Source: Bacilli bacterium (GTDB lineage: Bacteria; Bacillota_I; Bacilli_A; RFN20; CAG-826). Taken from it: DNA of 64,000 nucleotides. A program made the translations under genes and the position numbers. The notes under the pieces are model-generated. The model saw only the letters and a list, made by a program, of their open reading frames with translations, had not been told where the DNA came from and made no database searches. Where the stretch lies: positions 752,108-816,107 of the forward strand of contig JBMNLN010000001.1 of the NCBI GenBank assembly GCA_050952725.1. The letters are read 5' to 3'. This document shows, piece after piece, positions 1 to 64,000 of the stretch (the first letter of the stretch is position 1; each line of letters begins with the position of its first letter).

Positions 1-1131
1 TGACAAGAACCATGCGAATCCCTTGAAAAGAACCAGTTTTGCCTTTAGGAGTATAATCTCTCGCAGTAGCGATAAATAATCCCGAGCAAAGCATGTTTCC
101 ACACATGATTAATGTGCCTCCTAAAACTAGGGACACCATCTTTAAAATTTCATTATCAGGATGGAAAAATTTGATGAGATAACAGAGTAAACCTCCGACT
201 ATTCCGACTATTGCCACGGGATAATAGATGCGGGTTTTGCCATATTTATCCATCAATTTCCCGCCTAAAACTGAAAGAGTTGCGGAAAAGACCACGATTA
301 GGGCGATAGGAATTACATAGTTAGCAATCCCCAAAGTATGTTGAAAAAGGGAAATCATATAAGGTTGCCACATCTGCAGAGAAAGTGAAGAACAGAGCAT
401 CCCGATAAAGCAAACATAAATCATCTTGTGGTTTTTGATGTTTTTGGGGACAAATCCATAAAAAGTATTTTTCAAATAGGTGTTACTGCGGTCTGGCTTT
501 AAATGCGGTGAATCCTTAAAGAGGAATAAACCTAAGATTCCAATTAAAGTGACTACTCCTCCGAGAATGATGAAGAAGAGATCCCATTTTCCCGCTTGAG
601 TCAAGCCATCAAATCCGACGAAAATAATCATCAAGGCGGCAATCGGCATCAGCGAGAGAATCACATCGGTTAAACCGCGATTGGTGATATCGGTGACATC
701 GCTAATCCAGGCTGAGAAAGCCGCATCATTGGACATCGAACCAAAGAGGGTCATAACGCAGTCCATAATCACAAAGAGAACGACAATTCTCACTACGTTT
801 GCGGCTTCGACTTGGTCATTGCCAAAAAGAGCAAATAAGGCGGTGATCACTCCCCAAAAGATATAACCGACACAGACGAAGAATTTCCGTTTACCGAAGC
901 GATCAGAGAGGGCGCCACCAAAGATGGTGGCTAAAGCCGCGACAATGGCACTACTTGCGACTGCGGCACTGGTCGCCCAAGCATCTTTGGTAATATTAAT
1001 TTGAATAAAGGCGGAAAAATACATATTTTCCACCATCCAAGCTAACTGTCCTGCCAGCCCAAACAGCAAAATACAGGCCCAGATTTTCGGACCTAATTTC
1101 GTCGCTTTTTTCACGACTACATTATTTTCCA
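1..1131 (-). CDS. MFS-family transporter, partial. The N-terminus is at 1131 and the C-terminus lies beyond the window edge.
   Basis: The reverse-strand ORF starts at ATG (complement of 1129-1131) and translates to MENNVVVKKATKLGPKIWACILLFGLAGQLAW.... It has 11-12 hydrophobic helices and a GxxxD/RxGKR-like loop (DRFGKRKFF). It runs off the 5' edge of the window. Confidence 0.7.
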
Positions 1132-1196
1132 TAGTAAGTCTCCTTACGTTTTGATTCTAACACCTTTATTTTGATACATAGCAGTTGCTTATTTCA

Positions 1197-1234
1197 ATAA
1201 AAAAATCCTAACCTTGGCGTTAGGATATTGTTTT
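1197..1234. terminator. Rho-independent terminator hairpin downstream of tRNA-Ser on the minus strand.
   Basis: Inverted repeat ATCCTAACcttggcGTTAGGAT at 1205-1226 is flanked by an A-run on the plus strand, which is a T-run on the minus strand. Confidence 0.5.
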
Positions 1235-1237
1235 CCC

Positions 1238-1328
1238 TGGCGGAGAAATGGGGATTCGAACCCCAGCTGGGCGTACACCCACTATCAGTTTTCGAAACTG
1301 ACCCCTTCAACCACTTGGGTATTTCTCC
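1238..1328 (-). tRNA. tRNA-Ser (anticodon CGA).
   Basis: The reverse complement reads GGAGAAATACCCAAGTGGTTGAAGGGGTCAGTTTCGAAAACTGATAGTGGGTGTACGCCCAGCTGGGGTTCGAATCCCCATTTCTCCGCCA. It forms a cloverleaf with a long variable arm. The anticodon loop is TTCGAAA and the CCA end is encoded. Confidence 0.9.
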
Positions 1329-1407
1329 GTTAACGATTATAGCATAAACGCGGAATGAGCGAACTAACTTCCAGAATTTCTTACCCAGTCCCGAACTTTG
1401 TGAGCAA

Positions 1408-1434
1408 CTGACAAATTAAATCTCTTTGTGTATA
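1408..1434 (+). promoter_or_regulatory. Putative sigma-A promoter with an extended -10 element (cTGACA ... TGTGTATAAT).
   Basis: TGTGTATAAT at 1425-1434 is an extended -10 element. A -35-like CTGACA lies at 1408-1413 with a 15 bp spacer. It sits just upstream of the GGDEF-EAL/proS operon. Confidence 0.35.
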
Positions 1435-1464
1435 ATTGATAAAGTAGATATAACATTTATTTTT

Positions 1465-3210
1465 ATGATGCTACCTATTGAACAGATACATTGGCAATTC
1501 ATCAGTATTGGCGGGGGATTACTCCTAATTCTCATCCTTTTTCTCATCCTCTATCGCCGCGATAAAAAACTCGCGAAAATCGATGAAGTGCGCCTGGAGT
1601 TTAAACGCAATGCTCTGAAGATCTACATGCTCGATTTAATCCACAATACTGTGCTCTGTTTCTCGCGGAGCCGCATCCGCGAAAAAACCGCAGGTGGCAT
1701 TGATATCTTCTATCAGCAATTTCACCCCTCGGAAAGAGAGCGGATCATCCAATGGTTTTACGATTTGCTCGCTGATAAACCCGATACCCCAAGTTATTTA
1801 GAAGCCGATATCATCGGCGGGCAAGGGGACCAGAAGAAGCATCCGTTTTTCTTGCTTTTGCAAGTTTATAAAGTCGATCGTGAACATAAACGCATCTATT
1901 TAGAAAGCACGATTCTGCGCTCGGTTCATCCGCGGGTCAAGATTCGCAAGCGGCGAAAACGCTATCCGACGATGATTACTTCGGAAGCGAGGATGCGCGC
2001 TTATTTCGAGCGAAATAAAGATCATTTACGCGGAACTACTACGCTCTTTCGCTTCTATAAATTGAACTATCATCAAACTTCAACTTTGCCTTTAGAACAC
2101 CAATTAGCCGTAGTCTTACAAGATAAACTAATCGGCTTCCTCGGCAATGGGCGTTATTTACTGGCTTTTAGCGATATGGAAATCGCTGTTTTTGATGTGA
2201 AGAGCCTCGGGAGAAGTACCGCCTTGGAAATCGCTCGCGCAATCGCTAGTGAAATGGCCGCCTATCTCGATATTAACGGGCTGAAAGAAAACTATTCTTT
2301 CTCGATTGGCATCGCGGAAAACAAAGGTCCCTTTGCCGATTATGATTCTTTGATTGAAGGGGCGCGAACCGCGGCGATTCTCGCTGAAGAAAGCGGGAAG
2401 AAAATCGCTTTCTATGAAGGAGGGCCGCAATCGACTCCAACCGAGAATAAAGTTTTCTCCCTTGAATTAGAAAGCCTGATTAAACAACGGAAAATCAATG
2501 TTGCCTATCGCCCCATTGTCGATGTGCGCAAAGGGGCACCAATGGGTTATATCGCCTATTTAGAACCGTATGATTCTCTTTTCAATAACATCAGAGAACT
2601 GCGCGAATACGCCTACAAAGCCAATCAGCATCAAGAACTCTTCTCGTTGCTAGGAAAAAAAGCGATTCCGAGATTCTACGCCCAACGGGGCGATCAAAAA
2701 CAAAAGCTTTTCTTCCCCGTTTCCGTGATTGATGATTATGCGATTAATAAACTGCTCAGCCGTATCAATCATAGCAAGGATGTCAACTTGGTCTTGACCT
2801 TTGCTGAAGAAGAAGTCGGCTATTCGTTAAAGGATATCGAAGTTTTCAGCGAAAGATTGAATAACTATAATCAACTCGGACATGAAGTCGCGGTCCGGAT
2901 TCAAGATGCGACCTTAACCCTTCCTTCATCGATGTATCGTCAATTCGATTACTTCCTCATCGATCATCGGATGGTCAAGCGCTTAAAAACCGATGAGCGA
3001 AGGCGGACGCACTTAAGTTCTGTATTGGAGAAGTTAATCAAATACAACAAGCCGATTGTCATCACCGATCTCGATAACTGGGCGGCGATTCAGTTGGTGA
3101 TTCAAATGGGAATTAACCTGATCAGTTCTGATGAGATCAGCATGCGCAGTGAGATGATCTTGCCAGTGGAAAACAAAAAAATCAAACGGCTCAATAGTTT
3201 TGCCGATTAA
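1465..3210 (+). CDS. Membrane-anchored signalling protein with degenerate GGDEF and EAL-like domains. Both are probably catalytically inactive.
   Basis: The ORF-track start at 1426 is a TTG artefact. The first ATG pair is at 1465/1468 (MMLPIEQ). There is an N-terminal transmembrane helix. GRYLLAFSDMEIAVF ... SFSIGIAE resembles a GGDEF fold in which the GG(D/E)EF motif is replaced by FSDME. VAYRPIVDVRKGAPMGYIAYLEP resembles the start of an EAL domain with IAY in place of EAL. Confidence 0.55.
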   Translation: MMLPIEQIHWQFISIGGGLLLILILFLILYRRDKKLAKIDEVRLEFKRNALKIYMLDLIHNTVLCFSRSRIREKTAGGIDIFYQQFHPSERERIIQWFYDLLADKPDTPSYLEADIIGGQGDQKKHPFFLLLQVYKVDREHKRIYLESTILRSVHPRVKIRKRRKRYPTMITSEARMRAYFERNKDHLRGTTTLFRFYKLNYHQTSTLPLEHQLAVVLQDKLIGFLGNGRYLLAFSDMEIAVFDVKSLGRSTALEIARAIASEMAAYLDINGLKENYSFSIGIAENKGPFADYDSLIEGARTAAILAEESGKKIAFYEGGPQSTPTENKVFSLELESLIKQRKINVAYRPIVDVRKGAPMGYIAYLEPYDSLFNNIRELREYAYKANQHQELFSLLGKKAIPRFYAQRGDQKQKLFFPVSVIDDYAINKLLSRINHSKDVNLVLTFAEEEVGYSLKDIEVFSERLNNYNQLGHEVAVRIQDATLTLPSSMYRQFDYFLIDHRMVKRLKTDERRRTHLSSVLEKLIKYNKPIVITDLDNWAAIQLVIQMGINLISSDEISMRSEMILPVENKKIKRLNSFAD

Positions 3211-3224
3211 GGGGAAAGAAAATT

Positions 3225-4661
3225 ATGGGAAAACAAATTAAAAATGAAGCGATTACCGCGCGCGAGGTCGATTTCGCCCAGTGGTATACCGATGTCTGTC
3301 GCAAAGCGGAATTGATGGATTATTCTTCCGTCAAAGGCTTTATTATCTATCGTCCTTATGGCTATGCGCTCTGGGAGCAAATCCAAAGTTATCTCGATGC
3401 GCGTTTTAAGGAAACGGGTCACCAAAATGTCTATTTACCATTGGTGATTCCGTCTTCGCTTTTCCAAAAGGAAAAAGATCACGTTGCCGGTTTTGCCCCG
3501 GAAACATTAATCGCGACAATTGGGGGCGATAAGGAAATCGATGATCCATTGATCATCCGTCCGACTAGCGAAGTGCTCTTTTGCGAACATTTTGCTAAAA
3601 TCGTCAATTCTTATCGCGATTTACCGCTTCTTTACAACCAATGGTGTTCCGTGGTTCGCTGGGAGAAGACCACCCGTCCTTTCTTGCGCGGTTCCGAATT
3701 CTTGTGGCAAGAAGGTCATACTCTGCACGCTAGTGAAGTCGAAGCCCGACATGAAACCTTACAGATGTTAGAAATCTATAAAGAGATGGGGAAAGAACTC
3801 CTAGCGATTCCCTTTGTCACCGGGATTAAAACCGAAAAAGAAAAATTCGCTGGGGCAATCAACACCTATACGATCGAAGCCTTAATGCATGATGGCAAAG
3901 CCTTACAAAGTGGGACAACTCACTATTTTGGCACCGGCTTTGCGGAAGCTTTTAATATCACCTTCCAAGATAGAGATAATTTAGTGAAAAATCCCCATCA
4001 ATCCTCGTGGGGGGTTTCCACGCGTCTTATCGGCGCGGTCATCATGGTCCACGGGGATGATAATGGTTTAGTCTTGCCGCCCCGTGTGGCGCCAACTCAA
4101 ATCGTCATCGTCCCGATTCAAAGTCAAAAAGAAGGGGTCTTGTCAAAGGCGGAACATTACTTAAAGCGCTTAAAACAAGCGGGATATCGGGTCAAACTCG
4201 ATAACAGCGATGCCAGTCCAGGTTGGAAATTTGCCGAATATGAGATGAAAGGTGTCCCTCTGCGCATCGAAGTGGGACCGCGCGATTTAAACAATGGGGT
4301 CTTTACTATTTCTCGACGTGTTGATGGCAAGAAAAATATCGTTCCGGATCATAGTCTCGAAGATGTGGTCAGCGAACAATTAGATGAGATTCATGAATTA
4401 ATGTACGCAAAAGCCTATCAATTTTTCCATGAGCGCCTGAGCGAAGCGACTTCATTTGCCCAAATTGGCAAGGCCTTGGATGAAAAACCTGGCTATGTAA
4501 AAATTATGTGGTGTGGCGATCAAGCATGTCTCGATAAAGTCAAAGAAGAATTTCAAGCTACGGCTCGGTGTCTCCCTTTTGAACAAATCGCGATTAGCGA
4601 CACTTGTGCGGTCTGTGGAAAGAAAGGACTCCATCTAGTCTATCTTGCCCGCGCTTATTAA
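3225..4661 (+). CDS. proS: Prolyl-tRNA synthetase, archaeal/eukaryotic-type class II enzyme with a C-terminal Zn-binding domain.
   Basis: The 478 aa product has class II motifs and an anticodon-binding region. It ends with a CxxC...CxxC tail (MWCGDQACL...CAVCGKK) typical of archaeal-type ProRS. An RBS (AAGGGGAAAG) lies upstream. Confidence 0.9.
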   Translation: MGKQIKNEAITAREVDFAQWYTDVCRKAELMDYSSVKGFIIYRPYGYALWEQIQSYLDARFKETGHQNVYLPLVIPSSLFQKEKDHVAGFAPETLIATIGGDKEIDDPLIIRPTSEVLFCEHFAKIVNSYRDLPLLYNQWCSVVRWEKTTRPFLRGSEFLWQEGHTLHASEVEARHETLQMLEIYKEMGKELLAIPFVTGIKTEKEKFAGAINTYTIEALMHDGKALQSGTTHYFGTGFAEAFNITFQDRDNLVKNPHQSSWGVSTRLIGAVIMVHGDDNGLVLPPRVAPTQIVIVPIQSQKEGVLSKAEHYLKRLKQAGYRVKLDNSDASPGWKFAEYEMKGVPLRIEVGPRDLNNGVFTISRRVDGKKNIVPDHSLEDVVSEQLDEIHELMYAKAYQFFHERLSEATSFAQIGKALDEKPGYVKIMWCGDQACLDKVKEEFQATARCLPFEQIAISDTCAVCGKKGLHLVYLARAY

Positions 4662-4730
4662 AGGAGAAGAAGTCGCTACTTGTTATCATTGAAGAAAAAA
4701 CTTCTTTTATGTTATGATAAGTGGCGAATC

Positions 4731-4821
4731 GGAGTAGTACCCAAGTTGGTGAAGGGGCCTCCCTGCTAAGGAGGTAGGTCGGGTAACTGGCGCCAGAGTT
4801 CGAGTCTCTGCTACTCCGCCA
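4731..4821 (+). tRNA. tRNA-Ser (anticodon GCT).
   Basis: GGAGTAGTACCCAAGTTGGTGAAGGGGCCTCCCTGCTAAGGAGG...CTACTCCGCCA has a long variable arm. The anticodon loop is CTGCTAA. Confidence 0.9.
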
Positions 4822-4832
4822 TTGAGCAAATT

Positions 4833-4868
4833 AAGGATTGATTCACAATAATCAATCCTTTTTCTTTC
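4833..4868 (+). terminator. Rho-independent terminator after tRNA-Ser(GCT).
   Basis: Hairpin AAGGATTGATTcacaatAATCAATCCTT is followed by a TTTCTTTC tail. Confidence 0.5.
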
Positions 4869-4957
4869 GCGAAAATCAGAACTTTTCCCGTGGATATTTT
4901 CAATATCCAATTGATAGTTTAAAATAAAAAATAGGAACGATATTTTGGAGAATCACC

Positions 4958-6322
4958 ATGAAACACAAAAAAATAAGAGCCTCGATTTTGACTGGCTATC
5001 TCGCCCTTGGCGTGATTGGTTTATTTAACTCGCTCGGCCAGCGCGGTTTTTTACCAGGAGTTATCGCTAATCCCTTAACTCCCGCTTATAAACGCACCTT
5101 GATTGCTGGCGATGGCCCCGGAGTCGCTGCCCCTTTGCGCGGAGTCGTCGAAATCAAGGGGGATAACTATTATTATGCGACTGCTTCCGCTCAAAGCAGT
5201 GACCAATTGATGATCTTATCGGCGACTGATGCCAAAAACCCGGGAGTTTTAATGAATATCACCGTAATTAACGGCATCGCCGAAGTGAAAGCGACTTTTA
5301 CTGGAAGTGGCAATCTCTATGCGCTGGTCACCGCGACCTTATTTGAGCGTTTTGCGCCGACCGCGGCTGATGGTTTAACTAGTGGGGTTACTAAAGAATT
5401 CGCTACTGTCGGGGGATACTTGCTGCTAATGACCGATTCCCTTAATCCCATCTCAATTGCAAGTCTTGAAATCTGTTTCCACTGCAATGGGGATAATGAT
5501 GCTGGTTTCTTTTTTGAACCAGGAGTCAATGCGTATACTGGAGCCCGTTCTTTAGGAAGTAATATCGCGATGACCCATAACGGACTCTCGTTTACAACCA
5601 ATCCAACCGCGACCACGCATAATTATTCAGGAGAAACAGCTGTTCCTCCGGCAACTCGGGCCAATTCATGGTATCGCTGGAATGGGGTAACTATGAGAAA
5701 CTACAAGTTAGATGGAGAAAACCGCGATTATTCCGCGACGCGTTTTGGCAATTTTTTTAGTTCATCATTTGAAGTCAGCGTTACCGCCTTTGTTGACCCG
5801 GTGGTCTTTTATGATGCGGATGAATGGTTCTGTGTCGCTCCGTGGATGAGTTTATCAGTGCAAGGAGACGCTCGCACTCCGAGGGCTTACTTGCAATCCT
5901 ACATTGGCAATGACAACTATGATCCTTTAACTACGGTAAATACGCTGCATCAACCTTATTGGTCGGGGCGCTTCTTTACTAATTACACTTATGATGCTGC
6001 CGATGCTTATCCCGATGATTATATCTTCCAAGATCCTGATACTTTTACGGTGATCGATGATGCTTCCACCACTCTTCGCGCAGCATATGAAGCGATTAAT
6101 TTACCATTCTTTAATGTCACTTTCCAAATCAGTGGAAATACTTATAAAATCTTCATTAATGGCTTTTGGGTTTATACCGATACGATTCTTTCGACTTATA
6201 CAGACGAAGCCTTTGGGATTGAAACTTTTGATCTACAAGCAGTCAACTATGGAAACGCTGATGGATCACCAAAAGCAGGTTATGCGGTTACCTATTCCAA
6301 CCCAGTAGTGAAAACGATTTAA
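4958..6322 (+). CDS. Hypothetical exported or membrane-anchored protein.
   Basis: The 454 aa product has a basic N-terminus followed by a hydrophobic helix (signal anchor). It is Gly/Thr/Asn-rich and has no recognisable catalytic motif. Confidence 0.45.
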   Translation: MKHKKIRASILTGYLALGVIGLFNSLGQRGFLPGVIANPLTPAYKRTLIAGDGPGVAAPLRGVVEIKGDNYYYATASAQSSDQLMILSATDAKNPGVLMNITVINGIAEVKATFTGSGNLYALVTATLFERFAPTAADGLTSGVTKEFATVGGYLLLMTDSLNPISIASLEICFHCNGDNDAGFFFEPGVNAYTGARSLGSNIAMTHNGLSFTTNPTATTHNYSGETAVPPATRANSWYRWNGVTMRNYKLDGENRDYSATRFGNFFSSSFEVSVTAFVDPVVFYDADEWFCVAPWMSLSVQGDARTPRAYLQSYIGNDNYDPLTTVNTLHQPYWSGRFFTNYTYDAADAYPDDYIFQDPDTFTVIDDASTTLRAAYEAINLPFFNVTFQISGNTYKIFINGFWVYTDTILSTYTDEAFGIETFDLQAVNYGNADGSPKAGYAVTYSNPVVKTI

Positions 6323-6820
6323 GTGATATTTAAAATAATCCGAAAGCATAATCTTGACTAAAAACCAATCGCAATTATGATGTAATTAGGCCCAGGGGAA
6401 TCCTGCGCGGTAAAAAGTGGCTTCGGCCCCTTTTTATTTTTATGTCCATTTCTTTTTTTGATTTGCGGCGAAAAGATGAAGCCCTTTTTTAAAACATTCT
6501 AGATAACCGATGAATTTTAGTTAAATACTTCTCAATAGGTGGGTTGTTTTTGGGGAGTCTCAACCAACTTCCCGTGCTAAAGGTAAAAAGGCGGAAAAAG
6601 CAAAGTTTTGTCCATCAAGAGGTAAAGCCTTCTTGCTTGCCATGCGATTTGGCGTAAGGATTTATTTCAAATGCTCCCAATGATAATTTACTACTAGTTT
6701 ACTTATTGTTTCATAGACCATAATTTATCAATGTGTTAAAATTAACTCGTTGTTAAGGGAAAGGTCTTCCCCTTTGGTATCCCCCTCCCTTAGTTAATCA
6801 ATCTGCAAAAGGAGAATATT

Positions 6821-7945
6821 ATGATTGAAGTCAAGCTGGTCACGACCAAACGTCAGTTGAAGAAGTTCGTCAATTTTCCCGTTAAACTCTACCGAGATTG
6901 TCCTTACTTTACCCCTTATATTTACGAAGAGGAAATGAGCAATCTCACCCCGGGGAAAAACCCCGCGGAGTCCTATTGTGAATTTCAACCCTTCCTCGCT
7001 TACAAAGATGGTAAAATCGTCGGCCGAGTCTGTGCGATTTTAAATCACCATGCCAATAAGCGATATCAGCAAAAGCGCATCCGCTTTAATCGGATTGATA
7101 TGATTGATGATTTCGAAGTCACCCAAGCTTTGATCAAAGCCGTAGAAGATTTCGGGAAAGAACGCGGAATGGATGAGATTACTGGACCTTTAGGCTATAG
7201 CGATCAAGATAAAGAAGGTTTGCTAAAACACGGTTTTGATCGCCACAATATGTTTGTCACCTTCTACCACTTTCCCTATTATTATCAACACTTAACCAAA
7301 CTCGGTTTTGTCGATGATGCCACGTGGAACGAATACCGCATCTATATCCCAGGCGAGGAAGCGATTGGCAAGATGGAAACATTATCTGACTATATCGCAA
7401 AGAAATTTAATTATCGCCTCCTCGACATCAAAAGAAAAAGCGATCTTAAACCTTATGTAGTCAAGGCGCTCTCGGTGATGAATCGCGCTTTTAAAGACCT
7501 CTATGGCTATGTGCAAATCTCGGAAAAAGATATGCATTATCTCGCTGGTCAATATGTTCCCCTCTTCCATCTTGATTACACGGCGATTGTCGTTGATGAA
7601 CACGATGAAGTCGTCGCTTTTGGAGTTTTGATCCCCACTCCTGCGTTTGCCTTAAAGAAGAGCAAGGGAAAACTCCTCCCCTTTGGTTGGATTGGCTTTC
7701 TGCGCGCCTTAAGAAAAGAAAAGATTCTCGATATGCTCCTAGTCGCGGTTGAGCCCGAACTCCAAAACACTGGGGTTTTGACGATGATTTTTGCCAAAGC
7801 GATGCGCAATGCCCACAAAAATGGGATTAAATATGCGGAAACAGGTCCGGAGTTAATCGATAACCTCAAAGTGCAATCGCTATGGAAAAACTTCGAACAC
7901 GAACATCATAAAACCCGGGTCTGCATGGTCAAACCCATCGAGTAA
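6821..7945 (+). CDS. GNAT-like N-acyltransferase family protein (putative).
   Basis: The N-terminal FVNFPVKLYRDCPYFTPYIYEEE resembles the conserved leader of large GNAT-family acyltransferases of about 370 aa. A good RBS (AAGGAG) is present. The call is by family recall only. Confidence 0.4.
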   Translation: MIEVKLVTTKRQLKKFVNFPVKLYRDCPYFTPYIYEEEMSNLTPGKNPAESYCEFQPFLAYKDGKIVGRVCAILNHHANKRYQQKRIRFNRIDMIDDFEVTQALIKAVEDFGKERGMDEITGPLGYSDQDKEGLLKHGFDRHNMFVTFYHFPYYYQHLTKLGFVDDATWNEYRIYIPGEEAIGKMETLSDYIAKKFNYRLLDIKRKSDLKPYVVKALSVMNRAFKDLYGYVQISEKDMHYLAGQYVPLFHLDYTAIVVDEHDEVVAFGVLIPTPAFALKKSKGKLLPFGWIGFLRALRKEKILDMLLVAVEPELQNTGVLTMIFAKAMRNAHKNGIKYAETGPELIDNLKVQSLWKNFEHEHHKTRVCMVKPIE

Positions 7946-8112
7946 AATACGAGTCTTAACCAATCAAAAAGAGCGAGCAACTAGACTCGCTCTTTTCATG
8001 TTCAAGGAGATTATCACTGAAGAGATGAAAATGATTTATAACCATGATGTTTGCTTCGTAAACAACCTAAGTAGTCCTCGAGTACTTTTGCCAAAAAGTG
8101 TCGTTACTTTAA

Positions 8113-8142
8113 AGAACAAAAAAACGAACTTTCATTAGTTCG
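8113..8142 (-). terminator. Rho-independent terminator for the minus-strand lipoprotein gene.
   Basis: On the minus strand the hairpin CGAACTaatgaaAGTTCG is followed by TTTTTTTG. Confidence 0.45.
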
Positions 8143-8167
8143 CTCTTTCATCGCTTTTAACGGGGCT

Positions 8168-8650
8168 TTAAGCACTTAAAGGAATAAAGGTGATTCGGCT
8201 ACTGGTCCATTCTTCAAAACTCTGCGCATCTTCAAACAGAGGATGATCGCTATCATAGGAAATCCAATAATAGGGGTCCCCGCGTTCATAGATAGCAAAG
8301 ATTGGCAACTCGATGCCTGCTTCTGCGATGGGAAGGCCAAAATCATAAAGGAGACTGCCATCGTTGAGCACTTGATAATAGGGGAGATGATGGTCGTTAA
8401 TATAGTCCATCAACGCTGAGTGAAAAGTCAAAGAACACGAGCAATATTGGCTAAAGACCACCAGCAGAAACGAATCCTGATTGTCATAAGCGGCTTTGGT
8501 TTCGGTCTGTTGGCTAATATTGTAATCATCCGGAACGACAAAATGCTCCGCGGGTGTTAATTCGACGCGGTGCAGAGGATTATTTTTACAACTGGCTAAT
8601 CCGCCCAAAAGGGAGAGAAGCCAGAACAAGGACGTGAGTTTTTTCATCAT
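8168..8650 (-). CDS. Small lipoprotein of unknown function.
   Basis: MMKKLTSLFWLLSLLGGLASCKNN is a signal peptide with an L-A-S-C lipobox. Confidence 0.6.
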   Translation of the reverse strand: MMKKLTSLFWLLSLLGGLASCKNNPLHRVELTPAEHFVVPDDYNISQQTETKAAYDNQDSFLLVVFSQYCSCSLTFHSALMDYINDHHLPYYQVLNDGSLLYDFGLPIAEAGIELPIFAIYERGDPYYWISYDSDHPLFEDAQSFEEWTSSRITFIPLSA

Positions 8651-8960
8651 TTATTAATATAGCAAAAAGAATGCAAAAAACATATTTCATTTTGATCGCG
8701 AGGGAAACCAGGTCAAGATTAAACACATCATATTCGCCAAAGCATTGCGAGGATGTTGCCCTTTAATCTAATCACGAAGCGCTTTTTCGCTAATTTTGGT
8801 CGTGAGAAAACAAAGCGGACATGATTTTCCTGTCCTTATAAGGAGAAAACGGAATTAGCCAACAGTCCTCTTGAGAAACGCCATTTGACAATCGGAAGGC
8901 TTTAAGTTGATAATTAATTTATCAAGAGTTTAAATTTTCAAAAAGGAGTTTAAAAAATTC

Positions 8961-10556
8961 ATGAAAAAGAACAACTTTGGAAGAGCTGCCCTTTTAGCCT
9001 TTTCCACCTTGGGACTCGCCCTAGGAATCAGCGGGGTGCTGAAACAGACGGGAGTTGCTGTTCACGCCGCCCCGATTACGACGGGAACGATGATTTATTT
9101 TAAACCGACAGATGGTTGGTTGGAAGCCGGGGCGAAAATGTGCATCTACATGTGGAATGATGGTGGTGAAAAACTTTATGAAGAGATGTCGATTGGGACT
9201 AGCAGCACGGTCTACCACTTTGAAACCCCAACTTCCACGAAAGGCTCATTTGATAACCTCATCTTCCTTCGTAATAATCCGAGCGAACCGATTGGTTGGG
9301 ATGGAAAATGGAATCAAACGAGCGATTTAACTTACGATGGGACCAATAATTTGTATATTATCCCTTATGCCGAACAATGGCAGCAGGCCAGTCTCAATAA
9401 TACACACTGGTCCCTTTATGATGCGGCGACCTATGGTTTGATGGAAATTCCTGATGCGACCGCTTTATATCTTCGTCCCGATGCGGCTTTTATGGATGAT
9501 GGAACCACGACTGCGGACCGGATTGCCGCTTATTTCTTTAATTCCGATGGGAAAAATGCTTGGGTTGAGGCCACCGCGGAAGCCGGCGGACTTTATAAGG
9601 TCTTATCCCCGACTTTAACCGCTGGTGTCTTGCCTAACAAGGTGATCTTTGTTTCGATGAAACAAGGGACAACGGGAAGTAATTGGGACAATAAATTACA
9701 ACAAACGGCCGACCTAATTCCCGATTTAACTAAGCCGCTGTTTGATGTTGCTTCCAGCTCTTGGCAAGGAGTCCCGACGATCGTCACTCCAATCGCGACG
9801 ACCGCTGGGATTAGCAGTAGCAAATTCCGCCTTTGGCTCAACCGCAATAACCACTATCCAAGCGATGCTCATCAATACTTATTAAAAGTGGGCACGAACC
9901 GTTATAGTCCGAGTGGATATGAAAAAGCTTTAGTCTTTGATGTGGATGGAATTTATTTCCCCTATTGGGATTTAGAGATCGCTACTCTCAAAGGTCAAGC
10001 AGTAGGTTTTACCATCGTCAATACCGCTAATGAGGTGCAAGTTGAAATTCCTGCGACCACCTTTATCGAAAAAGATAATAGCAAACTTTGGATTATCCAA
10101 TACAATGAGGAGACATCGACTTGGTCGATTCAAAAAGATAAAATCGTCGGAAGAGCCTTTGCCTCATTTGTCGGCAAAGTACTCGAAGGCTATCTTAGCT
10201 GTTCTTCCAGTGTCGATAACGGCTTTGGGGCTTTTAATCTCGTGAACGAAAACTTCATTGAACGCTTAGAAGGCGGGACGTGGAATGTCGAAGGGAATCT
10301 CGGGGAGGTAATCATCAATGACTTCGCCAATCAAACTGATTATGCTACGGGAACCAAAACCGCAACCGTTGATGCCTATACCAAGCATCAAATGCTACAA
10401 GCCAATTACACCGCCGCTTTAGGCGGAGGGGGAGCGCCTTGGGTTTTAAGAGGTTCCAACTTTAATGCGATTCTGATTTCCGTGTTGATCATGGCGGTGG
10501 TCAGCCTGGGATTATTCGGCCTTCTCGCCTTGAGTAAAAAACGTTTCCAAAACTAA
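8961..10556 (+). CDS. Surface protein with tandem CBM25/26-like (starch-binding-like) modules and a C-terminal transmembrane anchor.
   Basis: There is an N-terminal signal peptide. Two repeats match the IYF..DGW...MWNDGG...NLIFLRNN..KWNQTSDL / ...VIFVSMKQG..NWDNKLQQTADL pattern of CBM25/26 modules. The C-terminus is a hydrophobic helix followed by KKRFQN. It is paralogous to the 30812-32437 product. Confidence 0.55.
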   Translation: MKKNNFGRAALLAFSTLGLALGISGVLKQTGVAVHAAPITTGTMIYFKPTDGWLEAGAKMCIYMWNDGGEKLYEEMSIGTSSTVYHFETPTSTKGSFDNLIFLRNNPSEPIGWDGKWNQTSDLTYDGTNNLYIIPYAEQWQQASLNNTHWSLYDAATYGLMEIPDATALYLRPDAAFMDDGTTTADRIAAYFFNSDGKNAWVEATAEAGGLYKVLSPTLTAGVLPNKVIFVSMKQGTTGSNWDNKLQQTADLIPDLTKPLFDVASSSWQGVPTIVTPIATTAGISSSKFRLWLNRNNHYPSDAHQYLLKVGTNRYSPSGYEKALVFDVDGIYFPYWDLEIATLKGQAVGFTIVNTANEVQVEIPATTFIEKDNSKLWIIQYNEETSTWSIQKDKIVGRAFASFVGKVLEGYLSCSSSVDNGFGAFNLVNENFIERLEGGTWNVEGNLGEVIINDFANQTDYATGTKTATVDAYTKHQMLQANYTAALGGGGAPWVLRGSNFNAILISVLIMAVVSLGLFGLLALSKKRFQN

Positions 10557-10593
10557 ATCATATCTCTAAAAAAACTTTGAAATAAAGTAAGGA

Positions 10594-10627
10594 AGACCTG
10601 AGGGGAAAATCTCAGGTCTTTTCTTAT
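10594..10627 (+). terminator. Rho-independent terminator.
   Basis: Hairpin AGACCTGAGgggaaaatCTCAGGTCT is followed by TTTCTTATC. Confidence 0.5.
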
Positions 10628-11035
10628 CGGGTTTCTCGTCTATCGAAATGAGCATCGCGCGGTTTTTCAAGTGGAGAAAACGGTGATAACCATGGCGACT
10701 TTAACAAATGCTTGAAGAAAACCCCTGGTATTTTAGCCATCGGCTTTAATTATCTTGCTTCGTATTAAGCGAAACTTCTTCCAATTCCCATCATGCCCAA
10801 AACGCTGAAGCAGATGGGGGGAATGATTATTTTTGTCCCAATTTAATTTCCAAGAACCCTAAAATGGCAGACTGCTTTTTTGTTTATGACTTGCAAATGA
10901 AAAACGGTATCAATAATACTTGCAAAATTCTTGAAAAAACTCTATATTTTTATTGCTATCGCTCCAGCCGCTTGGGTATGGTGGTAGTTCACAACAAATG
11001 AGCGCCTGCTCAAGCGTAGAAAATGGGGGTGCACG

Positions 11036-12538
11036 ATGAAGAAAAACGATGTAATCATCGAATTAACGCATGTCAGCAAAGTCTATGATGGCACGACGGT
11101 AGTCGATGATTTTAATTTATATGTGAAAAAAGGCGAGTTTATCACCTTTTTAGGGCCTTCGGGTTGTGGCAAGACGACCACCTTACGGATGATCGCGGGG
11201 TTTGAGTTACCGACGACTGGACAGATCTTCCTAAATGGCGAAGATATCACCAATCTCCCTCCCCATAAACGTCCGATTAACACCGTCTTCCAACGTTATG
11301 CCTTGTTTCCCCATCTCGATGTCTACGACAACATCGCTTTTGGTTTAAAACTGAAACGCCTTCCTGTCGAAGTCGCGCCTGGAAAAATTAAAAAAGTGAA
11401 ATTGACTGAAGCCGAAATCGATGACAAGGTGACGCGCGCTTTAAAACTCGTCGATTTAGAAGCGTTTGAAGACCGCGATGTCACTACCCTCTCGGGGGGG
11501 CAGCAACAACGGGTGGCCATCGCCCGGGCGTTAGTTAATGAACCGCATATCTTACTACTCGATGAACCGTTAGGGGCGCTGGATTTAAAGATGCGCAAGG
11601 AGATGCAAATCGAATTAAAGGAAATGCATCGAAAACTGGGAATTACTTTTATCTATGTCACCCATGACCAAGAAGAAGCCCTGACGATGTCGGATACCAT
11701 CGTGGTGATGCGCGATGGTAAAATCGAGCAAATCGGCACCCCGACGATGATCTATAACGAACCCCAAAATGTCTATGTCGCTGACTTTATCGGCGAGAGC
11801 AATATCTACAGTGCGACGATGATCGATAAGCAGAAAGTCCGCTTCTTAAATGCGACATGGGACTGCGTCGATGAGATGCAAAAGAATGAAAAAGTCGATG
11901 TCGTGGTTCGTCCTGAAGATATCATCATCGGTCCCAAAGGTTCGGGTTCCACCCAAGCCAAGATTACCCATAAAGTCTTCAAAGGCATCCATTATGAATA
12001 TCTCGCCCAAGTCGGAAAATACGATGTGACGATTCAAACCACGGTCGAACATCAATTAGGTGATGAGATCGGCTTGACGATTACTCCCGACAATATTCAC
12101 ATCATGAAAAAGGTCTTTACGGTCAACACCTATGATGATGCATGGATTAACAAGCATAACCAAGTGATGATCGATGATGTGGCTTTTGAATGCGATGTCA
12201 CCCAGTTAAAAGAGGGGGCTACTCTTGATGAAGAAGGATATCTCATCGATCAACAGGGGAAGAAATATGACTTAAATGATGTCGATGTGATCGCTGAAGT
12301 TGCTTTTGATCAAATCGAAGTCATCGATAACCCCGAAGAAGGAACGATTGCGGGGCATATTATCGAATCGATTTATTTAGGTGATCACTATCAGATTATC
12401 GTCCGGACGGAAAATGAAGAAGATTTCGTCATCGATACTCCCTATTTATGGAACCCCGATGACTTTGTCAGTTTAAAAATTGCCCCCGAGGCGATTAAAT
12501 TACGCGCCAAAGGAGAGCTGATCCCCGATGAAGATTAG
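11036..12538 (+). CDS. potA: Spermidine/putrescine ABC transporter ATPase PotA, with an internal insertion and a long C-terminal extension.
   Basis: Walker A (GPSGCGKTT), the ABC signature (LSGGQQQRVAIARA), Walker B (LLLDEP) and an H-loop are present. The 500 aa length, compared with about 370 aa normally, matches the enlarged PotA of Mollicutes. Confidence 0.85.
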   Translation: MKKNDVIIELTHVSKVYDGTTVVDDFNLYVKKGEFITFLGPSGCGKTTTLRMIAGFELPTTGQIFLNGEDITNLPPHKRPINTVFQRYALFPHLDVYDNIAFGLKLKRLPVEVAPGKIKKVKLTEAEIDDKVTRALKLVDLEAFEDRDVTTLSGGQQQRVAIARALVNEPHILLLDEPLGALDLKMRKEMQIELKEMHRKLGITFIYVTHDQEEALTMSDTIVVMRDGKIEQIGTPTMIYNEPQNVYVADFIGESNIYSATMIDKQKVRFLNATWDCVDEMQKNEKVDVVVRPEDIIIGPKGSGSTQAKITHKVFKGIHYEYLAQVGKYDVTIQTTVEHQLGDEIGLTITPDNIHIMKKVFTVNTYDDAWINKHNQVMIDDVAFECDVTQLKEGATLDEEGYLIDQQGKKYDLNDVDVIAEVAFDQIEVIDNPEEGTIAGHIIESIYLGDHYQIIVRTENEEDFVIDTPYLWNPDDFVSLKIAPEAIKLRAKGELIPDED

Positions 12539-13328
12539 GTTTCAACGGAAGTTTCTGGCGATTCCTTACCTGCTCTTCTTTTTGTTTTTCTTAGTTTTAC
12601 CGATTTTTCTTATCGTCTATTATGCCTTTACCGATCATAATGGGAAATTTACCTTTGATTTAGTGCGAAACTTTTTCTCCGATACGGGGAAACTCGAAGT
12701 TTTAGCCATCTCTTTGATCTTTGGGTTATTAAACACCATTTTCTGTTTATTAATCGGCTATCCAGTTTCGATGCTCTTAGCCAATAAGAAATACAATAAA
12801 AATGCGGTACTAGTTACTTTATTTATCATGCCGATGTGGATTAATTTTGTCATCCGCACTTGGGCGACGCGCGACTTACTCGCCTGGATTGGCCTATCCG
12901 GGGGGATCTATCCCGAACTAGCGACGACCATCGGTCTAGTTTATAACTATCTCCCATTTGCGATTATGCCCCTATATACGACGATGTTAAAGATGGACCA
13001 GAGCCAAATTGAAGCGGCGAGTGATCTCGGGGCAAATCCAGTCCAAGTCTTCTTTAAAGTGATAATCCCGATGACTAAACCGGGGATTTTAAGCGCGGCG
13101 ACGATGGTGTTTATGCCGACGATTTCCTCCTATGTAATCGCCGATATCTTAGGCGAAGGCAAAGTCACCTTATTTGGGAAATACATCCAAATCTACTTTG
13201 GTCAAAGCGATTGGAATAACGGTTCCTTACTAGCGTTAATCATGCTTCTATTGATTAGCATTTCCTTTATCCTTAATAAGAAAACCGCTCAAAGCGATGA
13301 AGGTGGGGTTAAAAGTTCAATATGGTAA
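12528..13328 (+). CDS. potB: Spermidine/putrescine ABC transporter permease PotB.
   Basis: It has six transmembrane helices and a permease EAA-like loop (EAASDLGANPVQVFFKVIIP). It overlaps potA by 11 nt. Confidence 0.8.
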   Translation: MKIRFQRKFLAIPYLLFFLFFLVLPIFLIVYYAFTDHNGKFTFDLVRNFFSDTGKLEVLAISLIFGLLNTIFCLLIGYPVSMLLANKKYNKNAVLVTLFIMPMWINFVIRTWATRDLLAWIGLSGGIYPELATTIGLVYNYLPFAIMPLYTTMLKMDQSQIEAASDLGANPVQVFFKVIIPMTKPGILSAATMVFMPTISSYVIADILGEGKVTLFGKYIQIYFGQSDWNNGSLLALIMLLLISISFILNKKTAQSDEGGVKSSIW

Positions 13329-14161
13329 AGCCAAAACGCGAACTGCTCAAAGTGCTGCTAGGACGAGGATTGATTCTCTTCGTCTTGCTTTTGATGTACG
13401 CCCCGATTATCGTCTTGATGGTTTTCTCCTTTACCGAATCGACCAATGTCGGAACTTGGAATGGTTTCTCGTTTCAACTCTATCTCGACTTATTTAAAAA
13501 TAAGGTGATTATGCGCGCTTTGTTCAATACGCTTCTCGTCGCTGTAGTAAGTGGTGTGGTCTCGACGATTTTGGGGACTTTAGGGGCGGTTGGAGCCTTT
13601 TATATGTCGAAAAAGGGGCGGAAGTTAGTCGAAGGTTTAACCCAAATCCCGATTATTAACGCTGAAATTGTCATGGCGATTTCCTTAGCGGTTTTATTCG
13701 TCGCCTTCAGTGCGAAGTTTAACTTCCTCACCTTACTGATCGGCCATGTGGTCTTGACTGTCGCTTTTGTCTATCTTTCGGTTAAACCAAAACTGGTACA
13801 GATGGATCCGAGTATTTATGAAGCTGCGCTCGATTTAGGGGCCACCCCGCGGGTGGCGATGCGGAAAGTGATTTTCCCCGAGGTTTTACCGGGGATTATC
13901 TCCGGCTTTATGCTGGCCTTTACCTTATCTTTAGATGACTTCATTATCACCTTTTTCCTCAGGGATAATTCTTTCGATACGATTTCGACTTATGTCCAAG
14001 GTGTCATCGCCAAAAGTGCCATCCCCCCGGCTCTGCGCGCGTTAACAACAATTATTTTTGGATTGGCCTTAATTGTCCTTTTTGTCAACAACTGGCGCAC
14101 GAAGAAAGAAGAACAATTAAAAGCCTTCCATCATGGGAAAGGAACGGTGAATGCCCAATGA
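13322..14161 (+). CDS. potC: Spermidine/putrescine ABC transporter permease PotC.
   Basis: It has a transmembrane-helix profile and the loop EAALDLGATPRVAMRKVIFP. It overlaps potB. Confidence 0.8.
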   Translation: MVKPKRELLKVLLGRGLILFVLLLMYAPIIVLMVFSFTESTNVGTWNGFSFQLYLDLFKNKVIMRALFNTLLVAVVSGVVSTILGTLGAVGAFYMSKKGRKLVEGLTQIPIINAEIVMAISLAVLFVAFSAKFNFLTLLIGHVVLTVAFVYLSVKPKLVQMDPSIYEAALDLGATPRVAMRKVIFPEVLPGIISGFMLAFTLSLDDFIITFFLRDNSFDTISTYVQGVIAKSAIPPALRALTTIIFGLALIVLFVNNWRTKKEEQLKAFHHGKGTVNAQ

Positions 14162-15645
14162 AAAAGTTTGTAACCATTGCTTTAGCGACTCTGCTTTTAG
14201 GTGGAGCCGCCCTCCCGAGTTTGCAACAGACGAAAGTCGATGCGGCCAGCGAAAAGAAAACCTTGCGCATCTATAACTGGGAAGACTATATCTATGAACC
14301 TGAAAGCGCTGATGAACAGCCATCGATTATCGATCAGTTTATCGCCTTTAAAGCCGAAGCCGGAGTAGATGTAACCGTCGTCTATGATACTTTTGCCACC
14401 AATGAAGATATGTACAATATCATGAAACTAGGCAAATCTTCATATGACTTAATCGCCCCCAGTGACTACATGATTCAAAAGATGGCGTTCGAGGGGATGT
14501 TAGAAAAATACGAATATGACGCCGCGACCCAAACCTATGCGAATATTCCCAATTACAACACCTACGCGTCGAAGTATTTAAAAGACATCTATGATGAGAT
14601 TGAAGTCTCCGAATACGCGGTTGGTTATATGTGGGGGACTTTAGGGATCGTCTATAACCCCAATCTCCCCGATGGCCGCCTCGATGCTCAGATGATGGAA
14701 GATGTCAAAAGTTGGACCGTGCTCTGGGATGAAAAATACAAAGGCAAAATCTCGATTAAAGACTCGATGCGCGATGCGTATGTGGTCGGATTACTCTATG
14801 TCCATAAGGAGACGATTGAAACTCTACAAGCTACATTAGCCGCGGGAAGTATCACCGAAGTTGCCTTTAAAGAAAGAATGGCGGAACTCTTAAACGATAC
14901 GACCCCAGAGACGGTGGAAAAAGTCTCGCAAGCCTTAAAAGAACTCAAGAAGAATATCTATGGTCTGGAAGTCGATAGCGGCAAAAACGATATCGTCACC
15001 GGCAAGATCACGATGAATACCGCCTGGAGTGGCGATGCCGTCTATGCGATGGATATCGCCGAGGAAGAAGAAGGAGTCGAACTCTATTACTCGATTCCCG
15101 ATGAAGGGGCGAATATCTGGTTTGATGGCTGGGTGATGCCCAAAGGGGCGGATAAAGAACTCGCGGCTGATTTCTTAAACTTCATCTCCAATCCCGAAAT
15201 CGCCGCTTTAAATATGGATTATATCGGCTATACCTCCTTTATCGCGGGGCAAGAAGTCCTCAGCCTCATCCATGATTGGTATGATGCCGAAGCAGGGGGA
15301 ACGATGGTCGATTTAACCTATTTCTTTGAGGGGACGGTCGATGTTGATCCTGAAGACCCTGCGACTTCGATGATCATCTATTCCGATTTAGTCAACCGCC
15401 AATTAACCGCTCAATATCCTTCCGAAGAAGAGATTCTCCGCTGTGTGATCATGGAGCATTTCGACAATGAAACCAATAACCGCATCGTCGAGATGTGGGC
15501 TGATTTTAAAGCGACGACGATTGCCGCGTGGATGATCGTTTTAATCGTCTTATTGGTCTTAGGGGGAGGCGGCTATCTCGTCTTTGAAATCCAAAGACGG
15601 AAAAAATCCAAGCGCCATGCGCGAAAAGCGGCGAAATCCTCATAA
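14158..15645 (+). CDS. potD: Polyamine-binding protein PotD with a signal peptide and an unusual C-terminal transmembrane anchor.
   Basis: There is a 4-nt ATGA overlap with potC. It has the N-terminal LRIYNWEDYI motif of the PotD/PotF family. The C-terminus is TTIAAWMIVLIVLLVLGGGGYLVFEIQRRKKSKRHARKAAKSS. Confidence 0.75.
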   Translation: MKKFVTIALATLLLGGAALPSLQQTKVDAASEKKTLRIYNWEDYIYEPESADEQPSIIDQFIAFKAEAGVDVTVVYDTFATNEDMYNIMKLGKSSYDLIAPSDYMIQKMAFEGMLEKYEYDAATQTYANIPNYNTYASKYLKDIYDEIEVSEYAVGYMWGTLGIVYNPNLPDGRLDAQMMEDVKSWTVLWDEKYKGKISIKDSMRDAYVVGLLYVHKETIETLQATLAAGSITEVAFKERMAELLNDTTPETVEKVSQALKELKKNIYGLEVDSGKNDIVTGKITMNTAWSGDAVYAMDIAEEEEGVELYYSIPDEGANIWFDGWVMPKGADKELAADFLNFISNPEIAALNMDYIGYTSFIAGQEVLSLIHDWYDAEAGGTMVDLTYFFEGTVDVDPEDPATSMIIYSDLVNRQLTAQYPSEEEILRCVIMEHFDNETNNRIVEMWADFKATTIAAWMIVLIVLLVLGGGGYLVFEIQRRKKSKRHARKAAKSS

Positions 15646-15725
15646 AGCACTCCGCGCAATAAAACCATAACGAAGATTAAATTCTCCTGCGATTTATAAT
15701 AAAATAAGAGTAGGAGAATTTTCTT

Positions 15726-16985
15726 ATGCCAGTTCAAAACCCCAAACAATATCGCCTGCTTAGTTTAACTTTTCCCCTGCTGATTCCCTTGTTGCTAAGC
15801 TCGGGCGAGCAAGTCTTACTTTCCTTAGTTGCAGTTTTAATCGTTTTCGGACTTTTAATCATCATGAGCATTTTCATAAAGAAGCGCAATAGGCGCTTAC
15901 GTAATCAAAGCATCAGTGCTTTCGTTAGGAAAAAACAAGCAGAGGCGAATTGTCAAGAACTTTTCTATCAAACCCCAGTTGCGATTTTTGATCAGAAAAA
16001 AAAGCATACGAACTTTGGGTATGCAACCGATATGGCTTTTATCTTTGAACCGGAAAAAGTCAAACGGCAGATGCGGTTAAAAGAATGGGATTTCTATCAA
16101 ATCCAACATGGGCGGTATGTGGTGCAGTTGACGATTGGCCATATCTCTTACGCGCAGAATGTGGCGATTAATTTAATCGACCTAGAAGCGAAAAAAACCT
16201 ATGCCAGTGGCATCATCAAACTGTTTAAAGGTCAAAGTATGAAAATGCCCGTGGATCCAAGTGTCGATCAAGAAGTGCACTATGTCGATAAGAAATTAGG
16301 GGTTGATCTCCATTATGTGACCAAAGGTAAAGACCGGCACTTATATGGTTCGATTACCGGAAAAGATCGCATCACCTTTGCCGTTGATGTCCATTTAGAG
16401 CGACAGGAAAATCACGAGGCTTTAGTGATCAATACCCCCTTTTCCCATTCCTTTTATCATTTCTATTTAAACTATAAAATTTCCAATTTAAAAGCCTCGG
16501 GGACCTTTTCGATGGGAGATTTAGCCTTTCGTTTTGATCCGCAAGTTGATTTTGGTCTTTTAGATTGGGGACGCGGAGTTTGGCCTTATCACCAAGTCTG
16601 GTTCTGGGGGCAGGTCAATGACTATCTTCCCGATGGCCGGATGATCGGGCTTAATCTTGGTTATGGCTTTGGCAATTTAGAAGCCGCTAGTGAAAATATG
16701 CTCTTTCTCGATGGCAAGGCTCATAAACTCGGACGTATATATTTAGCAAATGATGTCACCCAAGACTATCTAGCGGACTGGGTGATCAAATCCCCCGATG
16801 GCAAAATCGATTTAGTGATGAAGACGATTTATGATCGCTATCATAATGCCGACTTTAAACTAATCCATATGAAGTGTCACCAAGTCTATGGACGATATTA
16901 TGGGACGGTTACTTTAGAAGATGGGACGGTTATCGAACTCACTGGCCAGCAAGGGTTCTTTGAACGGGCACATAATCAATGGTAG
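15726..16985 (+). CDS. Hypothetical membrane-associated protein, possibly DUF2804-like.
   Basis: The 419 aa product has an N-terminal hydrophobic segment and a Trp-rich C-terminal half (DWGRGVWPYHQVWFWGQ). An RBS (AGGAG) is present. No catalytic motif is recognised. Confidence 0.45.
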   Translation: MPVQNPKQYRLLSLTFPLLIPLLLSSGEQVLLSLVAVLIVFGLLIIMSIFIKKRNRRLRNQSISAFVRKKQAEANCQELFYQTPVAIFDQKKKHTNFGYATDMAFIFEPEKVKRQMRLKEWDFYQIQHGRYVVQLTIGHISYAQNVAINLIDLEAKKTYASGIIKLFKGQSMKMPVDPSVDQEVHYVDKKLGVDLHYVTKGKDRHLYGSITGKDRITFAVDVHLERQENHEALVINTPFSHSFYHFYLNYKISNLKASGTFSMGDLAFRFDPQVDFGLLDWGRGVWPYHQVWFWGQVNDYLPDGRMIGLNLGYGFGNLEAASENMLFLDGKAHKLGRIYLANDVTQDYLADWVIKSPDGKIDLVMKTIYDRYHNADFKLIHMKCHQVYGRYYGTVTLEDGTVIELTGQQGFFERAHNQW

Positions 16986-18235
16986 AGTTTCAAGAATTAA
17001 CCAAGGTGGCGATTATTGGAGGTGGCGCCTCTGGTCTTTTTCTGGCCCATGATTTAAGCCATAGACGCCCGGATATCTTGATTACTATCTTTGAAGCTAG
17101 TGATAAATTAGGTCGGAAGATCGATATCAGCGGAAATGGGAGAGGGAATCTCAGCAATATTCAAGTCAATCCAAATAATTACAACCATCCCGATTTGGTT
17201 GAGCCGATTTTAAAAAGTTTCCCGGTGATGGAGTTTTTATTCTACTGTAAGAAGTGGGGCCTAATGACGATGATCGATGAGGAAGGAAGAATCTATCCAC
17301 GGGCCGAAAAAGGCAAGATCTGGCGTACTATCTTAGAAGAAAACATCCGCAGCTTAGGGGTGAAAATCAAACTCAATCATCCCGTGAGTGAAATCAAAAA
17401 AACATCGGATAGTCGCTTTCAAATCGGAAGTGATCTCTATGATTATGTCGTGGTGGCCACCGGCTCAAGTGCCGGTCCTAACTATCGGGGAAAAGTTTTC
17501 GATAACACTCCCTTATTTCGATCTTTAAAAGTCCCGACCACTTCCCTTTACCCCACCTTAAGTGCGCTTGGGGTAAAAGAGAAGATCGCTCAATTAAACG
17601 GAGTAAGAACCAAAGCGGAAGTCCAACTTTGGCTCGATGAAAAACTCACCTATCAAACGAAAGGGGAAATCCAATTTCGCAAAGACTCATTAAGTGGAAT
17701 TGCGATCTTTGAATGCTCCTCGCTTCTCACCTGGAAGTATCGGAAAAATCCCAATCTTCAAGCCAAAATCACGATGGATTTACTTCCAGAAGTTTCGCTT
17801 GCAGAACTCAATCAGGAAATTCAACAACGCTTCCTTCGAGTATTAGAAGATGAGAGTCTTGAGGATGCTCTACGCGGGATGTTTGTGCCGGAACTCAATA
17901 AATATCTAATTAATTGTCTAGATAAAAAACACATGACGAGATTACCTCTATTAATTAAAAAACTCCCCTTTAATATCGATTTATCTTATCTTCCTGATAA
18001 TAACCAAGTCATCTCCGGAGGCGTGGACTTAAAAGCAGTTAATCGCTACACCCTAGAGAGCCTTAATGATGAGCATCTCTATTTCATCGGTGAGGCCTTA
18101 GATATCGATGGGATGTGCGGTGGCTATAACCTGCATTTTGCCTGGGCTTCGGCTTATTTAGTCGCAAAGGAACTCCAAGCGCGAATTCCCGTTTGCAATA
18201 TTGAAAAGAAAGCGTTTGTTCGCTATACTAGTTGA
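16979..18235 (+). CDS. HI0933/BaiN-family FAD-dependent oxidoreductase.
   Basis: An N-terminal Rossmann motif (VAIIGGGASGLFLA) and a DKLGRKIDISGNGRGNLSN motif are typical of the HI0933-like flavoprotein family. The start overlaps the upstream stop. Confidence 0.7.
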   Translation: MVEFQELTKVAIIGGGASGLFLAHDLSHRRPDILITIFEASDKLGRKIDISGNGRGNLSNIQVNPNNYNHPDLVEPILKSFPVMEFLFYCKKWGLMTMIDEEGRIYPRAEKGKIWRTILEENIRSLGVKIKLNHPVSEIKKTSDSRFQIGSDLYDYVVVATGSSAGPNYRGKVFDNTPLFRSLKVPTTSLYPTLSALGVKEKIAQLNGVRTKAEVQLWLDEKLTYQTKGEIQFRKDSLSGIAIFECSSLLTWKYRKNPNLQAKITMDLLPEVSLAELNQEIQQRFLRVLEDESLEDALRGMFVPELNKYLINCLDKKHMTRLPLLIKKLPFNIDLSYLPDNNQVISGGVDLKAVNRYTLESLNDEHLYFIGEALDIDGMCGGYNLHFAWASAYLVAKELQARIPVCNIEKKAFVRYTS

Positions 18236-18244
18236 GCGAAAGCT

Positions 18245-18319
18245 GGTTCCTTAGCCAAGTTGGTAAGGCAACTGACTGCAACTCAGTGACCGCCGGTTCA
18301 AATCCGGCAGGAACCTCCA
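18245..18319 (+). tRNA. tRNA-Cys (anticodon GCA).
   Basis: GGTTCCTTAGCCAAGTTGGTAAGGCAACTGACTGCAACTCAGTGACCGCCGGTTCAAATCCGGCAGGAACCTCCA. The anticodon loop is CTGCAAC. Confidence 0.9.
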
Positions 18320-18475
18320 ACGATAGGATTTGAACTTGATTGAGTTAAATATAAGAAGGCGTCTTTTTTAAACTAATTAATTGATTTTTATTAATGTTGA
18401 TTAATGAATTAAGGCTCTACTCGTAAAACTCTTGATTTTTTTTAGTTTTTCGAGTAGGATTTGTTTAAGGAAAAT

Positions 18476-19693
18476 ATGATGATAAAAAGAGACTATTATT
18501 TGAATAAACTCATATACTACAAAGATAAAGATTTAATTAAGGTAATAACTGGTATCAGAAGGGTTGGAAAATCTTTTTTGCTTTTTAATTTGTATTATGA
18601 TTACTTAATTAAATCAGGAATTAATCAATCCAATATTATAAAAATAAATCTTGAATCAGATAAAATGAAAACTTTAAGAGACCCAGTAGAATTGTCTAAA
18701 TATGTTAATTCTAAAATTAATAGTAATGATAAATATTATTTATTGATTGATGAAATTCAACATGTTAATGATTTTGAAGATGTGATTAATGGGCTAAGAG
18801 TGGATCTTAATGTTGATATCTATTTGACTGGTTCGAATTCGAAACTACTCTCTAGTGATATTAACACTAAGTTAAGAGGAAGAAGTATTGAAATTAAATT
18901 ATATCCGTTATCTTTTTTTGAGTATCACAATTATTATCAAGGAGATCTTGATGATGATTTCAAGGAATATCTTTTATATGGGGGATTACCATATTTAATC
19001 AATGAAGATGATAGCAATGGGAAAATAGCATATCTAAAGATGATTAATGAAACTGTAGTGATAAAAGATATAGTAGAAAGACATAAGATTAGAAACCCGC
19101 ATTTTTTTAATGCTGTATATGAGTTTTTGTGTTCAAATATCGGTTCATATGTCAGTGCTTATAAAATCGCTAACACATTAAAAAGCAATGGCTATAAAAC
19201 TATAACCAGTGATACTGTCAGCAATTACTTAGAGTTTTTAACTAATGCTTATTTGTTTTACAAAGTAAATCGCTATGATGTTAAAGGAAAAGCATATTTA
19301 AAAACTCAAAATAAGTATTATGCATCAGATATTGGGATGCGAAATGCCAAGATTAATTATCGGCAACTAGAAATAACCCATACATTGGAAAACATTATTT
19401 ATTTAGAACTCTTAAGAAGAGGTTACATTGTTGATATTGGGAAAAATTATAATAGTGAAATTGATTTTATCGCGAAAAATAAGCAAGATACTTATTATCT
19501 TCAAGTCAGTTACACAATAAATGACCCTAATATAAAAGAGCGCGAACTAAAAGCCTTTAAAAATTTAGCGGATGGTTATAAGAAAATTGTTTTAACAATG
19601 GATAAAGATCCATATCTTCATTTAGAAAATGGATATAAAAAGGTTAATATAATTGACTTTTTATTAAAAGAAGACATTTTAGAATTGATATAA
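18476..19693 (+). CDS. AAA_14/DUF4143-family ATPase (archaeal-ATPase-like ATP-binding protein).
   Basis: It has a Walker A motif (GIRRVGKSFLL) and a Walker B motif (YLLIDEIQ). The arrangement ...LTGSNSKLL... with a C-terminal DUF4143-like region is typical of this family. The true ATG is at 18476; the track start at 18461 is TTG. Confidence 0.6.
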   Translation: MMIKRDYYLNKLIYYKDKDLIKVITGIRRVGKSFLLFNLYYDYLIKSGINQSNIIKINLESDKMKTLRDPVELSKYVNSKINSNDKYYLLIDEIQHVNDFEDVINGLRVDLNVDIYLTGSNSKLLSSDINTKLRGRSIEIKLYPLSFFEYHNYYQGDLDDDFKEYLLYGGLPYLINEDDSNGKIAYLKMINETVVIKDIVERHKIRNPHFFNAVYEFLCSNIGSYVSAYKIANTLKSNGYKTITSDTVSNYLEFLTNAYLFYKVNRYDVKGKAYLKTQNKYYASDIGMRNAKINYRQLEITHTLENIIYLELLRRGYIVDIGKNYNSEIDFIAKNKQDTYYLQVSYTINDPNIKERELKAFKNLADGYKKIVLTMDKDPYLHLENGYKKVNIIDFLLKEDILELI

Positions 19694-20150
19694 ATTAAAA
19701 ATATTAAACAAAATTCCAATTAATTGCCAAAAAGTTCAATAGAAGTAGTTTTTCATTTTAAATTCTTCCATATTTGATTTCATTAAACATTTTTCGCGTC
19801 TGAGCTTTCATTCCCTAGGTATTAAGCACATCACAATCTGCTTTATTAATTGAGAATGAGATTTTAGGATAAGTGGTTAAATCTAATTTATCTTCAATGA
19901 TTCCTTTTTCCACGACAGACTTTGATGGTGGCTTTCATGGTATTTGCACAAAATTACATCAAATGTTTCTGGGTTTTGTGCTAGTTAAGCATGGTAGTGT
20001 CTCCTTTCTCAGTGTACTTACTAGAATTGTAGACTGCCTTTTTTGTTTGTTACCTACAAATGTGAAACGGTATCAGAAAAAATATTGAAATTATTTTTAT
20101 ACTTTTTGTGATAACATTTTGGTATAAGACAAAAGCAAAGGTGTTTGTTT

Positions 20151-21032
20151 ATGATTAAAAGAGTAGTCGATTTTACTGGTAATCAAACAATAAGATTTAT
20201 TAAAGAATTGTATGAATGCTTTGATACTGGTTATGCATTTGAGGATTTTGTAAAGGTTTATTTAGAATTCTTGGGGTTTGATGAAGTTGTAGTTACGCAA
20301 AGAGCAAAGGATGGTGGTATTGATTTAACAGCAATCAAAATTGGTATTGGAGGGCTTTCTTCCGAAAAAGGAAAAATAAACTACGAGCCAGATAAAGTAA
20401 TCTATCGAATTCAAGCCAAAAGATATAAACCAACAGGTAAAAAGATACCAATAGATGATATTCGAAAATTTAGAGGGGCAGCAGGATTTAAAAGCGGGCA
20501 AAAAGGGATATTTATAACAACTGGTAAATTTACTTCTGATGCAATTAAAGAAGCTAATGCGAAGCCAGAACAACCCATTATTTTAATTGATGGAGAAACC
20601 TTGATTAAAAGCATGCTAGATTTAAATTTAGGTTTTGTATTTATTCCAGAATTTAAGAAGGAGTTAATCAATAATTTATTGCAAAAAAAGAATATTATTT
20701 TATCAACATCGGAATATGGAAGTGAAAAAAGAAGAGACAATTTTATATCTGTTGATAAACTAATTAGTCTAAACGATATTAGGGCAAGAATAATTGGCGT
20801 TCCTCAAGAAATAATCAATGCTTTAGATGATGACTTTGATAAAATCGAAATTCAAATGGGAGATTTATCCACTAAGGAGTATAGCTACAATAAAAATCGC
20901 AAATATATTGCAGGTGTGACAAAATTCTTTAAAAAATACGGATTGATTGATGATGCTAATGTTTATCATCCTAAAAAAGTTAATTGGATGAAAGAAGGTT
21001 CAAATATCAAGATAACTATTTTAGAAGAATAA
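20151..21032 (+). CDS. Mrr-like (Mrr_cat) restriction endonuclease domain protein.
   Basis: FEDFVKVYLEFLGF ... QRAKDGGIDLTA ... IQAKRYK ... GIFITTGKFTSDA ... IILIDGETL matches the Mrr catalytic-domain pattern (D...(D/E)xK, QxK). The ATG is at 20151 with an AAGGTG RBS. Confidence 0.6.
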   Translation: MIKRVVDFTGNQTIRFIKELYECFDTGYAFEDFVKVYLEFLGFDEVVVTQRAKDGGIDLTAIKIGIGGLSSEKGKINYEPDKVIYRIQAKRYKPTGKKIPIDDIRKFRGAAGFKSGQKGIFITTGKFTSDAIKEANAKPEQPIILIDGETLIKSMLDLNLGFVFIPEFKKELINNLLQKKNIILSTSEYGSEKRRDNFISVDKLISLNDIRARIIGVPQEIINALDDDFDKIEIQMGDLSTKEYSYNKNRKYIAGVTKFFKKYGLIDDANVYHPKKVNWMKEGSNIKITILEE

Positions 21033-21907
21033 GTTTTCTGTAAAGGGTTTGTAAAAATATTACCTTAAAATAACTTCAGCAAATAGAATGATACAATTGA
21101 AGATGTTTATATATCACATGAAAACAATTTAGATAAATTGCTGATTCATGAAGTTTTTAGGCAAATTTCGATTAGGATTTTCAAATGTATCTACTCACAA
21201 ATAGCAAAATGCCGCTTAATTATAATGGCAATTATTCAAAGATACGCAAATGTCATTTATAATATCGACAAATATTGAGGATATGAATTTTTTGAGGTTG
21301 ATGTTTAAAAAGACAACTTTTAACAGAAAAACGTAATATTTTTTGGTCACGACTTGGTTCTAAAATAAAGAAGATTAGTCGTCTAAAGCATTGAATACTT
21401 TCGGAATTATAATCATATTTCCAAACTGGGAAAAGAAATCTTAAAAATTATAAAGAACGGTCGTTATGTCTTGAGTTGTTTGTCTATGCTCACATGAGAA
21501 ACTGAGCGCGATAAACCAGATAGTCTATAAAAAATGCAATTGGTGCAAAAATGGGCCACAATGAAATAAAAGGACTCTATATTCAAAAAGTCGAAATCGT
21601 TTTAAAAAATAACCCAATCTTAACCACAGCCATTTTAGACAATAATATTTGGTAAAAACAATACATAGGCAGGAAAGAAATCGGCTTTCCGCGGCTATCC
21701 AATGTTTTTTAAAGAGACATGATACATTTTCATTGGCTGTAAACCAGTATTTTTTGTATTATAAAGTTATAATTTCAATTTATTGGTTCAAATAAGATAG
21801 GGAAGTATGATTTTGTAAGAAATAAAACATATTATTCAGTTATCCGTGCAATCTAAAAACATACATAAGACTTGCATTTATTAAAAGCAAAGAAATGGAG
21901 GAATATT

Positions 21908-24199
21908 ATGACCACGTGGGATGAGTTAGTTTCAGGTGAAGAACTAGATAAAGTTTCCAAATCGAGAAGAATAAAATATAAAGAGATAAAAGTTGAAAAA
22001 GAATCAATTGCTGAGCACGAAAAAAAAGGTTGGAAAATATTTCGAAGATATAAAGATGGCTCTGCTAAAATGCGAGCCCCAAAAGAGATTGGCGATGCCT
22101 TCGAAGATGAAGTATGGACGATTTTTTATGATATGGGCTTTGAGATTATGAACAAGTCTAATGGTTTCAAATTGTCTTATTCTAAAGGAAATCCAGATTT
22201 AACTAAGCAAATCGATGTTATAGCCATTGATGACGAAGTAATACTATTAGTTGAATGTAAAGCTGCTGATAAGCCAGATACAACAGGAAATTGGAAAAAA
22301 GAACTAGAGTCCATACAAGGCTTTTTTCCGGGTTTGTGCAAAGAAATAAGACAAAAATATAAGAACAGAAAAGTAAAATATATACTAGCTACTAAGAATT
22401 ACCTTATAGGTGAGCAAGATAACAAAAGAATGGAAGAATTCAAAATCGCCAATTTTAACCATGAAGTGGTAACGTATTATGCGGAACTTGTGAAACATCT
22501 AGGCTCTGCCGCTAGATATCAGCTTCTAGGTAATCTATTTGCTAAACAACGCGTTGAAAACATGATAAAAAAAATTCCTGCTATTGAAGGAAGAATGGGG
22601 GGCTTGAAATATTATACATTTTTGATTGAGCCTGAAAAACTTTTAAAAATCTCCTACATTTTACATCGAAGCAAAGCAAATCATAAAATGATGCCAACTT
22701 ATCAAAGGTTGATCAAAAAGGATAGATTAAAGGCAATACGAAAATTTGTTAATGAGGGAGGATATTTTCCAAATTCGATAATTGTATCTATTGATACTGT
22801 TAGAAAAGAGCCAAGATTCGAGTTATTAACTTCCAAATTAGATAACAACAATAATTCGCGAGCGGGTTATCTATATTTGCCAGGGTTTTATCAATCGGTT
22901 TATATAATTGATGGTCAGCATAGGCTATATGGATATTCGGATACTAAATATGCAAACAATAATACAATTCCTGTGGTTGCGTTTTTAAATTTGAGCAAAA
23001 ATGAACAAGTTAAATTGTTTATGGACATTAATCAAAATCAAAAATCCGTTTCGAAGAGTCTCAGAAACACACTCAATGTCGATCTTTTATGGGATTCTGA
23101 AGATGCAAACGAAAGAAAGTTAGCCTTAATGTTAGGGCTTGCTCAATCATTGGGTGAAGATCCAACTTCTCCATTGTTTCAAAGAATTATCACAGGAGAG
23201 GATAAAATTACAGAAAAAAGATGTATTACAATCGATTATATTAAAGAAGCCGTTGCAAATTCATCTTTTTTAAATATTTACAAAAAGGGAAAAAATGAAA
23301 TAATTCAACACGGCACCTTCGATAAAGATGATAATGACAGAACATTAGACTTTCTACTTTCATTTTTAAAAAAAAGTTTAAAACTAATGTCTGAATTCCT
23401 ACAAGAGGAATGGGAAAAGGGAAGTTCTGGATATATAACTATTAATAACACGATGTATGGAATCATTAAAATCATTGATGACATCGTAAATATGACTTTG
23501 AAAAAAGAAAAAAAACAAATTGTTGATAACGCAGATGAGTTCTATAAAAAGTGTGAGCCATTACTTTATAAATTTATAGAAACACTATCATCTCTTGATT
23601 CTGATTCAGTTAAGACAATCAAGGAAGCCAAAGGCGGTGCTGCTAAGAAAATATCTTGGCGCACACTACAAGTTGCGTTTTACAAAAAAGAACCTTGTTT
23701 TACCAACCCTGAATTAGAGCAATATATAATCGAAAATTGCACTGATAATAACCCAGATGCTTCTGAGTATTTATTTCAGATTGAGATGTACTTGAAGGGG
23801 CATTTTAAAGAACAACTAGAAAAAAATAATGACTGGATGAACAATATGATACCTGAATCGTTGACCAATCAACTAATATCCAAAAAAGCAATTGAAGAAA
23901 ATAATAGAAAAAAAATGGATAATTATACAGAAGTAGATGTTTGGGATTTTATTTCCTTTGATGAAATCAAACAGATTGCGACTTATAAAACAAATTGGTC
24001 GGATTTTTGCTCGACAATATTATCTTCTTCAAAAATCAAATCCACTAAAGTTGATGCGATTACATGGCTAAGTTCCTTCTCGAGATACAAATCCAAAATC
24101 ACGACAGAAAAGAATATTTTAACAAGCGAACTAAAGGATATTCGTGATATTTATAATATGTTTTTCTTAAATCAGATTGGAGATGAGAAAAAAACATGA
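21908..24199 (+). CDS. DGQHR-domain (DndB-like, ParB/Srx fold) protein fused to an N-terminal PD-(D/E)xK nuclease-like domain.
   Basis: The YIIDGQHRLYGYSD motif sits in a ParB-like region (FPNSIIVSID...). The N-terminal segment IDVIAIDDEVILLVECKAADK looks like a PD-(D/E)xK motif. A GGAGG RBS lies 7 nt upstream of the ATG at 21908. The stop overlaps the MTase start. Confidence 0.65.
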   Translation: MTTWDELVSGEELDKVSKSRRIKYKEIKVEKESIAEHEKKGWKIFRRYKDGSAKMRAPKEIGDAFEDEVWTIFYDMGFEIMNKSNGFKLSYSKGNPDLTKQIDVIAIDDEVILLVECKAADKPDTTGNWKKELESIQGFFPGLCKEIRQKYKNRKVKYILATKNYLIGEQDNKRMEEFKIANFNHEVVTYYAELVKHLGSAARYQLLGNLFAKQRVENMIKKIPAIEGRMGGLKYYTFLIEPEKLLKISYILHRSKANHKMMPTYQRLIKKDRLKAIRKFVNEGGYFPNSIIVSIDTVRKEPRFELLTSKLDNNNNSRAGYLYLPGFYQSVYIIDGQHRLYGYSDTKYANNNTIPVVAFLNLSKNEQVKLFMDINQNQKSVSKSLRNTLNVDLLWDSEDANERKLALMLGLAQSLGEDPTSPLFQRIITGEDKITEKRCITIDYIKEAVANSSFLNIYKKGKNEIIQHGTFDKDDNDRTLDFLLSFLKKSLKLMSEFLQEEWEKGSSGYITINNTMYGIIKIIDDIVNMTLKKEKKQIVDNADEFYKKCEPLLYKFIETLSSLDSDSVKTIKEAKGGAAKKISWRTLQVAFYKKEPCFTNPELEQYIIENCTDNNPDASEYLFQIEMYLKGHFKEQLEKNNDWMNNMIPESLTNQLISKKAIEENNRKKMDNYTEVDVWDFISFDEIKQIATYKTNWSDFCSTILSSSKIKSTKVDAITWLSSFSRYKSKITTEKNILTSELKDIRDIYNMFFLNQIGDEKKT

Positions 24200-25035
24200 A
24201 ACCTGTTTTAAAATGGGCAGGAGGAAAAAGATTACTAATTCCAGAAATTGCTAAATACATAAATAAACAAAAAATGGAAGAAAAAGGTCATCGATATTTT
24301 GAGCCTTTTGTCGGTGGTGGTGCTGTTTGTTTTCATTTAAAAATAAAAGATTCAGTGATAAATGACATTAATACGGAATTAATAAATGTATACACACAAA
24401 TTAGAGATAATCCAACAGAATTAATTAAAAAATTGAAAGAACACAAAAATAAATACAGTTCTGAATATTATGAAAAGATTAGAGTTTTGGACAGAGAACC
24501 TGACTTTTCCTCAAAACCTGCCGTATTAAGAGCGGCAAGATTTATCTTTTTAAATAAAACCTGTTATAACGGATTATATAGAGTTAATTCATTCGGACAT
24601 TTTAATGTTCCTGAAGGTAAATATAAAAATCCTGATATCGTTTCGGAAAACAATATAAAAAAACTTAGCAAATTTTTAAATGAAAAAAATATCTCTATCA
24701 GAAATGTTGATTTTGAAGAGAGTGTAAGAGATGCAAAGGCGGGCGATGTTGTCTATTTTGATCCTCCTTATGACTATGAATATGAAGGTTTTAATGGATA
24801 TAATGTTGATGCTTTTGATCGAGAAAATTTAAAGAGATTAAAACGAGTCGCGGACGATTTAACTAATCGTGGATGCAAAGTTATTATTAGTAATAACAAT
24901 ACTAAGTTTGTCAATGACTTGTTTGACTCAGAAAATTATACAATTGAATATGTGGAAGCCAATAGATTTATTAATTGTGACGGTAAAGGAAGAAAGAAAG
25001 TAAGAGAGGTTATTATTTATGGAGAAAAAAAATAA
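24196..25035 (+). CDS. Dam-family (D12 class) DNA N6-adenine methyltransferase.
   Basis: LKWAGGKRLL (motif X), FEPFVGGGAV (motif I) and YFDPPYD (motif IV, DPPY) are present. There is an ATGA overlap with the upstream gene. Confidence 0.8.
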   Translation: MKPVLKWAGGKRLLIPEIAKYINKQKMEEKGHRYFEPFVGGGAVCFHLKIKDSVINDINTELINVYTQIRDNPTELIKKLKEHKNKYSSEYYEKIRVLDREPDFSSKPAVLRAARFIFLNKTCYNGLYRVNSFGHFNVPEGKYKNPDIVSENNIKKLSKFLNEKNISIRNVDFEESVRDAKAGDVVYFDPPYDYEYEGFNGYNVDAFDRENLKRLKRVADDLTNRGCKVIISNNNTKFVNDLFDSENYTIEYVEANRFINCDGKGRKKVREVIIYGEKK

Positions 25036-25477
25036 AATTCCCTTTCCACAGGCTAATGATTTTGAAAAAGTCATCATGATATTAAATATTAATAATGAGG
25101 CCAATTTGAAAAAAAAATCTGTTATTTCAATGATTTTGGGAGATGTTGAATATAGACAAGTACAATATTACGTTTCTGCGTTAATATATTTGGGATTAGC
25201 AACAAAAGAAAAAACTTTTTCTGAAAAAGGGAAATATATTCGGACACTAGGTTATTCGGAGCAAATAATAGAGTTAGCAAAGCTTATTGTTTCAAAAGAT
25301 GTGTTTGGCACAGCCTATTTTACGGAACAATTTTTAAAAATTAAACTTGATGTTGATGATGTTGTCCAAATAATGAAAATATATGTTGACTTTGATAGTA
25401 ATTCAACATACAAGCGCCGAGCCCAAACCGTAATAAGTTGGTTAGAGTGGATTAATAATAAAAAGAAAGATTTATGA
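25019..25477 (+). CDS. Hypothetical small protein of 152 aa in the island.
   Basis: The ORF overlaps the MTase 3' end by 17 nt and is AT-rich. No motif is recognised. Confidence 0.35.
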   Translation: MEKKNKIPFPQANDFEKVIMILNINNEANLKKKSVISMILGDVEYRQVQYYVSALIYLGLATKEKTFSEKGKYIRTLGYSEQIIELAKLIVSKDVFGTAYFTEQFLKIKLDVDDVVQIMKIYVDFDSNSTYKRRAQTVISWLEWINNKKKDL

Positions 25478-25602
25478 ATTAATTTCTTAATCATTTTTTG
25501 AAAAAAGAAATTTTATTCTTTGGTGACACTAAGAAAAGAGTTGGTAATCCATTTATTATCTTGAAAAAGTCGCCTCCAAGTTATATATTGTATAAGCGTG
25601 TT

Positions 25603-25679
25603 GCGCCGATAGCTCAACTGGATAGAGTGCCAGACTACGAATCTGGAGGTTGCGAGTTCGATTCTTGCTCGGCGCGCCA
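25603..25679 (+). tRNA. tRNA-Arg (anticodon ACG).
   Basis: GCGCCGATAGCTCAACTGGATAGAGTGCCAGACTACGAATCTGG...TCGGCGCGCCA. Confidence 0.9.
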
Positions 25680-25689
25680 TGACTTTTTC

Positions 25690-25765
<76 letters not shown>

Positions 25766-25820
25766 TGATTGTTCTCAACCTTTCCCCTTGATCTTATCCT
25801 AATATCAAATGGGAATTCTC

Positions 25821-25896
25821 GGGGCCATAGTTCAGTTGGGAGAACGCCTGCTTTGCAAGCAGGAGGTCAGGGGTTCGAGCCCCCTTGGCTCCACCA
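25821..25896 (+). tRNA. tRNA-Ala (anticodon TGC).
   Basis: GGGGCCATAGTTCAGTTGGGAGAACGCCTGCTTTGCAAGCAGG...GGCTCCACCA, with a G3:U70-type acceptor. Confidence 0.9.
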
Positions 25897-25903
25897 GTAA
25901 GAT

Positions 25904-25978
25904 GGCTGTGTAGCTCAGCGGTAGAGCGTCCGGTTCATACCCGGCAGGTCGGCGGTTCAAATCCGCCCGCAGCTACCA
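25904..25978 (+). tRNA. tRNA-Met, elongator (anticodon CAT).
   Basis: GGCTGTGTAGCTCAGCGGTAGAGCGTCCGGTTCATACCCGG... closely resembles Bacillus elongator tRNA-Met. Confidence 0.8.
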
Positions 25979-26079
25979 TGGAAACGAAATAGTCGCTGTT
26001 GATCCAGTGACTTTTTTGTTGCTTAGGGTAGGTATTTGTTTAAATAAATATCTATTTAATGTATTATATTTATGCTTGT

Positions 26080-26155
26080 GGACCCTTAGCTCAATGGTTA
26101 GAGCGACCGGCTCATAACCGGTTGGTTTCGGGTTCAAGTCCTGAAGGGTCCACCA
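26080..26155 (+). tRNA. tRNA-Ile2 (CAT anticodon, lysidine-type), less likely Met.
   Basis: GGACCCTTAGCTCAATGGTTAGAGCGACCGGCTCATAACCGG...AGGGTCCACCA resembles ileX-type tRNA-Ile(LAU), which reads GGCCCCTTAGCTCAGTGGTTAGAGC...CTCATAA.... Confidence 0.7.
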
Positions 26156-26162
26156 TGCTTTT

Positions 26163-26253
26163 GGAAGCATACCCAAGTGGTTGAAGGGGTCGGTCTTGAA
26201 AACCGATAGGGGGTGTGAGCCCTGCTAGAGTTCGAATCTCTATGCTTCCGCCA
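26163..26253 (+). tRNA. tRNA-Ser (anticodon TGA).
   Basis: GGAAGCATACCCAAGTGGTTGAAGGGGTCGGTCTTGAAAACCGA... has a long variable arm. Confidence 0.9.
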
Positions 26254-26265
26254 TCAAGTCAATCG

Positions 26266-26300
26266 GGTTTGAATGATCAGTTCAAACCTTTTTTCTTTTT
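26266..26300 (+). terminator. Rho-independent terminator closing the tRNA cluster.
   Basis: GGTTTGAAtgatcagTTCAAACC is followed by TTTTTTCTTTTT. Confidence 0.5.
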
Positions 26301-26337
26301 AAGGGAAGAAGTAGAATCTTAATGCTATAATAAACCC

Positions 26338-26874
26338 ATGAAAATCTTAGGGAAATTCATCGACGATCAATATCCAAATAACGGACATGACTCTCTCCGC
26401 GTTAGTGCTCGCGCCGTAGTTTTAAATAATGAAGGCAAGATAGCTTTAACCCACATTCAAGCGGATGATAAGTTTGGTCACCGCGATTATTATGAACTTC
26501 CAGGCGGAGGTGTCAAACCAGGTGAAAGTGTTTATCAAGCAGTTCAACGAGAAATATTAGAAGAACTCGGAGTGAAAACGCGATTAATCGCTGAGATTGG
26601 CGAAGTCCATGATTTCTACAATCTGATTAAACAGGAGAACAGATCGCTTTATTTTCTTTTACAAGTTGGTGAATATTGCGATAGTCATCTTGAAGAAAGA
26701 GAATCCCATCTGATTAAAGAAATTATCTGGGTCAGTTTCGAAGAAGCGCTTGAGTTATATAAGAATATGCAAAATGTTTTAGTTGGTCGTCTTGTTCAAC
26801 AAAGAGAACTCCCAGTATTATTTGAGGCGGTAAATATCCTCAAAACCAAGCAAAACCTCGATGTTTTCGAATGA
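26338..26874 (+). CDS. NUDIX hydrolase.
   Basis: The Nudix box is ELPGGGVKPGESVYQAVQREILEELGV, that is GX5EX7REUXEEXGU. Confidence 0.8.
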   Translation: MKILGKFIDDQYPNNGHDSLRVSARAVVLNNEGKIALTHIQADDKFGHRDYYELPGGGVKPGESVYQAVQREILEELGVKTRLIAEIGEVHDFYNLIKQENRSLYFLLQVGEYCDSHLEERESHLIKEIIWVSFEEALELYKNMQNVLVGRLVQQRELPVLFEAVNILKTKQNLDVFE

Positions 26875-26949
26875 GCCTTCTATCTTGATTAATTTTAATT
26901 TGCTTTCTTTTGACTTTTCCAAGCTTTTTCAATACAATGTTGTAGCAAT

Positions 26950-27026
26950 GGCGGATGTGGTGAAGAGGTTAACACACCTGGCTGTGAACCAGGCATTCGT
27001 GGGTTCAAGTCCCATCATTCGCCCCA
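26950..27026 (+). tRNA. tRNA-His (anticodon GTG) with a genomically encoded G-1.
   Basis: G-GCGGATGTGGTGAAGAGGTTAACACACCTGGCTGTGAACCAGG...CATTCGC-C-CCA. The 8-bp acceptor stem with G-1:C73 is the hallmark of bacterial tRNA-His. Confidence 0.85.
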
Positions 27027-27037
27027 AAAAAGAGATC

Positions 27038-27066
27038 AATGGGCCTTGAGCCCATTTTTCTTTTTC
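27038..27066 (+). terminator. Rho-independent terminator after tRNA-His.
   Basis: AATGGGCcttgaGCCCATT is followed by TTTCTTTTT. Confidence 0.5.
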
Positions 27067-27367
27067 TAACCCTGGATGGTTTTGGACTATTTTTCATGAT
27101 TTCTCTTGCAAAACTTTGCCACACAAAACCATACTCCCTTACCATATGAAGGTGGGCTCTACTGTAAAATTAATTATTGCGAATATGTGTTGTATTTTTC
27201 AAATTGAAACATCAATTAAAATTTGAAAATGAAATAGCAGCACAATTTATTTTCTTAATTAGTTGATCAAATTCTCTGTCCCATTAAACGCATTGAAAAA
27301 GTTTATTGTAAATAATTATGCTCCTTAAAATTGGACGAAAAATTGGCGATATATTTAGGGAGCATTT

Positions 27368-28462
27368 TCAATCAGGGATGGCTTTCTCTGCCCATTCATA
27401 TCTTGCGCGATGATGGCTTTGATCCCTAGGTATTTTTTTATCTTTCATTAAACGGCTATAGACGATTGATGGTAAAACCTCGGCTTCTTGGGCCAACATC
27501 GCCATTGTCTGATCATTTATTTCATAGTTGCTGATATATTTTTGGTATATTTCGGGATTAATTAAAGTATCCTCAGCAAATTTATTCGCTCTTTTTTCAA
27601 ATTTCTTGCTGGTTTCTTCATCGAGATCATTCTGTAAGTAATCGCCAAAGATGATGTGACCAATTTCATGAAATAATGTAAACCAGAAAATATCGACAAA
27701 TTTATGTCTAAGCGTTAAGGCAATTAAGGGATTATCAGTCATGGTCTTCACGGTTAAACCATTAATTGGGGCTTTTTCAACATGTTTTTTTACGGTGAAA
27801 TAGACGCCGCAACTGTTCAATTCTTCTTGGATTAACCTGATGATTTTCTCCGGTTCTGCAAACATGATTCTTTTAATGTTCGGCAATCTCTTTTTAAGTC
27901 TTTCAAGGTCGAGAGCGGCTACATTTTGCGCATAGACTTCTTGCTCACATAAATATTGCCAAGTATACATGACAAGATGACTGGTTCCTTTGGCGAATTG
28001 GCGTCGATAAAGACCTTGATTGGCTAATTTTGTATGACTAATAGCAGTTAAGTTATTTACCCCCAGGATTTTTCGGAGTTCGTAAATAATTTCATCATAG
28101 AGTTTATCGCCAAATTTTTCTCCCGTAATATCCGCGACTGGTTTTTTAATTTCCCGTGCTATTTCGTGTTCTTCATCGCTGATTTGTTGACTTTGTTTCA
28201 GATAAAAAAGCTCTTTATCATAATTAGCTTGTAAGTTAATCCAAAAAGTATCACTACTATTTAAAGCGATTGCTAATTTTTGCGCAAATTCGTTGGTGAT
28301 ATTGCTCTTGCCGTTAATCACACTGGAAATATGTTTTTCGGTGACCGCAGCCCGAGTCGCTAATTCTTTTTGCGAATAGCCGCGTTCCGCGATGATTTCT
28401 GCTAAGATTTCTCCGGGATGAATTAACAAGTCAAGGGATGTATGTCGTCGTTTTTCCACCAT
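27368..28462 (-). CDS. higA: HigA-like antitoxin: an XRE-family HTH domain fused to an ImmA/IrrE-family (M78) zinc metallopeptidase domain.
   Basis: The N-terminal HTH is ...GYSQKELATRAAVTEKHISSVINGK.... The C-terminal HExxH motif is FTLFHEIGHIIFGD. It overlaps the upstream higB-like gene by 32 nt. Confidence 0.65.
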   Translation of the reverse strand: MVEKRRHTSLDLLIHPGEILAEIIAERGYSQKELATRAAVTEKHISSVINGKSNITNEFAQKLAIALNSSDTFWINLQANYDKELFYLKQSQQISDEEHEIAREIKKPVADITGEKFGDKLYDEIIYELRKILGVNNLTAISHTKLANQGLYRRQFAKGTSHLVMYTWQYLCEQEVYAQNVAALDLERLKKRLPNIKRIMFAEPEKIIRLIQEELNSCGVYFTVKKHVEKAPINGLTVKTMTDNPLIALTLRHKFVDIFWFTLFHEIGHIIFGDYLQNDLDEETSKKFEKRANKFAEDTLINPEIYQKYISNYEINDQTMAMLAQEAEVLPSIVYSRLMKDKKIPRDQSHHRARYEWAEKAIPD

Positions 28463-28784
28463 GGTAATCTTCCACTCCTTTGATAATTACTTTGTCACAT
28501 TGAGCGAAAGCGATAAGGCTTACGTCTCCATTTTCCGTCATTGGTTGTAGGATTAATCTTTTGTTCTTGTCGACACTAACCGCGAATAATCCTTTTTTAT
28601 CGCCTTTTAATGCATGAGGATTCCCCGGGGCTATTTTTAGGAATTCCGCAAAACTGATTGCTGCTTTGAGCACATCATATCTCATTTTTATTCTTCGCGT
28701 TATTTCAATGCCCTTTTTTCTCTTCATTAATTCAAAGTTTTCAAATAATAATGCTACTCTTCTATCATCATAGACGATTTCCAC
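28431..28784 (-). CDS. higB: HigB-like (RelE/ParE superfamily) toxin.
   Basis: ...IAPGNPHALKGDKKGLFAVSVDKNKRLILQP...VIIKGVEDYH matches the HigB killer-protein consensus (PGN..E.LKGDRKG...R.I.......I..V.DYH). The GTG start has a GAAGG RBS. Gene order is toxin first, then antitoxin. Confidence 0.65.
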   Translation of the reverse strand: MEIVYDDRRVALLFENFELMKRKKGIEITRRIKMRYDVLKAAISFAEFLKIAPGNPHALKGDKKGLFAVSVDKNKRLILQPMTENGDVSLIAFAQCDKVIIKGVEDYHGGKTTTYIP

Positions 28785-28797
28785 GTCGGCCTTCTTT

Positions 28798-28875
28798 CTT
28801 ACCGATTTGGTAACTGCCTATATTATAACGCAATTAGTGAATATTTAAAGAAAAAAGTTACCGATTTGGTAACTG
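28798..28875. promoter_or_regulatory. Two copies, 59 bp apart, of a palindromic operator-like element cTTACCgatttGGTAActg in the higBA promoter region, divergent from the Na/Pi transporter gene.
   Basis: Exact 18-19 bp direct repeats lie at 28798-28816 and 28857-28875. Each contains the inverted repeat GTTACC-N5-GGTAAC. They are located 14-90 bp upstream of the higB start. Confidence 0.5.
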
Positions 28876-29077
28876 ATCGTTTTTTCGCTGCATTTGATCA
28901 TATGCCCATCAATCGACAATCATTATTGAACAATAAAAAGAAGCAGTTCACTTTTAAATTACATAAGTGGTTTAACACTGATTTGACTACCAAAGATTTT
29001 ACAGAAATGTCATTTTTGATTACAATTACTTTACAATTGCAAATTTCGCTTAATTACGCTTATGGAAGGTATCCATC

Positions 29078-30733
29078 ATGAATCACGAATTAGTCAAAGC
29101 CATCATCTATTTGCTCGTCGGGGTCGCCATTCTCTTAATTGGGATGAGGATGATGTCCGCTGGATTTCGCAAATCAATTGGGAAAAGAATTCGCGGCTTT
29201 TTTAAACGCACTCAGGATAAAGCCTGGCTCAATCTGGGCATCGGAACTGCGGTCACCGCTGCAATTCAATCCAGTGATGCGACTAACGCGATGGTGGTGG
29301 GGTTTATTAACACCGGGGCAATGAGTGTCTATCAGGGGCTCTGCATCATGCTTGGCGCCTATATCGGCACGACGGTGACCGGAGTCATCGCTTCCTTTTC
29401 TTCCTTGAGCATCTCGATTTATTTCCTATTATTGGTTTTTATCGGGACGGTGATGATGGTCTTTTTCCAAAAGGATATGGTGAATAATATCGGCGAAATC
29501 CTCGCGGGATTAGGTCTGTTATTCCTCGGTCTTGCCTTGATGAAAGACTCGTTTAAAAATCCCGATATCACCAATTTCACGAAAGGTTTATTCAGTTCGA
29601 TTAACTTTGGTCCTTTGCTCTTTTTAATCGGGGTGCTGGTCACCGCGATTATGGATTCAAGTAGTGCGGTTACTTCGATTGTGATCGCCATGGTCGGAAG
29701 TGGGGCGATTGAATTATCTTCGGGTTTATTCATCGTTTTAGGCGCGACTTTAGGAACGGTGGTCACCACCTTAATCGTCGCGATTGGGGGGCATGTCAAC
29801 GGTAAGCGCGCCGCCTGGATTGCTTTTTCCTTACGGACGCTTTCCTCAGTGGTGATGGTTTTGCTTCTTACCATTTTTAGAACCCCGATCACCACTGGGC
29901 TTTCGACCTTTGCCGCTGCGACTAGTCCCGAACTGGCCGTCGCGATTTTTACCGTGGTCTATAACGTGATTTTTATGCCGGCCTTACTGCCATTGGTGAA
30001 GCCTTCGATTAAACTCTTTGAACGGATTATCAAAGAAAAACCAAGCAGCGCGATGGATGGAGTGCTCAAACACATCGAAGATAAGATGCTGGCCTTCCCC
30101 CATATTGCCACCGCGCAGGTGGAAAAAGAGATTATCAATATGTATCTTCTCGCCTTTGCCAATTATCGCCGCAGTGTGGCGATGATCTTAACCAAGAACT
30201 TTGAGGAAGCCCCAACCCTTTTAGAAGTGGAAGACCAAGTTGACTATCTCAATGAGAAGATTACCACCTTCTTAATAAAACTCTCGAGTAAAGAACAACC
30301 TGAATCCGAGCGCAAAGCTGGCTCTTTTTTCCATGTGGTTAATGATATTGAACGGATCGCCGACCACGCGGTCAATATCTACTTAATGGCGAAAGAACTC
30401 GAAGAAAAAGAATTGGCATTCTCCGAACTCGCTAAATCCGAAATCGAGAGTTTAAATGACATCATCTTGCAGATGTTTACCTTAACCAAGACGATTATTG
30501 AAAAGAGCGATTATGCTTCTTTAGTCACATTGCATGGCTTAGAAGAACAAGCGGATAGTTATAAATCCCGCTATTTTAACAATCATTATGAACGGATTAA
30601 AAACAAGAGTTGTGTCTTTGAATTATCGCCTTTCTATTCCAGTTTATTAACCGACTTAGAACGGATTTCGGACCATATCAATAACATCGGTTTCTCCATC
30701 GTTAACCCCATCGGGGTCGATGAATATGATTGA
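29078..30733 (+). CDS. Na+/phosphate cotransporter (NptA/YjbB family) with C-terminal PhoU-like domains.
   Basis: Duplicated QSSDATNAMVVGF / MDSSSAVTSIVIAMVGSG Na/Pi-cotransporter repeats are present. The C-terminal soluble region carries two PhoU-like repeats (IERIADHAVN... / LERISDHINN...). Confidence 0.75.
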   Translation: MNHELVKAIIYLLVGVAILLIGMRMMSAGFRKSIGKRIRGFFKRTQDKAWLNLGIGTAVTAAIQSSDATNAMVVGFINTGAMSVYQGLCIMLGAYIGTTVTGVIASFSSLSISIYFLLLVFIGTVMMVFFQKDMVNNIGEILAGLGLLFLGLALMKDSFKNPDITNFTKGLFSSINFGPLLFLIGVLVTAIMDSSSAVTSIVIAMVGSGAIELSSGLFIVLGATLGTVVTTLIVAIGGHVNGKRAAWIAFSLRTLSSVVMVLLLTIFRTPITTGLSTFAAATSPELAVAIFTVVYNVIFMPALLPLVKPSIKLFERIIKEKPSSAMDGVLKHIEDKMLAFPHIATAQVEKEIINMYLLAFANYRRSVAMILTKNFEEAPTLLEVEDQVDYLNEKITTFLIKLSSKEQPESERKAGSFFHVVNDIERIADHAVNIYLMAKELEEKELAFSELAKSEIESLNDIILQMFTLTKTIIEKSDYASLVTLHGLEEQADSYKSRYFNNHYERIKNKSCVFELSPFYSSLLTDLERISDHINNIGFSIVNPIGVDEYD

Positions 30734-30761
30734 GATTACCGATAACTTTTTTAAAAAAGTA

Positions 30762-30800
30762 ACAAAAAAGCCAGGATTGCACTTCCTGGCGTTTAATTTT
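30762..30800. terminator. Bidirectional rho-independent terminator between convergent genes.
   Basis: GCCAGGAttgcactTCCTGGC has an A-run upstream and T-rich sequence downstream. Confidence 0.5.
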
Positions 30801-30811
30801 GCGGATGCTGA

Positions 30812-32437
30812 TTACGCTCTTTTTTTCTTATAGAAACCAAGATAACCAATCGTGGTTAAACTAAAGAGGACTGCGAGAATTAAGATGCCTGCGGTGTTGT
30901 CGTTGGCCTCATAGGGATAGGGCTGAAAACCCGCAGGTTGAGATGCTTCATACATCTTTTTGAGCATATCGTATTTGGCTTGGGCGTTAATCGTCACCGT
31001 TTTATTACCGGTTTCATAATCGCTGATAGTATCAAAGTCTAAGATAGTGCGATCGCTTAAATATCCCATCGTTTTCCAACTGCCATCGGGATTGCGCAAG
31101 ATAAAGTTGCTATCAATCGCCGGGAAGGCTCCATAGCCATTGTCGGTGTTGCCATCACAGCTTAAATATCCTTCTAAGGCAGCGGCTAATAAACCGCGAT
31201 AGAAGCGGGTGTAGGAGCTATCCAGCGCCCCTTTGGTCAGAGTAAAAGAACCAGCCGCCTCATTGACGCGCCAAATTTTGCTATTATCGCCAGCCGCCGT
31301 GGGAGTGCCCGCGACATAGGTGGTGCCGGCGACGGTTTGGACTTGATAACCACGGCTATCGACAATGGTAAAGGCCACGGATTGACCCGCGAGTACACTA
31401 AGAGGCAAATCGTAATAGACAAAATAGAAATCATTATAGGTGTCAGTTGCTGAAAGTTGTTCCGCCGACCAACTATAGTAGGTGCCATTAACCGTTAATA
31501 AATATTCATAACCACTGACATAATGCTGGTTGCGATCGAGCCAAACGCGCACTTTATAACGGCTAATCCCCAAAGTGGTCGGAGTTTTGAGGATGAGACT
31601 CTCATAAGGTTTCCATCCTGGTGTCCCCGTGAGCTCATATAAGGTTTTACCTACCTCGTAAGTTAAATCTGCGGTTTGATTGATTTTATAACTCCAATTG
31701 TTTTCCGCATTCGATAAACTGACGAAGATCACCCCTTTCCATTTGGTGACCCCAGCATCGCTGGTCGCAGGCACCGTCACCGCATAAACCCCTTGTTTGC
31801 TATCTTCACTCATCGTCACCCATTGCTGATCAACGGGAGTGCCATCGCGGAAGAAGTAAGCAGCCATATGATTAAAATTCGCGCCTTTAAAGGTCGCATC
31901 CGGATAGACATAAAGTTTGGTGCCCACGGGAATCCGCGGGTCGACAAAGACCGTTTTGGTATAGGTGGGGTTATTCCCCGCACTGGTAATCTGATAAAAA
32001 TCATTCGTGCCATCATAGGTGAAGGTGGCGGTATAATTCCACACATTATTTAGATTATTAGGATCTAAGCGGAAGAATTGAAACATGCTATAGGAAGCAC
32101 CTGCAGGAGTCGCCGCCATATAGGTATGATCCACATCGGCCACGGGTGTCATATGCACGCGTGTTTCCCCAGTGCCGCGGACAAAATCAACGGCAAAAAC
32201 CGCGCCATCTTTGGCCCAATCCGTTCCCGCATGTAAGTAAATGATTTTCCCCGTGGGAAGTACAGCAGCCTCAGCTTGCTGGGGTGTGTTGTTTGTTGGC
32301 AAAGTCAAGCCTGCACTCCAAAGACAGGCCAAGCCGGTGATCATGATGAGAAGTTTGGTTTTAATCTTGTTGGTTTTCATCGATCGCCCTCCTTTATAAT
32401 TCTCGAGAAATATAATCATTATTTTACAGTTTGTCAA
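30812..32437 (-). CDS. Surface protein with tandem CBM25/26-like modules and a C-terminal transmembrane anchor. It is a paralogue of the 8961-10556 product.
   Basis: It has a signal peptide. Shared motifs with the paralogue include ...KINQTADLTYE..., RVWLDRNQHY, LEGYLSCDGNTDNGYGAF, ETGNKTVTINAQAKYDMLK, and a C-terminal helix followed by KKKRA. Confidence 0.55.
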   Translation of the reverse strand: MTNCKIMIIFLENYKGGRSMKTNKIKTKLLIMITGLACLWSAGLTLPTNNTPQQAEAAVLPTGKIIYLHAGTDWAKDGAVFAVDFVRGTGETRVHMTPVADVDHTYMAATPAGASYSMFQFFRLDPNNLNNVWNYTATFTYDGTNDFYQITSAGNNPTYTKTVFVDPRIPVGTKLYVYPDATFKGANFNHMAAYFFRDGTPVDQQWVTMSEDSKQGVYAVTVPATSDAGVTKWKGVIFVSLSNAENNWSYKINQTADLTYEVGKTLYELTGTPGWKPYESLILKTPTTLGISRYKVRVWLDRNQHYVSGYEYLLTVNGTYYSWSAEQLSATDTYNDFYFVYYDLPLSVLAGQSVAFTIVDSRGYQVQTVAGTTYVAGTPTAAGDNSKIWRVNEAAGSFTLTKGALDSSYTRFYRGLLAAALEGYLSCDGNTDNGYGAFPAIDSNFILRNPDGSWKTMGYLSDRTILDFDTISDYETGNKTVTINAQAKYDMLKKMYEASQPAGFQPYPYEANDNTAGILILAVLFSLTTIGYLGFYKKKRA

Positions 32438-32534
32438 CTAATATGCCTGGTCAATCTTATGTGCGCAAATCACAACGGAGATTTTCCACCTTTGCTCTTT
32501 TGACAGTAAAGAACAGGAATGATAATCTTATTCT

Positions 32535-33488
32535 ATGGCCACACTTAAAGATATCGCCAAGGCGACGGGTTTTTCCATCATTACGGTTTCACGAGTGGTC
32601 AATGAACCCCATAAGGTGAAACCTGCCACCCGAGCGATTATTGAAGCAGAAATTAAACGGGTCAATTATAAACCCAATGTTTTAGCCCGCGCCTTAGTGC
32701 AACGCAAAACTAATATCATCTATGTCTATATTCCCGCGGCATACGCTCCTAACAACCTCTTTTTTATGAATGTAATCGCGGGGATTGGTGAATTTCTTGG
32801 GGAACAAGGCTATTCCTTGCTGCTTAAAAGGACGTGGTACAACAAGGAAGATTGCGATGGATGTATCTTCATGGGGTTAAACGTTGAAGAAGAAAAAAAA
32901 GTCGCCGAATTAGCCCAAGAGCTGCCTGTGTGTGTCTTTGGTTATGCGCCAGATGTCACTTCGATTGATATCGATAACTTTGATGGGATTTATCAGATGA
33001 CGCGTTATGTTTTAGAAAAGGGTTATGACCAATTGGTCTATGTGAGCATCGCGCAAGAGGATCGCTTTGTCAAGGATCGCGAACACGGATTCCAACGGGC
33101 GATTCGCGATGTCCAACCCGCAGTACGACACCTCATGTTAAAAGTGCACAATAACGAAAACGCTGCCTTTCAAGGGGTCATGCAATTGTTAAATGATGGG
33201 AAAAATCCCCGAGTTTTAATCTGTGCGAGTGACGATATCGCCATCGGGGCGATGCGGGCGCTTAAAAATCATGGCTTACGCGTCCCCGAGGATGTAAAAA
33301 TCACCGGCTTTGATGGATTAGGCATGGATGAGGTCGCTTATCCGCAATTGACCACGGTCCGCCAACCAATTTATACCGCGGGAAGAGAACTGGCGATTCA
33401 TATTATCGATTTGATCAACCGCAAAAATAAAGGGCCCTATCAGCATATCCAAATTAAGCCGAAGGTAATCAAACGTGATACTTTATAG
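32535..33488 (+). CDS. LacI-family transcriptional regulator.
   Basis: The N-terminal HTH is ATLKDIAKATGFSIITVSRVVN, followed by a periplasmic-binding-protein-like sugar-binding fold. Confidence 0.8.
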   Translation: MATLKDIAKATGFSIITVSRVVNEPHKVKPATRAIIEAEIKRVNYKPNVLARALVQRKTNIIYVYIPAAYAPNNLFFMNVIAGIGEFLGEQGYSLLLKRTWYNKEDCDGCIFMGLNVEEEKKVAELAQELPVCVFGYAPDVTSIDIDNFDGIYQMTRYVLEKGYDQLVYVSIAQEDRFVKDREHGFQRAIRDVQPAVRHLMLKVHNNENAAFQGVMQLLNDGKNPRVLICASDDIAIGAMRALKNHGLRVPEDVKITGFDGLGMDEVAYPQLTTVRQPIYTAGRELAIHIIDLINRKNKGPYQHIQIKPKVIKRDTL

Positions 33489-33565
33489 GATGTTGACTAT
33501 ATCACTTGCTATTTTTAATTAATTGAATTAGAATGTTAACGATAACATTTATCTAACCAAGAGGG

Positions 33566-34846
33566 ATGACTATGAAAAGAAAACTTTTTAAGTGTCTTGC
33601 TTTTAGTGCTCTTTTTGCTTTTGCCTTAACTAATGTTAGCGCCTGTAAAGAAGATGGGGGCGAAGAAGGAGGCACGATTCGCTTTTGGGCTTATCAACCT
33701 TCGAAACCCGAAGATCAAACCGCCTATAAGAACTTGATGAAAGAGTTCACCGAGGAAACGGGGATTAATGTGCAGCTTTTAATGATCGTCAAAGATAGTT
33801 ATAATCAGGCGATCAACAGCGCGCTTTCCAGTCGCAGTCGACCCGATATGGCTTATTTAGATCAACCGAAAATTAGCGATTTTGCCGCGGATGGGACCCT
33901 GGCTGTGCTCGATCAGTATCTCGCTACCAGCGAACATATCGACAATCAGCAATTCTTTCAATCGGGCTTAGCCACGAATATTTATCAAGGGAAGCAATAT
34001 GGGGTGCCGCTTAATATGACAACCTCTGTCCTTTTCTATAATAAGGATATCGTTGGGGAAGCGGCGCCGCTTAGTTGGGAGGCGTGGTTAAATACTCCCA
34101 TTGCCAATAGTCAACATTCGCTCTTTGATGGCATTGGAAGTGGCGGTTATGCGGGTTGGTATTTTCAAGCCTTCCTCGCTAATAACGGCGGACAATTGCT
34201 CAACGAGCAAGAAACCGCTGTTGCTTTTAATAATGCCCAAGGGGTGGCAGCAGCCAAGATGATTCAAGATTTATATACCTTCGATCGTCCCCAAGCCTCG
34301 TTAAATCGCAGTTCGAATAATGCCTTTGGTCGCGGGTTGATCGCTTATAAACTTGGTTCTTCGAGTGATATCGATGCTTTGGATACCAATTTCCCCACCC
34401 TTAATTATGGAGTGGCAAAAATTCCTCCCTGTGTCGCAGGGGCAACTTCTTATTCGAATATGGGCGGAGAAAACCTCGTTGTGTTTAATCATTCGCCCAA
34501 TAAAAAGGGATGTATCAAATTGATTGAATTTTTACTCCGAAGAGAGAACATCAACAAAATTGCTAGTTTTACCGGGAACTTCCCCGCGATTGAAGCCTAC
34601 GCCGATGTGACGACTATTCCTGTGGTCCGTGAAAGTTCGCGGGCGAAAAAAGCGGTGATCCTTGAACAGTTAGCAACTAGTGTCCCGCGTCCTGTAATTC
34701 CCAGATGGCTTGAAGTTAACGACTCCTATCTCGGCGTGGCCATTAGCGATAAGGTCTTAAGTGAAGATCCCCTTAAGCGCAGCAACATCCAAGCCGCGTT
34801 AGACGAGGCGGCGACTGCGGCGAATATTCGCCTCTTTGGGAGTTAA
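33566..34846 (+). CDS. Carbohydrate ABC transporter substrate-binding lipoprotein.
   Basis: It has a signal peptide and the lipobox VSAC, and a family-1 sugar SBP profile. Confidence 0.7.
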   Translation: MTMKRKLFKCLAFSALFAFALTNVSACKEDGGEEGGTIRFWAYQPSKPEDQTAYKNLMKEFTEETGINVQLLMIVKDSYNQAINSALSSRSRPDMAYLDQPKISDFAADGTLAVLDQYLATSEHIDNQQFFQSGLATNIYQGKQYGVPLNMTTSVLFYNKDIVGEAAPLSWEAWLNTPIANSQHSLFDGIGSGGYAGWYFQAFLANNGGQLLNEQETAVAFNNAQGVAAAKMIQDLYTFDRPQASLNRSSNNAFGRGLIAYKLGSSSDIDALDTNFPTLNYGVAKIPPCVAGATSYSNMGGENLVVFNHSPNKKGCIKLIEFLLRRENINKIASFTGNFPAIEAYADVTTIPVVRESSRAKKAVILEQLATSVPRPVIPRWLEVNDSYLGVAISDKVLSEDPLKRSNIQAALDEAATAANIRLFGS

Positions 34847-34848
34847 CG

Positions 34849-36774
34849 ATGGCCACGACCTTAAAGCAGAATAAGAAGAGAAGAAGCTTAGCTGGCTATG
34901 TCTTTATTCTTCCTTTGGTCGTGTATTTTCTCATCTTTCAACTGGCGCCAATCGTCATCTCCTTTTTCATTTCCTTTACCGATTGGAATGGGCGCTCACC
35001 GAAATTCAACTTTGTCGGGTTTAAAAATTATCTTGCGATTTTAACCAATCGCGTGTTATATCCGGAATTTTGGACCTCGCTCGGGATTACTTTTCAATAT
35101 ACGTTGCTCACCGTTCCGCTCGGGGTAGTTTTCGCGACGATAATCGCGGCGATTTTAAATAATAAAATCAAGGGGGAACGCTTCTTTAAAACCGCCTTTT
35201 ATATTCCCGCGGTTACCGCTGGGGCTGCGGTTTCAGCGATTTGGTTATTTATGCTCGATCCCGCTTATGGGGTAATCGGGTGGATTAATCAGACCTTCGG
35301 GACCCAGATTAATTTACTCGGGCGGACATCATCCGCGCTGCCGACTTTGGCTTTGATGTCCGTCTGGGGTGGGCTGGGCTATAATGTGTTAATTATTTTA
35401 AGTGCGATGAAGAACATCAATCCCCAGCTGTATGAAGCTTGTGAAGTCGATGGCGGGGGCTTTTTTAAGAAGTTCTTCCATGTAACGGTTCCAGGGATTA
35501 TGCCGACCTTATATTTTATTATCATCACCAGCGTGATTGGCTCGCTCCAAGCTTTTGATCAGATGTATTTAATGACCGGTGGCGGGCCCGAAGGAGCGAC
35601 GCGCACCTTTATGCTCACCGTCTATAAGACGATGTTCACCTATGAAGAAGCCGGAGTAGCAACGGCGATGAGTTATTTCCTCTTTCTGATCATCATCGTA
35701 ATCACCTTTATTCAATTCCGCCTCGTTCCCCAAGGGCATCAAGTTGAAGAAGAAGGTCAAAAACGAAAATTGCTGTGGCGAAAAAAACAACCAGTTATTT
35801 ATCAAGAAGAGATGTCATTTAACGAAAAACCTCTACAAATTAAGCCTGAAATTGTGGAAATCAGCCCTGAGGAAATCGCCGCCTTAACCCGTAAAAGACA
35901 TCGAGCGCAGCAGCGCCAAGTCCACCTTGGTCGCATCGGTCGCGTGCTTCAATATGCGATTTTATGTTTTTTGGCTTTGGCGTTTATCTTCCCTTATCTC
36001 TGGCTGATTTCCAATTCTTTCCGGATTCCGGAAGCGATTTTTAATTCGGGGAGATTCTCGCTTTTGCCCCGCGATATGAATGGGGATATCCGCTTTGTTT
36101 TTGATAATTATGTCAATGCTTTCCACTATCTTGATCTAAAACGCGTCTTTTTCAATACGATGGTTGTCTGTCTAGTCAATACGGGGCTCAATCTCTTTTT
36201 AAATGCCCTTTCTGGTTATGCCTTTGCCCGATTAAAATTTAAAGGTCGCGAACTGACTTTTAAAATTATGATTCTAGCGATTATGATTCCGGGGACGGTG
36301 ATGACGATCCCTAATTTAATTATCTGTCGATTGCTGGGGATTGATGATACCTTGCTAGTTTTAATCTTACCCTTTACCATGAGTATCTATAATGTCTTTC
36401 TCATGCGCCAGCAATTTTACAATCTTCCTAAAGACTTAGAAGAAGCCGCGATTATCGATGGTGCCGGCCCCTTGACGATTTTCTTTAAAGTGAGTTTACC
36501 ATTAGTCACCCCGATGTTGGTTGTCCTAGGGATTACCACCTTTATGTGGAATTACAACAACTTCCTTTGGACTTTAGTCTCGTTGCAGTCACCAGAAAAC
36601 TTTACCTTAGCGCGCTCACTGGGTGATTTAGTTAGTGCTGGTGGCTCCAATCCATCGTTTTATCCGATTATGCTGGCGGGTTCGGTGATCGTCTCGCTTC
36701 CCTTAGTCATCATTTTCTTCGTTTTACAAAAATATATCATCGGCGGCCTCAGTGCTGGGGCGGTCAAAGAATAA
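34849..36774 (+). CDS. Fused carbohydrate ABC permease: a MalF/UgpA-like domain and a MalG/UgpE-like domain in one 641 aa polypeptide joined by a charged linker.
   Basis: The first half has six transmembrane helices and an EAA-like loop (EACEVDGGGFFKKFFHVTVP). The linker (residues 297-360) is Lys/Arg/Glu-rich. The second half has six transmembrane helices and EEAAIIDGAGPLTIFFKVSLP. Confidence 0.7.
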   Translation: MATTLKQNKKRRSLAGYVFILPLVVYFLIFQLAPIVISFFISFTDWNGRSPKFNFVGFKNYLAILTNRVLYPEFWTSLGITFQYTLLTVPLGVVFATIIAAILNNKIKGERFFKTAFYIPAVTAGAAVSAIWLFMLDPAYGVIGWINQTFGTQINLLGRTSSALPTLALMSVWGGLGYNVLIILSAMKNINPQLYEACEVDGGGFFKKFFHVTVPGIMPTLYFIIITSVIGSLQAFDQMYLMTGGGPEGATRTFMLTVYKTMFTYEEAGVATAMSYFLFLIIIVITFIQFRLVPQGHQVEEEGQKRKLLWRKKQPVIYQEEMSFNEKPLQIKPEIVEISPEEIAALTRKRHRAQQRQVHLGRIGRVLQYAILCFLALAFIFPYLWLISNSFRIPEAIFNSGRFSLLPRDMNGDIRFVFDNYVNAFHYLDLKRVFFNTMVVCLVNTGLNLFLNALSGYAFARLKFKGRELTFKIMILAIMIPGTVMTIPNLIICRLLGIDDTLLVLILPFTMSIYNVFLMRQQFYNLPKDLEEAAIIDGAGPLTIFFKVSLPLVTPMLVVLGITTFMWNYNNFLWTLVSLQSPENFTLARSLGDLVSAGGSNPSFYPIMLAGSVIVSLPLVIIFFVLQKYIIGGLSAGAVKE

Positions 36775-36788
36775 AGGAGACCAAAAGG

Positions 36789-39281
36789 ATGAATAAAACT
36801 TCGCGTTTCTTAATTAGTTTCTTCACGACCACCTTGCTTTTAAGTGGGGCAAGCTGTGGCAAGACTTCTCAATTGACTTCGACTTCGGTCAGCGTTCCCG
36901 AATTAAAGAACTTTGTTTCCCTTTATGAAACCACGGGAACGAAAGCGAAAATTCTCGCTCGGCAAGATGATGTCACGTGGCAAGATTATCAAGTCACTGG
37001 CAATAACGAAATCCATATCGATCCGCATGTGGAAAAAGAAGAACTCACTGGAATGGGACTGGCGATTACCCATTCGAGCGCTTATTTACTGCAGACGATG
37101 AGTGAGGCGAATAAAGCCAAAGCCCTAAATGATCTGTTTAGCTTAGAAGGGGCGAATTTAAACTGCGTCCGGATTCCGCTGGGGACAAGTGACTTTACCT
37201 ACACGGAGGAATTTTATACCTTTAACGATCTCAGTTTTGGTCAAAAGGACTATCAACTGGTAAATTTTTCGATTGCCAAAGATGAGGTCTATCTGATTCC
37301 AACGTTAAAAGAAATCCTCCAAATCAATCCCGATATCATCTTTTTTGCCGCTCCTTGGAGTGCGCCCGCTTGGATGAAAAATACCAAATCTCTAAAAGGT
37401 GGTAGTCTAGTTGCCGGTCGCGGTGTCGATCCTAGCGATGAAGAAGTCACCTACGCTGAATATCTATTTAAAGCCGTGCAAGCTTACAAGGCACATGGGA
37501 TTCACCTTCGATATCTGTCGATTGTCAACGAACCCAATGTCAATTTTCTCAATTATCCGTGCATGTCGATGGGAGCGGAGCAATTTGCCCGTGTGGCGTT
37601 GCTTCTAGGACGAAAACTCAAAGCGGCCAACTTGAATACCACGATTATGGCTTATGATCATAACGCCGGTGATGGCAGTGATGATGTGATTTTTGATCAA
37701 TGGTTAGAACAACTCGATAAAAGTGAAGAATTATCGGAATATGTCTCATCTTTTGGCTTTCATTGCTATTCGCAAGGTTGGCAAGAAAACCATCGGACTT
37801 TCCTCGAAAATACTCGGGATGCCTACCCTGACAAACAAATCTTTGTCACCGAAGTGACCGAATCAGAGGGTTCAGGGGTTGACTTTGCTCTGAATGTTTC
37901 CTGGTCGATGAAAAATGTCACGGTTGGCCCTATCGCCGGGGGAGCAAGTGCCGCGCTTTATTGGAATGCGGTGTTGCGCGAAAATGGGCAACCGATTTTA
38001 GGAAATAATGCCGTCTGTTATGGGGTGTTGACTTATGATGGGGAACATCTCCTGCGCAATGCGGCTTATTATTCGCTGGCGCATACGGCGAAATTCGCTT
38101 ATCCAATTAATGGCGTTCATCCCGTTCGCCTCGATAGTTATGCGGATAATGAAGCGAAGATTAAAACCACGACTTTTCGCCGAGCCGATGATGCCATCGT
38201 CACAGTAATCGTCAATAACGATGCGACGACCTTTGAAGATGTGACGGTTGTCTATAATCAGGATCAGATGATTACTGTGCGCATCCAGGCCGAAAGTGCG
38301 ATGACTTTAGTCGCTGAAAGTGCGGAAAAAGAAGCGGGTTACCAAGGCCTTCATGTCCGTAGTTTCGTCTTTGAACAACGCCTGACAAATGAATATGATT
38401 TTGCTTTCACCTTGTCGCATTTTGATCCGGAAATGAAATTCTATCTAACCCGTGAACAGGAAGATTATACCGAAGCCGATTTGATCGCTTATGAAACCAC
38501 AGGGGAAAAGTACACCTTTTCTCGGCAGATCCCCGCGGGTGATTACACCTTGTATATGGTTTTAGGGGAACGGCAAGGCGAATTCAACTTCACGATTCCC
38601 ACGATGTCGCCTCAGGTGGAAAGCCAAAGCGATGGCAGTGTGCTGATTACCTTTGGCTTTGATCATACCACTAGTTGGTCGAGTTATTGCGACCCTTATG
38701 GCAAAAACATTTATCGCTCAAATAACATTCGCTTTGATCAAACTGCGGAACTCGTCAATGTCGACACCGCGGGTAACCCCTATCCGATTTATATCGTCGA
38801 TGAATCCTTTACCGATCATCACCCCGATCAGGATCAGCCCTTTTACTTCCTCGTCCTCACTAGCAAAAATGGTTTAGGCACGATTATTAGCCATCCGTTA
38901 GTCTGCAAAGAAAATGTTTTACAAGATGTGCAGGCGCGTTTAATCATCAAGGATAACCAACCAACTTTAGCGGTCACACCGACGATTCTTCCCCCCTTAA
39001 CCTATGAGATGTTCCGGTTGATTGTCAAAGACAACATCGATGAAATTCACCTGATTGAATATGATGCGATGGGGCTTGAAGAAGGGACTTTCTTTTTTGA
39101 TTTGACGGCTTTGCGGCGCAAAGGGATCTGGTATGATTTGTTAATCGAATATAAAGTGGCCGCGAATCGCTATGATTTACTCGTGGAAAATGCTGATTTA
39201 AGTCAAAAAATTACCGTTAACGGTGAAACTTATGAATTTAAAGCATGGGAAGGACTGCTCAAAGTTAATTGGCAGGTATAA
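36789..39281 (+). CDS. Glycoside hydrolase family 30 (glucosylceramidase-like) lipoprotein with C-terminal accessory domains.
   Basis: The lipobox is LLLSGASCGK. The GH30 signature is FAAPWSAPAWMKNTKSLKGGSL ... IVNEPN. Confidence 0.75.
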   Translation: MNKTSRFLISFFTTTLLLSGASCGKTSQLTSTSVSVPELKNFVSLYETTGTKAKILARQDDVTWQDYQVTGNNEIHIDPHVEKEELTGMGLAITHSSAYLLQTMSEANKAKALNDLFSLEGANLNCVRIPLGTSDFTYTEEFYTFNDLSFGQKDYQLVNFSIAKDEVYLIPTLKEILQINPDIIFFAAPWSAPAWMKNTKSLKGGSLVAGRGVDPSDEEVTYAEYLFKAVQAYKAHGIHLRYLSIVNEPNVNFLNYPCMSMGAEQFARVALLLGRKLKAANLNTTIMAYDHNAGDGSDDVIFDQWLEQLDKSEELSEYVSSFGFHCYSQGWQENHRTFLENTRDAYPDKQIFVTEVTESEGSGVDFALNVSWSMKNVTVGPIAGGASAALYWNAVLRENGQPILGNNAVCYGVLTYDGEHLLRNAAYYSLAHTAKFAYPINGVHPVRLDSYADNEAKIKTTTFRRADDAIVTVIVNNDATTFEDVTVVYNQDQMITVRIQAESAMTLVAESAEKEAGYQGLHVRSFVFEQRLTNEYDFAFTLSHFDPEMKFYLTREQEDYTEADLIAYETTGEKYTFSRQIPAGDYTLYMVLGERQGEFNFTIPTMSPQVESQSDGSVLITFGFDHTTSWSSYCDPYGKNIYRSNNIRFDQTAELVNVDTAGNPYPIYIVDESFTDHHPDQDQPFYFLVLTSKNGLGTIISHPLVCKENVLQDVQARLIIKDNQPTLAVTPTILPPLTYEMFRLIVKDNIDEIHLIEYDAMGLEEGTFFFDLTALRRKGIWYDLLIEYKVAANRYDLLVENADLSQKITVNGETYEFKAWEGLLKVNWQV

Positions 39282-39285
39282 CGCA

Positions 39286-40629
39286 ATGTTAAAAATTATT
39301 CGCACTGCAAAAGATGGCGAACGGCTGCAAGAATTAGATAAGATTCGCCCAATCAAGACTCCGCTGGATGGGAGACTGCTTTTCGTCGATGAAAAGAGGA
39401 CTTATCAAACCCATGCCGGTTTTGGGGGAGCCTTGACCGAGGCGACGACTGCTAATCTGCAACTGATGAGTAAAGCCCAATACGATGAAGTGCTTCAAGC
39501 CTACTATGGCGCAGAGGGCCTGCGCTATAATTTAGGGCGCTTGACGATTAACTCCAGCGATTTTGGTTATGGCAATTACGACTATTTACAGGGGGAAGAT
39601 GCCAGCTTGAAGAGTTTTAGTTTAGCCAAAGAACAAACGCGTTGTCTGCCCGTTTTAAAAGACATCTTCAAATTGCGTGGAGAACGCTTAAAACTGATGG
39701 CCAGTCCTTGGTCGCCGCCAGCTTTTATGAAAACCAACAAGATGATGAATCACGGGGGGAAACTCCTGAAAGAGCATTACCAAACTTGGGCCGATTATCT
39801 TTCACTCTACCTTGAAGAAATGGCCAAAGCGGGCATCAAAATCGATTTCATCACGGTGCAAAATGAACCAGAAGCGACCCAAACTTGGGAATCGTGTCTT
39901 TACACCGCGGAAGAAGAGGCGATTTTTATTCGAGATTATCTAGGTCCGACCTTGAAAAAAAAGCACTTGGAGACGAAGATTTTCATCTGGGATCATAACC
40001 GCGATGAAATCGTCCGGCGCGCGTATTTGACCTTAAGGGATCCCAAGGTAGCGGAATACGTTTACGGGATTGCTTTCCATTGGTATGTCTCCGATGCGCA
40101 TCACCATCTTAGCTATGTCCATCATCTTTTCCCGGATAAACATCTGTTCTTCACTGAGGGTTGTGTCGAAATGCGAAATCGGAATCTCCCCTTAAAAAAT
40201 ATGATGGGCGCGTGGAAAAACGGGGAGACCTATGGACGGAATATCATCAATGACTTTAACAACTACAATGAAGCTTTCATCGATTGGAACCTAGTCCTTG
40301 ATGAACAAGGTGGTCCTAATCATGTGGAAAACTTCTGTGAAGCTCCCATTGTTTTTGATCGAAATCAAAAGGCATTAATCTATAATCCTTCATTCTATTT
40401 TATCGCCCATTTCTCGAAGTATATCGAAGTGGGGGCTAAGCGTTTAGCCATCATGCATGATGTGGAGCAAGGTCTGCATGCCTGTGCTTATCTCAATCCC
40501 GATCAAAAAATAGTCATCGTGATTCAAAATGAGACCAATCAGACGATTAATCTTTGTTTAAAGTTACGGGGGCAATACTATCCTCTAAAACTTAAACGAC
40601 GTTCAATTAGCACATTAAAGGAGGAATAA
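39286..40629 (+). CDS. Glycoside hydrolase family 30 enzyme with no signal peptide, probably cytoplasmic.
   Basis: MASPWSPPAFMKTNKMMNHGGKLL ... TVQNEPEA is present. The start is reassigned to ATG 39286, just after the upstream stop; the ORF-track start at 39223 would overlap. Confidence 0.7.
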   Translation: MLKIIRTAKDGERLQELDKIRPIKTPLDGRLLFVDEKRTYQTHAGFGGALTEATTANLQLMSKAQYDEVLQAYYGAEGLRYNLGRLTINSSDFGYGNYDYLQGEDASLKSFSLAKEQTRCLPVLKDIFKLRGERLKLMASPWSPPAFMKTNKMMNHGGKLLKEHYQTWADYLSLYLEEMAKAGIKIDFITVQNEPEATQTWESCLYTAEEEAIFIRDYLGPTLKKKHLETKIFIWDHNRDEIVRRAYLTLRDPKVAEYVYGIAFHWYVSDAHHHLSYVHHLFPDKHLFFTEGCVEMRNRNLPLKNMMGAWKNGETYGRNIINDFNNYNEAFIDWNLVLDEQGGPNHVENFCEAPIVFDRNQKALIYNPSFYFIAHFSKYIEVGAKRLAIMHDVEQGLHACAYLNPDQKIVIVIQNETNQTINLCLKLRGQYYPLKLKRRSISTLKEE

Positions 40630-40832
40630 GATGAAGTGATAAAAAAACCAACTATTTCCTTGGACCTCGAACACAATTTGGGGGTTTACTCTCCCCAAAG
40701 CCCAAGCACCAGATGGTCAACTTCATGAGGAAAAAGCCAAGTCTACGGACCACATTTGATTAAAAATGTTGCTAGAACATTAAAAACTAGCGAAAATGGT
40801 ATTATCTAAAACTAATGAAGGAGGAAAACAAC

Positions 40833-42536
40833 ATGAGAAAAGATAAACCTAGATCAAACCGCTTATTTATCGCCTTATTAAGCACGATGCTCCTTGGTAG
40901 TTTCGCTAGCTTAAAAGGGATCAATGCGGTACCGGTTAAAGCCGCGACCACGGAACCTGCCATCCTAGGTGAAGGGCTTAACTGGGATATTAATGACCCG
41001 GCTAACAAAATGACCCCGGTCGTTGGTTTGGACGATGTTTTTGAAAAGTCATTCACGGGCTTAACCAGCAACCATTATACGATCGTGGCTTTTGGCAGCG
41101 CTTGGGTGCGCTACCCGAATACGGGTTATGATCGCGCTAATTCCAATGCGGGCAATTTAATCTATCCGATTCCGGATGGGGATAAAAACATCCTCTTACA
41201 GCAAACGGGGGATGTGACTTTCCGGATTTATAATCCCGATAATGAACCAGGTTCGCCCGCGGGCCCTTATCGCTATACGGTCAATTACACGACCCTGCCT
41301 AATCCCGCTCCGAATACGAAGACGAATATCGTTTTAGGCGGGAGTGCCGTCGGTGGGTGGCGAACGGACATTGAAGCCAATCGTTTGGAATGGATGAATG
41401 CCCGTTATGCGTTAAAAGGGATGGCTTTTACCGCGGGAGAATTTAAACCCTATGTTTGGAAAACTTGGGATGGCGGCTGGAATTGTTTTTCGATTGACAC
41501 GCTCAATTCCACCGCGGCTGATGTCCTCTCTAATGGCTCGGCTCCTGACTATAACATCATCGTCAACACGGCGGGCAATTATGGGATTTTATATGACCTC
41601 AAAACCCAAATGTTTACTTTCCACGCCCAGACTACGACGACTAAAACCGTATCGAAATACTATGGAACGACCAAGTTAGAAGAAGAATTCGCTTTTAGCG
41701 GCATCGCTTATAACCCGACTGAATGTGAAGTCGCGGGGAAAAAATTAGTCGGCTGGTACACGGATGCGGATTTTGAAAACTTATATATCCCTGGTGAAGT
41801 CAACGAAAATATAAATCTCTATGGGAAATTCGTTGAAGAGATTAAACTCGCCTTCTACGATAAAGCGCAGACGATTTCAACAGGTGATGTTTATGCCTAC
41901 GGCTGGAATAATGATGCAACCGTCACCCTTGGGGCTTGGCCCGGAACGAAAATGACTAAGCACGGTTATGGTTACCATACTTTGGATGTAGCCGCCGCCA
42001 ACATTTGTGATAATTTAGTCTTCAACAATGGTCTTGGTGGCGATGATGAGGTCAAAACTGGTGACTTGACCTGGAATTTACCTTTTAATATTTATCACAA
42101 CATCAATAATGCTTGGGGCACCAATAGCGATGATTATCACGCAGCGACCTTATTTGGAATTCGCATCCTGCATGAAACCCGGCTTTGCGATGCAACCGGG
42201 GCGACGAACAAGGTCGTGCTCAATGATTGGAACACCCTTGCTGGTGAATTCAATGCTCTATCGGTCAATGTCAAAGCGCTGATTAAAAATCACGTCGGTA
42301 GTGTCACTGGCGACCTTCTCGATCAAGCGGTGGTCCGTTATGATTACATCGTGGCCAAATATGGGGGAGCGGGTTATAACGACTTTATCAATCGCGCCGG
42401 CTCACCTTCGCCCTTAGCTCCTAGAGACTTTATGAAACATGAAAATCTCTTGATCATCTATGCGGTGCTGACGATCGCGATCATCACCGGAGCGGCAATT
42501 GCTCTTTTGAAACGCCAAAAGAAAGCACAAAAATAA
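40833..42536 (+). CDS. CBM26-like starch-binding-module surface protein with a C-terminal transmembrane anchor.
   Basis: A GGAGG RBS precedes the ATG at 40833, and there is a signal peptide. DVYAYGWNND..GAWPGTKMTK..YHTLDV...NLVFNNGLGGDDEVKTGDL is the classical CBM25/26 signature. The C-terminus is LLIIYAVLTIAIITGAAIALLKRQKKAQK. Confidence 0.6.
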   Translation: MRKDKPRSNRLFIALLSTMLLGSFASLKGINAVPVKAATTEPAILGEGLNWDINDPANKMTPVVGLDDVFEKSFTGLTSNHYTIVAFGSAWVRYPNTGYDRANSNAGNLIYPIPDGDKNILLQQTGDVTFRIYNPDNEPGSPAGPYRYTVNYTTLPNPAPNTKTNIVLGGSAVGGWRTDIEANRLEWMNARYALKGMAFTAGEFKPYVWKTWDGGWNCFSIDTLNSTAADVLSNGSAPDYNIIVNTAGNYGILYDLKTQMFTFHAQTTTTKTVSKYYGTTKLEEEFAFSGIAYNPTECEVAGKKLVGWYTDADFENLYIPGEVNENINLYGKFVEEIKLAFYDKAQTISTGDVYAYGWNNDATVTLGAWPGTKMTKHGYGYHTLDVAAANICDNLVFNNGLGGDDEVKTGDLTWNLPFNIYHNINNAWGTNSDDYHAATLFGIRILHETRLCDATGATNKVVLNDWNTLAGEFNALSVNVKALIKNHVGSVTGDLLDQAVVRYDYIVAKYGGAGYNDFINRAGSPSPLAPRDFMKHENLLIIYAVLTIAIITGAAIALLKRQKKAQK

Positions 42537-42563
42537 CGCGTTAAAAACAAACCAATTTTGATT

Positions 42564-42590
42564 AAAGCGCCCTCATTTGGGCGCTTTTTA
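42564..42590. terminator. Bidirectional terminator hairpin between convergent genes.
   Basis: AAAGCGCCCtcatttGGGCGCTTT is followed by TTA. Confidence 0.45.
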
Positions 42591-42726
42591 TCATGAGAAA
42601 ATCAGTTTCAACCAAAGCGATGACTAGGGATTACAATTAAACTCTTTTACGATATTCTCTTTACTCGTTTCACGACTAAAATGGCAAATGAGCATTCGCT
42701 ATATATGGTTTTGAGTAATGATTGAT

Positions 42727-44847
42727 TTAGGTTAATTCCCACTGCAGTCGGGGCTTAGTTCCAGTAAAATCCCAAATTTCCAAATTGTAATCGAGTTCGC
42801 TCAGGAGTTCATCACTAGTATATCCGGTAATACCATCGCCTTTTCCAGTTGCGCTATTACCGATGCGGTCCATGGTGGACTGAGTTTTATCATAGGCACA
42901 ATGATAATAAATCGTCGCATGGCTTCCCCCGGGAGTAACACCGACAAAAGCTCCGACAAAAACATCTTCCCCAGTCTTATCAATCACGGTGGATAAGGCC
43001 AGACAGCAAATGAGCAGATTGTTATATCCTTCCATGCGCCCGACAAAGCCGCCAAGGTGGACTAAGGTGGTCGCGGTCGCTTGCACGCTGCCTTCGGCAT
43101 AGCAATCGCTGATTCCCCCATATCCCATATAACCGACAAAGCCGCCGCTATAATTCGCCCCGGTTACCTCCATATTGGCTTTAGCTTGCATAATCTGCAT
43201 ATAATTATCCAGCATTTGCCCGATAAAACCACCCGTGGGCGTCTGTTCACTGCCAGTCGCGGTCAGAGTGCCATTGGCACTCGAGCGACTGATCATCACT
43301 CCTTGTTCTGATTGACGCAGCAAGCCGATAAAGCCCCCGCTAATCGCATAGGCGGCAGTGATCTCGCCCTGATAATGGACATTTTCATAAATGGAGTTAT
43401 CACTAACTCCTGCAATGCCCCCAGCTTTAGCGATGCCATTACGAGCATGGAGGTTGATATCGATGATCACTTCCACATTTCTAATCGTGGCATGGGAAAT
43501 AACCGCGGATAGCCCCCCGATATGGGCTTCAAAGGTTTGATTGGAAGCGCTATTGACGAGGCCGACCAACTTCAAGTTGGAGATGGAGGCCCCATTTAAG
43601 CAACTGAAGAAGCCCACATTTTGGTTTTGATCACTGACATCAATCCCACTAATCGTATGCCCCGCGCCATCGAAACGGCCTCCAAAGGCTTTGGGTGTCC
43701 AAGGCTCGGTTAAGGTGATATCGGCATTTAACCGATAGGAACCTAAAAAAGTCATCGCCCGCAATTCGGTTTCGGAGTTGATTAAGGTGACATTGAAATA
43801 ATATTTCTCGCTCAGAGCAGAGGGATAATTGGCGCTTGAAATCGCCTGAACTTGGACATAAACACAACCTTCAATTGTCGCCTGCGGCATCGTGTAGCGA
43901 TTCGTGGTGATGCCGGCGACTAAATTTCCATCGATATAGATTTGATAACCATCCGCGTAGGGCACAGCCGCAAAGGTTAAGATATTTCCCGTCAAAGTGA
44001 GATTAGTTGGAGTGGTAAGGGTGATTTTTGGCACGTTGATTTCGACTTGGGCTATTTCGCTATTGAGGTAAGTAGCACTATCGCCACGGGCTTGAATTTC
44101 CACAGTGAGCATCCCGGTTTGATAATAGCCGATCTCACAGCGATTGGTGGGGCTCATCCCCCATAAAGACCCATCGATGACAACTTTATATTCCCTCGCC
44201 TGCGCGACAGCATCCCAAAGAAGAAACCCGTCGTCAAATGCGATATTACGCGGAGTGTCCAGCTGTTGTTTAATCGTGATTTCTTCGCTATAAGCACTCG
44301 ATTTTAAATAGGGGTCACTGGCCGTAGCTAAAACTTTAAGGCTGACGACCTCGCTAGTTAAATCGTATGCAGGATGATTGACATATTGTTCTGAGGCGTG
44401 ATTGATTTTTACGATATAGCCAGTCGCTAAGGGAACTTCATCCCAGAAGATCTGGTTGCCAACTTGGCGCAGATTTTGCGGGACTTCTAAAGTTAAGTAA
44501 GCGGTAAAGGTTTGGACTTCCGAATAAGGCGAACAAGAAGTCAAATGGCATGCTTTGACTTGGACGGTGATTATCCCATAGGTGGTCGCGGGTAATGCGA
44601 AATAATGTTCATAAGTAGTATGTTCGTCCGCATTGAGCAAAACGATATAGGAACTCGCTCCGTCCACCGCCTCCCAACTAAGGGTGCGCTCGGTCAAGGT
44701 AATCTGCTTGGGCGCGGTTAACTCACTGCTGGTGTCTTGACTGGTCGTCAGGCTGGATTCTTCGCGACTCGATTGGGGTTGACATCCAAAGAGGAGAAGA
44801 GCCACACTGGCGAAACTGAAGAAGAGATTGCGAAACTTTTTCATCAT
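42727..44847 (-). CDS. Lipoprotein with four FN3-like repeats and multiple GLUG motifs.
   Basis: The lipobox is LLLFGCQ. Repeated units of about 70 aa match (...W..V..A..Y.V...). The C-terminal half has repeated GG(F/I)(V/I)G...G motifs (GGFVGYMGYG, GGFIGQM, GGIAGVSDN, GGFVGRMEGY), which is the GLUG motif. Confidence 0.55.
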   Translation of the reverse strand: MMKKFRNLFFSFASVALLLFGCQPQSSREESSLTTSQDTSSELTAPKQITLTERTLSWEAVDGASSYIVLLNADEHTTYEHYFALPATTYGIITVQVKACHLTSCSPYSEVQTFTAYLTLEVPQNLRQVGNQIFWDEVPLATGYIVKINHASEQYVNHPAYDLTSEVVSLKVLATASDPYLKSSAYSEEITIKQQLDTPRNIAFDDGFLLWDAVAQAREYKVVIDGSLWGMSPTNRCEIGYYQTGMLTVEIQARGDSATYLNSEIAQVEINVPKITLTTPTNLTLTGNILTFAAVPYADGYQIYIDGNLVAGITTNRYTMPQATIEGCVYVQVQAISSANYPSALSEKYYFNVTLINSETELRAMTFLGSYRLNADITLTEPWTPKAFGGRFDGAGHTISGIDVSDQNQNVGFFSCLNGASISNLKLVGLVNSASNQTFEAHIGGLSAVISHATIRNVEVIIDINLHARNGIAKAGGIAGVSDNSIYENVHYQGEITAAYAISGGFIGLLRQSEQGVMISRSSANGTLTATGSEQTPTGGFIGQMLDNYMQIMQAKANMEVTGANYSGGFVGYMGYGGISDCYAEGSVQATATTLVHLGGFVGRMEGYNNLLICCLALSTVIDKTGEDVFVGAFVGVTPGGSHATIYYHCAYDKTQSTMDRIGNSATGKGDGITGYTSDELLSELDYNLEIWDFTGTKPRLQWELT

Positions 44848-47357
44848 GAACCTCCCAAACGCGGCCGATGGGTAATCGTCGGGGTGATAACTAAGTAATA
44901 GGAAGGGAGATTAATCACTTCCTGCGTATCGCGATTAACCACATAGGCTTGTAAGTAATAATCTTGATCAAAGGCTGCAAGCGAGAGATCTAAGGTTTGA
45001 GAAATCTCTATTCCTTTTGCATATTTTCCTAAAGGCAACTTGCTAAAATGGGGAACGGAGTATTCTTTCCTAATCGGCGTAAATAGCGCATCACCATTTA
45101 AGTGATAACCTTCGATGACCAATTCAATCGGATAATCGCGCTTATCGTTTTCATAGCGCTTATTCAAGGCGAAAGTTGCGATTTCTAAATTCGCCCCCAC
45201 GGCGTTAAACGCGGCTGCTCCGGCGCTAAAATCCCCGCGAGCAGTCGCCAAACCGACATACATATCGCCCGCGCCATAATAGAAATACCACTGATTTTGA
45301 TGACGGATCATCGTGTCGGCAAACATGCATTTATTAAATAAACCATAGTCAATTTTATTCGTATCGGTAGGATACATCGTCGGTTCATCTAAATCTAAGT
45401 GCACATTGGTTAACTCAAACGGATTGCTCTGTGTGGTTTTTAAGACGCCTAAGGCATAGAACCAGCCGCTGGCATTGGGCTGTTGATGTTGGATGTTCGC
45501 ATCGCTTAAGACCCCACCCCCATACATCAGATAAATATCTTGGTCATCGGGTCCGTAGATCTTGCTTATCGCCATACAGGACTCATTGCCTTTTGTTAAC
45601 TTTTCGATGTCATTGGGACCAAAATGGCGCGTGTCGATATCGATGATATCACTGGCCTCAATCCGGGTGACATCACTAGTAAAGCCAATGCGCGTATAGC
45701 CGCCATCTTTCATATAAATCATATATACTCGTCCAAATTTACCCGGGCGCGGATCGCTGATTTGGATGGCGTTTCCTTCCGGATCGGTGACGAAGGTTCC
45801 CGATTTATATGCATGCGCGTAATCGGGGGCGAGCCGCCCGACTTTATGATAGGTGACAAAGTCATGGGTGTAGAGCATCCCTTCGCGAGTAATCGCGTAA
45901 TCATACATCGTATAGGTGATGTAATAGGTGGTCAATCCGCCCCGATTAGGGTCGTTGACAATTTTAAAAATTCGCGGATCTTCCAACCCCCCACCATGTT
46001 CTTCGGGGAGGGTCGGCCAGGCAATCGGGTTATGCTTTCCCCGCGTAAAATGCACGCCATCAAGGGAAGAAGCATAAGAGAGCGTTGACATATGCCCTAA
46101 TTCATAACGCTCCCCATAGTAAGTATCGAAACGGTCAGGCAATTCGGAGCGATAGATCATATGAAAAATCTGGCGCTCATCATCATAAATCACCGCGGGG
46201 TTATAAGTCGCATAACTTTCAAATCCGGGAATATTACCATCGGCAATACTCGCCATATTTGTCACCACCCCATCCGCTTCAATCGGATAACCCTGGGGAG
46301 CTAAAATTAGCCCTCCATCGTGCAAGGTGATGTTACTCATCGCCACCCAAGCGGGACTATTGTGGGAGAATTCCATTGGATGGCCGAGTTTGACCGCGGG
46401 TAAATTGCTTTCGCAATAAAGATCAAACGAATAAATCGAGAACGTCGATTGCCACGGATAACGTCCGGTTTTCTTCGTGGCTTCGCTTGTTTCGCGTTGG
46501 ATTAATTCCACCTTCAGATAACGGCTGGTAGTGCCACTGGGGATTTTAAAGGTCTCGACTTCGCCAAGCCCCGCCTCGGTTCCAGTTAGGTAAACCCATC
46601 CCGCATCTGCGCGCGCTGGCGCGCTTGCCGATATTTCTGGGTGAACATAAATTTGATAGATGCGGGCGAAGGAAACTTCCCAGCGCACTTTAATTAAGTC
46701 AAAGAGCACCGGCGTTTTTAAATCGAAAATCAAACCTTGATCATCAAGCTGGGCTGAGGCCCATCGCGTCTGGGCCTGATTATCTAAAATAGCGGCAGCG
46801 GGTAATTCCACCTCATTTTCATAACTCGAGGCATAGATAACCTCGCCTCCGACTGCTAAACTCTTTGGTCCATACACTTCAAAACTGTAAAATGAATAGC
46901 CGTATTCGAGCGCGCGCCTCACTCCTTGAAATTTGACAAATTGCGTTTCAATCCACTGCGGAAAGATGATTTCATCGATTTCACTGCTAGTTTTATGCAC
47001 CGTCGCTACCGTGGTCCAAGTCACCGCGTCCATCGACATTTGCAACTGGTACTCACGCGCATAAGCGGCCTCCCAGTCAAGGACGACTTTGCCCACGCGT
47101 TCGACTCCGCCTAAATCGATGTAAAAGAAGGCGTTATCCTCAGGAATTGCGGCATAACGGGTATCATTGCGGGCATCGACAGCGTGAATATTGTAATGAT
47201 CATCAGTATGGCCACTAGAGACGACGCGGCGCATAAAAGCTAGATCAACTCCGTATTCGGTCGTCCCCGCAACTTGGAGCGGTTGTTTTTTCGGCAAAGT
47301 GATGGTGCTTGCAAGCCAAGTTGTCGCTAAAACCAAAAGTCCCTTTCGTAATTTCAT
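44844..47357 (-). CDS. Secreted multidomain glycosidase: two F5/8-type C (discoidin/CBM32-like) domains plus a GH130-like β-propeller.
   Basis: The start is set at the ATG complement of 47355-47357, with a GGAGG RBS and a signal peptide (MKLRKGLLVLATTWLAS). Discoidin-like repeats are present (FYIDLGG..VGKVVLDWE / LIFDLKTPVLFDLIKVRWE). NPAVIYDD..IFHMIYR ... SSLDGVHF ... GGLEDPRIF ... YYITYT resemble GH130 motifs. Confidence 0.6.
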   Translation of the reverse strand: MKLRKGLLVLATTWLASTITLPKKQPLQVAGTTEYGVDLAFMRRVVSSGHTDDHYNIHAVDARNDTRYAAIPEDNAFFYIDLGGVERVGKVVLDWEAAYAREYQLQMSMDAVTWTTVATVHKTSSEIDEIIFPQWIETQFVKFQGVRRALEYGYSFYSFEVYGPKSLAVGGEVIYASSYENEVELPAAAILDNQAQTRWASAQLDDQGLIFDLKTPVLFDLIKVRWEVSFARIYQIYVHPEISASAPARADAGWVYLTGTEAGLGEVETFKIPSGTTSRYLKVELIQRETSEATKKTGRYPWQSTFSIYSFDLYCESNLPAVKLGHPMEFSHNSPAWVAMSNITLHDGGLILAPQGYPIEADGVVTNMASIADGNIPGFESYATYNPAVIYDDERQIFHMIYRSELPDRFDTYYGERYELGHMSTLSYASSLDGVHFTRGKHNPIAWPTLPEEHGGGLEDPRIFKIVNDPNRGGLTTYYITYTMYDYAITREGMLYTHDFVTYHKVGRLAPDYAHAYKSGTFVTDPEGNAIQISDPRPGKFGRVYMIYMKDGGYTRIGFTSDVTRIEASDIIDIDTRHFGPNDIEKLTKGNESCMAISKIYGPDDQDIYLMYGGGVLSDANIQHQQPNASGWFYALGVLKTTQSNPFELTNVHLDLDEPTMYPTDTNKIDYGLFNKCMFADTMIRHQNQWYFYYGAGDMYVGLATARGDFSAGAAAFNAVGANLEIATFALNKRYENDKRDYPIELVIEGYHLNGDALFTPIRKEYSVPHFSKLPLGKYAKGIEISQTLDLSLAAFDQDYYLQAYVVNRDTQEVINLPSYYLVITPTITHRPRLGGS

Positions 47358-49882
47358 AATCTTTCCTCCAATAGGTTGATATTGAGTATTTTGGTCAAAT
47401 ATAGATGCGCATAAAGGGCACAGGGCCAAGTAAACCAATCGCGCGTGTATTCACTGGGATCATTGGCGTTAAAAGCCTCGTGCATCACATAAGTTCCCGC
47501 GGTCGTTGCCGTCATATAGGCAATCATCGTTTCAATTTCGCTTTGATTATCGGTGGTTAACCCCTGCATTGCTAACGCCATATGCCAGGGAACGGGAGTG
47601 TCAGGATGAGGGTTAGTTCCCCCGATCATATCGTGGGGATCACCAATGCCTTTCGCGTAAGTTCCCTCGTAATAATAGGGATTGTCTTGACTCAAGATAA
47701 AGGCTCTCGTATTTAAATAAGTTTGGTCATCTTTTTCCGCATATCCGAGCCAGGGAATTGATAATAAACTCGGAATATTAGCAGCGTCCATCAAGAGTTT
47801 CCCTTGCGCAGAATGCAGATCATGACTAAAACCATCAACTTCAAAAGCGTAGATTTTGCCATAAGTAGGGTGCTGATAGGTCGCATAGGTTTCGATCGCC
47901 GCTCTGACTTCACAAGCGAGCGTTGTCGCTAGATTTCGGGCTTCGGGAAAGCGATTGATCTCGTTGAGCAAAACCGCTATTTTCTCCAAAGTGGCAACAG
48001 CAAACATATTGCCAGGAATGAAGAATTTATAGTAAGTAACATCATCGCTGGGGCGATAGCCACTCCAGATTAAGCCGCTTTCGGTATTGACTTCATGGGG
48101 GCCGAAATCGCGATCACGACCCGTAATCATATAATTTTCATCGCGATGATCGCGCTCATTTTGCAAAGTGGTTAAGACCTTGTCCAAAGTAATTTGGAAG
48201 AAGGAGTCAAAGATTGTCGCATCTTGGGTAATGCGATAATATTTCTCCGCGAGCCATAAAGGATAAATCAAGGAATCGATTTCATATTTCAATTCAAAGA
48301 CGCTGCCATCAGCCTTAAAAGCGTTCGCATATTGATTGCGGCGCAATAGTTCAAATTGCCGCAAGAGCAAACCGCGCACTAATAACTGCACATCGGAATC
48401 AATCTTCATAAATTGCAAGTAGGGCAAAACCTGCGCACTGGAATCGCGCAACCACATCGCATCGATGTCGCCCGTAATGATAAAGGTGGTGCCATTGCGC
48501 TGGTTGGTTTGGATGACACTGGGCCAAGAGCCCTGGCTATTGGCAATACCATCCAGAGTCGCATAAAAAGTTTTTTGGACGGTGATTCTAGTGGTTTCGT
48601 CGCTGATTCCCTCAATTAGGGGATTGACATAACCGCGCATCGCTTGAAAAGTATAATCCGCGGTGGTCAGACCCAGTAAATTAAAGGCGACCTCATCACT
48701 AATCGCTGGAGTGTTTTCCAAATCGGTGATGATTTGTTCTAACGATAATAACCCCCAATCTCCCCGGGAATTATCGACGAATTCCAAGTAGAGAGCGCGA
48801 TTTTGATAAGGAATTAAATCGAGATAGTAAAGATGAGTGGCTTCCTCATCGGCCTCCTTCCAGCGGTCGCTAAAGAAGCGGAAAACCTCCTGATTAGTAC
48901 CGACGACTTTTAAGGAAACATAGGTCAGTTCGCGGTGTTTGGTCGCCCCAAGACGGAGTGAGGCAAACCGTTGACTCGTCACTTTAAATGCACTTGAACG
49001 CAGCACGCCAATCTTGGTTTCATCGGGGCGATTACTAAGGCGCTTGGCGGCATTAATATGGCTTTCTTGGAAGACTCCATCTTCCCCAATCACCGTGTAA
49101 CCAGAGAGCCCGTGACGGAAGTCGCCGTTATAAAGTGCGGTTGGGGTTCCCGCATAGTCATTGAAAACGGGCTTGATATCCTCAGCTTTGGTAAACCCGG
49201 TCAAATCGGGTCGGCTTTCGTAATAAGTCACAAAATGATCGACGACTAAATAACCGTAATTAGCCGTGGAACAATCGACTAAGGCAATTTTAATTTCTCT
49301 TCCTAACAAGCAACTTAAATCGACATAATAATCATTCATATTTTCGACGCGATAGGCGGGATGATCAGTGCTTGGCACATTAAATAATTGATTCCCGACG
49401 CGGTATAATTCCACCTCGGTTAAAGCATCGATAAAGGAAATGTAGGTAAGCGCCTGAAGATAGGCACCCCCTAATTTAAAGGTGATGATCCCGCTCCCTC
49501 CGACTATAAAAGCGGCCGAATGCAAAATCCCTTCTGCGCTTTCGTTTTGACTAAAGTAAAAGTAAGTTCCATCTTTGTTGTAGGGGACATCGGGATGGAC
49601 TTGATGAAAGTCGACGATATCGGAGTTTGAAAAAGCGTCGCCTTGGATGAGTTCCCATCCGGATAGATCCCCAGTTTCAAAATTTCCGTTGGCGATTTGA
49701 TAAATGCTCGGATCTTCTTCCGAACTCGACGAATCACCACTGCTCGCACTTGAGCATTCACTGCTCGAGGGATTAGATGAGTCGTGACTGCTGGAATGCG
49801 GCGGTTGACAGCTGAGCAAGATGAAAAAGTTCAGAAGTAAAAGGGAAATCTTTGAAAAATATCGTTTTCGTTTCACTTTCAT
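47354..49882 (-). CDS. Lipoprotein: two N-terminal CBM4_9-like β-sandwich domains plus a GH125 (exo-α-1,6-mannosidase family) catalytic domain.
   Basis: The lipobox is ILLSCQ with a Ser-rich linker. Two NG(N/D)FE.G..GW ... (I/V)L(H/R)S..F...G.G.I.FKLGG units are present. The C-terminal ...TFIITGDIDAMWLRDSSAQVLPYL... is the GH125/DUF1237 signature. Start codon choice (ATG 49882 or GTG 49876) is uncertain. Confidence 0.6.
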   Translation of the reverse strand: MKVKRKRYFSKISLLLLNFFILLSCQPPHSSSHDSSNPSSSECSSASSGDSSSSEEDPSIYQIANGNFETGDLSGWELIQGDAFSNSDIVDFHQVHPDVPYNKDGTYFYFSQNESAEGILHSAAFIVGGSGIITFKLGGAYLQALTYISFIDALTEVELYRVGNQLFNVPSTDHPAYRVENMNDYYVDLSCLLGREIKIALVDCSTANYGYLVVDHFVTYYESRPDLTGFTKAEDIKPVFNDYAGTPTALYNGDFRHGLSGYTVIGEDGVFQESHINAAKRLSNRPDETKIGVLRSSAFKVTSQRFASLRLGATKHRELTYVSLKVVGTNQEVFRFFSDRWKEADEEATHLYYLDLIPYQNRALYLEFVDNSRGDWGLLSLEQIITDLENTPAISDEVAFNLLGLTTADYTFQAMRGYVNPLIEGISDETTRITVQKTFYATLDGIANSQGSWPSVIQTNQRNGTTFIITGDIDAMWLRDSSAQVLPYLQFMKIDSDVQLLVRGLLLRQFELLRRNQYANAFKADGSVFELKYEIDSLIYPLWLAEKYYRITQDATIFDSFFQITLDKVLTTLQNERDHRDENYMITGRDRDFGPHEVNTESGLIWSGYRPSDDVTYYKFFIPGNMFAVATLEKIAVLLNEINRFPEARNLATTLACEVRAAIETYATYQHPTYGKIYAFEVDGFSHDLHSAQGKLLMDAANIPSLLSIPWLGYAEKDDQTYLNTRAFILSQDNPYYYEGTYAKGIGDPHDMIGGTNPHPDTPVPWHMALAMQGLTTDNQSEIETMIAYMTATTAGTYVMHEAFNANDPSEYTRDWFTWPCALYAHLYLTKILNINLLEERL

Positions 49883-49887
49883 CCTCC

Positions 49888-51345
49888 TTAGTAGGCGAGA
49901 TTACGCGCATGATTAACGGTGGTTAAATCGGGTAAATCCTCGTAATAGGTCTGAATCTCGCTGACAAAGATGGTGTCCCAACTATCCGTGGCGTTATCGA
50001 CGATTTCCAAATAGGCGACTTGATCGATGTAATCGCTCAGGTCGAGGAAATATTCGACCAGGTTAGTGCCATCATGCCGCTGATTGGCAAGGCGGTAGAT
50101 TTCGCGATTCGAACCATATAACCGCACGGAAACATAGGTATCTTTATCGAAACGGACTCCTTTACCCGCTGCGAGTTTAAGCGAAGCATAACCGACACCA
50201 TCGATAGTAAATAAAGATGAACGGATCAGCCCGCGCCCTGCATCGCCCTGAGCGTTGCTTTTAAGAATCATCGCTTCGACATGAAAAGTCGAAGAATTTG
50301 ACCACCCTAAATTATCTGACGTCTTCCACAGGGCCATCCCTTGGCGAAAGTCACCATTCGGGAGTTGATTCGGCGCGTAATCTTGGGCAAAGGTCGGAAG
50401 TTGATTAAGCGCTAGATAAGATGCCGTTTCATCTGGCACAACTTCATGATAAGTCTCAAGGGCATCAAAGGTGAGATAATCATCTTCACGCCCGCCGTAG
50501 TCGTTAATGACCGCATAGAGTTCTTCGCCTAAATAAGCGCTTAAATCCGCGCGATAAGAAGTGGTCGCACCATCGCGACTGGGCGAAAAGGGGTCATGAT
50601 ATTGAGAGGCGCTATAACGGGCAATTTCGTGATGATCACGGGCCCGATAAATCGCCAGATAAGCTAAATCGGCGACCCGTCCTGCCCCCATTTTAAAAGT
50701 AAGATAGCCACTTCCTCCTAAAGTAAAGAGCGAAGAAGTTAATCTTCCGATTTTTTCTTCATAAAGCGCTTTATTTTCGTTTAGAGGCGGTCCGAGTAGA
50801 TATTCTCCATGGTCGGTTAAAGGTTCCGGTGAAGTTTTTCCCCGCGCGATAACCGCATCATTAGTAAAAGCTAATAAGTTCCGTTCTCCTTTGAAAACGG
50901 TGTGCGCGGTCCAACCAAATAAGTCACCAGTTTCAAAGGAGTGATTGATAATTCGATATCGATTATGGCGATCGAGAACTTCGAAGTTCAAAGTGCTTTG
51001 ACCGTTTGGAGCATGGACTTTTAGCGCATAAACGCCTGGGGCAAGATTGACTAAATAGTGTTTTTTAATATAGAGATGGTCGTCGATGATTTCGTAATCA
51101 CGAGCGATGATATTGTGACCACTCAAGAAGGAAATATCGTATTTCGTATTATCAAAGACATATTCCAAATCGTTTAATTGATCAAAATCAAATGCATCGA
51201 CAATTTTGGTGAGAACAAAATCATCAACTTCCGCTTCGGGGCTATTTCCATTTGCACTCGGCGAAGAAGATGGCGTTTCTGAAAAGGACTGCCCACATCC
51301 AGTAAGGAGTAATAAATTCAACAATAGCGTTACTTTCAATCTCAT
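49888..51345 (-). CDS. Lipoprotein with tandem CBM4_9-like domains and no catalytic domain.
   Basis: The lipobox is LLLTGCGQ. The motifs INHSFETGDLFGWTAH ... GRLTSSLFTLGGSGYLTFKMGAG and PNGDFRQGMALW ... GLIRSSLFTIDGVGYASLKLAAG are paralogous to the N-terminus of the adjacent GH125 protein. Confidence 0.55.
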   Translation of the reverse strand: MRLKVTLLLNLLLLTGCGQSFSETPSSSPSANGNSPEAEVDDFVLTKIVDAFDFDQLNDLEYVFDNTKYDISFLSGHNIIARDYEIIDDHLYIKKHYLVNLAPGVYALKVHAPNGQSTLNFEVLDRHNRYRIINHSFETGDLFGWTAHTVFKGERNLLAFTNDAVIARGKTSPEPLTDHGEYLLGPPLNENKALYEEKIGRLTSSLFTLGGSGYLTFKMGAGRVADLAYLAIYRARDHHEIARYSASQYHDPFSPSRDGATTSYRADLSAYLGEELYAVINDYGGREDDYLTFDALETYHEVVPDETASYLALNQLPTFAQDYAPNQLPNGDFRQGMALWKTSDNLGWSNSSTFHVEAMILKSNAQGDAGRGLIRSSLFTIDGVGYASLKLAAGKGVRFDKDTYVSVRLYGSNREIYRLANQRHDGTNLVEYFLDLSDYIDQVAYLEIVDNATDSWDTIFVSEIQTYYEDLPDLTTVNHARNLAY

Positions 51346-52268
51346 ACGGGCATCAACCTTTCATATTCGAGAAATGGATCTTTCATCAGGGCATAATGGC
51401 CTTCAGCATCGCTTAAACCGACATACAGGGTGGCCAAATGATTCGCGTGACGGATGATGCCGCCCGCAAAAACCACATCGACCAAATCGGGACGTTTACT
51501 AGCGCCGGGGGCAAAATCTCGACGTTCACAGATGATTTTAAGAGGAGTTGCCACCTGGGTTTTCGGATTAAAAGCAAAAGTCATCCCGTAATAATGTCGC
51601 ACCTGAGTTTCGCTCATCATCGCGATATGGCCCAAGATGCCGATCCATCCATTTTTCAGAAGGAGCACATCGTTGACTCCGCCCCAGGTCAAATCGCCAA
51701 ATTGTCCGGGAATAATCGGCGCCTGTTCGATCAGTTCGGTGGTAATATCGCTGAGTTTTGGGGCAAAAGTGTAGCCGATTTTACCGAGTCCCGCCTTTTC
51801 TCCTTGCGGCCGAGTAAAGATGTGAATTCCCCTATAATCTTGAAATAAGCGCACATCTTTCATCTGCCGAGGCGCACTTAAGACTTTTTTGAAAGAGTCG
51901 AGACCTGATCCTTGATAAAAACTGGTGTGCCAGTGCGTGATTTGCCTTGTGGCATCAGCGAATATTTCCGTGCCCCCAATCATTAATTGGCCATCGATTA
52001 CGGCGATATATGGATCTTGGAGAAAAGGAAGCTGATAGGGAGTGGCGCGATAAGTAGCGTCATCGATTGCTTCAAAAAAGACCACGCGAGAAATTTCTTG
52101 ATCACGAGGTTCGACCCGTCCTGCTAAATAGGTTTTCCCCTTCCAGACCAGGGGGCGCGAAATGTTATAGACATCTTCCTGGTCCACGCCTAAAAAGGTA
52201 ATCTTTTGCGTTTTAATGATCGCCTGATGTTGCCGATGGTCTTGTAATAATTTTGCAATTTTCTCCAT
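51342..52268 (-). CDS. Hypothetical β-propeller-like protein, possibly a DUF1861 or GH130-like glycosidase-fold protein.
   Basis: The 308 aa product has no signal peptide and sits in the operon between the permease and CBM-lipoprotein genes. The family call is by weak recall only. Confidence 0.35.
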   Translation of the reverse strand: MEKIAKLLQDHRQHQAIIKTQKITFLGVDQEDVYNISRPLVWKGKTYLAGRVEPRDQEISRVVFFEAIDDATYRATPYQLPFLQDPYIAVIDGQLMIGGTEIFADATRQITHWHTSFYQGSGLDSFKKVLSAPRQMKDVRLFQDYRGIHIFTRPQGEKAGLGKIGYTFAPKLSDITTELIEQAPIIPGQFGDLTWGGVNDVLLLKNGWIGILGHIAMMSETQVRHYYGMTFAFNPKTQVATPLKIICERRDFAPGASKRPDLVDVVFAGGIIRHANHLATLYVGLSDAEGHYALMKDPFLEYERLMPV

Positions 52269-52272
52269 ATTG

Positions 52273-53169
52273 TTATCCTTTAATGCCGACCCCCGCGACC
52301 GATTGTAAAAATTTCTTCTGCATAAAACTAAACAAGAAGACGACGGGAATTAAACTGATAAGACTAGCCACCGAGACGTAGTTCCACGGGATTAAATAGG
52401 AACTGGAGCCGCCTTCGCGATATAAATTTTCAAAGATGGAAATGCTATTGGCCATCACCCAATGCGATTTATCGCTAATATAGAGAGCGGGTCCGTACAA
52501 GTCGTTATAGGTCCCGACGAAGTAGAGAAGAATTACCGTGGTAATCGCCGGTATATTGAGGGGTAAGATAATTTTAAAGAAGATAGCGACTTCCCCATAC
52601 CCATCCATCCGCGCGGCTTCAATCAGGGCTTTGGGGATAGTTTGGAAAAATTGTCGGAACATGAAGATTACAAAAATATCGGTGGCAAACCACGAAGCAA
52701 TCCACAGGGGAATATAGGCGACTTCCTTCAGTCCGGAATTGACCATGAATTCATAAATTGGGATACCGAGAAGTTCTCCGGGAATCATCATCGTCGACAG
52801 CAAGATGAAGAAGATGATGTTCTTGCCAGGAAATTTAAAGAAAGTAAATCCATAAGCCGCTAGCGAACAGGTGATAATCGTCCCCAAGGTCTTTAAGACA
52901 AAGATGATCATCGTGTTACAAAACATCCGCCCAATTTTATAATCAGGATGATTCAAAACGAACTTGAGATTCTCTCCTAAGGCGAAAGAATGGGGGAACA
53001 TCGTCGCTTGCGTTGCCGCCTCATTTAAATCTTTCATCGCCGTAATCAATAAGTAATAAAGTGGGACCAGCGCGATAAAAGCAAAAAACGATAACGCAAA
53101 ATAGATGAAGGCTTTGCGGGCGTTTTCTTTCCGTTTCGGGTTCGTTTTCTTGGCAGAGGTGGGCTTCAT
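52273..53169 (-). CDS. Carbohydrate ABC transporter permease (MalG/UgpE-like).
   Basis: Six transmembrane helices and an EAA loop (EAARMDGYGEVAIFFKIILP). Confidence 0.75.
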   Translation of the reverse strand: MKPTSAKKTNPKRKENARKAFIYFALSFFAFIALVPLYYLLITAMKDLNEAATQATMFPHSFALGENLKFVLNHPDYKIGRMFCNTMIIFVLKTLGTIITCSLAAYGFTFFKFPGKNIIFFILLSTMMIPGELLGIPIYEFMVNSGLKEVAYIPLWIASWFATDIFVIFMFRQFFQTIPKALIEAARMDGYGEVAIFFKIILPLNIPAITTVILLYFVGTYNDLYGPALYISDKSHWVMANSISIFENLYREGGSSSYLIPWNYVSVASLISLIPVVFLFSFMQKKFLQSVAGVGIKG

Positions 53170-53171
53170 GT

Positions 53172-54101
53172 TCAGGTGATATCCTTTTCGACATAGAATT
53201 TTGACATGAAGAACTGAAACAGGGTAAAAGCGAAGATAATCAAGAAGAACAACCAGGCCATCGCCGCTGCATAACCAAGGCGGAAAGGCATATTAAAGGC
53301 AGTCATAAACATATAGATAGGGAATAAGAGAGTGGAGTTACTCGGCCATCCTTGCCCATTCCCCATCACGAAGGCTAGGGAAAAAGCGCGAAGGCCATCG
53401 ATGGTAATCAACACCACATTGAAAAATAACATTGGAGTAATCAGCGGCAAGGTGATTTTGAAGAACTGCTGAACCCGCGTCGCTCCTTCGAGTTCGGCCG
53501 CTTCATAGTAATGTTCGGGAATACTTTGGAGCGCGGCGAGAAACACGAGCATTTTGACTCCAAACCCCATCGAGCTAATTAAAATCATCGTTAACAATGC
53601 GGAATCAGGGGAAATATGCCAAAGGGGAAGATGGACAAATCCCAAGAAACTCAAGACTTGGTTAACCAGACCAGTACTTGGATTAAATAAGTTTTTATAG
53701 ACGGCCCCAACTGCAAAACTAGGGATGATAAACGGAAGCATATAAATCGTGCGAAAGACCCCGATTCCTTTTACTTTGCTATTGAGTAACAAAGCGAGAA
53801 TAAGCGAAGTCACCAGGACAAAGAAACCGCTCACTAAGGCGAAAATCATCGACTGCTTAATCGATAAGGCGAAGAGGTGATCGTGTTTTAAAGCATATAG
53901 ATAATTTTCCCAACCGATAAACTCCGTATTCGTATCAAAGATGCTCTTATTGGTGAATGATAAGATCAAGGTTTTAACAATCGGATAAAAGTAAAAGAGC
54001 AAGAAGCCAATTAAGGCAATCCCAGTGAAAAGAAGAAAATAACGATAATCTTTTTTGAAATTCTTCTTAAATAACTTCCATTTGGTCTTAATCGCGCTCA
54101 T
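53172..54101 (-). CDS. Carbohydrate ABC transporter permease (MalF/UgpA-like).
   Basis: Six transmembrane helices and an EAA loop (EAAELEGATRVQQFFKITLP). Confidence 0.75.
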   Translation of the reverse strand: MSAIKTKWKLFKKNFKKDYRYFLLFTGIALIGFLLFYFYPIVKTLILSFTNKSIFDTNTEFIGWENYLYALKHDHLFALSIKQSMIFALVSGFFVLVTSLILALLLNSKVKGIGVFRTIYMLPFIIPSFAVGAVYKNLFNPSTGLVNQVLSFLGFVHLPLWHISPDSALLTMILISSMGFGVKMLVFLAALQSIPEHYYEAAELEGATRVQQFFKITLPLITPMLFFNVVLITIDGLRAFSLAFVMGNGQGWPSNSTLLFPIYMFMTAFNMPFRLGYAAAMAWLFFLIIFAFTLFQFFMSKFYVEKDIT

Positions 54102-54104
54102 CGA

Positions 54105-55421
54105 CTAATCTCCATATAAATTGCGATAATAGCTATTCACATTATTTTCAATGCGGGTTAAGACCGCGACCACATCGGTTTCGGCTCCGCGGCCATCGAT
54201 CATCAGTTTATATAATTCACTCATCACGAACTCGCGCATAATCTTAGAAAAATCTTTTTCTTGTGGCAGGACCACCGCTTCGTTAATCGCCGCAAAAAGA
54301 GCCTCAATCTTTATTCGTTTTTGTTTTTCGCGGGGGAGTTCTCCAATATAGGCTTGCATGTTTTTAAGGGCCCCAATTTTGCCGTGTTCATACATTTTTA
54401 GCGCTCCTTCTTTCCCGGCCCAAAGTTTTAAAAAGTTAAATGCAGCTTGATTTTTTTTGCTGCGCACGGAAATGCCAAAAGCATCCGCGGATAATTCTCC
54501 ACCTGGAGCATTAGGACGGCCAACTGGTTTAGGCAACACTTCGATATCCCAGTCGAGATCGAGAACATCATAGGAGAACCAGTCCCCGATATGTCCGCCA
54601 AAAATCATCGCCACATTCCCGGCTGAAAAGGAATTAGCACTGGCCATCTCATTAGCGTTAGGACTGAATTTAACCCCTTCTGTCCCCATCGCCTTTTCCC
54701 GGAAGAAAGTCGTCGCGGCGATGACTTCAGCACTCGTTAGATTAACTTGATGGTTATGCGTATTAGGGACATAGAAAGTCCCGCCCATTTGCTGGACATA
54801 AACATACCATTCTCCCCACCAGTTGAGTTGGGTTTCGGCGCCGAAATGATGAGGCGGCGCTCCAGTATATTTGGTCATCGCCACGCCAGCTTTTTGAAAA
54901 TCATCATAAGTCCAATCCGCCTGGGGATAGACGCTTTCGTCAGCCTTGAGATCAAGCGCACTGCGGATGGCTGGAGCATGTTGATCAAACATCGCTTTGT
55001 TGTAATAAAGTAGCGAGGTATTAATCGAGGTAGGAATCGCGTACACTTTGCCATCAAGGGTTAAGGCGGCCACGATTGGATCGAGATAATCACTTAATTT
55101 AAAGTCGTTATCAGCCCTGATTAAACTAGTTAAATCGATTAAAGAGGGGCGCATCGCTTCAATGATGACCGTACTCGTTTTGATGATATCGGGCTCATCT
55201 TTGGTGCCGATTAATTTTCCCACATCTTGACCATAGGTCGCCTTAACCGCAATCCCTGTTTGATTTTGATAAAGAGCAAATAAATCATCATATCGTCCAT
55301 CATCTTCAATATCGAGAGCGATTTTAATCTCATTGAGATGATCATGACCAAAACAACCTGTTAGCGTCATGCCTAAGGTCGATAAACTCAACAAGAAACT
55401 CACTTTAAGGTACCGTTTCAT
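54105..55421 (-). CDS. Carbohydrate ABC transporter substrate-binding lipoprotein.
   Basis: The lipobox is MTLTGCFG. It has a sugar-SBP family-1 profile. Confidence 0.7.
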   Translation of the reverse strand: MKRYLKVSFLLSLSTLGMTLTGCFGHDHLNEIKIALDIEDDGRYDDLFALYQNQTGIAVKATYGQDVGKLIGTKDEPDIIKTSTVIIEAMRPSLIDLTSLIRADNDFKLSDYLDPIVAALTLDGKVYAIPTSINTSLLYYNKAMFDQHAPAIRSALDLKADESVYPQADWTYDDFQKAGVAMTKYTGAPPHHFGAETQLNWWGEWYVYVQQMGGTFYVPNTHNHQVNLTSAEVIAATTFFREKAMGTEGVKFSPNANEMASANSFSAGNVAMIFGGHIGDWFSYDVLDLDWDIEVLPKPVGRPNAPGGELSADAFGISVRSKKNQAAFNFLKLWAGKEGALKMYEHGKIGALKNMQAYIGELPREKQKRIKIEALFAAINEAVVLPQEKDFSKIMREFVMSELYKLMIDGRGAETDVVAVLTRIENNVNSYYRNLYGD

Positions 55422-56449
55422 AAAACCTCTCCTAAATTCGCAGCGATTTCATCATAGGTTAAGGTGGCCACAGCAATCGCCTCATCGCACACCCCGTAAT
55501 AGATTTTCACTTCATGTTCTTCAAAAACGGCACCACAGGTAAAGACGACTTCGGGCATCAATCCCCCTTTTTCAAAAGGTTCCGTGGGGGCGATGAGCGG
55601 CTCTTTACTTCTTTTAAGGACTTTACTCGGGTCATCTTTAGCAACTAAGAGGGCGGCGAGATGATAACGGTTGAAAGAATCCGCACTATGGTAGAGGACC
55701 AACCATCCATCTTTGCTCAGGTGAGGAACAGCGCCAGCCCCTAAGCGCACACTGGCCGTATAGTCAATCCGCGCTCCCGTTAATACTTGATGCTCTCCCC
55801 AATGGAGCAGATTCGTACTCCGGGCCACCCAGATATCGAGACGGCCAAATTCACTAGTACTCGGCCGGTGATAAGCATAGTAATATCCGTTAATTTTCTT
55901 TGGGAATAAAACCACATCTTTATTATCGAAATGAAAGATATTGCCCAACCGCTCAAACGTTTTAAAATCGCTGGTCACCATCAGGCGGACATTGATTCCA
56001 TACTCACTGACTGCGGTATAGGAAATATAATACTTGTCGTCGATTCTGGTAATGCGGGGATCTTCTAGACCGAATTCTTCATAGATTGAATCGGGTAAAA
56101 TCGGGGTTTCATCAAAGGTGAAGTGATATCCGTCCTGACTTCGTCCCACGCGGAAATGACTGATGGAGGTCAAATAATTTTGCTGGTGATTGCGAATCAC
56201 GCGCACATCCGAGAAGTCATAATGCGAATCATCAAGGGCAAACTTCAAAAAGGTATAGTCATGGTTGCGATAGACGGGAATGACGACATGAGAATCTTTT
56301 TGGAAAGCGATCGTTTCGGCGACACGAGCTAGCATAATATATTGATTATCAACTTTAATAATCGCGGGATTAAACACCCCAAACACCTTAAAATCAGGAC
56401 GAGTTGGTTGAAGGGTCTCTTTGGTAATAATTAATCGCTTCTTCATCAT
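55418..56449 (-). CDS. GH130-family β-mannoside phosphorylase or glycosidase.
   Basis: FGVFNPAIIKVDNQYIMLARV, FGLEDPRITRIDDKYYISYTA and DVVLFPKKINGYYYAYHRP are GH130 hallmark segments. The protein is intracellular, with no signal peptide. Confidence 0.75.
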   Translation of the reverse strand: MMKKRLIITKETLQPTRPDFKVFGVFNPAIIKVDNQYIMLARVAETIAFQKDSHVVIPVYRNHDYTFLKFALDDSHYDFSDVRVIRNHQQNYLTSISHFRVGRSQDGYHFTFDETPILPDSIYEEFGLEDPRITRIDDKYYISYTAVSEYGINVRLMVTSDFKTFERLGNIFHFDNKDVVLFPKKINGYYYAYHRPSTSEFGRLDIWVARSTNLLHWGEHQVLTGARIDYTASVRLGAGAVPHLSKDGWLVLYHSADSFNRYHLAALLVAKDDPSKVLKRSKEPLIAPTEPFEKGGLMPEVVFTCGAVFEEHEVKIYYGVCDEAIAVATLTYDEIAANLGEVL

Positions 56450-58342
56450 TTACTCCGTACGATAGACTTTTAAATAACTGATTTTCATCATCGCCTCGGC
56501 AAATTGCGTTCCGATATCACTGCCATTGACCACCAGATAAAGTTGGAACTGCGGGTAAAGGGGATTAAAATCAATTACTTGGAATCCCGTTTCATTTCCA
56601 GAACTTAATTTAAGGGGGTTTTGCGAGATAATATTGCCATTTGCGTCATAATATAAGACCTTGATTTCCCACATCGTTTTGACAAAATCATTCAGGCGAT
56701 TTAATTCATCAACTTGTAAGAGCATTTGGATGTGAGCGGTCTGGGGTTGAACAAATTTTTGACTCACAATTCCCCCGAAGCAGTATTTCGCTTCGGGGTA
56801 TTTGTTTTGTTTCATCACCAACTTATCCCCTTCAAGGCGGAGTGAAGCGGGACTAAGCGCGTGGATAATCGGGTCTTCACTTTGTTTGGTGCGATCGGGA
56901 ATAGTCCACTTGGCAGCGTTGATGAAATCTTGAGGATAATCGTTAAAGTAGAGCGAGGTGCGACGCACATCAATCGTATATTTTTGTGGTTGTCCAGCGT
57001 TATTGATAATGATGCCCTGTTCGATATAAGCCTCATCCTTTTGCCAAGTGCTGGCTTTAGTCGCGTAATTGATATATAAATCTTCTGCGTTTCCTTCCGC
57101 ATAAAGTAATCCATTGATATTGCGATAGATTTTATTAGCGCTCCCATCGGTCAGATGGAGTTTGATCCGCGCTTTATTATTGAATTCGCGGGCGTTGGCT
57201 TCATTTAGATGCGTGGCATTATTAGCATCAAAATAATTTTCTAAAACGCAAGTATGCCCTTCTTGGTGACTGTGAACACTACTCATCGTTTCCGGAGTGA
57301 TATTCAAGTAAATTTCCCCAGTCCAAGTCGTGTTAAATAAAGTTTGAAAGAGGGGCAAGCCTTCGTTGGTACCGTTATAGTTAATTGTCGCTAATGCGGT
57401 TTTTAAATCATCGATATTTTCGTAACCACTTAAAACATCGATCAGAAGAGTAGCGACTTTACTCTGATCTACTTTTGATTTGGCCGTGACGATGGTGCGA
57501 CCGACGCTTGCAAACTGCACCATTCCGCTTTCGTTTACGTAGGCAATCTGCGGATTGGCACTTTCCCATAATACTTCCTGATTAGCGGTGCTTGGAGTAA
57601 TTGAAGTAGTTAAATGAACCGGTTCGCTATGAACAAGGCGCGCAAGCTGCTGATCAATAATCGCTGGCGAAGTAATCTCGATGCTCGTAATCGCTGCTTG
57701 ATTGTTGTAAATCGCGATATGTCGCAAATTTAATTCAGCGGTTTGTCTTTCCCCGTCGGGACCTTTGGCGAGGACATGGAAAGTACAATGTTTTATTTGC
57801 TCGCGATACTTCCACCCATTTTGGTAACCAGGATCGGGTTGAGTATTCCGTTCTCGATATTTTTGGCAAAGCATTGAATCAACGACATTGACCGAGATGA
57901 GTCCAGGGGTGTTTTCATCTGATAAAACGTAATAATATTCGAGCTCTCCCTCGACAGCTAATTTAATGATGTATTGAGAATAAGCATCGATGACATCCAT
58001 TTCGAAAATCACCGCTTTGGCGAAATCCAAAGCCAAAACCGGCGTTTGCACCCCGCCGTAATTGTCTAAACTCGCATCAATATTCCAAATTGACACATAG
58101 TCATCTTCCCCATGGTAATGAGCCACACCAGCTGGAGTTGCACTGCCAAATTGACTAATATGATGAGCAGAATATCGAACACTTTCACCATTCCATGAGG
58201 GAATTTCTGAGGGATTATCGCTATTGCTACTCGGATCGAGCGACGCGGAATCATTACTGCTTAAAGAAACACGGCTGGAGTTAGGTGTGCAGCTGCTGAT
58301 AATCAAGATTCCGAAAATTCCTAAAATGATTTTTTTCTTCAT
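56450..58342 (-). CDS. Lipoprotein with a Big_2 (bacterial Ig-like) domain. Function unknown.
   Basis: The lipobox is ILIISSCTPN. A Big_2-like segment is ...ANQEVLWESANPQIAYVNESGMVQFASVGRTIVTAKS.... Confidence 0.5.
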   Translation of the reverse strand: MKKKIILGIFGILIISSCTPNSSRVSLSSNDSASLDPSSNSDNPSEIPSWNGESVRYSAHHISQFGSATPAGVAHYHGEDDYVSIWNIDASLDNYGGVQTPVLALDFAKAVIFEMDVIDAYSQYIIKLAVEGELEYYYVLSDENTPGLISVNVVDSMLCQKYRERNTQPDPGYQNGWKYREQIKHCTFHVLAKGPDGERQTAELNLRHIAIYNNQAAITSIEITSPAIIDQQLARLVHSEPVHLTTSITPSTANQEVLWESANPQIAYVNESGMVQFASVGRTIVTAKSKVDQSKVATLLIDVLSGYENIDDLKTALATINYNGTNEGLPLFQTLFNTTWTGEIYLNITPETMSSVHSHQEGHTCVLENYFDANNATHLNEANAREFNNKARIKLHLTDGSANKIYRNINGLLYAEGNAEDLYINYATKASTWQKDEAYIEQGIIINNAGQPQKYTIDVRRTSLYFNDYPQDFINAAKWTIPDRTKQSEDPIIHALSPASLRLEGDKLVMKQNKYPEAKYCFGGIVSQKFVQPQTAHIQMLLQVDELNRLNDFVKTMWEIKVLYYDANGNIISQNPLKLSSGNETGFQVIDFNPLYPQFQLYLVVNGSDIGTQFAEAMMKISYLKVYRTE

Positions 58343-58346
58343 AAGT

Positions 58347-60392
58347 TCACCTGCATATCACTCTCTTGGTTACATAATCTTGTAAACCACTTTGGGTTTC
58401 GATGAGCACCTTTAAGGTGTAGTCGGTATCGGGTAATAAATCTTTTTCGTAATTAAAGAGATGCAGAGGTTCACCATCATAGGCTAAAATTTCGTTAAAA
58501 TAAATCTTCATTTTCATCACTTCATCGTTACGTAAACCAGTATAACGAATCTCGATGTTAGACTGCTCTGTTAACTCTTGCCGGGTATCAATATTGATTA
58601 ATTCCACCGCAGGACGCTTTTTGCTTAAGATATCTTCCCTTAAATAAAAGGTGTCACCTTCAAGTTTCAAATAACTGTTAACCGGTATGACTTTTAGTAC
58701 CAAGGCGCTTTCTTTTGGAAGGGAAATGCGAACATTTCCTTGTAAATCGCGTCCGAATATCGAATTGGATGTCATATCAAACAAGTCGTATTTTTCTTTT
58801 GTTCCGTTAAAGGTGAAGACGCAATCTTCGGGATAAGGATTATAGAACATATAGGTTGGGTATCCGTTACTCCCAAAACTATCCGTGGCATTTAAATCGA
58901 TTTGGAGGATGCCATCAACGTCGGTTGGCGATACGAGTGCCCCCATCCCTCCAAGGAACACACTGCTATATAGACTTAAATCAGATGGTTGATCAAACAT
59001 CGTGGTTGCATCGCCCATCGCATATCCGTTTATTCCGTTCCAAGAATTTCGAAAGCCTTCGTAAATGATGTTGCCTTGGGGATCAAACGGCAAATAATAA
59101 TCCATTGATTGGCGTTCAAGTGGATGTTCTTTGGGGAAGAAGATGCGACTATTACTAACGACATTGAGCATATATTTACCCAAGGCGGTGGCAAAACGAG
59201 GTTCATATTTCACCAGGGGCATTAACGTCGTGGGTAAGTGGAAAGAGTTCATCGAAAAGGCGTAATCGCCAGTTTGCCCGACTAGCCCATGCATTGGGTA
59301 ACCGCCGAAGGTATTATTCATCACCGCCCATCCTGGCCGAAAGGCCGAATCGGGGTCGAAGATAAAGTCAAGAAATTTACCAATGTCATAATCAGTGCCG
59401 TATTTTTGATTTAATACTGCGGCAACATAAGGGGCATAATCAGTGAGCGCTTCATAATTTGGGTTTTTTTGATAGGTTTGCAGGTAATCAAGCACTTCTT
59501 TACACCCGATTAAATATTTGTCATCCTTTGTGATTTCATAAGCAGAATAAAAAAGAAAAGCAAGACCACCGTTAGGGGGTTCGATATGGCCACCCGTTGT
59601 CGTCGGCGAGCCTAAAACCACGTTGTAGCCTACAAATTCATAATTTGGTTGCCCCTCTTTGACAAAGTTGGGTAAGGCTGCTAACCATTGATTAGCACCG
59701 TTTAAAACCATCTCGCGCATATAAGGGGTTTCTGGATAATAATCAAATAGACGCGCGAATAAAATTTGTGGGAATAAGTCATACCAAAAACTTTGACCTT
59801 GGACCCCATAGTTGTGGACTAATTTACTACCTGTGTCATAACTTGCAAATGTCATTTCGACAAAGTCATAAGTGATTTCATCGAAAAATTGTCTTTGTTT
59901 GTCAATTCCGGCCCAAGTACTCCCCAATACGGCCCCAATAGTCACAATTGCTTCGCTTCCAGAACTAAGGACGCGATTATCCCCGACATAGGTGGGAAAA
60001 CCAAAAGTTCGTTTTAAATATCCAGTTTCTAACGGATTATATATCGGGGGTTGCCGCGGTTGATCAAGCCAATAGCCCATGGGACTCCAAGTGGTCGGGT
60101 CATTAGCGATATAAGCAGGTAACTTCGCTTCAATGTCATGGGCAAAATCAAAAGCTAAAGCATCAAAATCTTTAGCGATTTTTTTAAAATTAATATATCG
60201 GTAATTATTTGGAAAAGATGGGAAGGTATTAATCCGTGAAACAGCTTTTTGAGTGCTTTTTTCGCGGGGATAAACTGTTTCAGGAGGATTTTGACTGCTT
60301 GATTCAAAAGATTCACTACCATTAGAAAGGTGGCAGCTGGTCACTAGCAAAAACAAAATGATAAATACACTAAAGGGATGTTTTTTATTCAT
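58347..60392 (-). CDS. Large lipoprotein, possibly an (α/α)6-type glycoside hydrolase-like protein.
   Basis: The lipobox is FLLVTSCHL. The 681 aa product has a Trp/Tyr-rich central region typical of glycan-binding or hydrolysing folds. No firm family assignment is made. Confidence 0.4.
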   Translation of the reverse strand: MNKKHPFSVFIILFLLVTSCHLSNGSESFESSSQNPPETVYPREKSTQKAVSRINTFPSFPNNYRYINFKKIAKDFDALAFDFAHDIEAKLPAYIANDPTTWSPMGYWLDQPRQPPIYNPLETGYLKRTFGFPTYVGDNRVLSSGSEAIVTIGAVLGSTWAGIDKQRQFFDEITYDFVEMTFASYDTGSKLVHNYGVQGQSFWYDLFPQILFARLFDYYPETPYMREMVLNGANQWLAALPNFVKEGQPNYEFVGYNVVLGSPTTTGGHIEPPNGGLAFLFYSAYEITKDDKYLIGCKEVLDYLQTYQKNPNYEALTDYAPYVAAVLNQKYGTDYDIGKFLDFIFDPDSAFRPGWAVMNNTFGGYPMHGLVGQTGDYAFSMNSFHLPTTLMPLVKYEPRFATALGKYMLNVVSNSRIFFPKEHPLERQSMDYYLPFDPQGNIIYEGFRNSWNGINGYAMGDATTMFDQPSDLSLYSSVFLGGMGALVSPTDVDGILQIDLNATDSFGSNGYPTYMFYNPYPEDCVFTFNGTKEKYDLFDMTSNSIFGRDLQGNVRISLPKESALVLKVIPVNSYLKLEGDTFYLREDILSKKRPAVELINIDTRQELTEQSNIEIRYTGLRNDEVMKMKIYFNEILAYDGEPLHLFNYEKDLLPDTDYTLKVLIETQSGLQDYVTKRVICR

Positions 60393-60503
60393 TTTATATG
60401 TGCCTCGATTTTAGTATAGCACAACAATTATTAATAAAAACCTTTTAATTAAAAAATTAATCAAAAATTAATCTATATTTAATCAATTATTTATGCATTC
60501 GCT

Positions 60504-61493
60504 CTAACGAATGATGGTTTTAACAGAATCTCTTTCAACTAATGTGACGGTGATTTGCTGCATCACCCGCTTCTTATTCATGATGTCAATCATTGCGTTA
60601 TAAGCTTTTTTAGCAAAGGAATCACGAGCGGGACCAATGGAGGTTAATTTGGGCAAGAGATTTTCACAGAGTTGGGTATTATCGAAACTGACCACCGAAA
60701 CATCATCGGGGATTTTAAATCCATTGAAGGAGAGGATGGAGTAAAGTTTTTGTGCCGCGGCATCACAGTGACAAATAAAAGCGGTGGGCATCTCATCAAG
60801 CGGAAGATCAAATATCACTTGACTCAATTCAATGTTTTCATTGATATGCCAATTTGGGCGATAGATTAATCCGTGTTCATTAATGGCTTTTAAATATCCA
60901 AAATAGCGATCGGAAACGGCTGCCGTTTTATTGATATTACCAATAAAACCAATCTTTCGGTGACCTTTTTCGATCAAATAGTTGGTGAGTTTATACGCGG
61001 TTTGATAGTTATTGTTATACATAAAGTTCAGCGTGTATAACGGCGAATAATAGTCGATGAACAAGGAAGGGATGCTGACATCTTCCATGTATTTAAAAAC
61101 TTCCGGATCCAATTCACCTGCAAAAAACACCCCATCAGGTTTTAAAATACTAATGGCCGATTTAAGTTTTTCAACTGGATTGATATCGTCAACAAAAACA
61201 ACTTGGAGCATACTATCGGCTTTGGATAATTCACCGCTTAAATAGTAAAAGATATTTGAATAGTATTGCTCGGATGGAGTTAAGAAGAAGTCCTTATTAA
61301 TCACAAAAATAAAACGACTATTATCCATGACTTGGCGAGGTGATTTTACGCCATACCCTACGGAAGTGGCATAGGTTTTAATTCTCTTACGCAGATCTTC
61401 ACTCACGCCTTTTTGATTATTGAGTGCTTTATGGACGGCGACTGTGCTGATATTGAATTTTTCTGCGATACTTTTTAATGTGACTTTTTTCAT
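60504..61493 (-). CDS. LacI-family transcriptional regulator.
   Basis: The N-terminal HTH is VTLKSIAEKFNISTVAVHKALNN, followed by a periplasmic-binding-protein-like sugar-binding domain. Confidence 0.8.
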   Translation of the reverse strand: MKKVTLKSIAEKFNISTVAVHKALNNQKGVSEDLRKRIKTYATSVGYGVKSPRQVMDNSRFIFVINKDFFLTPSEQYYSNIFYYLSGELSKADSMLQVVFVDDINPVEKLKSAISILKPDGVFFAGELDPEVFKYMEDVSIPSLFIDYYSPLYTLNFMYNNNYQTAYKLTNYLIEKGHRKIGFIGNINKTAAVSDRYFGYLKAINEHGLIYRPNWHINENIELSQVIFDLPLDEMPTAFICHCDAAAQKLYSILSFNGFKIPDDVSVVSFDNTQLCENLLPKLTSIGPARDSFAKKAYNAMIDIMNKKRVMQQITVTLVERDSVKTIIR

Positions 61494-61839
61494 TGCGACT
61501 CCTCCATTTTAACTGTTTGCTTAGATTAAATTTTATGCATTAACTGAAATCTTATTCCCGGTAGTCATTCAATTAAGCTGCTGGTTGGAAATAATTATCA
61601 GGTCATTTTAGTGGGCTTTTTGTGTAAAAACGCAATTATTTTATCCCACAAGTTGATATTACTACAAATTAATTAAAAAGTTTATGCTAAAGTTAATTTA
61701 ATCTTTTTTAACTGCTAATTTCAATAAATTAACCGATAAATTAACCGTTTGGATATTGACAAAGTGCTTTTCCCGCCATAACATAAAATCAGTGAGGTGT
61801 GTTTATTTATATATATTAGACACAAAAGGAGAGAATAAT

Positions 61840-63516
61840 ATGAAGAAACGCTTATCGATTTCCCTCATTGTTGGCGCTTTTGCTTTACTCACTAGTGTAT
61901 TCTTACCGAAACCTGAGGCGGGGCAAGTAAGAGCTGATCACACACCTTATCAAGTGTTAAATGGGGGCTTTGAAACTGGCGATTTTACTGGTTGGAAGAC
62001 ATATCGACTTTGGAAAAATGAAGATGGAATGGCGGCTTTTGATCCTTCGCTGGTCCATGGATATGCGACCTATTTCGGATCGCATCCCTATGACCGTGAT
62101 GGAAACTATCAACTCGGTGTTTCTTCAGGTCAAAATGCTAGTGATGGTCCAATCAAATGGGATGGCGGAATGTCAGAAGAGCGCATGGGGTATCTCCGTT
62201 CGAGCGATTTTATCCTCGGGGGCAGTGGCTGGATTAGCTTTAAGCTCGGAGGTGGTAAACACCCATCCTTTGCTTATTTATCCGTGCGCAAATCCACTGA
62301 CCATACTGAGGTGGCGCGGTTTGCGAATCGCCACTACAATGATAAGACGGTAGCTACTGCACAATATGGTTCCGATATTACGAACGCAGAAGCCTTTCTA
62401 TTCCAATATTATTTCGATTTGAGTGAACACTTGACGGAAAAACTTTACTTTTTACTTTGTGATACCTCCTCTTGGGAGTGGTCTGTTCTTTCCGCTGATA
62501 GTTTTGTCACTTACTACGCTGATGCCCCAACTCCCAGTGCGGATCAAACTGCGGTTAATATCTTGCCCGAAGTAAAAAATATCGCAACCGCTGATAACTC
62601 AATCAAAAATGGTTTTTTCGCTTATGGTCTTGACGACTGGAGCACTTCCGCCACGCAAGGCGATAAGGATATGGGGTGGAATATCGACGGTGACTCCGCC
62701 CGTAGTAATAAAAACGGCAAAGGTGATGGCGGAGTTGGTATTCTCCGCTCAAGTGCCTTTATTTTAACTGACAATAAATACGTAAAATTTGATTGGGCAG
62801 GCGGACTCAAATATGACAAACAAATCTTTGTATCCGTCAAAGAAGTGGGAACCAATATCGAAAAATTGCGGTTTGTCCGCAGGGAAAATTTATCTGGTAA
62901 AGAAAGTGAAAATTTCGATAATCATCTGCTCGATTTGACCGGGCTAGATGACACGAAAAAATATTACTTAGAATTTGCTGATAACCGCGCTTCTGGCTGG
63001 GGTGTGTCCTACGTTAAAGGAGTCCAATTGGTAAACTATTACACACCCGATGGAGACCGTGCCGTTGCCATTAGTCATTTACCGACGAATTTTAATATCG
63101 ATCCTCTTCAAGAAGCGACTAACTATGGGGCATACTTCCTAGCGCAAACGGCGGATATGTGTCTAGCCGGAACGGGAAATCTCGTCAATTGGGGAACGCT
63201 TGAGACCGAATATGGCTTATTATCAAATGCCGCAAAAGATATCTTCGTCGATAATGCGACTACTGATGCTAATGTCGTGGCCGCCCGGGAAAGAGCGGTC
63301 TATCTCTTCAATAAATATGGCGCAACCGAAGGATGGACTTTCTTCATCGTCGATTCGACGAATGTCCCATATCCTAAACCATCGGGATTTAAACCAAATG
63401 ATAGCGCGCTTGCCTCGGAAGTATCGCTGAGCAATCTCATCACCTTAGCGACGATTGTTTTAGGAAGTGCGGTTTTATACTTAGCGATGCGGCGCAAACG
63501 TCTAGTTATTAAATAG
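61840..63516 (+). CDS. Surface protein with tandem CBM4_9-like domains and a C-terminal transmembrane anchor.
   Basis: The start is set at ATG 61840, with an AAAGGAGAG RBS and a signal peptide. The motifs LNGGFETGDFTGW ... GYLRSSDFILGGSGWISFKLGGG and IKNGFFAYGLDDW ... GILRSSAFILTD..YVKFDWAGG are present. The C-terminus is LITLATIVLGSAVLYLAMRRKRLVIK. Confidence 0.55.
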   Translation: MKKRLSISLIVGAFALLTSVFLPKPEAGQVRADHTPYQVLNGGFETGDFTGWKTYRLWKNEDGMAAFDPSLVHGYATYFGSHPYDRDGNYQLGVSSGQNASDGPIKWDGGMSEERMGYLRSSDFILGGSGWISFKLGGGKHPSFAYLSVRKSTDHTEVARFANRHYNDKTVATAQYGSDITNAEAFLFQYYFDLSEHLTEKLYFLLCDTSSWEWSVLSADSFVTYYADAPTPSADQTAVNILPEVKNIATADNSIKNGFFAYGLDDWSTSATQGDKDMGWNIDGDSARSNKNGKGDGGVGILRSSAFILTDNKYVKFDWAGGLKYDKQIFVSVKEVGTNIEKLRFVRRENLSGKESENFDNHLLDLTGLDDTKKYYLEFADNRASGWGVSYVKGVQLVNYYTPDGDRAVAISHLPTNFNIDPLQEATNYGAYFLAQTADMCLAGTGNLVNWGTLETEYGLLSNAAKDIFVDNATTDANVVAARERAVYLFNKYGATEGWTFFIVDSTNVPYPKPSGFKPNDSALASEVSLSNLITLATIVLGSAVLYLAMRRKRLVIK

Positions 63517-63630
63517 AGCGGATTTTGCTTTTAAAATTAAAACTCTTTTCTCAATGGTGGAGCGGGTAGGCTAGCAGATGCTAAAAGGGCTATTTGTTCC
63601 ACCATTAATTATGTGGATAAGGCCAAAAAG

Positions 63631-64000
63631 ATGATTGAGATGAACGCAGAAATCAAACGGTGGCAAGCAAGTGAACTGCTCCCTCCTGACTATAGAAAAA
63701 TCTTAGAAACCACCTCAAAAGAGGAACTTTTTGAATGCTTTGGTGGCCAGCTAGGATTTGGGACTGGGGGAATGCGCGGCTTAATGGGAGTTGGTCCTAA
63801 TCGCATTAATGACTTCACGATTAAAGGGGCGACCATCGGCCTTGCTCATTTTTTATTAGAAAAATTTACTCTACCAATCCGGGTGTTGATCGCTTATGAC
63901 ACCCGGCGTGATGGTCAACGCTTTGCTCATGTGGCCGCACAAACCCTTGCGCATTTTCAGATTAATTCCTTGCTTTTCAAGGCGCCTCGGCCGACGCCAC
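63631..64000 (+). CDS. Phosphomannomutase/phosphoglucomutase-family protein, partial; the C-terminus lies beyond the window.
   Basis: FGTGGMRG is the active-site phosphoserine loop consensus of phospho-sugar mutases (TASHNP-type family). The alternative start at 63640 cannot be distinguished. Confidence 0.6.
   Translation, partial: MIEMNAEIKRWQASELLPPDYRKILETTSKEELFECFGGQLGFGTGGMRGLMGVGPNRINDFTIKGATIGLAHFLLEKFTLPIRVLIAYDTRRDGQRFAHVAAQTLAHFQINSLLFKAPRPTP

Follow-up and report, generated by a model that had tools for sequence, protein, structure and literature searches.

The window, i.e., the whole stretch of 64,000 nucleotides of DNA analysed here, carries a low-GC island with tRNA genes on both sides, and in it three consecutive genes encoding a 763 aa nuclease-DGQHR protein, a Dam-family methylase and a DUF7226 protein (Table 1). 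The genes flanking the island are housekeeping genes, while two other genes inside it, of the AAA_14 and Mrr families, are defence candidates (matches to PADLOC PDC-S01 and PDC-S02); the setting of the cassette is a defence island. The nuclease-DGQHR and methylase genes are translationally coupled, the stop codon of the first overlapping the start codon of the second as ATGA (24196-24199), and the 3' end of the methylase gene overlaps the start of the DUF7226 gene by 17 nt. The initial annotation had described a coupled pair; the coupling of nuclease-DGQHR and Dam is confirmed, but the number of genes has to be corrected to three, the DUF7226 gene having been missed.

Table 1. Features of the cassette and of the island that holds it, in window coordinates
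Feature	Position	Strand	Basis or remark
tRNA-Cys	18245-18319		directly before island
Low-GC island holding cassette	18320..25500	.	GC 0.28-0.33 vs flanks ~0.44
AAA_14/DUF4143 ATPase gene	18461-19693		within island; Pfam + PADLOC
Mrr_cat nuclease gene	20145-21032		within island; Pfam + PADLOC
GGAGG ribosome-binding site	21897..21901	+	6 nt 5' of nuclease-DGQHR ATG; direct sequence reading
Nuclease-DGQHR gene, proposed restriction subunit (763 aa)	21908..24199	+	ORF + translation
PD-(D/E)xK nuclease core	22082..22552	+	aa about 59-215
Predicted catalytic residue E66	22103-22105
Predicted catalytic residue D103	22214-22216
Predicted catalytic residue E116	22253-22255
Predicted catalytic residue K118	22259-22261
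DGQHR/ParB-Srx-fold domain, putative NTP-binding	22580..23485	+	aa 225-526
DGQHR motif	22910-22924	+	aa 335-339
All-helical C-terminal domain, possibly HEPN-like	23486..24196	+	aa 527-763; no family assignment
Dam-family N6-adenine DNA methyltransferase gene (D12 class, DpnM-like; 279 aa)	24196..25035	+	TIGR00571, PF02086
DPPY catalytic motif of methylase	24760-24771	+	aa 189-192
DUF7226 gene, tandem winged-helix DNA-binding fold (152 aa)	25019..25477	+	PF23871
tRNA cluster	25603-26253		other side of island

No integrase gene was found in the island, and the search for att-like direct repeats bounding it gave only short AT-rich chance matches. A promoter and terminator scan returned no excess over shuffled controls. 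The 875-nt gene-free gap before the cassette (21033-21907) contains no pseudogene remnant and has no similarity to related loci, and an Rfam search covering it detected tRNAs only. A shared operator-like motif 5' of the nuclease gene was not found in ten DUF7226-type loci.

Domains and conserved residues of the encoded proteins

The N-terminal domain of the 763 aa protein (P0001, 763 aa, is 100% identical to it; AF2 model with pLDDT 89.2) has the restriction-endonuclease-like alpha/beta core fold, and the ParB/sulfiredoxin (Srx) fold was recovered for the central domain. The catalytic residues E66, D103, E116 and K118, the last two in an E116-C-K118 arrangement, are kept in 73, 71, 66 and 63 of 76 homologues, respectively. 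Of the 76 sequences, 11 have H or R in place of K118 and nine have a hydrophobic residue at the position of E116; inactivity or misalignment of some members is therefore possible. The central domain matches the DGQHR profile TIGR03187 strongly (159.3 bits, cut-off 58.85), and its DGQHR, QR and FxxxN motifs, the D-G-Q-H-R stretch including the equivalent of the Box II arginine, are conserved in at least 95% of the 76 sequences. The domain combination first read from the translation, an N-terminal PD-(D/E)xK nuclease with a central DGQHR domain, is confirmed. Binding of ATP and GTP has been shown for a DndB-like protein, and ParB-fold proteins need the P-motif arginine for NTP binding (PMC12704722); for the central domain described here, NTP binding is putative and inferred by analogy.

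Sequence searches against all PDB chains gave no match for the 763 aa protein or the DUF7226 protein, even at E 1 to 10. Foldseek against the PDB gave no match at E <=0.001 for the 763 aa protein; what it returned were matches to single nuclease domains, and none of the solved structures covers the full length of this protein. None of the PADLOC restriction-enzyme or candidate-defence models matches it either, the only matching models being those of DpdB and DndB. Literature on DGQHR, DndB-like and DUF7226 proteins and on ParB/HEPN/RM combinations yielded no functional study of the nuclease-DGQHR family. Apart from one epidemiological mention, what it offers is general, namely that DGQHR and ParB domains occur fused to nucleases and in association with RM loci (PMC3632139). 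With no matching restriction model, full-length structure or functional paper, the earlier suggestion of an undescribed restriction-modification-like system stands; its restriction activity is inferred from comparative genomics and has not been demonstrated.

The methylase belongs to the D12 class, as initially annotated (TIGR00571, E 2.5e-77, 260 bits, cut-off 114.85; PF02086, E 6.9e-59, 200 bits, cut-off 22). Its best PDB relative is DpnM (2dpm, E 3e-65) with 43.6% identity, the same value obtained for the methylase located inside a bona fide DpnII cassette in locus L007. The K/R-W-x-G-G-K, [YF]NG[LI]xR, NVP and DPPY motifs are retained in about 77 of 79 partner methylases, and the methylase also retains the residues aligned with those EcoDam positions that we take, from the structure literature, to contact DNA. 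Because the enzyme is DpnM-like, GATC is the most likely mark, although this is an inference from the protein sequence and no methylome is available. In two loci (L039 and L044) the D12 methylase is divergent, lies in the opposite orientation and carries NYIGSK and DSPY motifs, hence the mark may not always be GATC. A motif other than GATC is possible in Listeria and Enterococcus as well. The observed/expected ratio of GATC is 0.54 in the window and 0.30 inside the island; however, AGCT, ACGT and GTAC are equally depleted in the window, which makes the depletion uninformative as a signature of GATC restriction.

The DUF7226 protein (PF23871, 76.2 bits, gathering score 27) is confined to the gene order in which the methylase follows the nuclease gene. 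In locus L001 it is fused to the D12 Dam, and the Dam-DUF7226 dyad, with an identical 17-nt overlap, is also found with a PLD and SNF2-helicase protein replacing the DGQHR nuclease. Two homology searches with DUF7226 retrieved only stand-alone proteins of about 150 aa. The C-terminus of the PADLOC model PDLC03513 (type II restriction enzyme) resembles DUF7226, and the enzyme underlying the model could not be identified. The role inferred as most likely for the DUF7226 protein is that of an expression-timing regulator or a DNA-targeting adaptor.

Linkage to D12 methylases and distribution

The family is matched by more than 3,000 protein clusters and has confirmed relatives in at least 561 species genomes; 561 were confirmed in all, on one-genome-per-species contigs, and gene neighbourhoods were taken from the best 80 of these 561 loci. 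A D12 methylase (PF02086) adjoins the nuclease-DGQHR gene in 78 of the best 80, across at least five phyla including Bacillota, Bacteroidota and Actinomycetota, a linkage that is near-obligate in this set and that answers the question of conserved co-occurrence raised by the initial annotation. The methylase gene lies on the same strand and within about 100 nt in about 70 of the 78 linked loci, upstream in 59 (median gap 15 nt, range -17 to +95 nt) and downstream in nine (-17 to +2 nt), the usual same-strand gap being -17 to +41 nt. The Pfam-detected D12 methylases of L046 and L050 likewise abut the nuclease-DGQHR gene. No other neighbouring gene is common to more than seven of the 80 loci. 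Divergence of the nuclease-DGQHR proteins is correlated with that of the methylases (Mantel r 0.57, a value reached in 0 of 999 permutations). The two genes are linked and inherited together, and the methylase is not an unrelated orphan Dam. With the strong DGQHR profile match, each of the three refuting conditions set by the initial annotation has turned out in favour of its interpretation.

A complete DpnII cassette is adjacent in four loci (L007, L008, L070 and L078; PF04556, E 1e-94 or better), from which it follows that the nuclease-DGQHR protein coexists with GATC-methylated host DNA. The family is patchy and crosses phyla at 36-58% identity, indicating horizontal transfer. Small XRE-type HTH genes, resembling those of controller proteins, abut the cassette in about eight loci, and in L003 one of them overlaps the start of the nuclease gene.

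A phage-borne origin was considered and rejected, the family being essentially absent from phages: no full-length match was found in 50,697 phage records and one in 2.9 million viral contigs. Distant full-length relatives are present on alphaproteobacterial plasmids, where the linked operon comprises a small DGQHR protein, a radical-SAM enzyme and a GHKL ATPase instead of Dam. The nuclease-DGQHR/methylase pair is also present in cultured isolates of Listeria, Enterococcus, Paenibacillus and Clostridium, and it marks accessory lineages of Mycobacterium abscessus (PMC9248903). Cultured carriers include Paenibacillus macerans MER 50.2, Clostridium frigidicarnis DSM 12271, Eubacterium aggregans SR12, Pseudobutyrivibrio ruminis CF1b and Listeria portnoyi FSL L7-1582.

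Proposed restriction function and alternative explanations

Here it is proposed, with somewhat more confidence than doubt, that the three genes are a horizontally acquired defence cassette of restriction-modification type, composed of a DpnM-like Dam, the 763 aa restriction subunit and the DUF7226 protein. The methylase would mark host DNA, most likely at GATC, and the N-terminal PD-(D/E)xK domain is inferred to cut DNA lacking the mark. The central DGQHR/ParB-fold domain would probably bind a nucleoside triphosphate and serve as the switch by which the nuclease is gated or positioned, in the manner of GmrSD, BrxU and SspE; such gating is likewise an inference. The helical C-terminus would probably serve DNA binding or oligomerisation, and the DUF7226 protein would be a small DNA-binding accessory with tandem winged helices, tied to the methylase gene. 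The exchange of the 763 aa protein for a PLD-helicase protein beside the Dam-DUF7226 dyad suggests that this place in the cassette is one for a restriction enzyme and not for a helper, and the XRE-type HTH genes and the modularity of the dyad are consistent with a restriction role. Against this proposal, no experiment or methylome stands behind any of its steps, no component has been identified that would recognise the DNA sequence or the methyl mark, and neither of the nearest named families consists of restriction enzymes, DndB being a regulator and DpdB an ATPase that assists modification. In addition, the presence of R.DpnII in four loci means that the methylase can have another cognate nuclease, and in those loci the DGQHR protein might be auxiliary and not the primary restriction enzyme.

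That last possibility, extended to the whole family, is unlikely but remains in contention: the protein would be an auxiliary, backup or modification-sensing effector instead of a classical restriction enzyme, monitoring Dam methylation or NTP pools and stepping in as a second-line or suicide nuclease, or needing the host mark to act on foreign DNA as SspE does with phosphorothioate. Apart from the four loci with a complete DpnII system and its own nuclease, it can draw on the description of proteins that combine a ParB fold and a nuclease as auxiliary effectors in BREX and RM loci (PMC12839542; PMC3632139), on the coupling by SspE of self-mark recognition to NTP hydrolysis and cleavage (PMC13251355), and on the possibility that the helical region is HEPN-like. 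However, about 74 of the 78 linked loci have no other adjacent restriction nuclease gene, so a protein of the 763 aa type is the only nuclease partner of the methylase there, and tight translational coupling and a methylase-first order are typical of cognate R-M pairs.

Doubt is greater for a DndB/DpdB-like helper or regulator of modification. On this view a ParB-fold ATPase would bring the methylase onto DNA, restrain it there or act as a repressor of the operon, and binding DNA would be all that the nuclease fold does. DpdB and DndB are the only named families matched, DndB being an ATP-modulated repressor and DpdB an ATPase needed for base insertion (PMC10853773; PMC12839542). The matches, however, stay far under the equivalog cut-offs, both for DpdB (NF041060, 64 against 300 bits, E 9.5e-18; PADLOC DpdB, 1.7e-18) and for DndB (TIGR03233, 30 against 328 bits). 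Furthermore, Dam/DpnM methylases work alone, the conservation of acidic and lysine catalytic residues across phyla would not be expected of a mere binding module, and a PLD-helicase nuclease takes the place of the 763 aa protein beside the Dam-DUF7226 dyad.

A MutH-like housekeeping nuclease, which tells the strands apart by hemimethylated GATC during repair or replication, would also account for the linkage of a PD-(D/E)xK nuclease to a Dam of GATC type; it is very improbable given the location of the gene among defence genes in a low-GC island, the patchy distribution across phyla, the absence of mutS and mutL from the conserved neighbours in the 80 loci, the additional ParB-fold domain and the DpnII cassettes adjoining it in some loci. 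Chance proximity of an orphan Dam and a DGQHR protein, for which the abundance of D12 methylases and their occurrence beside other partners can be cited, is effectively refuted by the linkage in 78 of 80 loci across phyla, the two gene orders, the start/stop overlaps and the correlated divergence.

It is possible, though less likely than not, that the 763 aa protein is the founding member of a new restriction endonuclease class, with a DGQHR ParB-fold NTP switch that controls a PD-(D/E)xK nuclease and reads the protective mark. This would be a modular chassis, serviced by Dam in most members, with the radical-SAM-linked relatives implying a second, unknown DNA modification that a nuclease of the same kind reads. 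If the restriction inference holds, a widespread family of restriction enzymes has never been characterised. A PD-(D/E)xK nuclease under a ParB-fold nucleotide switch would take the combination of ParB fold and nuclease past the type IV enzymes GmrSD, BrxU and SspE and into a system protected by a methylase. GATC restriction would gain an enzyme that depends on nucleotides, and ParB-fold biochemistry a tractable two-gene system. In the cultured isolates of the four genera named above, the pair may be an unrecognised transformation barrier, and the relatives linked to a radical-SAM enzyme may point to yet another system of DNA modification.

Comparison with known systems

DndB of Dnd phosphorothioation and DpdB of the 7-deazaguanine Dpd system have the DGQHR domain and its motifs in common with the 763 aa protein, and all three are partners of DNA-modification enzymes; however, DndB and DpdB are about 350 aa long and without a nuclease domain. 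The Dnd, Ssp and Dpd readings, among them the Dnd/Ssp-like variant offered initially as an alternative, are rejected on the profile scores and the missing partner genes: no dnd, ssp or dpd genes are nearby, dndACDE and dpdA are absent beside the window cassette, and no dnd or transglycosylase gene is among the conserved neighbours in the 80 loci. In contrast to the CARF-nuclease effectors Card1, Can2 and Cdn1, the sensor has a ParB fold and there is no CRISPR context. The DUF7226 protein resembles BrxA (the BREX accessory DNA-binding protein) and the recognition domain of FokI and N.BspD6I in its tandem winged helices, without detectable sequence similarity (9-14% identity), and unlike them it is coupled to D12 Dam genes.

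With the DpnII system (DpnM, DpnA and R.DpnII) the cassette has in common a DpnM-like D12 Dam and an operon logic in which the methylase is tightly coupled to a nuclease gene. The PF04556 DpnII nuclease is absent from the window cassette according to Pfam; its nuclease, of 763 aa, is unrelated in sequence to R.DpnII and adds the ParB-fold DGQHR domain and a helical C-terminus, and the DUF7226 gene is additional. GmrSD, BrxU and SspE, where a ParB-fold DUF262 NTPase is fused to an HNH DUF1524 nuclease, follow a similar domain logic, a nucleotide module of ParB/Srx fold joined to a DNA nuclease, with cleavage depending on modification state, and DUF262 and DGQHR are recognised relatives (PMC4619093). 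The 763 aa protein has no Pfam match to DUF262 or DUF1524, and its nuclease is an N-terminal PD-(D/E)xK domain, whereas theirs is a C-terminal HNH domain. GmrSD and BrxU, type IV enzymes that depend on modification, have no methylase, while the nuclease-DGQHR family is almost always linked to a protective one.

Gene content of the cassette and its island

The cassette includes a gene for a 763 aa protein, with an N-terminal PD-(D/E)xK nuclease domain and a central DGQHR (ParB-like) domain, followed by a Dam-family methylase gene and a DUF7226 gene (table below). The initial annotation had described the first two as a coupled pair. The pair stands, with the ATGA stop/start overlap at 24196-24199, the Dam-family assignment and both motifs cited for the 763 aa protein found as described, and the DGQHR profile match reaching 159 bits (cut-off 59); however, its two-gene extent does not, as the DUF7226 ORF, whose start overlaps the Dam gene end by 17 nt, had been overlooked. 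The ORF list gives 21872-24199 (+) with a TTG start codon for the first gene, but the previously assigned ATG at 21908 was upheld, because a database protein from a Bacilli MAG, 100% identical to the product, has 763 aa; also, a GGAGG ends 6 nt before this ATG.

Features of the cassette, its island and related loci
Feature	Position	Strand	Evidence or content
Nuclease-DGQHR gene	21908-24199	+	ORF, GGAGG, identical 763 aa protein
DGQHR domain	aa 225-526 of the 763 aa protein		domain model, E 1.6e-46
Dam-family methylase gene	24196-25035	+	TIGR00571, E 2.5e-77; PF02086, E 6.9e-59
DUF7226 gene (152 aa product)	25019-25477	+	PF23871, E 3.1e-21
AAA_14/DUF4143 ATPase gene	18461-19693	+	PADLOC PDC-S01, E 1.9e-141
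Mrr_cat nuclease gene (295 aa, additional C-terminal region)	20145-21032	+	PDC-S02
Gene pair past the tRNA cluster	27368-28784	-	HigB-like (weak); HTH_3 + Peptidase_M78
L018	1614-5150		two extra genes before the Dam and nuclease-DGQHR pair
L039, Listeria portnoyi	4880-5809	-	divergently transcribed D12 methylase
L044, Enterococcus quebecensis	4962-5864	-	divergently transcribed D12 methylase
L081, NC_009426.1 pNL1	4974-11472		distant relative + radical-SAM operon
L082, NZ_CP072139.1	4989-11693		distant relative + radical-SAM operon
L083-L088	~1-6460 each		811 aa protein, 432 aa protein, 830 aa PLD + SNF2-helicase protein, then Dam-DUF7226 dyad

By sequence, the nuclease domain has only sub-threshold matches to NERD, Hjc or Card1. 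Its catalytic residues E66 (73/76), D103 (71/76), E116 (66/76) and K118 (63/76) are conserved among 76 full-length relatives with 27-58% identity, and at least 95% of these relatives retain the QR pair, DGQHR itself, and F371 and N375 of FxxxN. The last 237 residues matched no family in the profile search, and solved structures matched single domains of the protein only.

The cassette lies at the end of a low-GC island (~18.3-25.5 kb, GC 0.28-0.33 against ~0.44 in the flanks), bounded by tRNA-Cys and a tRNA cluster, with housekeeping genes all around. The island also encodes an AAA_14/DUF4143 ATPase and a Mrr-family nuclease, which match PADLOC candidate-defence models; their mechanism is not established. 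Thus, a Mrr-type nuclease, possibly methyl-directed, and a Dam methylase are found within one island. The AT-rich 875 nt 5' of the nuclease-DGQHR gene (21033-21907), unusually long for an intergenic stretch of the window, had no ORF of at least 60 aa, Rfam match, pseudogene remnant or similarity to related loci. Just past the tRNA cluster, where GC is somewhat low (0.35-0.36), two genes overlap: the product of one (117 aa) weakly matches a HigB-like toxin, and the other encodes a 364 aa HTH_3 + Peptidase_M78 (IrrE/ImmA-like) protein. The pair is probably a regulatory module of toxin-antitoxin or prophage type. In the 64-kb window, several 4-bp palindromes are rarer than the Markov expectation (AGCT 0.50, ACGT 0.54, GATC 0.54, GTAC 0.58), which hints at restriction pressure, past or present, by several systems in the genome.

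Family spread and linkage to D12 methylases

This is a large family: more than 3,358 protein clusters matched the 763 aa protein, and in a collection with one genome per species, 561 stretches contained confirmed relatives, from taxa including Bacillota, Bacteroidota, Actinomycetota, Pseudomonadota, Campylobacterota and Melainabacteria; the family was essentially absent from the phage records and viral contigs searched. The co-occurrence with a methylase raised by the initial annotation was borne out in the best 80 loci of these 561 stretches, in 78 of which a D12 methylase adjoins the gene. The two others are L058, interrupted by a contig end, and L080, a version without the nuclease domain surrounded by helicase-like genes. 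The methylase is directly upstream in 59 loci (median gap 15 nt) and directly downstream, as in the window, in nine; no other neighbouring gene was common to more than 7 of the 80. Additionally, the pairwise divergences of both proteins are correlated (Mantel r 0.57; 0 of 999 permutations as high). Some 8 loci have a small HTH gene of the XRE type directly next to the cassette; in L003 it overlaps the nuclease gene start, which resembles the controller-protein arrangement of type II systems. In seven of the 80 loci (L018 and six alike), genes for a ~636 aa MrfA Zn-binding (MZB/DUF1998) protein and a ~534 aa NERD + helicase protein precede the pair on the same strand, suggesting a larger composite defence operon in this subclade.

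Methylase mark and alternative modules

Among solved structures, the window methylase is closest to DpnM (E 3e-65), which methylates GATC in the DpnII system. Because its 43.6% identity to DpnM equals the level of the methylase in a genuine DpnII cassette (L007), and DPPY and motifs aligned with the DNA-contact residues of EcoDam are present, GATC is its likely mark, which has not been shown. These contact positions are those given in the EcoDam structure literature. Furthermore, a complete DpnII cassette, with a Dam gene and R.DpnII, adjoins in four loci (L007 and L008 also have a DpnA-type N6_N4 methylase), which links the accompanying mark to GATC and shows that the nuclease-DGQHR protein tolerates GATC-methylated host DNA. 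The partner methylases of L039 and L044 carry the motifs NYIGSK and DSPY, share no more than 28-29% identity with the window Dam and belong to another subfamily; therefore, the protective mark may not be GATC in every member.

DUF7226 is confined to the gene order with the methylase after the nuclease gene (~12 of the 80 loci; fused to the methylase in L001); the core pair can do without it. In L083-L088, the Dam-DUF7226 dyad recurs without a DGQHR protein, its two genes again overlapping by 17 nt; these loci look like a different multi-gene restriction module, and their 432 aa protein has a weak ddrB-ParB match (E 0.0009). Downstream, L086-L088 have Mrr_cat and NERD+HRDC genes, and L088 also an AAA_14/DUF4143 gene, recalling the island of the window; L083-L085 have mobile-element genes (MobL, serine recombinase) instead. 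As the dyad occurs with two different nuclease modules, it appears to be a modification module serving various nucleases, DUF7226 being, by inference, a regulator or DNA-targeting accessory.

Full-length distant relatives (27-34% identity, ~770-786 aa) on alphaproteobacterial plasmids, of Novosphingobium and Agrobacterium/Rhizobium, have no adjoining Dam gene. In L081 and L082 they lie beside an operon with three products: a small, 342 aa DGQHR protein, a 543 aa radical-SAM protein and a 524 aa GHKL/HATPase_c_3 ATPase. The linkage is preserved although the genes are oriented in two different ways; upstream, L082 also has a PIN_8 gene and another GHKL gene. The operon may be an undescribed radical-SAM-based module for DNA modification, partnered by a nuclease of the same kind, and this Dam-free linkage suggests that other, unknown modifications may also be read by the nuclease-DGQHR chassis.

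Restriction-modification model and known systems

The best-supported model is that the cassette is a restriction-modification system; the analysis demonstrates the linkage, the residue conservation and the genomic context, whereas specificity, cleavage and NTP gating are inferred. The Dam methylase would mark self DNA, probably at GATC, and the PD-(D/E)xK domain would cut DNA without the mark. The DGQHR domain may act as a nucleotide-dependent switch, by ParB-fold analogy to GmrSD, BrxU and SspE (PMC4619093) and to a DndB-like protein with demonstrated ATP and GTP binding (PMC12704722). The main weakness of this model is that the four DpnII-linked loci already own a cognate nuclease, which would fit a 763 aa protein acting as an auxiliary or mark-stimulated effector, an unlikely reading that nevertheless keeps some weight. 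A DndB/DpdB-like helper or regulator is less probable again: the protein is below both equivalog cut-offs and the partner genes are absent, by which identity with DndB or DpdB was also rejected. A MutH-like function is very improbable.

As a proposed restriction subunit, the 763 aa protein has no match to the DpnII nuclease family, an identity thus rejected, or to any PADLOC restriction-enzyme or candidate-defence model. On DGQHR and ParB domains, the literature searched offered no more than broad remarks that they are fused to nucleases and associated with RM loci (PMC3632139). REBASE may already list members as putative; with this reservation, the cassette is rated as an RM system whose restriction subunit belongs to an uncharacterised family, differing from GmrSD-type enzymes, which have DUF262 and DUF1524, in carrying neither domain.

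Follow-up and report, generated by a model that had tools for sequence, protein, structure and literature searches.

A probable HigBA-type toxin-antitoxin module with an M78 peptidase-fused HigA in a member of the Bacillota

Operons in which a RelE or PIN toxin is accompanied by a fusion of an Xre helix-turn-helix (HTH) to a COG2856 domain were predicted by Makarova, Wolf and Koonin in 2009 (PMC2701414). PD-lambda-2, an anti-phage system from E. coli ECOR42, is composed of HigB and a HigA-peptidase (Vassallo et al. 2022, PMC9519451); its defence requires a third gene, C, encoding a P4 beta-like protein of family PF14350 (PMC9519451), and its anti-phage activity is validated; its toxicity data are puzzling. 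A search of the available literature on the mechanism of HigB plus HigA-peptidase modules returned nothing past these two studies.

The locus described here resembles PD-lambda-2 in that a HigB-like gene comes first and is followed by a fusion of a HigA HTH with an ImmA/IrrE (PF06114) domain. It has the same architecture as the Makarova class, which is expanded in Firmicutes: an Xre HTH and a COG2856 HExxH peptidase beside a toxin of the RelE superfamily. That class, however, is heterogeneous and known from comparative genomics only, whereas we describe one coherent clade with a fixed overlap of 32 or 35 nt and a shared operator. The locus is very probably a HigBA-type toxin-antitoxin (TA) module in which HigA is fused to an M78 peptidase domain.

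The gene pair and its domains

Positions refer to the window, the whole 64-kb stretch of DNA that was analysed, and the genes and their parts lie on the minus strand. The HigB-like toxin gene (28431..28784) encodes 117 aa from a GTG start and is followed on the same strand by the long HigA antitoxin/repressor gene (27368..28462), which encodes 364 aa from an ATG. The toxin-first order that the initial annotation had proposed is thus correct, as is its 32-nt overlap, which is exactly 28431-28462. In the one NCBI record examined, the toxin bears only the name 'hypothetical protein'.

The HigB consensus claimed for the 117-aa ORF is present in its sequence, which contains both APGNPHALKGDKKG and EDYH. 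In profile searches the toxin is matched at 3.2e-7 by PHROG 3066, which is annotated as 'toxin of TA system', and by PF05015 (HigB-like_toxin) at 18.1 bits and E=0.0038, under the gathering score of 27. NCBIfam returned zero matches for the toxin, a Pfam search gave none to PF09907 at E<=1, and PADLOC produced none at all at E<=1, whether to PD-Lambda-2_A or to RmrT. The AlphaFold (AF2) model of the toxin has a pLDDT of 96.1, and its top Foldseek matches in the PDB are to P. vulgaris HigB, with a TM (target) of 0.69-0.77; the modelled structure is of the HigB/RelE fold. In an alignment whose P. vulgaris HigB sequence agrees with the PDB alignment over residues 29-87, toxin residues H57 (28614-28616), R76 (28557-28559) and D106-Y107-H108 (28461-28469) are equivalent to the catalytic residues H54, R73 and D90-Y91-H92. 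Across 67 distinct members of the toxin family, Y107 and H108 are invariant (67/67 each), R76 is present in 66 and D106 in 64; the position of H57 is histidine in 40, and the remaining 27 have an H-P-E arrangement instead.

The length of the toxin had been explained by an N-terminal extension of about 20 aa. Profile coordinates, the HigB alignment and the family length distribution together exclude such an extension: positions 5-83 of PHROG 3066 align with toxin residues 5-86, P. vulgaris HigB and a phage HigB of 98 aa align with the toxin from residue 1 onwards, and 105-123 aa is the normal length in this subfamily. The extra ~25 aa are accounted for by a 9-aa tail (109-117) after the DYH motif and, within the chain, an insertion of ~13 aa at about residues 83-97. 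Neither has a counterpart in a characterised HigB, and both could alter ribosome binding.

The antitoxin, modelled by AF2 at a pLDDT of 90.5, has three parts. Residues 14-82 (28217..28423) form a HigA-type XRE HTH, which scores 59.7 bits against TIGR02607 (HigA; cut-off 47.7) and 40.6 bits against HTH_3, above the Pfam gathering score. HigA chains in the PDB match the antitoxin at 2e-9 in a sequence search, and Foldseek superimposes its HTH on P. vulgaris HigA structures at an rmsd of 0.9-1.2 A (0.9 A for 9chn_C). A helical middle region without family assignment (residues ~83-195, 27878..28216), delimited by AF2 secondary structure and pLDDT blocks, includes a lower-confidence loop (~141-160) that holds the nearly invariant R153. 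The C-terminal part (residues ~196-345, 27428..27877) is an M78 (ImmA/IrrE-type) metallopeptidase domain, assigned from motif conservation, from Foldseek matches to PprI/IrrE (8sln, 3dti) and CapP (7t5t), and from a Peptidase_M78 (PF06114) match of 31.2 bits over residues 260-338, also above the gathering score. The string FHEIGHIIF occurs in the 364-aa ORF as first reported, with HEIGH at residues 265-269 (27656-27670), and E289 (27596-27598) is the putative third zinc ligand. The fusion of an XRE HTH to an ImmA/IrrE domain that the initial annotation had recognised is upheld by these results; where it had named Pfam families, HTH_3 and PF06114 exceed their gathering scores and PF05015 on the toxin stays below its own. 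The PADLOC profile PD-Lambda-2_B matches nearly the whole antitoxin at 6.6e-30; the match pairs residues 24-342 with positions 68-377 of the 402 in the profile and also covers the helical middle region.

The peptidase active site is strongly conserved. HExxH...E is intact in 81 of 83 distinct long HigA homologues (32-60% identity), among which D257, W260 and E266 are invariant, and this degree of retention indicates purifying selection on the active site. The motif has been lost in two lineages, having become YEIGQ in three loci and REISF in one, where the toxin nevertheless appears intact. Catalysis is thus dispensable for neutralisation, as would be expected if the M78 domain were no more than a scaffold, for the dimer or for toxin binding, and degradation of the antitoxin were left to housekeeping proteases such as Lon or Clp, in the manner of classical type II systems. 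Set against the retention of HExxH...E in all other homologues and the three invariant residues, we regard a role as scaffold only as decidedly improbable.

Overlap and control region

The 32 nt shared by the two genes are dual-coding: the same DNA specifies the toxin tail GGKTTTYIP, with its stop, and the antitoxin N-terminus MVEKRRHTSLD. For its ATG (28460-28462) the antitoxin gene uses the toxin His108 codon, CAT, together with the G of the codon that follows, an arrangement found at all 69 distinct loci compared. At 74 of 86 loci, the toxin stop precedes the antitoxin HPG codon by exactly 10 nt. A Shine-Dalgarno sequence for the antitoxin, GGAG (28475..28478), is located 12 nt before the ATG within the conserved K-G-V codons of the toxin. 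Across the 69 distinct loci, GGAG or GGGG predominates at the equivalent position, as judged by eye and uncounted, and some have GGAA, GGGA or GGAC. Upstream of the toxin, reading of the sequence suggests a Shine-Dalgarno-like GAAGG (28790..28794, minus strand) 5 nt 5' of the GTG. With its ribosome-binding site and start embedded in the toxin codons, the antitoxin gene might be in a genetic interlock with the toxin gene that guards against their separate loss or expression.

A pattern scan identified a promoter-like site ahead of the toxin gene (28822..28849, minus strand) with 10 of 12 consensus matches, consisting of a -35 box TTTAAA (28844-28849), a 16-nt spacer and a -10 box TATAAT (28822-28827). 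Its reading as a promoter is supported by its position between two identical 18-nt repeats, 59 bp apart, each a palindrome of the form GTTACC-N5-GGTAAC. O1, TTACCGATTTGGTAACTG (28858..28875), is directly upstream of the -35 box, and O2 (28799..28816) lies between the -10 box and the toxin ribosome-binding site. They are the only TTACC-N5-GGTAA sites in the window. Of 63 distinct homologous loci, 49 have a palindrome of this class upstream of the toxin; in most loci it stands 28-55 nt ahead of the toxin start, and it occurs almost nowhere else. Per kb, these upstream regions contain 5.56 such sites and the remaining sequence of the loci 0.0021, an enrichment of about 2,600-fold.

Because the palindrome precedes the toxin in most loci and is rare elsewhere, an operator that marks the promoter is the better reading of these sequences. 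The scan had flagged O1 as terminator-like, and we rejected the reading of the repeats as terminators on the conserved position of the palindrome before the toxin start. A separate terminator-like hairpin (27038..27056), also from the pattern scan, is about 310 nt past the antitoxin stop, where it abuts tRNA-His and might terminate the operon. In a search of the operon and its flanks against Rfam at E<=1 we found tRNA-His and sub-threshold noise only, and no structured RNA.

Conserved operators at the promoter, together with an M78 domain that structurally resembles PprI/IrrE and CapP, would also fit a transcriptional switch that answers a signal, like ImmR/ImmA, DdrO/IrrE or CapH/CapP but contained in one protein. 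It would control its own operon and perhaps further genes, with HigB as regulated cargo and not as the core of an addiction or defence module. Makarova et al. raised Xre-COG2856 proteins as possible generic regulators (PMC2701414). However, the only two operator sites of the window sit at the operon's own promoter, and the operon is not adjoined by a mobile element, a CBASS locus or a repair regulon. The long HigA is closely co-inherited with HigB and shares coding DNA with it, which suggests a pair that is complete in itself. On balance we consider a switch with HigB as its cargo unlikely, and favour a HigBA module that controls itself.

Inheritance, roles and a proposed mechanism

Species genomes that encode a relative of the long HigA number at least 573; most are from Bacillota, and gut and rumen taxa are among them. 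At 74 of the 86 loci examined, the toxin is directly upstream of the long HigA with the same overlap geometry; the flanking genes vary from locus to locus. Here the operon has a GC content of 37% against 44-45% in its flanks; it is chromosomal and was probably acquired horizontally. A second copy was not found in the window. The 310 nt after the antitoxin stop contain no listed ORF of >=40 aa except a 46-aa ORF that overlaps the tRNA-His beyond them, and around the operon lie a tRNA array, a NUDIX gene and the gene of a Na/Pi cotransporter. Co-inheritance, the translational overlap and the conserved operator palindrome typify type II TA pairs, and the two genes had been classified as one from the outset.

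Some homologous loci are clearly decayed, and the present operon might likewise be a silent or decaying remnant without current function. That is very improbable indeed for a locus in which both ORFs are intact and the catalytic and DNA-binding motifs, promoter, operators and ribosome-binding sites are all present. One of the decayed loci (L003) has lost the toxin and kept an intact peptidase-HigA, and at about nine further loci the long HigA is an orphan and its HExxH is intact.

Which of the two proteins is toxic can be asked from both sides. In PD-lambda-2, component 2B is toxic alone and is rescued by 2A (PMC9519451), and the nearly full-length match of PD-Lambda-2_B to the long HigA might suggest the same here, with the HigA-M78 fusion as the toxic effector (e.g. 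a protease or repressor harmful to the cell once free) and the HigB-like protein as its neutraliser or sensor. Several observations argue against such a reversal. The near-invariance of the RNase residues R76, Y107 and H108 would be unexpected in a mere neutraliser; the fusion alone is evidently tolerated at L003 and the orphan loci, where HigB is broken or absent; and the two lineages without HExxH retain an apparently intact toxin. Moreover, stand-alone COG2856 proteins were non-toxic in S. pneumoniae or E. coli (PMC4257102), and the partner here is a PF05015-like HigB, in contrast to the PF09907 of PD-lambda-2A. We therefore judge reversed roles quite unlikely. Because decayed loci shed the toxin, and because orphan antitoxins and lineages without HExxH exist, the classical assignment is favoured, and HigB is probably the toxic partner.

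With roles assigned in this way, HigB would act as a ribosome-dependent mRNA endonuclease and would be neutralised by the N-terminal, HTH part of HigA. A dimer of the long HigA is predicted to bind the two palindromes that bracket the promoter and so to repress its own operon, and antitoxin translation would be tied to the toxin gene through the Shine-Dalgarno sequence and ATG inside the KGV.DYH/G codons. ImmA, IrrE and CapP each cleave XRE repressors upon a signal (PMC2701414; PMC10440598), and for this reason we tentatively suggest, as a minority possibility, that the peptidase is a self-cleaving trigger. The cue might be phage infection, DNA damage or ssDNA, for example, and the M78 domain may respond to it by cutting the antitoxin, either its own chain or that of its dimer partner; this cleavage would derepress the operon and free HigB, and free HigB may in turn arrest translation in a response resembling abortive infection. 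The fully elaborated version, a self-triggering TA module in which cleavage occurs for instance at the R153 loop, the toxin is released without Lon or Clp and the overlap serves as a genetic interlock, appears rather doubtful. As a best explanation of the locus as a whole, we lean towards a two-gene type II HigBA operon that is self-triggered through its M78 domain.

A role in defence is suggested by the closest profile, PD-Lambda-2_B, and by a low-GC restriction/modification-like island 2 kb from the operon. The tRNA array and the NUDIX gene intervene, and the association with a defence island is one of proximity only. We looked for a third component like that of PD-lambda-2 and discarded the idea: an all-against-all comparison of the downstream ORFs of 80 loci yielded no conserved gene, the only shared downstream ORF being that of three near-identical Blautia loci; there was no candidate in the window, and none of the six neighbouring proteins scanned has PF14350.

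Comparison with known systems

The release of type II toxins has long been contested among TA researchers, and the HigB plus HigA-peptidase class gives access to the question. The clade described here comes with a defined operator, an active-site motif, natural peptidase-dead variants, orphan antitoxins and just two genes, and would be a convenient model for an antitoxin with its own trigger protease. With such a protease, the toxin would be released independently of Lon or Clp.

Several described systems share parts of this arrangement. HigBA of P. vulgaris Rts1 has the same toxin-first order, HigB fold, HigA HTH and pair of operators at the promoter. Its HigA, however, is ~104 aa long, whereas the 364-aa protein here has an additional helical region and the M78 domain, and the toxin of our locus is set apart from Rts1 HigB by the ~13-aa insertion, the 9-aa tail after the last histidine and a sub-threshold Pfam HigB score. 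The antitoxin of RosmerTA (RmrT/RmrA) likewise joins a small HTH at the N-terminus to a protease domain of the ImmA type, and the RosmerTA toxin is often encoded first, as at our locus. Its RmrT toxins, by contrast, are diverse and often membrane-active, and the HigB-like protein matches none of them; on the antitoxin side, RmrA profiles in PADLOC match the long HigA over partial stretches at 1.2e-11 to 3e-4, far more weakly than PD-Lambda-2_B. The partnership of an M78 peptidase with an XRE repressor is likewise found in ImmR/ImmA of ICEBs1, DdrO/IrrE of Deinococcus and CapH/CapP of CBASS, but in these the two are separate polypeptides that control a mobile element, a repair regulon and CBASS, respectively, whereas here they are fused and would control HigB.

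By profile match the closest system is PD-lambda-2, from which the locus differs in its toxin (PF05015-like and without a PD-Lambda-2_A match, compared with the PF09907-type HigB of PD-lambda-2A), in its host (Bacillota rather than Enterobacteria) and in having no counterpart of component C, a third gene being neither present here nor conserved in the loci compared. The architecture as such is already known, predicted in 2009 and seen in PD-lambda-2; the clade to which this locus belongs has it with two genes and no third component.

Identity of the two proteins

The locus is real. The toxin ORF, which encodes 117 aa from a GTG start, lies on the minus strand at 28431-28784, and the second gene, the antitoxin ORF (27368-28462, minus strand, 364 aa, ATG start), shares 32 nt with it in the window sequence. 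The coordinates, toxin-first order, overlap and motifs reported in the initial annotation were all confirmed in the window DNA: APGNPHALKGDKKG and EDYH are found in the toxin ORF, and FHEIGHIIF in the antitoxin ORF. Its domain-level reading of the locus is correct, excepting a proposed N-terminal extension of ~20 aa in the toxin: the alignment starts at residue 1, and the extra length lies instead in an internal insertion of ~13 residues (around 83-97; Cys96 within it is conserved) and in the 9 residues that follow the catalytic His, a tail that forms an extra beta-strand in the AlphaFold model.

From sequence alone, the identity of the toxin is borderline. It matches PHROG 3066 'toxin of TA system' at 3.2e-7 and has no match in NCBIfam or PADLOC profile searches. 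The HigB assignment fails in the Pfam search (18.1 bits against PF05015, below the cut-off of 27) but holds at the level of fold and catalytic residues. The AlphaFold model (pLDDT 96.1, 80-sequence alignment) has its best PDB matches among P. vulgaris HigB structures (TM 0.69-0.77 on target, 24-27% identity), with YoeB, RelE and YafQ ranking behind, and H57, R76 and D106-Y107-H108 align with HigB H54, R73 and D90-Y91-H92. On this model, the 117-aa protein is a HigB, with the predicted HigB fold and an intact RNase site. Across 67 distinct toxins from homologous loci, R76 is present in 66, Y107 and H108 in all 67, and D106 in 64, while position 57 is His in 40 and Glu in 27. These 27 toxins (~40%) read G-H-P-E-P-L as opposed to G-K-P-H-x-L, placing the His two residues earlier and Glu at position 57, and may have an alternative active-site arrangement. 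A profile built from five close homologues and searched against 1.84 billion proteins matched 964 cluster representatives at E<=1e-3, of which 148 reach E<=1e-10; nearly all are 105-123 aa long. The same search returned a 2585-aa protein (P0268) with 10 separate stretches matching the profile; it is either a very large repeat protein or the product of faulty assembly or gene calling.

The domain calls for the antitoxin, an XRE HTH and an ImmA/IrrE domain as initially annotated, are statistically supported: HTH_3 (40.6 bits) and Peptidase_M78 (31.2 bits) both exceed Pfam gathering scores, and residues 1-82 score above the cut-off of TIGR02607, the NCBIfam equivalog for HigA (59.7 bits vs 47.7). 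In a confident AlphaFold model (pLDDT 90.5, pTM 0.84, 120-sequence alignment), residues 14-82 superpose on HigA from P. vulgaris, Coxiella, E. coli and Pseudomonas at 0.9-2 A, and by structure search the C-terminal part resembles PprI/IrrE (8sln, 3dti, 3dte) and the CBASS protease CapP (7t5t). Residues ~83-195, in the middle, are helical in the model and could not be assigned to a family; a lower-confidence loop here (~141-160) carries a nearly invariant Arg. The antitoxin as a whole had no match among solved or BFVD structures. Over 83 distinct homologues, H265-E266-x-x-H269...E289 is intact in 81, and D257, W260 and E266 are invariant. The motif departs from HExxH in two cases: a clade of three homologous loci (L004-L006) has YEIGQ and a C-terminally shortened protein, and a further single locus has REISF. 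In both cases the adjoining toxin appears intact: the five catalytic positions are unchanged in the L004 toxin, and the toxin tail including DYH is intact in the REISF locus. The shortened antitoxins (P0045, at 4001-4936 of its locus, and P0036) are 304-311 aa long and paired with the intact toxin P0003; a 238-aa ORF and an AAA ATPase / Peptidase_S8 pair follow the antitoxin in this sub-clade.

Distribution and geometry of the gene pair

Searching one genome per species, we found relatives of the long HigA encoded in at least 573 species genomes. Among the matches listed, Clostridia, Bacilli and Mollicutes predominate, and scattered relatives occur in Treponema, Synergistales, Succinivibrionaceae, Bacteroidaceae and Cloacimonadota. 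A toxin-profile ORF is directly upstream of the antitoxin in 74 of the 86 loci examined, and in all 74 the toxin stop falls exactly 10 nt before the codon of the antitoxin N-terminal HPG motif. This spacing is fixed because the antitoxin ATG is built from the CAT codon of toxin His108 and the G of the next codon. CAT is followed by G in 69/69 distinct loci, with an overlap of 32 nt in 55 and 35 nt in 14. The antitoxin Shine-Dalgarno, which in most loci reads GGAG or GGGG, is likewise encoded by the conserved Gly-Val of the toxin, so that the toxin catalytic C-terminus and the antitoxin translation-initiation region are the same DNA. Comparison of the loci thus shows a geometry of obligatory co-translation.

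Flanking genes are wholly different from locus to locus, and no downstream gene is conserved across the homologous loci. The window operon has a GC content of 37% vs 44-45% in its flanks, and ~310 nt of AT-rich sequence (27057-27367), which lacks any notable ORF and matches nothing in Rfam, extends from the antitoxin stop to a hairpin adjoining tRNA-His. A low-GC island (18320-25480; 29.3% GC vs 42% for the whole window), bounded by tRNA-Cys (18245-18319) on one side and an array of six tRNAs (25603-26253) on the other, is about 2 kb from the operon and resembles a defence island of the restriction/modification type. Its genes code for an AAA_14/DUF4143 ATPase (18461-19693), a restriction endonuclease with an Mrr_cat domain (20145-21032), a DndB/DpdB-like DGQHR protein of 775 aa (21872-24199), a Dam-type methyltransferase of the D12 class (24196-25035) and, at 25019-25477, a DUF7226 protein matching the C-terminus of a PADLOC type II REase profile.

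Decayed copies were also observed. In a Lachnospiraceae locus (L003, 3723-4038) the toxin is broken into two pieces of 43 aa and 58 aa beside an intact antitoxin, and in an Erysipelotrichaceae locus (L047, 3718-5110) both genes are decayed, with toxin DYH changed to YYY and the antitoxin frameshifted. About nine loci (L041, L045, L064, L077, L078, L086, L053, L081, L084) carry an orphan long HigA-M78 that keeps HExxH intact but lacks a HigB-like ORF upstream; these proteins have shorter N-termini, beginning near the HPG motif. A distant version of the pair (29% identity) is found in a gut phage, NatCom_20922, where it separates the gene for the terminase large subunit from the portal gene. Its HigB is a canonical ORF of 98 aa that ends in DYH and lacks annotation (PV036430.1 29280-29576, equivalent to 2141-2437 of L087); it precedes, without overlap, the gene of a HigA-M78 'transcriptional regulator' of 351 aa. 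At this site the PV036430.1 record instead has two hypothetical proteins of 49 aa, called in other frames.

Predicted operator and division of roles

Upstream of the toxin, a promoter-like pattern match (-35 TTTAAA, 16 nt, -10 TATAAT) is bracketed by two identical copies of an 18-nt repeat, TTACCGATTTGGTAACTG, at 28858-28875 and 28799-28816, 59 bp apart. Each holds the palindrome TTACC-N5-GGTAA, of which the 64-kb window has no further sites. Of 63 distinct homologous loci, 49 carry this palindrome class (TTACC-N5-GGTAA or TTAACC-N4-GGTTAA) within 160 nt upstream of the toxin, usually at a distance of 28-55 nt from its start codon. There are 56 such sites upstream of toxins vs 1 in the remaining 476 kb of the same loci. 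This is strong comparative evidence that the palindromes are an operator, predicted to be bound by the HigA HTH.

We infer that HigB would be the toxin and that the HigA part would both neutralise it and repress the promoter. By analogy with ImmA/ImmR, IrrE/DdrO and CapP/CapH, the M78 domain may serve as an integral protease that a signal switches on to inactivate the antitoxin; HigB would then be released and the operon derepressed, probably as part of phage defence. These roles could be reversed, as in the E. coli anti-phage system PD-lambda-2, where the HigA-peptidase (B) is toxic alone and the HigB-like protein (A) rescues (Vassallo et al. 2022). However, three comparative facts favour the classical assignment: the toxin RNase residues are under strong constraint, intact peptidase-HigA persists where HigB is broken or absent, and peptidase-dead antitoxins still accompany apparently intact toxins.

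Relation to known systems

The HigB plus HigA-peptidase architecture is itself not new and is unlikely to surprise a specialist. Among the partners of RelE and PIN toxins, Makarova, Wolf and Koonin (2009; PMC2701414) included COG2856, described as 'Zn peptidase (fused to HTH)'; they suggested a TA circuit of greater complexity and asked for experimental work. RosmerTA antitoxins likewise join HTH and ImmA domains (PMC10440598). Our literature search found no paper explaining the mechanism of any HigB plus HigA-peptidase member. PD-lambda-2 (PMC9519451) comprises a HigB-like A (PF09907), a HigA-HTH plus peptidase B (PF06114) and a P4 beta-like C (PF14350) that is needed for defence. The window antitoxin matches PD-Lambda-2_B at 6.6e-30, far better than RmrA, but its toxin belongs to another HigB family and the locus has no C gene, and it is therefore not PD-lambda-2 by that system's definition. 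To judge from the literature we found, three findings go beyond the first reading: how large and coherent the clade is, the placing of the antitoxin start codon within the toxin catalytic motif, and the shared operator. The window locus is a two-gene relative within the class predicted by Makarova et al., and this simple version is a good test case for the function of the peptidase and the identity of the toxic protein.

What the first reader, a model, noticed from the sequence alone, without database searches (positions are those of the whole stretch)
42727..61493. Polycistronic minus-strand glycan-utilisation locus of about 17.6 kb, with gene content pointing to α/β-mannoside or N-glycan catabolism.
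Eleven genes are arranged head-to-tail with 0-5 bp gaps or overlaps and span 60392 to 42727. In transcription order they are: two lipoproteins (one with a Big_2 domain), a GH130 phosphorylase, a substrate-binding protein with two permeases, a DUF-type β-propeller protein, a tandem-CBM lipoprotein, a GH125 α-1,6-mannosidase-family lipoprotein, a discoidin×2-GH130-like secreted enzyme and a GLUG/FN3 lipoprotein. A LacI regulator lies upstream at 60504-61493. A phosphomannomutase-like gene at 63631 onwards could convert the mannose-1-phosphate product of GH130 into mannose-6-phosphate. GH125 together with GH130 is characteristic of high-mannose N-glycan or fungal mannan foraging, which is unusual and interesting for a Mollicutes-like organism.
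Basis: partly seen in the sequence, partly recalled or inferred. Interest (0 to 1): 0.65.

Follow-up and report, generated by a model that had tools for sequence, protein, structure and literature searches.

The report
Beta-1,2-mannoside utilisation operon
An 11-gene operon in an uncultured, Mollicutes-like Bacilli bacterium most likely harvests β-1,2-linked (plus α-1,6-linked) mannose sugars such as those on Candida-type yeast walls, and its first gene belongs to a large uncharacterised enzyme family that sits next to β-1,2-mannobiose phosphorylases in several phyla.

Summary
Eleven minus-strand genes (60392 to 42727) are packed with gaps of -4 to +5 bp, and a LacI-type regulator lies upstream. 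Gene order is identical in at least 15 other genomes.

- The cytoplasmic GH130 is a Lin0857/Uhgb_MS-type (GH130_4) β-1,2-mannobiose phosphorylase with every key residue present.
- The "DUF β-propeller" is DUF1861, which is CAZy GT108, the Leishmania β-1,2-mannan phosphorylase/transferase family.
- The secreted discoidin-GH130 protein has the residue signature of β-1,2-mannosidases, not phosphorylases.
- GH125 keeps its catalytic residues.

Nothing specific to N-glycans is present.

The most interesting part is gene 1, a 681-aa lipoprotein with no Pfam, NCBIfam or PDB sequence match. It models confidently as an (α/α)6 barrel. Its family has at least 574 clusters (50% identity). It sits beside GH130_4 and/or GT108 genes in Bacillota, Bacteroidota, Verrucomicrobiota and Planctomycetota, often as the only candidate depolymerase.

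Verdict: a real catabolic operon and a new variant of a known kind. The natural substrate and the activity of gene 1 are inferred, not shown.

The parts
60504..61493 (-). LacI-family regulator, 329 aa; presumed repressor of the operon
   Evidence: Peripla_BP_3 103.7 bits and Peripla_BP_1 48.3 bits. The LacI HTH scores only 20.8 bits, below the 27-bit cut-off. A homologue flanks the operon in 58 of 80 related loci.
60393..60503 (-). Promoter/operator region. It holds an extended -10 (TG-c-TATACT, 60421-60413), an RBS (GAGG, 60406-60403) and three GATTAA(T) repeats plus TAATTAA at 60445-60484, spaced 11-13 bp.
   Evidence: Sequence read. GATTAA occurs 37 times in the 200 nt upstream of gene 1 across 17 orthologous loci, against 5.3 +/- 2.3 in shuffles (maximum 13 of 1000). 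Within the window alone the motif is not convincing. Binding by the LacI protein is inferred.
58347..60392 (-). g01: 681-aa lipoprotein of an uncharacterised family; (α/α)6 barrel plus two C-terminal β-sandwiches; candidate extracellular depolymerase
   Evidence: No Pfam, NCBIfam or PDB sequence match. AF2 model pLDDT 92.2. Best Foldseek hits are GH127/GH146 at E 5e-7 but TM only 0.27-0.31. The family has 574 representatives at E<=1e-30. It is linked to GH130_4/GT108 in four phyla.
56450..58342 (-). g02: 630-aa lipoprotein with four β-rich domains including Big_2; probably a non-catalytic surface glycan-binding protein
   Evidence: Big_2 29.5 bits. AF2 model pLDDT 86.9. Foldseek hits are CBM51, Big_2-CBM56, SGBP-B and CBM22, all at low TM. 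The family is restricted to this lineage, with 89 hits.
55418..56449 (-). g03: cytoplasmic GH130 subfamily-4-type β-1,2-mannobiose/-triose phosphorylase, 343 aa
   Evidence: Lin0857 (5b0p) E 8e-90; Uhgb_MS E 4e-72. NCBIfam BtaManbiosPhlase 388 bits. R42, lid R83, E129/D130, K177, H194/R195 and R235 are all conserved (PMC12814180). No signal peptide.
54105..55421 (-). g04: lipoprotein solute-binding protein of a CUT1-type ABC importer
   Evidence: SBP_bac_8 71.3 bits and SBP_bac_1 70.5 bits. LTGC lipobox.
53172..54101 (-). g05: ABC permease 1
   Evidence: BPD_transp_1 49.4 bits.
52273..53169 (-). g06: ABC permease 2. No ATPase gene is present in the locus.
   Evidence: BPD_transp_1 50.3 bits.
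51342..52268 (-). g07: cytoplasmic DUF1861 (CAZy GT108) protein, 308 aa; inferred β-1,2-oligomannan phosphorylase
   Evidence: PF08950 316.6 bits. Leishmania MTP2/MTP4 E 6e-41 and 6e-40. D85 aligns with the MTP2 catalytic Asp94. R153 aligns with MTP4 Arg150 / MTP2 His161 (PMC10913872). Both are invariant in 24 homologues.
49888..51345 (-). g08: 485-aa lipoprotein carrying a tandem pair of an unclassified ~175-aa domain (residues 130-475)
   Evidence: No Pfam match. The internal repeat and paralogy with the g09 N-terminus and u586 are at 26-32% identity, E 1e-12 to 1e-48. A profile against PDB finds only the N-terminal NGxFETGxLxGW motif.
47354..49882 (-). g09: 842-aa lipoprotein; the same tandem domain (61-395) fused to a GH125 exo-α-1,6-mannosidase domain (434-827)
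   Evidence: PF06824 365 bits. 3on6 and BT3781 E 1e-86 and 1e-82. D613 (RPSDD) aligns with CpGH125 D220, located by comparing the wild-type and D220N chains. The MHE motif (E802) is kept.
44844..47357 (-). g10: 837-aa secreted protein; 2x F5/8C (CBM32-like), a divergent hydrolase-type GH130 domain and a C-terminal ~130-aa domain
   Evidence: F5_F8_type_C 77.4 bits and GH130 58.6 bits. Best PDB and NCBIfam matches are the BT3780 β-1,2-mannosidase group. N386, R403, E459/D460, K518, D551, E592 and D698 are invariant in 11 orthologues. It meets the 'GH, β-1,2' criteria of PMC7660257 Table 2.
42727..44847 (-). g11: 706-aa lipoprotein; four ~75-aa FN3-like repeats, then a GLUG-type region; role unknown
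   Evidence: Glug 20.1 bits, just under the 20.5 cut-off. The repeats were aligned by eye and MAFFT only. It is last in the operon in 8 fully covered relatives.
42564..42587 (.). Bidirectional terminator hairpin between the convergent gene 11 and the CBM26 gene
   Evidence: AAAGCGCCC-aaatga-GGGCGCTTT, -18 kcal/mol, z -4.4. The generic scan did not list it, and terminator-like sites inside the operon are at the chance level.
61840..63516 (+). u586: divergently transcribed 558-aa secreted protein with the same tandem domain and a C-terminal membrane anchor; probably an accessory part of the system
   Evidence: No Pfam match. 30% identity to g08 and the g09 N-terminus. The start at M29 agrees with the public gene call. 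Paralogues lie beside or inside the operon in relatives.
63631..64000 (+). 5' end of a PGM/PMM-family phosphohexomutase (563 aa in the full contig); could convert Man-1-P to Man-6-P
   Evidence: PGM_PMM_I/II/III domains in the identical contig. A homologue lies within 10 kb of DUF1861 in only 8 of the 80 scanned loci.

Best explanation
This is a LacI-controlled, single-transcript catabolic operon of a Gram-positive-type (lipoprotein plus ABC importer) glycan utilisation system. It is centred on β-1,2-mannosides.

Proposed path:
1. Surface lipoproteins bind and cut a β-1,2-mannosylated glycan. The candidates are g01 (unknown (α/α)6 enzyme), g02, g08, g09 (GH125 exo-α-1,6-mannosidase), g11, and the secreted g10 (hydrolase-type GH130 with two CBM32-like modules).
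2. Short β-1,2-manno-oligosaccharides are captured by the solute-binding lipoprotein and imported by the two permeases. The ATPase is encoded elsewhere.
3. In the cytoplasm the GT108/DUF1861 enzyme phosphorolyses longer chains, and the lidded GH130_4 enzyme finishes the di- and trisaccharides. The products are α-mannose-1-phosphate and mannose, made without spending ATP.
4. The nearby PGM/PMM can pass Man-1-P to Man-6-P and glycolysis.

What is shown: gene arrangement, family membership, active-site residues, cellular location signals and synteny.

What is inferred: all enzyme activities, the split of chain lengths between g07 and g03, the role of g01, single-transcript status and the operator.

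The most likely natural source is fungal (Candida-type) β-1,2-capped mannan or phosphomannan with an α-1,6 backbone. I give that roughly 0.45 on its own.
For: Arrangement:
- Eleven co-directional genes with -4 to +5 bp junctions.
- One promoter region and one strong hairpin after gene 11.
- Identical gene order in 15 genomes.

g03:
- Lin0857 at E 8e-90 and Uhgb_MS at E 4e-72; 388 bits to the NCBIfam β-1,2-mannobiose phosphorylase model.
- It keeps the catalytic Asp, the β-1,2-specific Glu/Lys pair, the phosphate-binding Arg/His/Arg and the GH130_4 lid Arg that limits substrates to DP2-3 (PMC12814180).

g07:
- DUF1861/GT108, with the Leishmania β-1,2-mannan enzymes at E 6e-41. It has the catalytic Asp and the Arg found in the phosphorolytic MTPs.
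- The only characterised bacterial GT108 is a bifunctional phosphorylase/transferase (PMC10913872).
- 65 of 80 DUF1861 loci carry a GH130_4 homologue within 10 kb, 64 of them on the same strand.
- This mirrors the long-chain/short-chain GH130 pair of Thermoanaerobacter (PMC4264767).

g10:
- Signal peptide, acidic residues (D551, E592) where phosphorylases have Arg, and the R/E/K/D +1 subsite, all invariant in 11 orthologues. These are the published criteria for β-1,2-mannosidases (PMC7660257, PMC4599007).

g09: GH125 with its catalytic residues.

Context:
- BT3780 (GH130) and BT3781 (GH125) are the best or near-best solved relatives of g10 and g09. BT3780 lies in a yeast-mannan locus (PMC4599007).
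- An adjacent operon has a GH30 closest to the fungal β-1,6-glucanase BT3312.
- In some relatives a surface protein with a purple-acid-phosphatase domain is inserted in the operon. That fits phosphodiester-linked β-1,2-oligomannosides.
Against: - No enzyme was assayed and no expression data exist.
- The locus lacks any α-1,2- or α-1,3-mannosidase or endo-α-1,6-mannanase (GH92, GH38, GH76, GH99). It therefore could not strip a branched yeast α-mannan. GH125 acts only on unbranched α-1,6 mannose.
- If g10 is exo-acting like BT3780 it releases mannose, not importable oligosaccharides. In that case the source of oligosaccharides rests on the unknown g01.
- g03 is below the NCBIfam equivalog cut-off (388 against 550 bits). 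g10 is far below it (59.5 against 550 bits) and only ~20% identical to BT3780. Its Lys518 assignment rests on a motif match, because phmmer aligned that stretch differently.
- The Arg in GT108 does not by itself predict phosphorylase activity (PMC10913872).
- The habitats of the relatives (digesters, sediments, lakes) are not known for Candida-type mannan.
- Promoter and terminator scans are at chance level overall.
Confidence: 0.7

Rival explanations
1. High-mannose N-glycan foraging. Surface enzymes would trim host or fungal N-glycans. The GH130 would phosphorolyse the Man-β-1,4-GlcNAc core, and GH125 would remove α-1,6 mannose.
For: GH125 enzymes of S. pneumoniae and C. perfringens are solved relatives. 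GH130 includes N-glycan core phosphorylases such as Uhgb_MP, a weaker hit at E 3e-33. F5/8C modules are common in host-glycan enzymes.
Against: - There is no endo-β-N-acetylglucosaminidase (GH18/GH85), GH20, GH38, GH92, GH47 or GH2 in the locus or its flanks.
- g03 has Glu129/Lys177 (β-1,2) and not the Tyr/Arg pair of β-1,4 enzymes. It also has the GH130_4 lid (PMC7660257, PMC12814180).
- g07's only characterised relatives act on β-1,2-mannan.
Confidence: 0.05
2. The same β-1,2-mannoside machinery, but the natural substrate is not fungal. It would be a linear β-1,2-mannan such as the mannogen of kinetoplastid protists, or an unknown bacterial or algal β-1,2-mannan. In that case g01 would act as an endo-β-1,2-mannanase, and GH125 and the other lipoproteins would be add-ons.
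For: - Minimal cassettes in Amphibacillus, Alkalihalobacillus, a Clostridia MAG and Paludibacter-type PULs contain only a g01-family protein, a transporter and GH130_4, with or without GT108. They have no α-mannosidase.
- The relatives come from digesters, sediments and lakes.
- GT108 is the mannogen-turnover family.
- The source of β-1,2-oligomannan for the Thermoanaerobacter system is also unknown (PMC4264767).
Against: - This lineage has added GH125, whose known substrates are α-1,6-mannosides of fungal mannan and N-glycans.
- A probable fungal β-1,6-glucan operon is adjacent.
- No free-living producer of abundant β-1,2-mannan in these habitats is documented in the papers searched.
Confidence: 0.2
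3. Anabolic or storage role. g07 (a GT108 'mannosyltransferase') and g03 would build and recycle an intracellular β-1,2-mannan reserve as in Leishmania, or supply Man-1-P/GDP-mannose for glycoconjugate synthesis.
For: - GT108 enzymes and β-1,2-specific GH130s can use GDP-mannose (PMC10913872, PMC12814180).
- The Thermoanaerobacter cluster was read as a GDP-mannose salvage route (PMC4264767).
- A PGM/PMM gene is nearby.
Against: - The two enzymes are co-transcribed with an importer, six exported proteins and a LacI-type regulator.
- There is no mannose-1-phosphate guanylyltransferase or other glycosyltransferase in the locus.
- The GT activity of GH130_4 is about 1000-fold weaker than its phosphorylase activity and was judged probably not physiological (PMC12814180).
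Confidence: 0.04
4. Plant β-1,4-mannan or glucomannan utilisation, the commonest context of GH130 in Firmicutes.
For: GH130 plus an ABC importer plus LacI is the layout of Roseburia-type β-mannan loci (PMC6385246, title and abstract only). TM1225 and RaMP2 are detectable hits at E 1e-43 and 1e-33.
Against: - There is no GH26, GH5 or GH113 mannanase, no GH36 α-galactosidase, no esterase and no mannobiose 2-epimerase.
- The best hits and the specificity residues are β-1,2.
Confidence: 0.02

Closest known systems
Thermoanaerobacter sp. X-514 cluster Teth514_1785-1796 (PMC4264767)
   Same: It has an ABC importer plus two cytoplasmic β-1,2-mannoside phosphorylases with complementary chain-length preference (oligomannan and mannobiose), transcribed in one direction. 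The proposed logic is to import β-1,2-oligomannan and make Man-1-P without ATP.
   Different: - There both phosphorylases are GH130_6. Here one is GH130_4 and the other is GT108.
- That cluster has a GH5, a Man-1-P guanylyltransferase and a GT4, and was read as GDP-mannose salvage.
- It has no GH125, no secreted GH130, no g01-family protein and no lipoprotein set.
Bacteroides thetaiotaomicron yeast-mannan locus enzymes BT3780 (GH130 β-1,2-mannosidase) and BT3781 (GH125) (PMC4599007; PDB 5a7v, 2p0v)
   Same: They are the best or near-best solved relatives of g10 and g09. Both systems pair an exported hydrolase-type GH130 with a GH125 in one glycan locus. The proposed target is β-1,2 caps on an α-1,6-backbone mannan.
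   Different: - The Bacteroides system is SusC/D-based and periplasmic, and comes with many GH92, GH76, GH99 and GH38 α-mannan enzymes. It has no phosphorylases.
- Here the system uses lipoproteins plus an ABC importer, two phosphorylases and no α-1,2/1,3 enzymes.
- g10 is only ~20% identical to BT3780, is more than twice as long, and carries two CBM32-like modules.
Listeria innocua Lin0857 and human-gut Uhgb_MS (GH130_4; PDB 5b0p, 9erg; PMC12814180)
   Same: g03 aligns end to end with both. It has all catalytic, phosphate-binding, β-1,2-specificity and lid residues.
   Different: - Identity is moderate and falls below the NCBIfam equivalog cut-off.
- The genomic setting of those enzymes is not discussed in the papers read.
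- A Uhgb_MS-like gene in Paludibacter sits in a SusC/D PUL with two g01-family proteins.
Leishmania mannogen MTP array (GT108; PDB 6q4x, 6q50) and Anaerocolumna sedimenticola AsGT (PMC10913872)
   Same: g07 belongs to the same DUF1861 family, with the same catalytic Asp and the Arg of the phosphorolytic members.
   Different: - In Leishmania the enzymes build and recycle an internal storage polymer and sit in a tandem paralogue array.
- Here a single copy sits in an import-and-degrade operon.
- The physiological role of bacterial GT108 has not been described in the papers found.
β-1,2-glucan systems: an extracellular (α/α)6 endo-β-1,2-glucanase plus an ABC importer plus a GH94 1,2-β-oligoglucan phosphorylase. 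The system layout is recalled from memory. The phosphorylase itself is in PMC5309861 (abstract only).
   Same: The operating logic is analogous: an (α/α)6 surface depolymerase, import of oligosaccharides and cytoplasmic phosphorolysis.
   Different: The sugar and the families differ. Foldseek did not place g01 near GH144 or GH162 in its top 50 hits. This is an analogy only, not a tested relationship.

Membership tests
GH130 subfamily 4 (β-1,2-mannobiose phosphorylase, Lin0857/Uhgb_MS type): g03 | GH130 five-bladed propeller domain above the Pfam gathering score | tested here: met
   PF04041 171.5 bits against a 26-bit cut-off.
GH130 subfamily 4: g03 | Catalytic Asp, with the adjacent Glu and a Lys forming the β-1,2-specific E/K pair | tested here: met
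   E129/D130 (GLED) and K177 (NKD) align with Uhgb_MS E136/D137/K184 (PMC12814180, PMC7660257).
GH130 subfamily 4: g03 | Phosphate-binding basic residues, and no signal peptide | tested here: met
   H194/R195 (HRP) and R235 align with Uhgb_MS R202 and R242. The N-terminus has no hydrophobic signal.
GH130 subfamily 4: g03 | Subfamily-specific ~50-residue lid loop with an Arg that limits substrates to DP2-3 | tested here: met
   Residues ~47-100 align with the Lin0857 loop with only two short gaps. R83 aligns with Uhgb_MS R88, followed by V84 at the V89/M90 position (PMC12814180).
GH130 subfamily 4: g03 | NCBIfam equivalog score for β-1,2-mannobiose phosphorylase | tested here: not met
   NF050092 388 bits against a 550-bit cut-off. 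It is a family member but not certified as an equivalog.
GH130 subfamily 4: g03 | Pi-dependent cleavage of β-1,2-mannobiose | not testable with these tools
   Needs an enzyme assay.
GT108 / DUF1861 (β-1,2-mannan phosphorylase/transferase): g07 | DUF1861 domain over its full length | tested here: met
   PF08950 316.6 bits, profile positions 4-295 of 296.
GT108 / DUF1861: g07 | Catalytic Asp (MTP2 Asp94) | tested here: met
   D85 in QDP. The position was located by comparing the wild-type and D94N chains 6q4x and 6q4z. It is invariant in 24 homologues.
GT108 / DUF1861: g07 | Arg in the phosphate pocket (MTP4 Arg150), as opposed to His in strict transferases | tested here: met
   R153 aligns with MTP2 His161. 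Per PMC10913872 this residue alone does not decide phosphorylase activity.
GT108 / DUF1861: g07 | Phosphorolysis or synthesis of β-1,2-mannan | not testable with these tools
   Needs an enzyme assay.
GH125 (exo-α-1,6-mannosidase): g09 C-terminal domain | GH125 domain over its full length | tested here: met
   PF06824 365 bits, profile positions 7-412 of 414. BT3781 E 1e-82.
GH125: g09 | Catalytic acid Asp (CpGH125 D220) and catalytic base Glu | tested here: met
   D613 in RPSDD aligns with the residue that differs between 2nvp and the D220N chain 5m7i. The MHE motif Glu802 is conserved, but its identification as the base is from memory.
GH130 hydrolase group (BT3780-type β-1,2-mannosidases, GH130_3): g10 | GH130 domain above the Pfam gathering score | tested here: met
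   58.6 bits against 26, but only profile positions 32-141 of 320 matched. phmmer aligns 329 residues to BT3780 at E 1e-11.
GH130 hydrolase group: g10 | Signal peptide; acidic residues in place of the phosphate-binding Arg (BT3780 E227, E268) | tested here: met
   D551 and E592 are invariant in 11 orthologues. There is no HRP or R-x-G-x-G motif. PMC7660257 Table 2 allows D/E at the base position.
GH130 hydrolase group: g10 | +1 subsite R/E/K/D of β-1,2-specific enzymes | tested here: inconclusive
   R403, E459 and D698 align directly. K518 (KSG motif, matching BT3780 K199 in cKSGsil) is invariant in orthologues, but phmmer placed it 7 residues off.
GH130 hydrolase group: g10 | NCBIfam equivalog score for the BT3780 β-1,2-mannosidase | tested here: not met
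   59.5 bits against a 550-bit cut-off. It is best treated as a separate, uncharacterised GH130 branch.
GH127/GH146 (β-L-arabinofuranosidases): g01 | Same fold and domain order ((α/α)6 barrel plus β-sandwiches) | tested here: inconclusive
GH127/GH146: g01 | Cysteine nucleophile and Cys-rich zinc site (recalled from the HypBA1 literature) | tested here: not met
   No cysteine is among the invariant or >=90% conserved columns of the barrel in the 42-sequence alignment. The conserved acidic residues are D77, E147, D336, E445 and D461. There is no sequence hit to DUF1680. g01 is not filed as a member.
LacI/GalR regulators: 60504-61493 | Sugar-binding Peripla_BP domain plus an N-terminal LacI HTH | tested here: inconclusive
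   Peripla_BP_3 103.7 bits is met. The LacI HTH at 20.8 bits is below the 27-bit cut-off.
CUT1-type ABC sugar importer: g04-g06 | SBP_bac_1/8 lipoprotein, two BPD_transp_1 permeases and an ATPase | tested here: inconclusive
   The SBP and both permeases are met. No ATPase lies in the locus. A shared ATPase encoded elsewhere is assumed, as is usual for this class (established knowledge).
GLUG / FN3: g11 | Pfam Glug and fn3 domains above cut-off | tested here: not met
   Glug scores 20.1 against 20.5. There is no fn3 hit even at E 5. The repeats are seen only by eye.

The most novel reading that the evidence does not exclude
The g01 family is a new glycoside hydrolase family whose members depolymerise β-1,2-mannoside-containing glycans, for example as endo-β-1,2-mannanases. 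The family is at least 574 clusters at 50% identity, (α/α)6 barrel plus β-sandwiches, with no Pfam, NCBIfam or PDB sequence relative.

Together with a transporter, a GH130_4 phosphorylase and often a GT108 phosphorylase, it would form a dedicated β-1,2-mannan utilisation cassette shared by Bacillota, Bacteroidota, Verrucomicrobiota and Planctomycetota. This would also give bacterial GT108 its first physiological role.

Basis:
- 27 of 80 DUF1861 loci carry a g01 homologue on the same strand.
- Of 8 distant g01 homologues chosen from the hit list without regard to context, 4 have a GH130 gene within 10 kb. Three of those are GH130_4-type.
- In the minimal cassettes g01 is the only candidate depolymerase, and it is a lipoprotein or T9SS-secreted.
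Probability: 0.35. Interest if true: 0.75.

Novelty: new variant of a known kind. Interest (0 to 1): 0.58.

Why it matters
β-1,2-mannosides are immunologically important caps on Candida mannan and are the storage polymer of Leishmania. Yet no enzyme that cuts a β-1,2-mannan chain internally turned up in the literature search here. The only bacterial GT108 studied so far was studied as an enzyme, not in a pathway.

This operon and its minimal versions in cultured Amphibacillus, Alkalihalobacillus, Gorillibacterium and Paenibacillus give three things:
1. A testable pathway for how bacteria import β-1,2-manno-oligosaccharides and phosphorolyse them without spending ATP.
2. A physiological setting for bacterial GT108.
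3. A well-defined candidate (g01) for a new carbohydrate-active enzyme family, plus a new exported GH130 branch.

It also shows that free-living, wall-less or Mollicutes-like Bacilli carry a conserved, elaborate surface glycan-harvesting system. In the literature found, these organisms are known mainly as DNA degraders. Here the system sits next to a probable fungal β-1,6-glucan locus.

Tried and rejected
- Sequence searches of g01 against PDB, Pfam and NCBIfam gave only noise: cellobiose 2-epimerase at E 0.13 and C5-epimerase at E 0.065. I rejected an extracellular epimerase reading. The protein is a lipoprotein, and its relatives carry SLH, dockerin, T9SS and CBM modules.
- A profile of the tandem ~175-aa domain against PDB found only the N-terminal NGxFETGxLxGW motif in 8xmz. 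No CBM family could be assigned.
- The generic promoter and terminator scans were at chance level (38 found against 40 expected; 23 against 21) and missed the real hairpin.
- Within the window alone the GATTAAT motif is weak: 41 against 23 expected genome-wide. The spaced pattern gave 6 matches against 2.2 expected, and only one match lay in the right place. Only the comparison across 17 loci makes it credible.
- The PGM/PMM linkage is weak: 8 of the 80 scanned loci, besides the window's own contig.
- The phmmer alignment of g10 to BT3780 is unreliable in the middle of the domain (accuracy 0.69). I relied on motifs that are invariant in orthologues instead.
- Literature searches for an endo-β-1,2-mannanase, and for GH130/GH125 in Izemoplasma, found nothing relevant.
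- I considered GH127/GH146 membership for g01 and rejected it because no conserved cysteines are present.

Full report
OBSERVATION

The window (about 44% G+C here) carries eleven minus-strand ORFs from 60392 down to 42727. The mechanical ORF for gene 10 starts at a TTG (47438) and overlaps gene 9 by 85 bp. The ATG at 47357 begins a normal signal peptide (MKLRKGLLVLATTWLAS...) and overlaps the stop of gene 9 in an ATGA arrangement. With that start, every junction is between -4 and +5 bp.

A 111-bp AT-rich spacer separates gene 1 from a LacI-type regulator gene (60504-61493). It holds an extended -10 (TGcTATACT) and a GAGG ribosome-binding site. A -18 kcal/mol hairpin (z = -4.4) lies between gene 11 and the convergent upstream gene.

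The sequence is identical to public MAG contigs labelled 'Bacilli bacterium', one of them 1.33 Mb. The closest other genomes are MAGs labelled Tenericutes bacterium ADurb.Bin239/Bin087, Izemoplasmatales and Acholeplasmatales.

Using the central DUF1861 gene as an anchor, I fetched 80 related loci with 10-kb flanks. Fifteen carry genes 1-9 and eight carry all eleven. They are always on one strand and in the same order, at 45-80% protein identity. The arrangement is real and under selection.

CYTOPLASMIC ENZYMES

Gene 3 (343 aa, no signal peptide) is a GH130 (171.5 bits).
- Its best solved relatives are Lin0857, the Listeria β-1,2-mannobiose phosphorylase (E 8e-90), and Uhgb_MS (E 4e-72). β-1,4-specific enzymes score far lower.
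- NCBIfam gives 388 bits to the β-1,2-mannobiose phosphorylase model, below its strict 550-bit equivalog line.
- Reading the alignments against the residues defined in PMC12814180 and PMC7660257, gene 3 has Arg42, the lid Arg83, Glu129/Asp130, Lys177, His194/Arg195 and Arg235.
- These are the catalytic Asp, the β-1,2-specific Glu/Lys pair, the phosphate ligands and the GH130_4 lid that restricts substrates to di- and trisaccharides.

Gene 7 (308 aa, no signal peptide) is a full-length DUF1861 (316.6 bits).
- Its only solved relatives are the Leishmania MTPs that make and phosphorolyse β-1,2-mannan (E 6e-41). This family is CAZy GT108.
- Asp85 matches the MTP2 catalytic Asp. I located that position by comparing the wild-type and D94N chains.
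- Arg153 matches the Arg of the phosphorolytic MTP4 rather than the His of the strict transferase MTP2. PMC10913872 shows that this Arg alone does not decide the activity.
- The same paper reports that the one bacterial GT108 tested is a bifunctional phosphorylase/transferase.

Of the 80 DUF1861 loci, 65 have a GH130_4 homologue within 10 kb and 64 of these are on the same strand. The pairing recalls the long-chain/short-chain pair Teth514_1788/1789 of Thermoanaerobacter (PMC4264767). From this I infer that gene 7 handles longer β-1,2 chains and gene 3 handles the final di- and trisaccharides.

EXPORTED PROTEINS

Gene 10 (837 aa) has two F5/8C modules and a divergent GH130 domain.
- Its best PDB and NCBIfam matches are the BT3780-type β-1,2-mannosidases, but at only ~20% identity.
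- The residues that PMC4599007 and PMC7660257 use to separate hydrolases from phosphorylases are all of the hydrolase, β-1,2 kind.
- These are Asn386, Arg403, Glu459/Asp460, Lys518 (KSG motif), Asp551 and Glu592 in place of the phosphate-binding arginines, and Asp698. All are invariant in 11 orthologues.

Gene 9 fuses an N-terminal tandem domain to a GH125 domain (365 bits). Its best relatives include BT3781, and the catalytic RPSDD Asp and the MHE motif are intact.

The tandem ~175-aa domain, which begins NGxFETGDLxGW, occurs twice each in gene 8, in the N-terminus of gene 9 and in the divergently transcribed protein at 61840-63516. It matches no Pfam or PDB family. Calling it a CBM is reasonable but untested.

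Gene 2 models (pLDDT 87) as four β-rich domains whose structural neighbours are CBMs and a Bacteroides surface glycan-binding protein. It is probably non-catalytic.

Gene 11 has four FN3-like repeats visible by eye and a sub-threshold GLUG match. Its role is unknown.

GENE 1

The 681-aa lipoprotein has no Pfam, NCBIfam or PDB sequence match.
- With a 42-sequence alignment it models at pLDDT 92 as an (α/α)6 barrel followed by two β-sandwiches.
- Foldseek's best PDB hits are GH127/GH146 enzymes with the same domain order. The TM scores are only 0.27-0.31, and the family has no conserved cysteines, so it is not a GH127.
- A profile search of 1.84 billion representatives finds 574 clusters at E<=1e-30 and 1,462 at E<=1e-3.
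- Members carry SLH, dockerin, T9SS, PATR, CBM9, LamG and F5/8C modules. The family is therefore extracellular and looks carbohydrate-active.

Its genomic company is striking.
- 27 of 80 DUF1861 loci have a homologue on the same strand.
- Cultured Amphibacillus marinus and Alkalihalobacillus sp. have a minimal cassette: LacI | SBP-permease-permease-g01 homologue (lipoprotein)-GH130_4-DUF1861.
- Gorillibacterium and Paenibacillus have a signal-less copy next to DUF1861 plus large secreted paralogues.
- Verrucomicrobiia and Tepidisphaeraceae MAGs also link the genes.
- Working from the other direction, I looked up eight distant g01 homologues chosen without regard to context. Four have a GH130 gene within 10 kb and three of those are GH130_4-type.
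- Two of these are Bacteroidota SusC/D PULs made of GH130_4, an MFS transporter, a lipoprotein g01 homologue, SusC, SusD, a LamG protein and a T9SS g01 homologue.
- In these minimal loci the g01-family protein is the only candidate depolymerase.

I therefore think g01 is the enzyme that makes the importable β-mannoside fragments. This is inference from context alone.

SUBSTRATE

Three independent enzymes point to β-1,2-mannosidic bonds, and GH125 points to α-1,6.
- N-glycan-specific and plant-mannan-specific enzymes are absent.
- The combination of β-1,2 caps with an α-1,6 backbone is that of Candida-type mannan, the proposed target of BT3780 (PMC4599007).
- Two side observations agree with a fungal-wall theme. 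The adjacent plus-strand operon (32535-42536) encodes a GH30 whose best solved relative is the fungal β-1,6-glucanase BT3312.
- In six relatives a 1,445-1,991-aa surface protein is inserted between genes 8 and 9. Of the three scanned, the L027 copy ends in a purple-acid-phosphatase/metallophosphoesterase domain. That would suit phosphodiester-linked β-1,2-oligomannosides.

Against a full yeast-mannan role, the locus has no α-1,2/1,3-mannosidase or endo-α-1,6-mannanase. The minimal cassettes elsewhere need no α-mannosidase at all, and the habitats are digesters, sediments and lakes. A linear β-1,2-mannan from protists or bacteria is therefore a live alternative for the source. It does not change the mechanism.

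REGULATION

The hexamer GATTAA occurs 37 times in the 200 nt upstream of gene 1 across 17 orthologous loci, against 5.3 +/- 2.3 in shuffles. In the window it forms 11-13-bp-spaced repeats at 60445-60484. Similar repeats precede the regulator gene. It is a candidate operator, but within the window alone it is not significant. Single-transcript status is inferred from the junctions and from the lack of above-chance internal terminators.

COMPARISON AND NOVELTY

Each recognised family is known, and so is the general plan: LacI, lipoprotein enzymes, an ABC importer and cytoplasmic phosphorylases.

New here:
- The pairing of GH130_4 with GT108 in a catabolic operon. None of the papers found describes a physiological setting for bacterial GT108.
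- An exported, CBM32-bearing GH130 branch far from BT3780.
- The g01 family and its cross-phylum association with β-1,2-mannobiose phosphorylases.
- The conservation of the whole 11-gene system in free-living Mollicutes-like Bacilli (one search found no prior mention).

I rate it a new variant of a known kind, of moderate to good interest. The interest lies mainly in making the g01 family and bacterial GT108 directly testable.

Noticed in passing
window 32535-42536 (+): A second sugar operon abuts the locus tail to tail. It encodes LacI (32535-33488), an SBP (33566-34846), a fused double permease (641 aa), a GH30 of 830 aa whose best solved relative is BT3312, the fungal endo-β-1,6-glucanase (5ngk, E 4e-46), a GH30 of 468 aa (SrfJ/glucocerebrosidase-like, E 1e-88) and a CBM26/Listeria-Bacteroides-repeat protein. 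It is possibly a β-1,6-glucan (fungal wall) locus.
   Followed up: partly
window ~18240-26300: A low-G+C island (29-34% against ~44%) is bounded by a tRNA at 18245-18316 and a cluster of tRNAs at 25603-26250. It encodes an AAA_14/DUF4143 ATPase, an Mrr-type restriction endonuclease and a 775-aa DndB-like protein. It looks like an integrated defence island.
   Followed up: partly
window 27368-28462 (-): An HTH_3 plus Peptidase_M78 (ImmA/IrrE-like) gene sits just beyond the tRNA cluster. This pairing is typical of mobile-element regulators. Another tRNA lies at 26951-27023.
   Followed up: no
L027:12339-17909, L014:12315-18290, L007:12346-17454 (also L011, L021, L033): In six relatives a single 1,445-1,991-aa surface protein is inserted between genes 8 and 9. 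The three copies scanned (L027, L014, L007) have 4-5 CBM_X2 repeats and cadherin/Big_9 domains; the shared tandem domain was located in L027 and u586-like matches fall in this interval in all six loci. The L027 copy ends in a purple-acid-phosphatase/metallophosphoesterase domain. The window lacks this gene.
   Followed up: partly
L083:203-13144 and L086:1-11848 (Bacteroidota MAGs): These are SusC/D PULs made of a Uhgb_MS-like GH130_4, an MFS transporter, a 576-aa lipoprotein of the g01 family, SusC, SusD, a LamG protein and a T9SS-secreted g01-family protein. This gives the so far context-less 'mannoside synthase' Uhgb_MS type a likely catabolic setting.
   Followed up: partly
L090:41-7501 (Clostridia MAG): Here a g01-family protein follows an SBP and two permeases. 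It is followed by two GH130-like genes that are not GH130_4, as they have no GIED/NKD/HRP motifs. The family may therefore also work with other GH130 branches.
   Followed up: no
L084 and L085, 8900-15000: Two distant g01-family paralogues in tandem (about 770 and 785 aa) lie behind an AraC-type regulator, with no GH130 or DUF1861 nearby. One locus has a GH43. Not all members of the family are tied to mannoside phosphorylases.
   Followed up: no
window 61494-61755: The spacer between the LacI gene and the divergent u586 gene contains direct repeats GGTTAATTTAT x2 and GATTAAATTAAC. They resemble the GATTAAT repeats upstream of gene 1, which suggests autoregulation or co-regulation of u586.
   Followed up: no
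window 30812-32437 (-) and 4958-6322, 8961-10556 (+): Three ORFs of 454-541 aa have no Pfam match. They were not examined further.
   Followed up: no
window 15726-16985 (+): A DUF2804 protein (304 bits) follows an ABC transporter operon (ATPase with TOBE_2, two permeases, SBP; 11036-15645). Its function is unknown.
   Followed up: no
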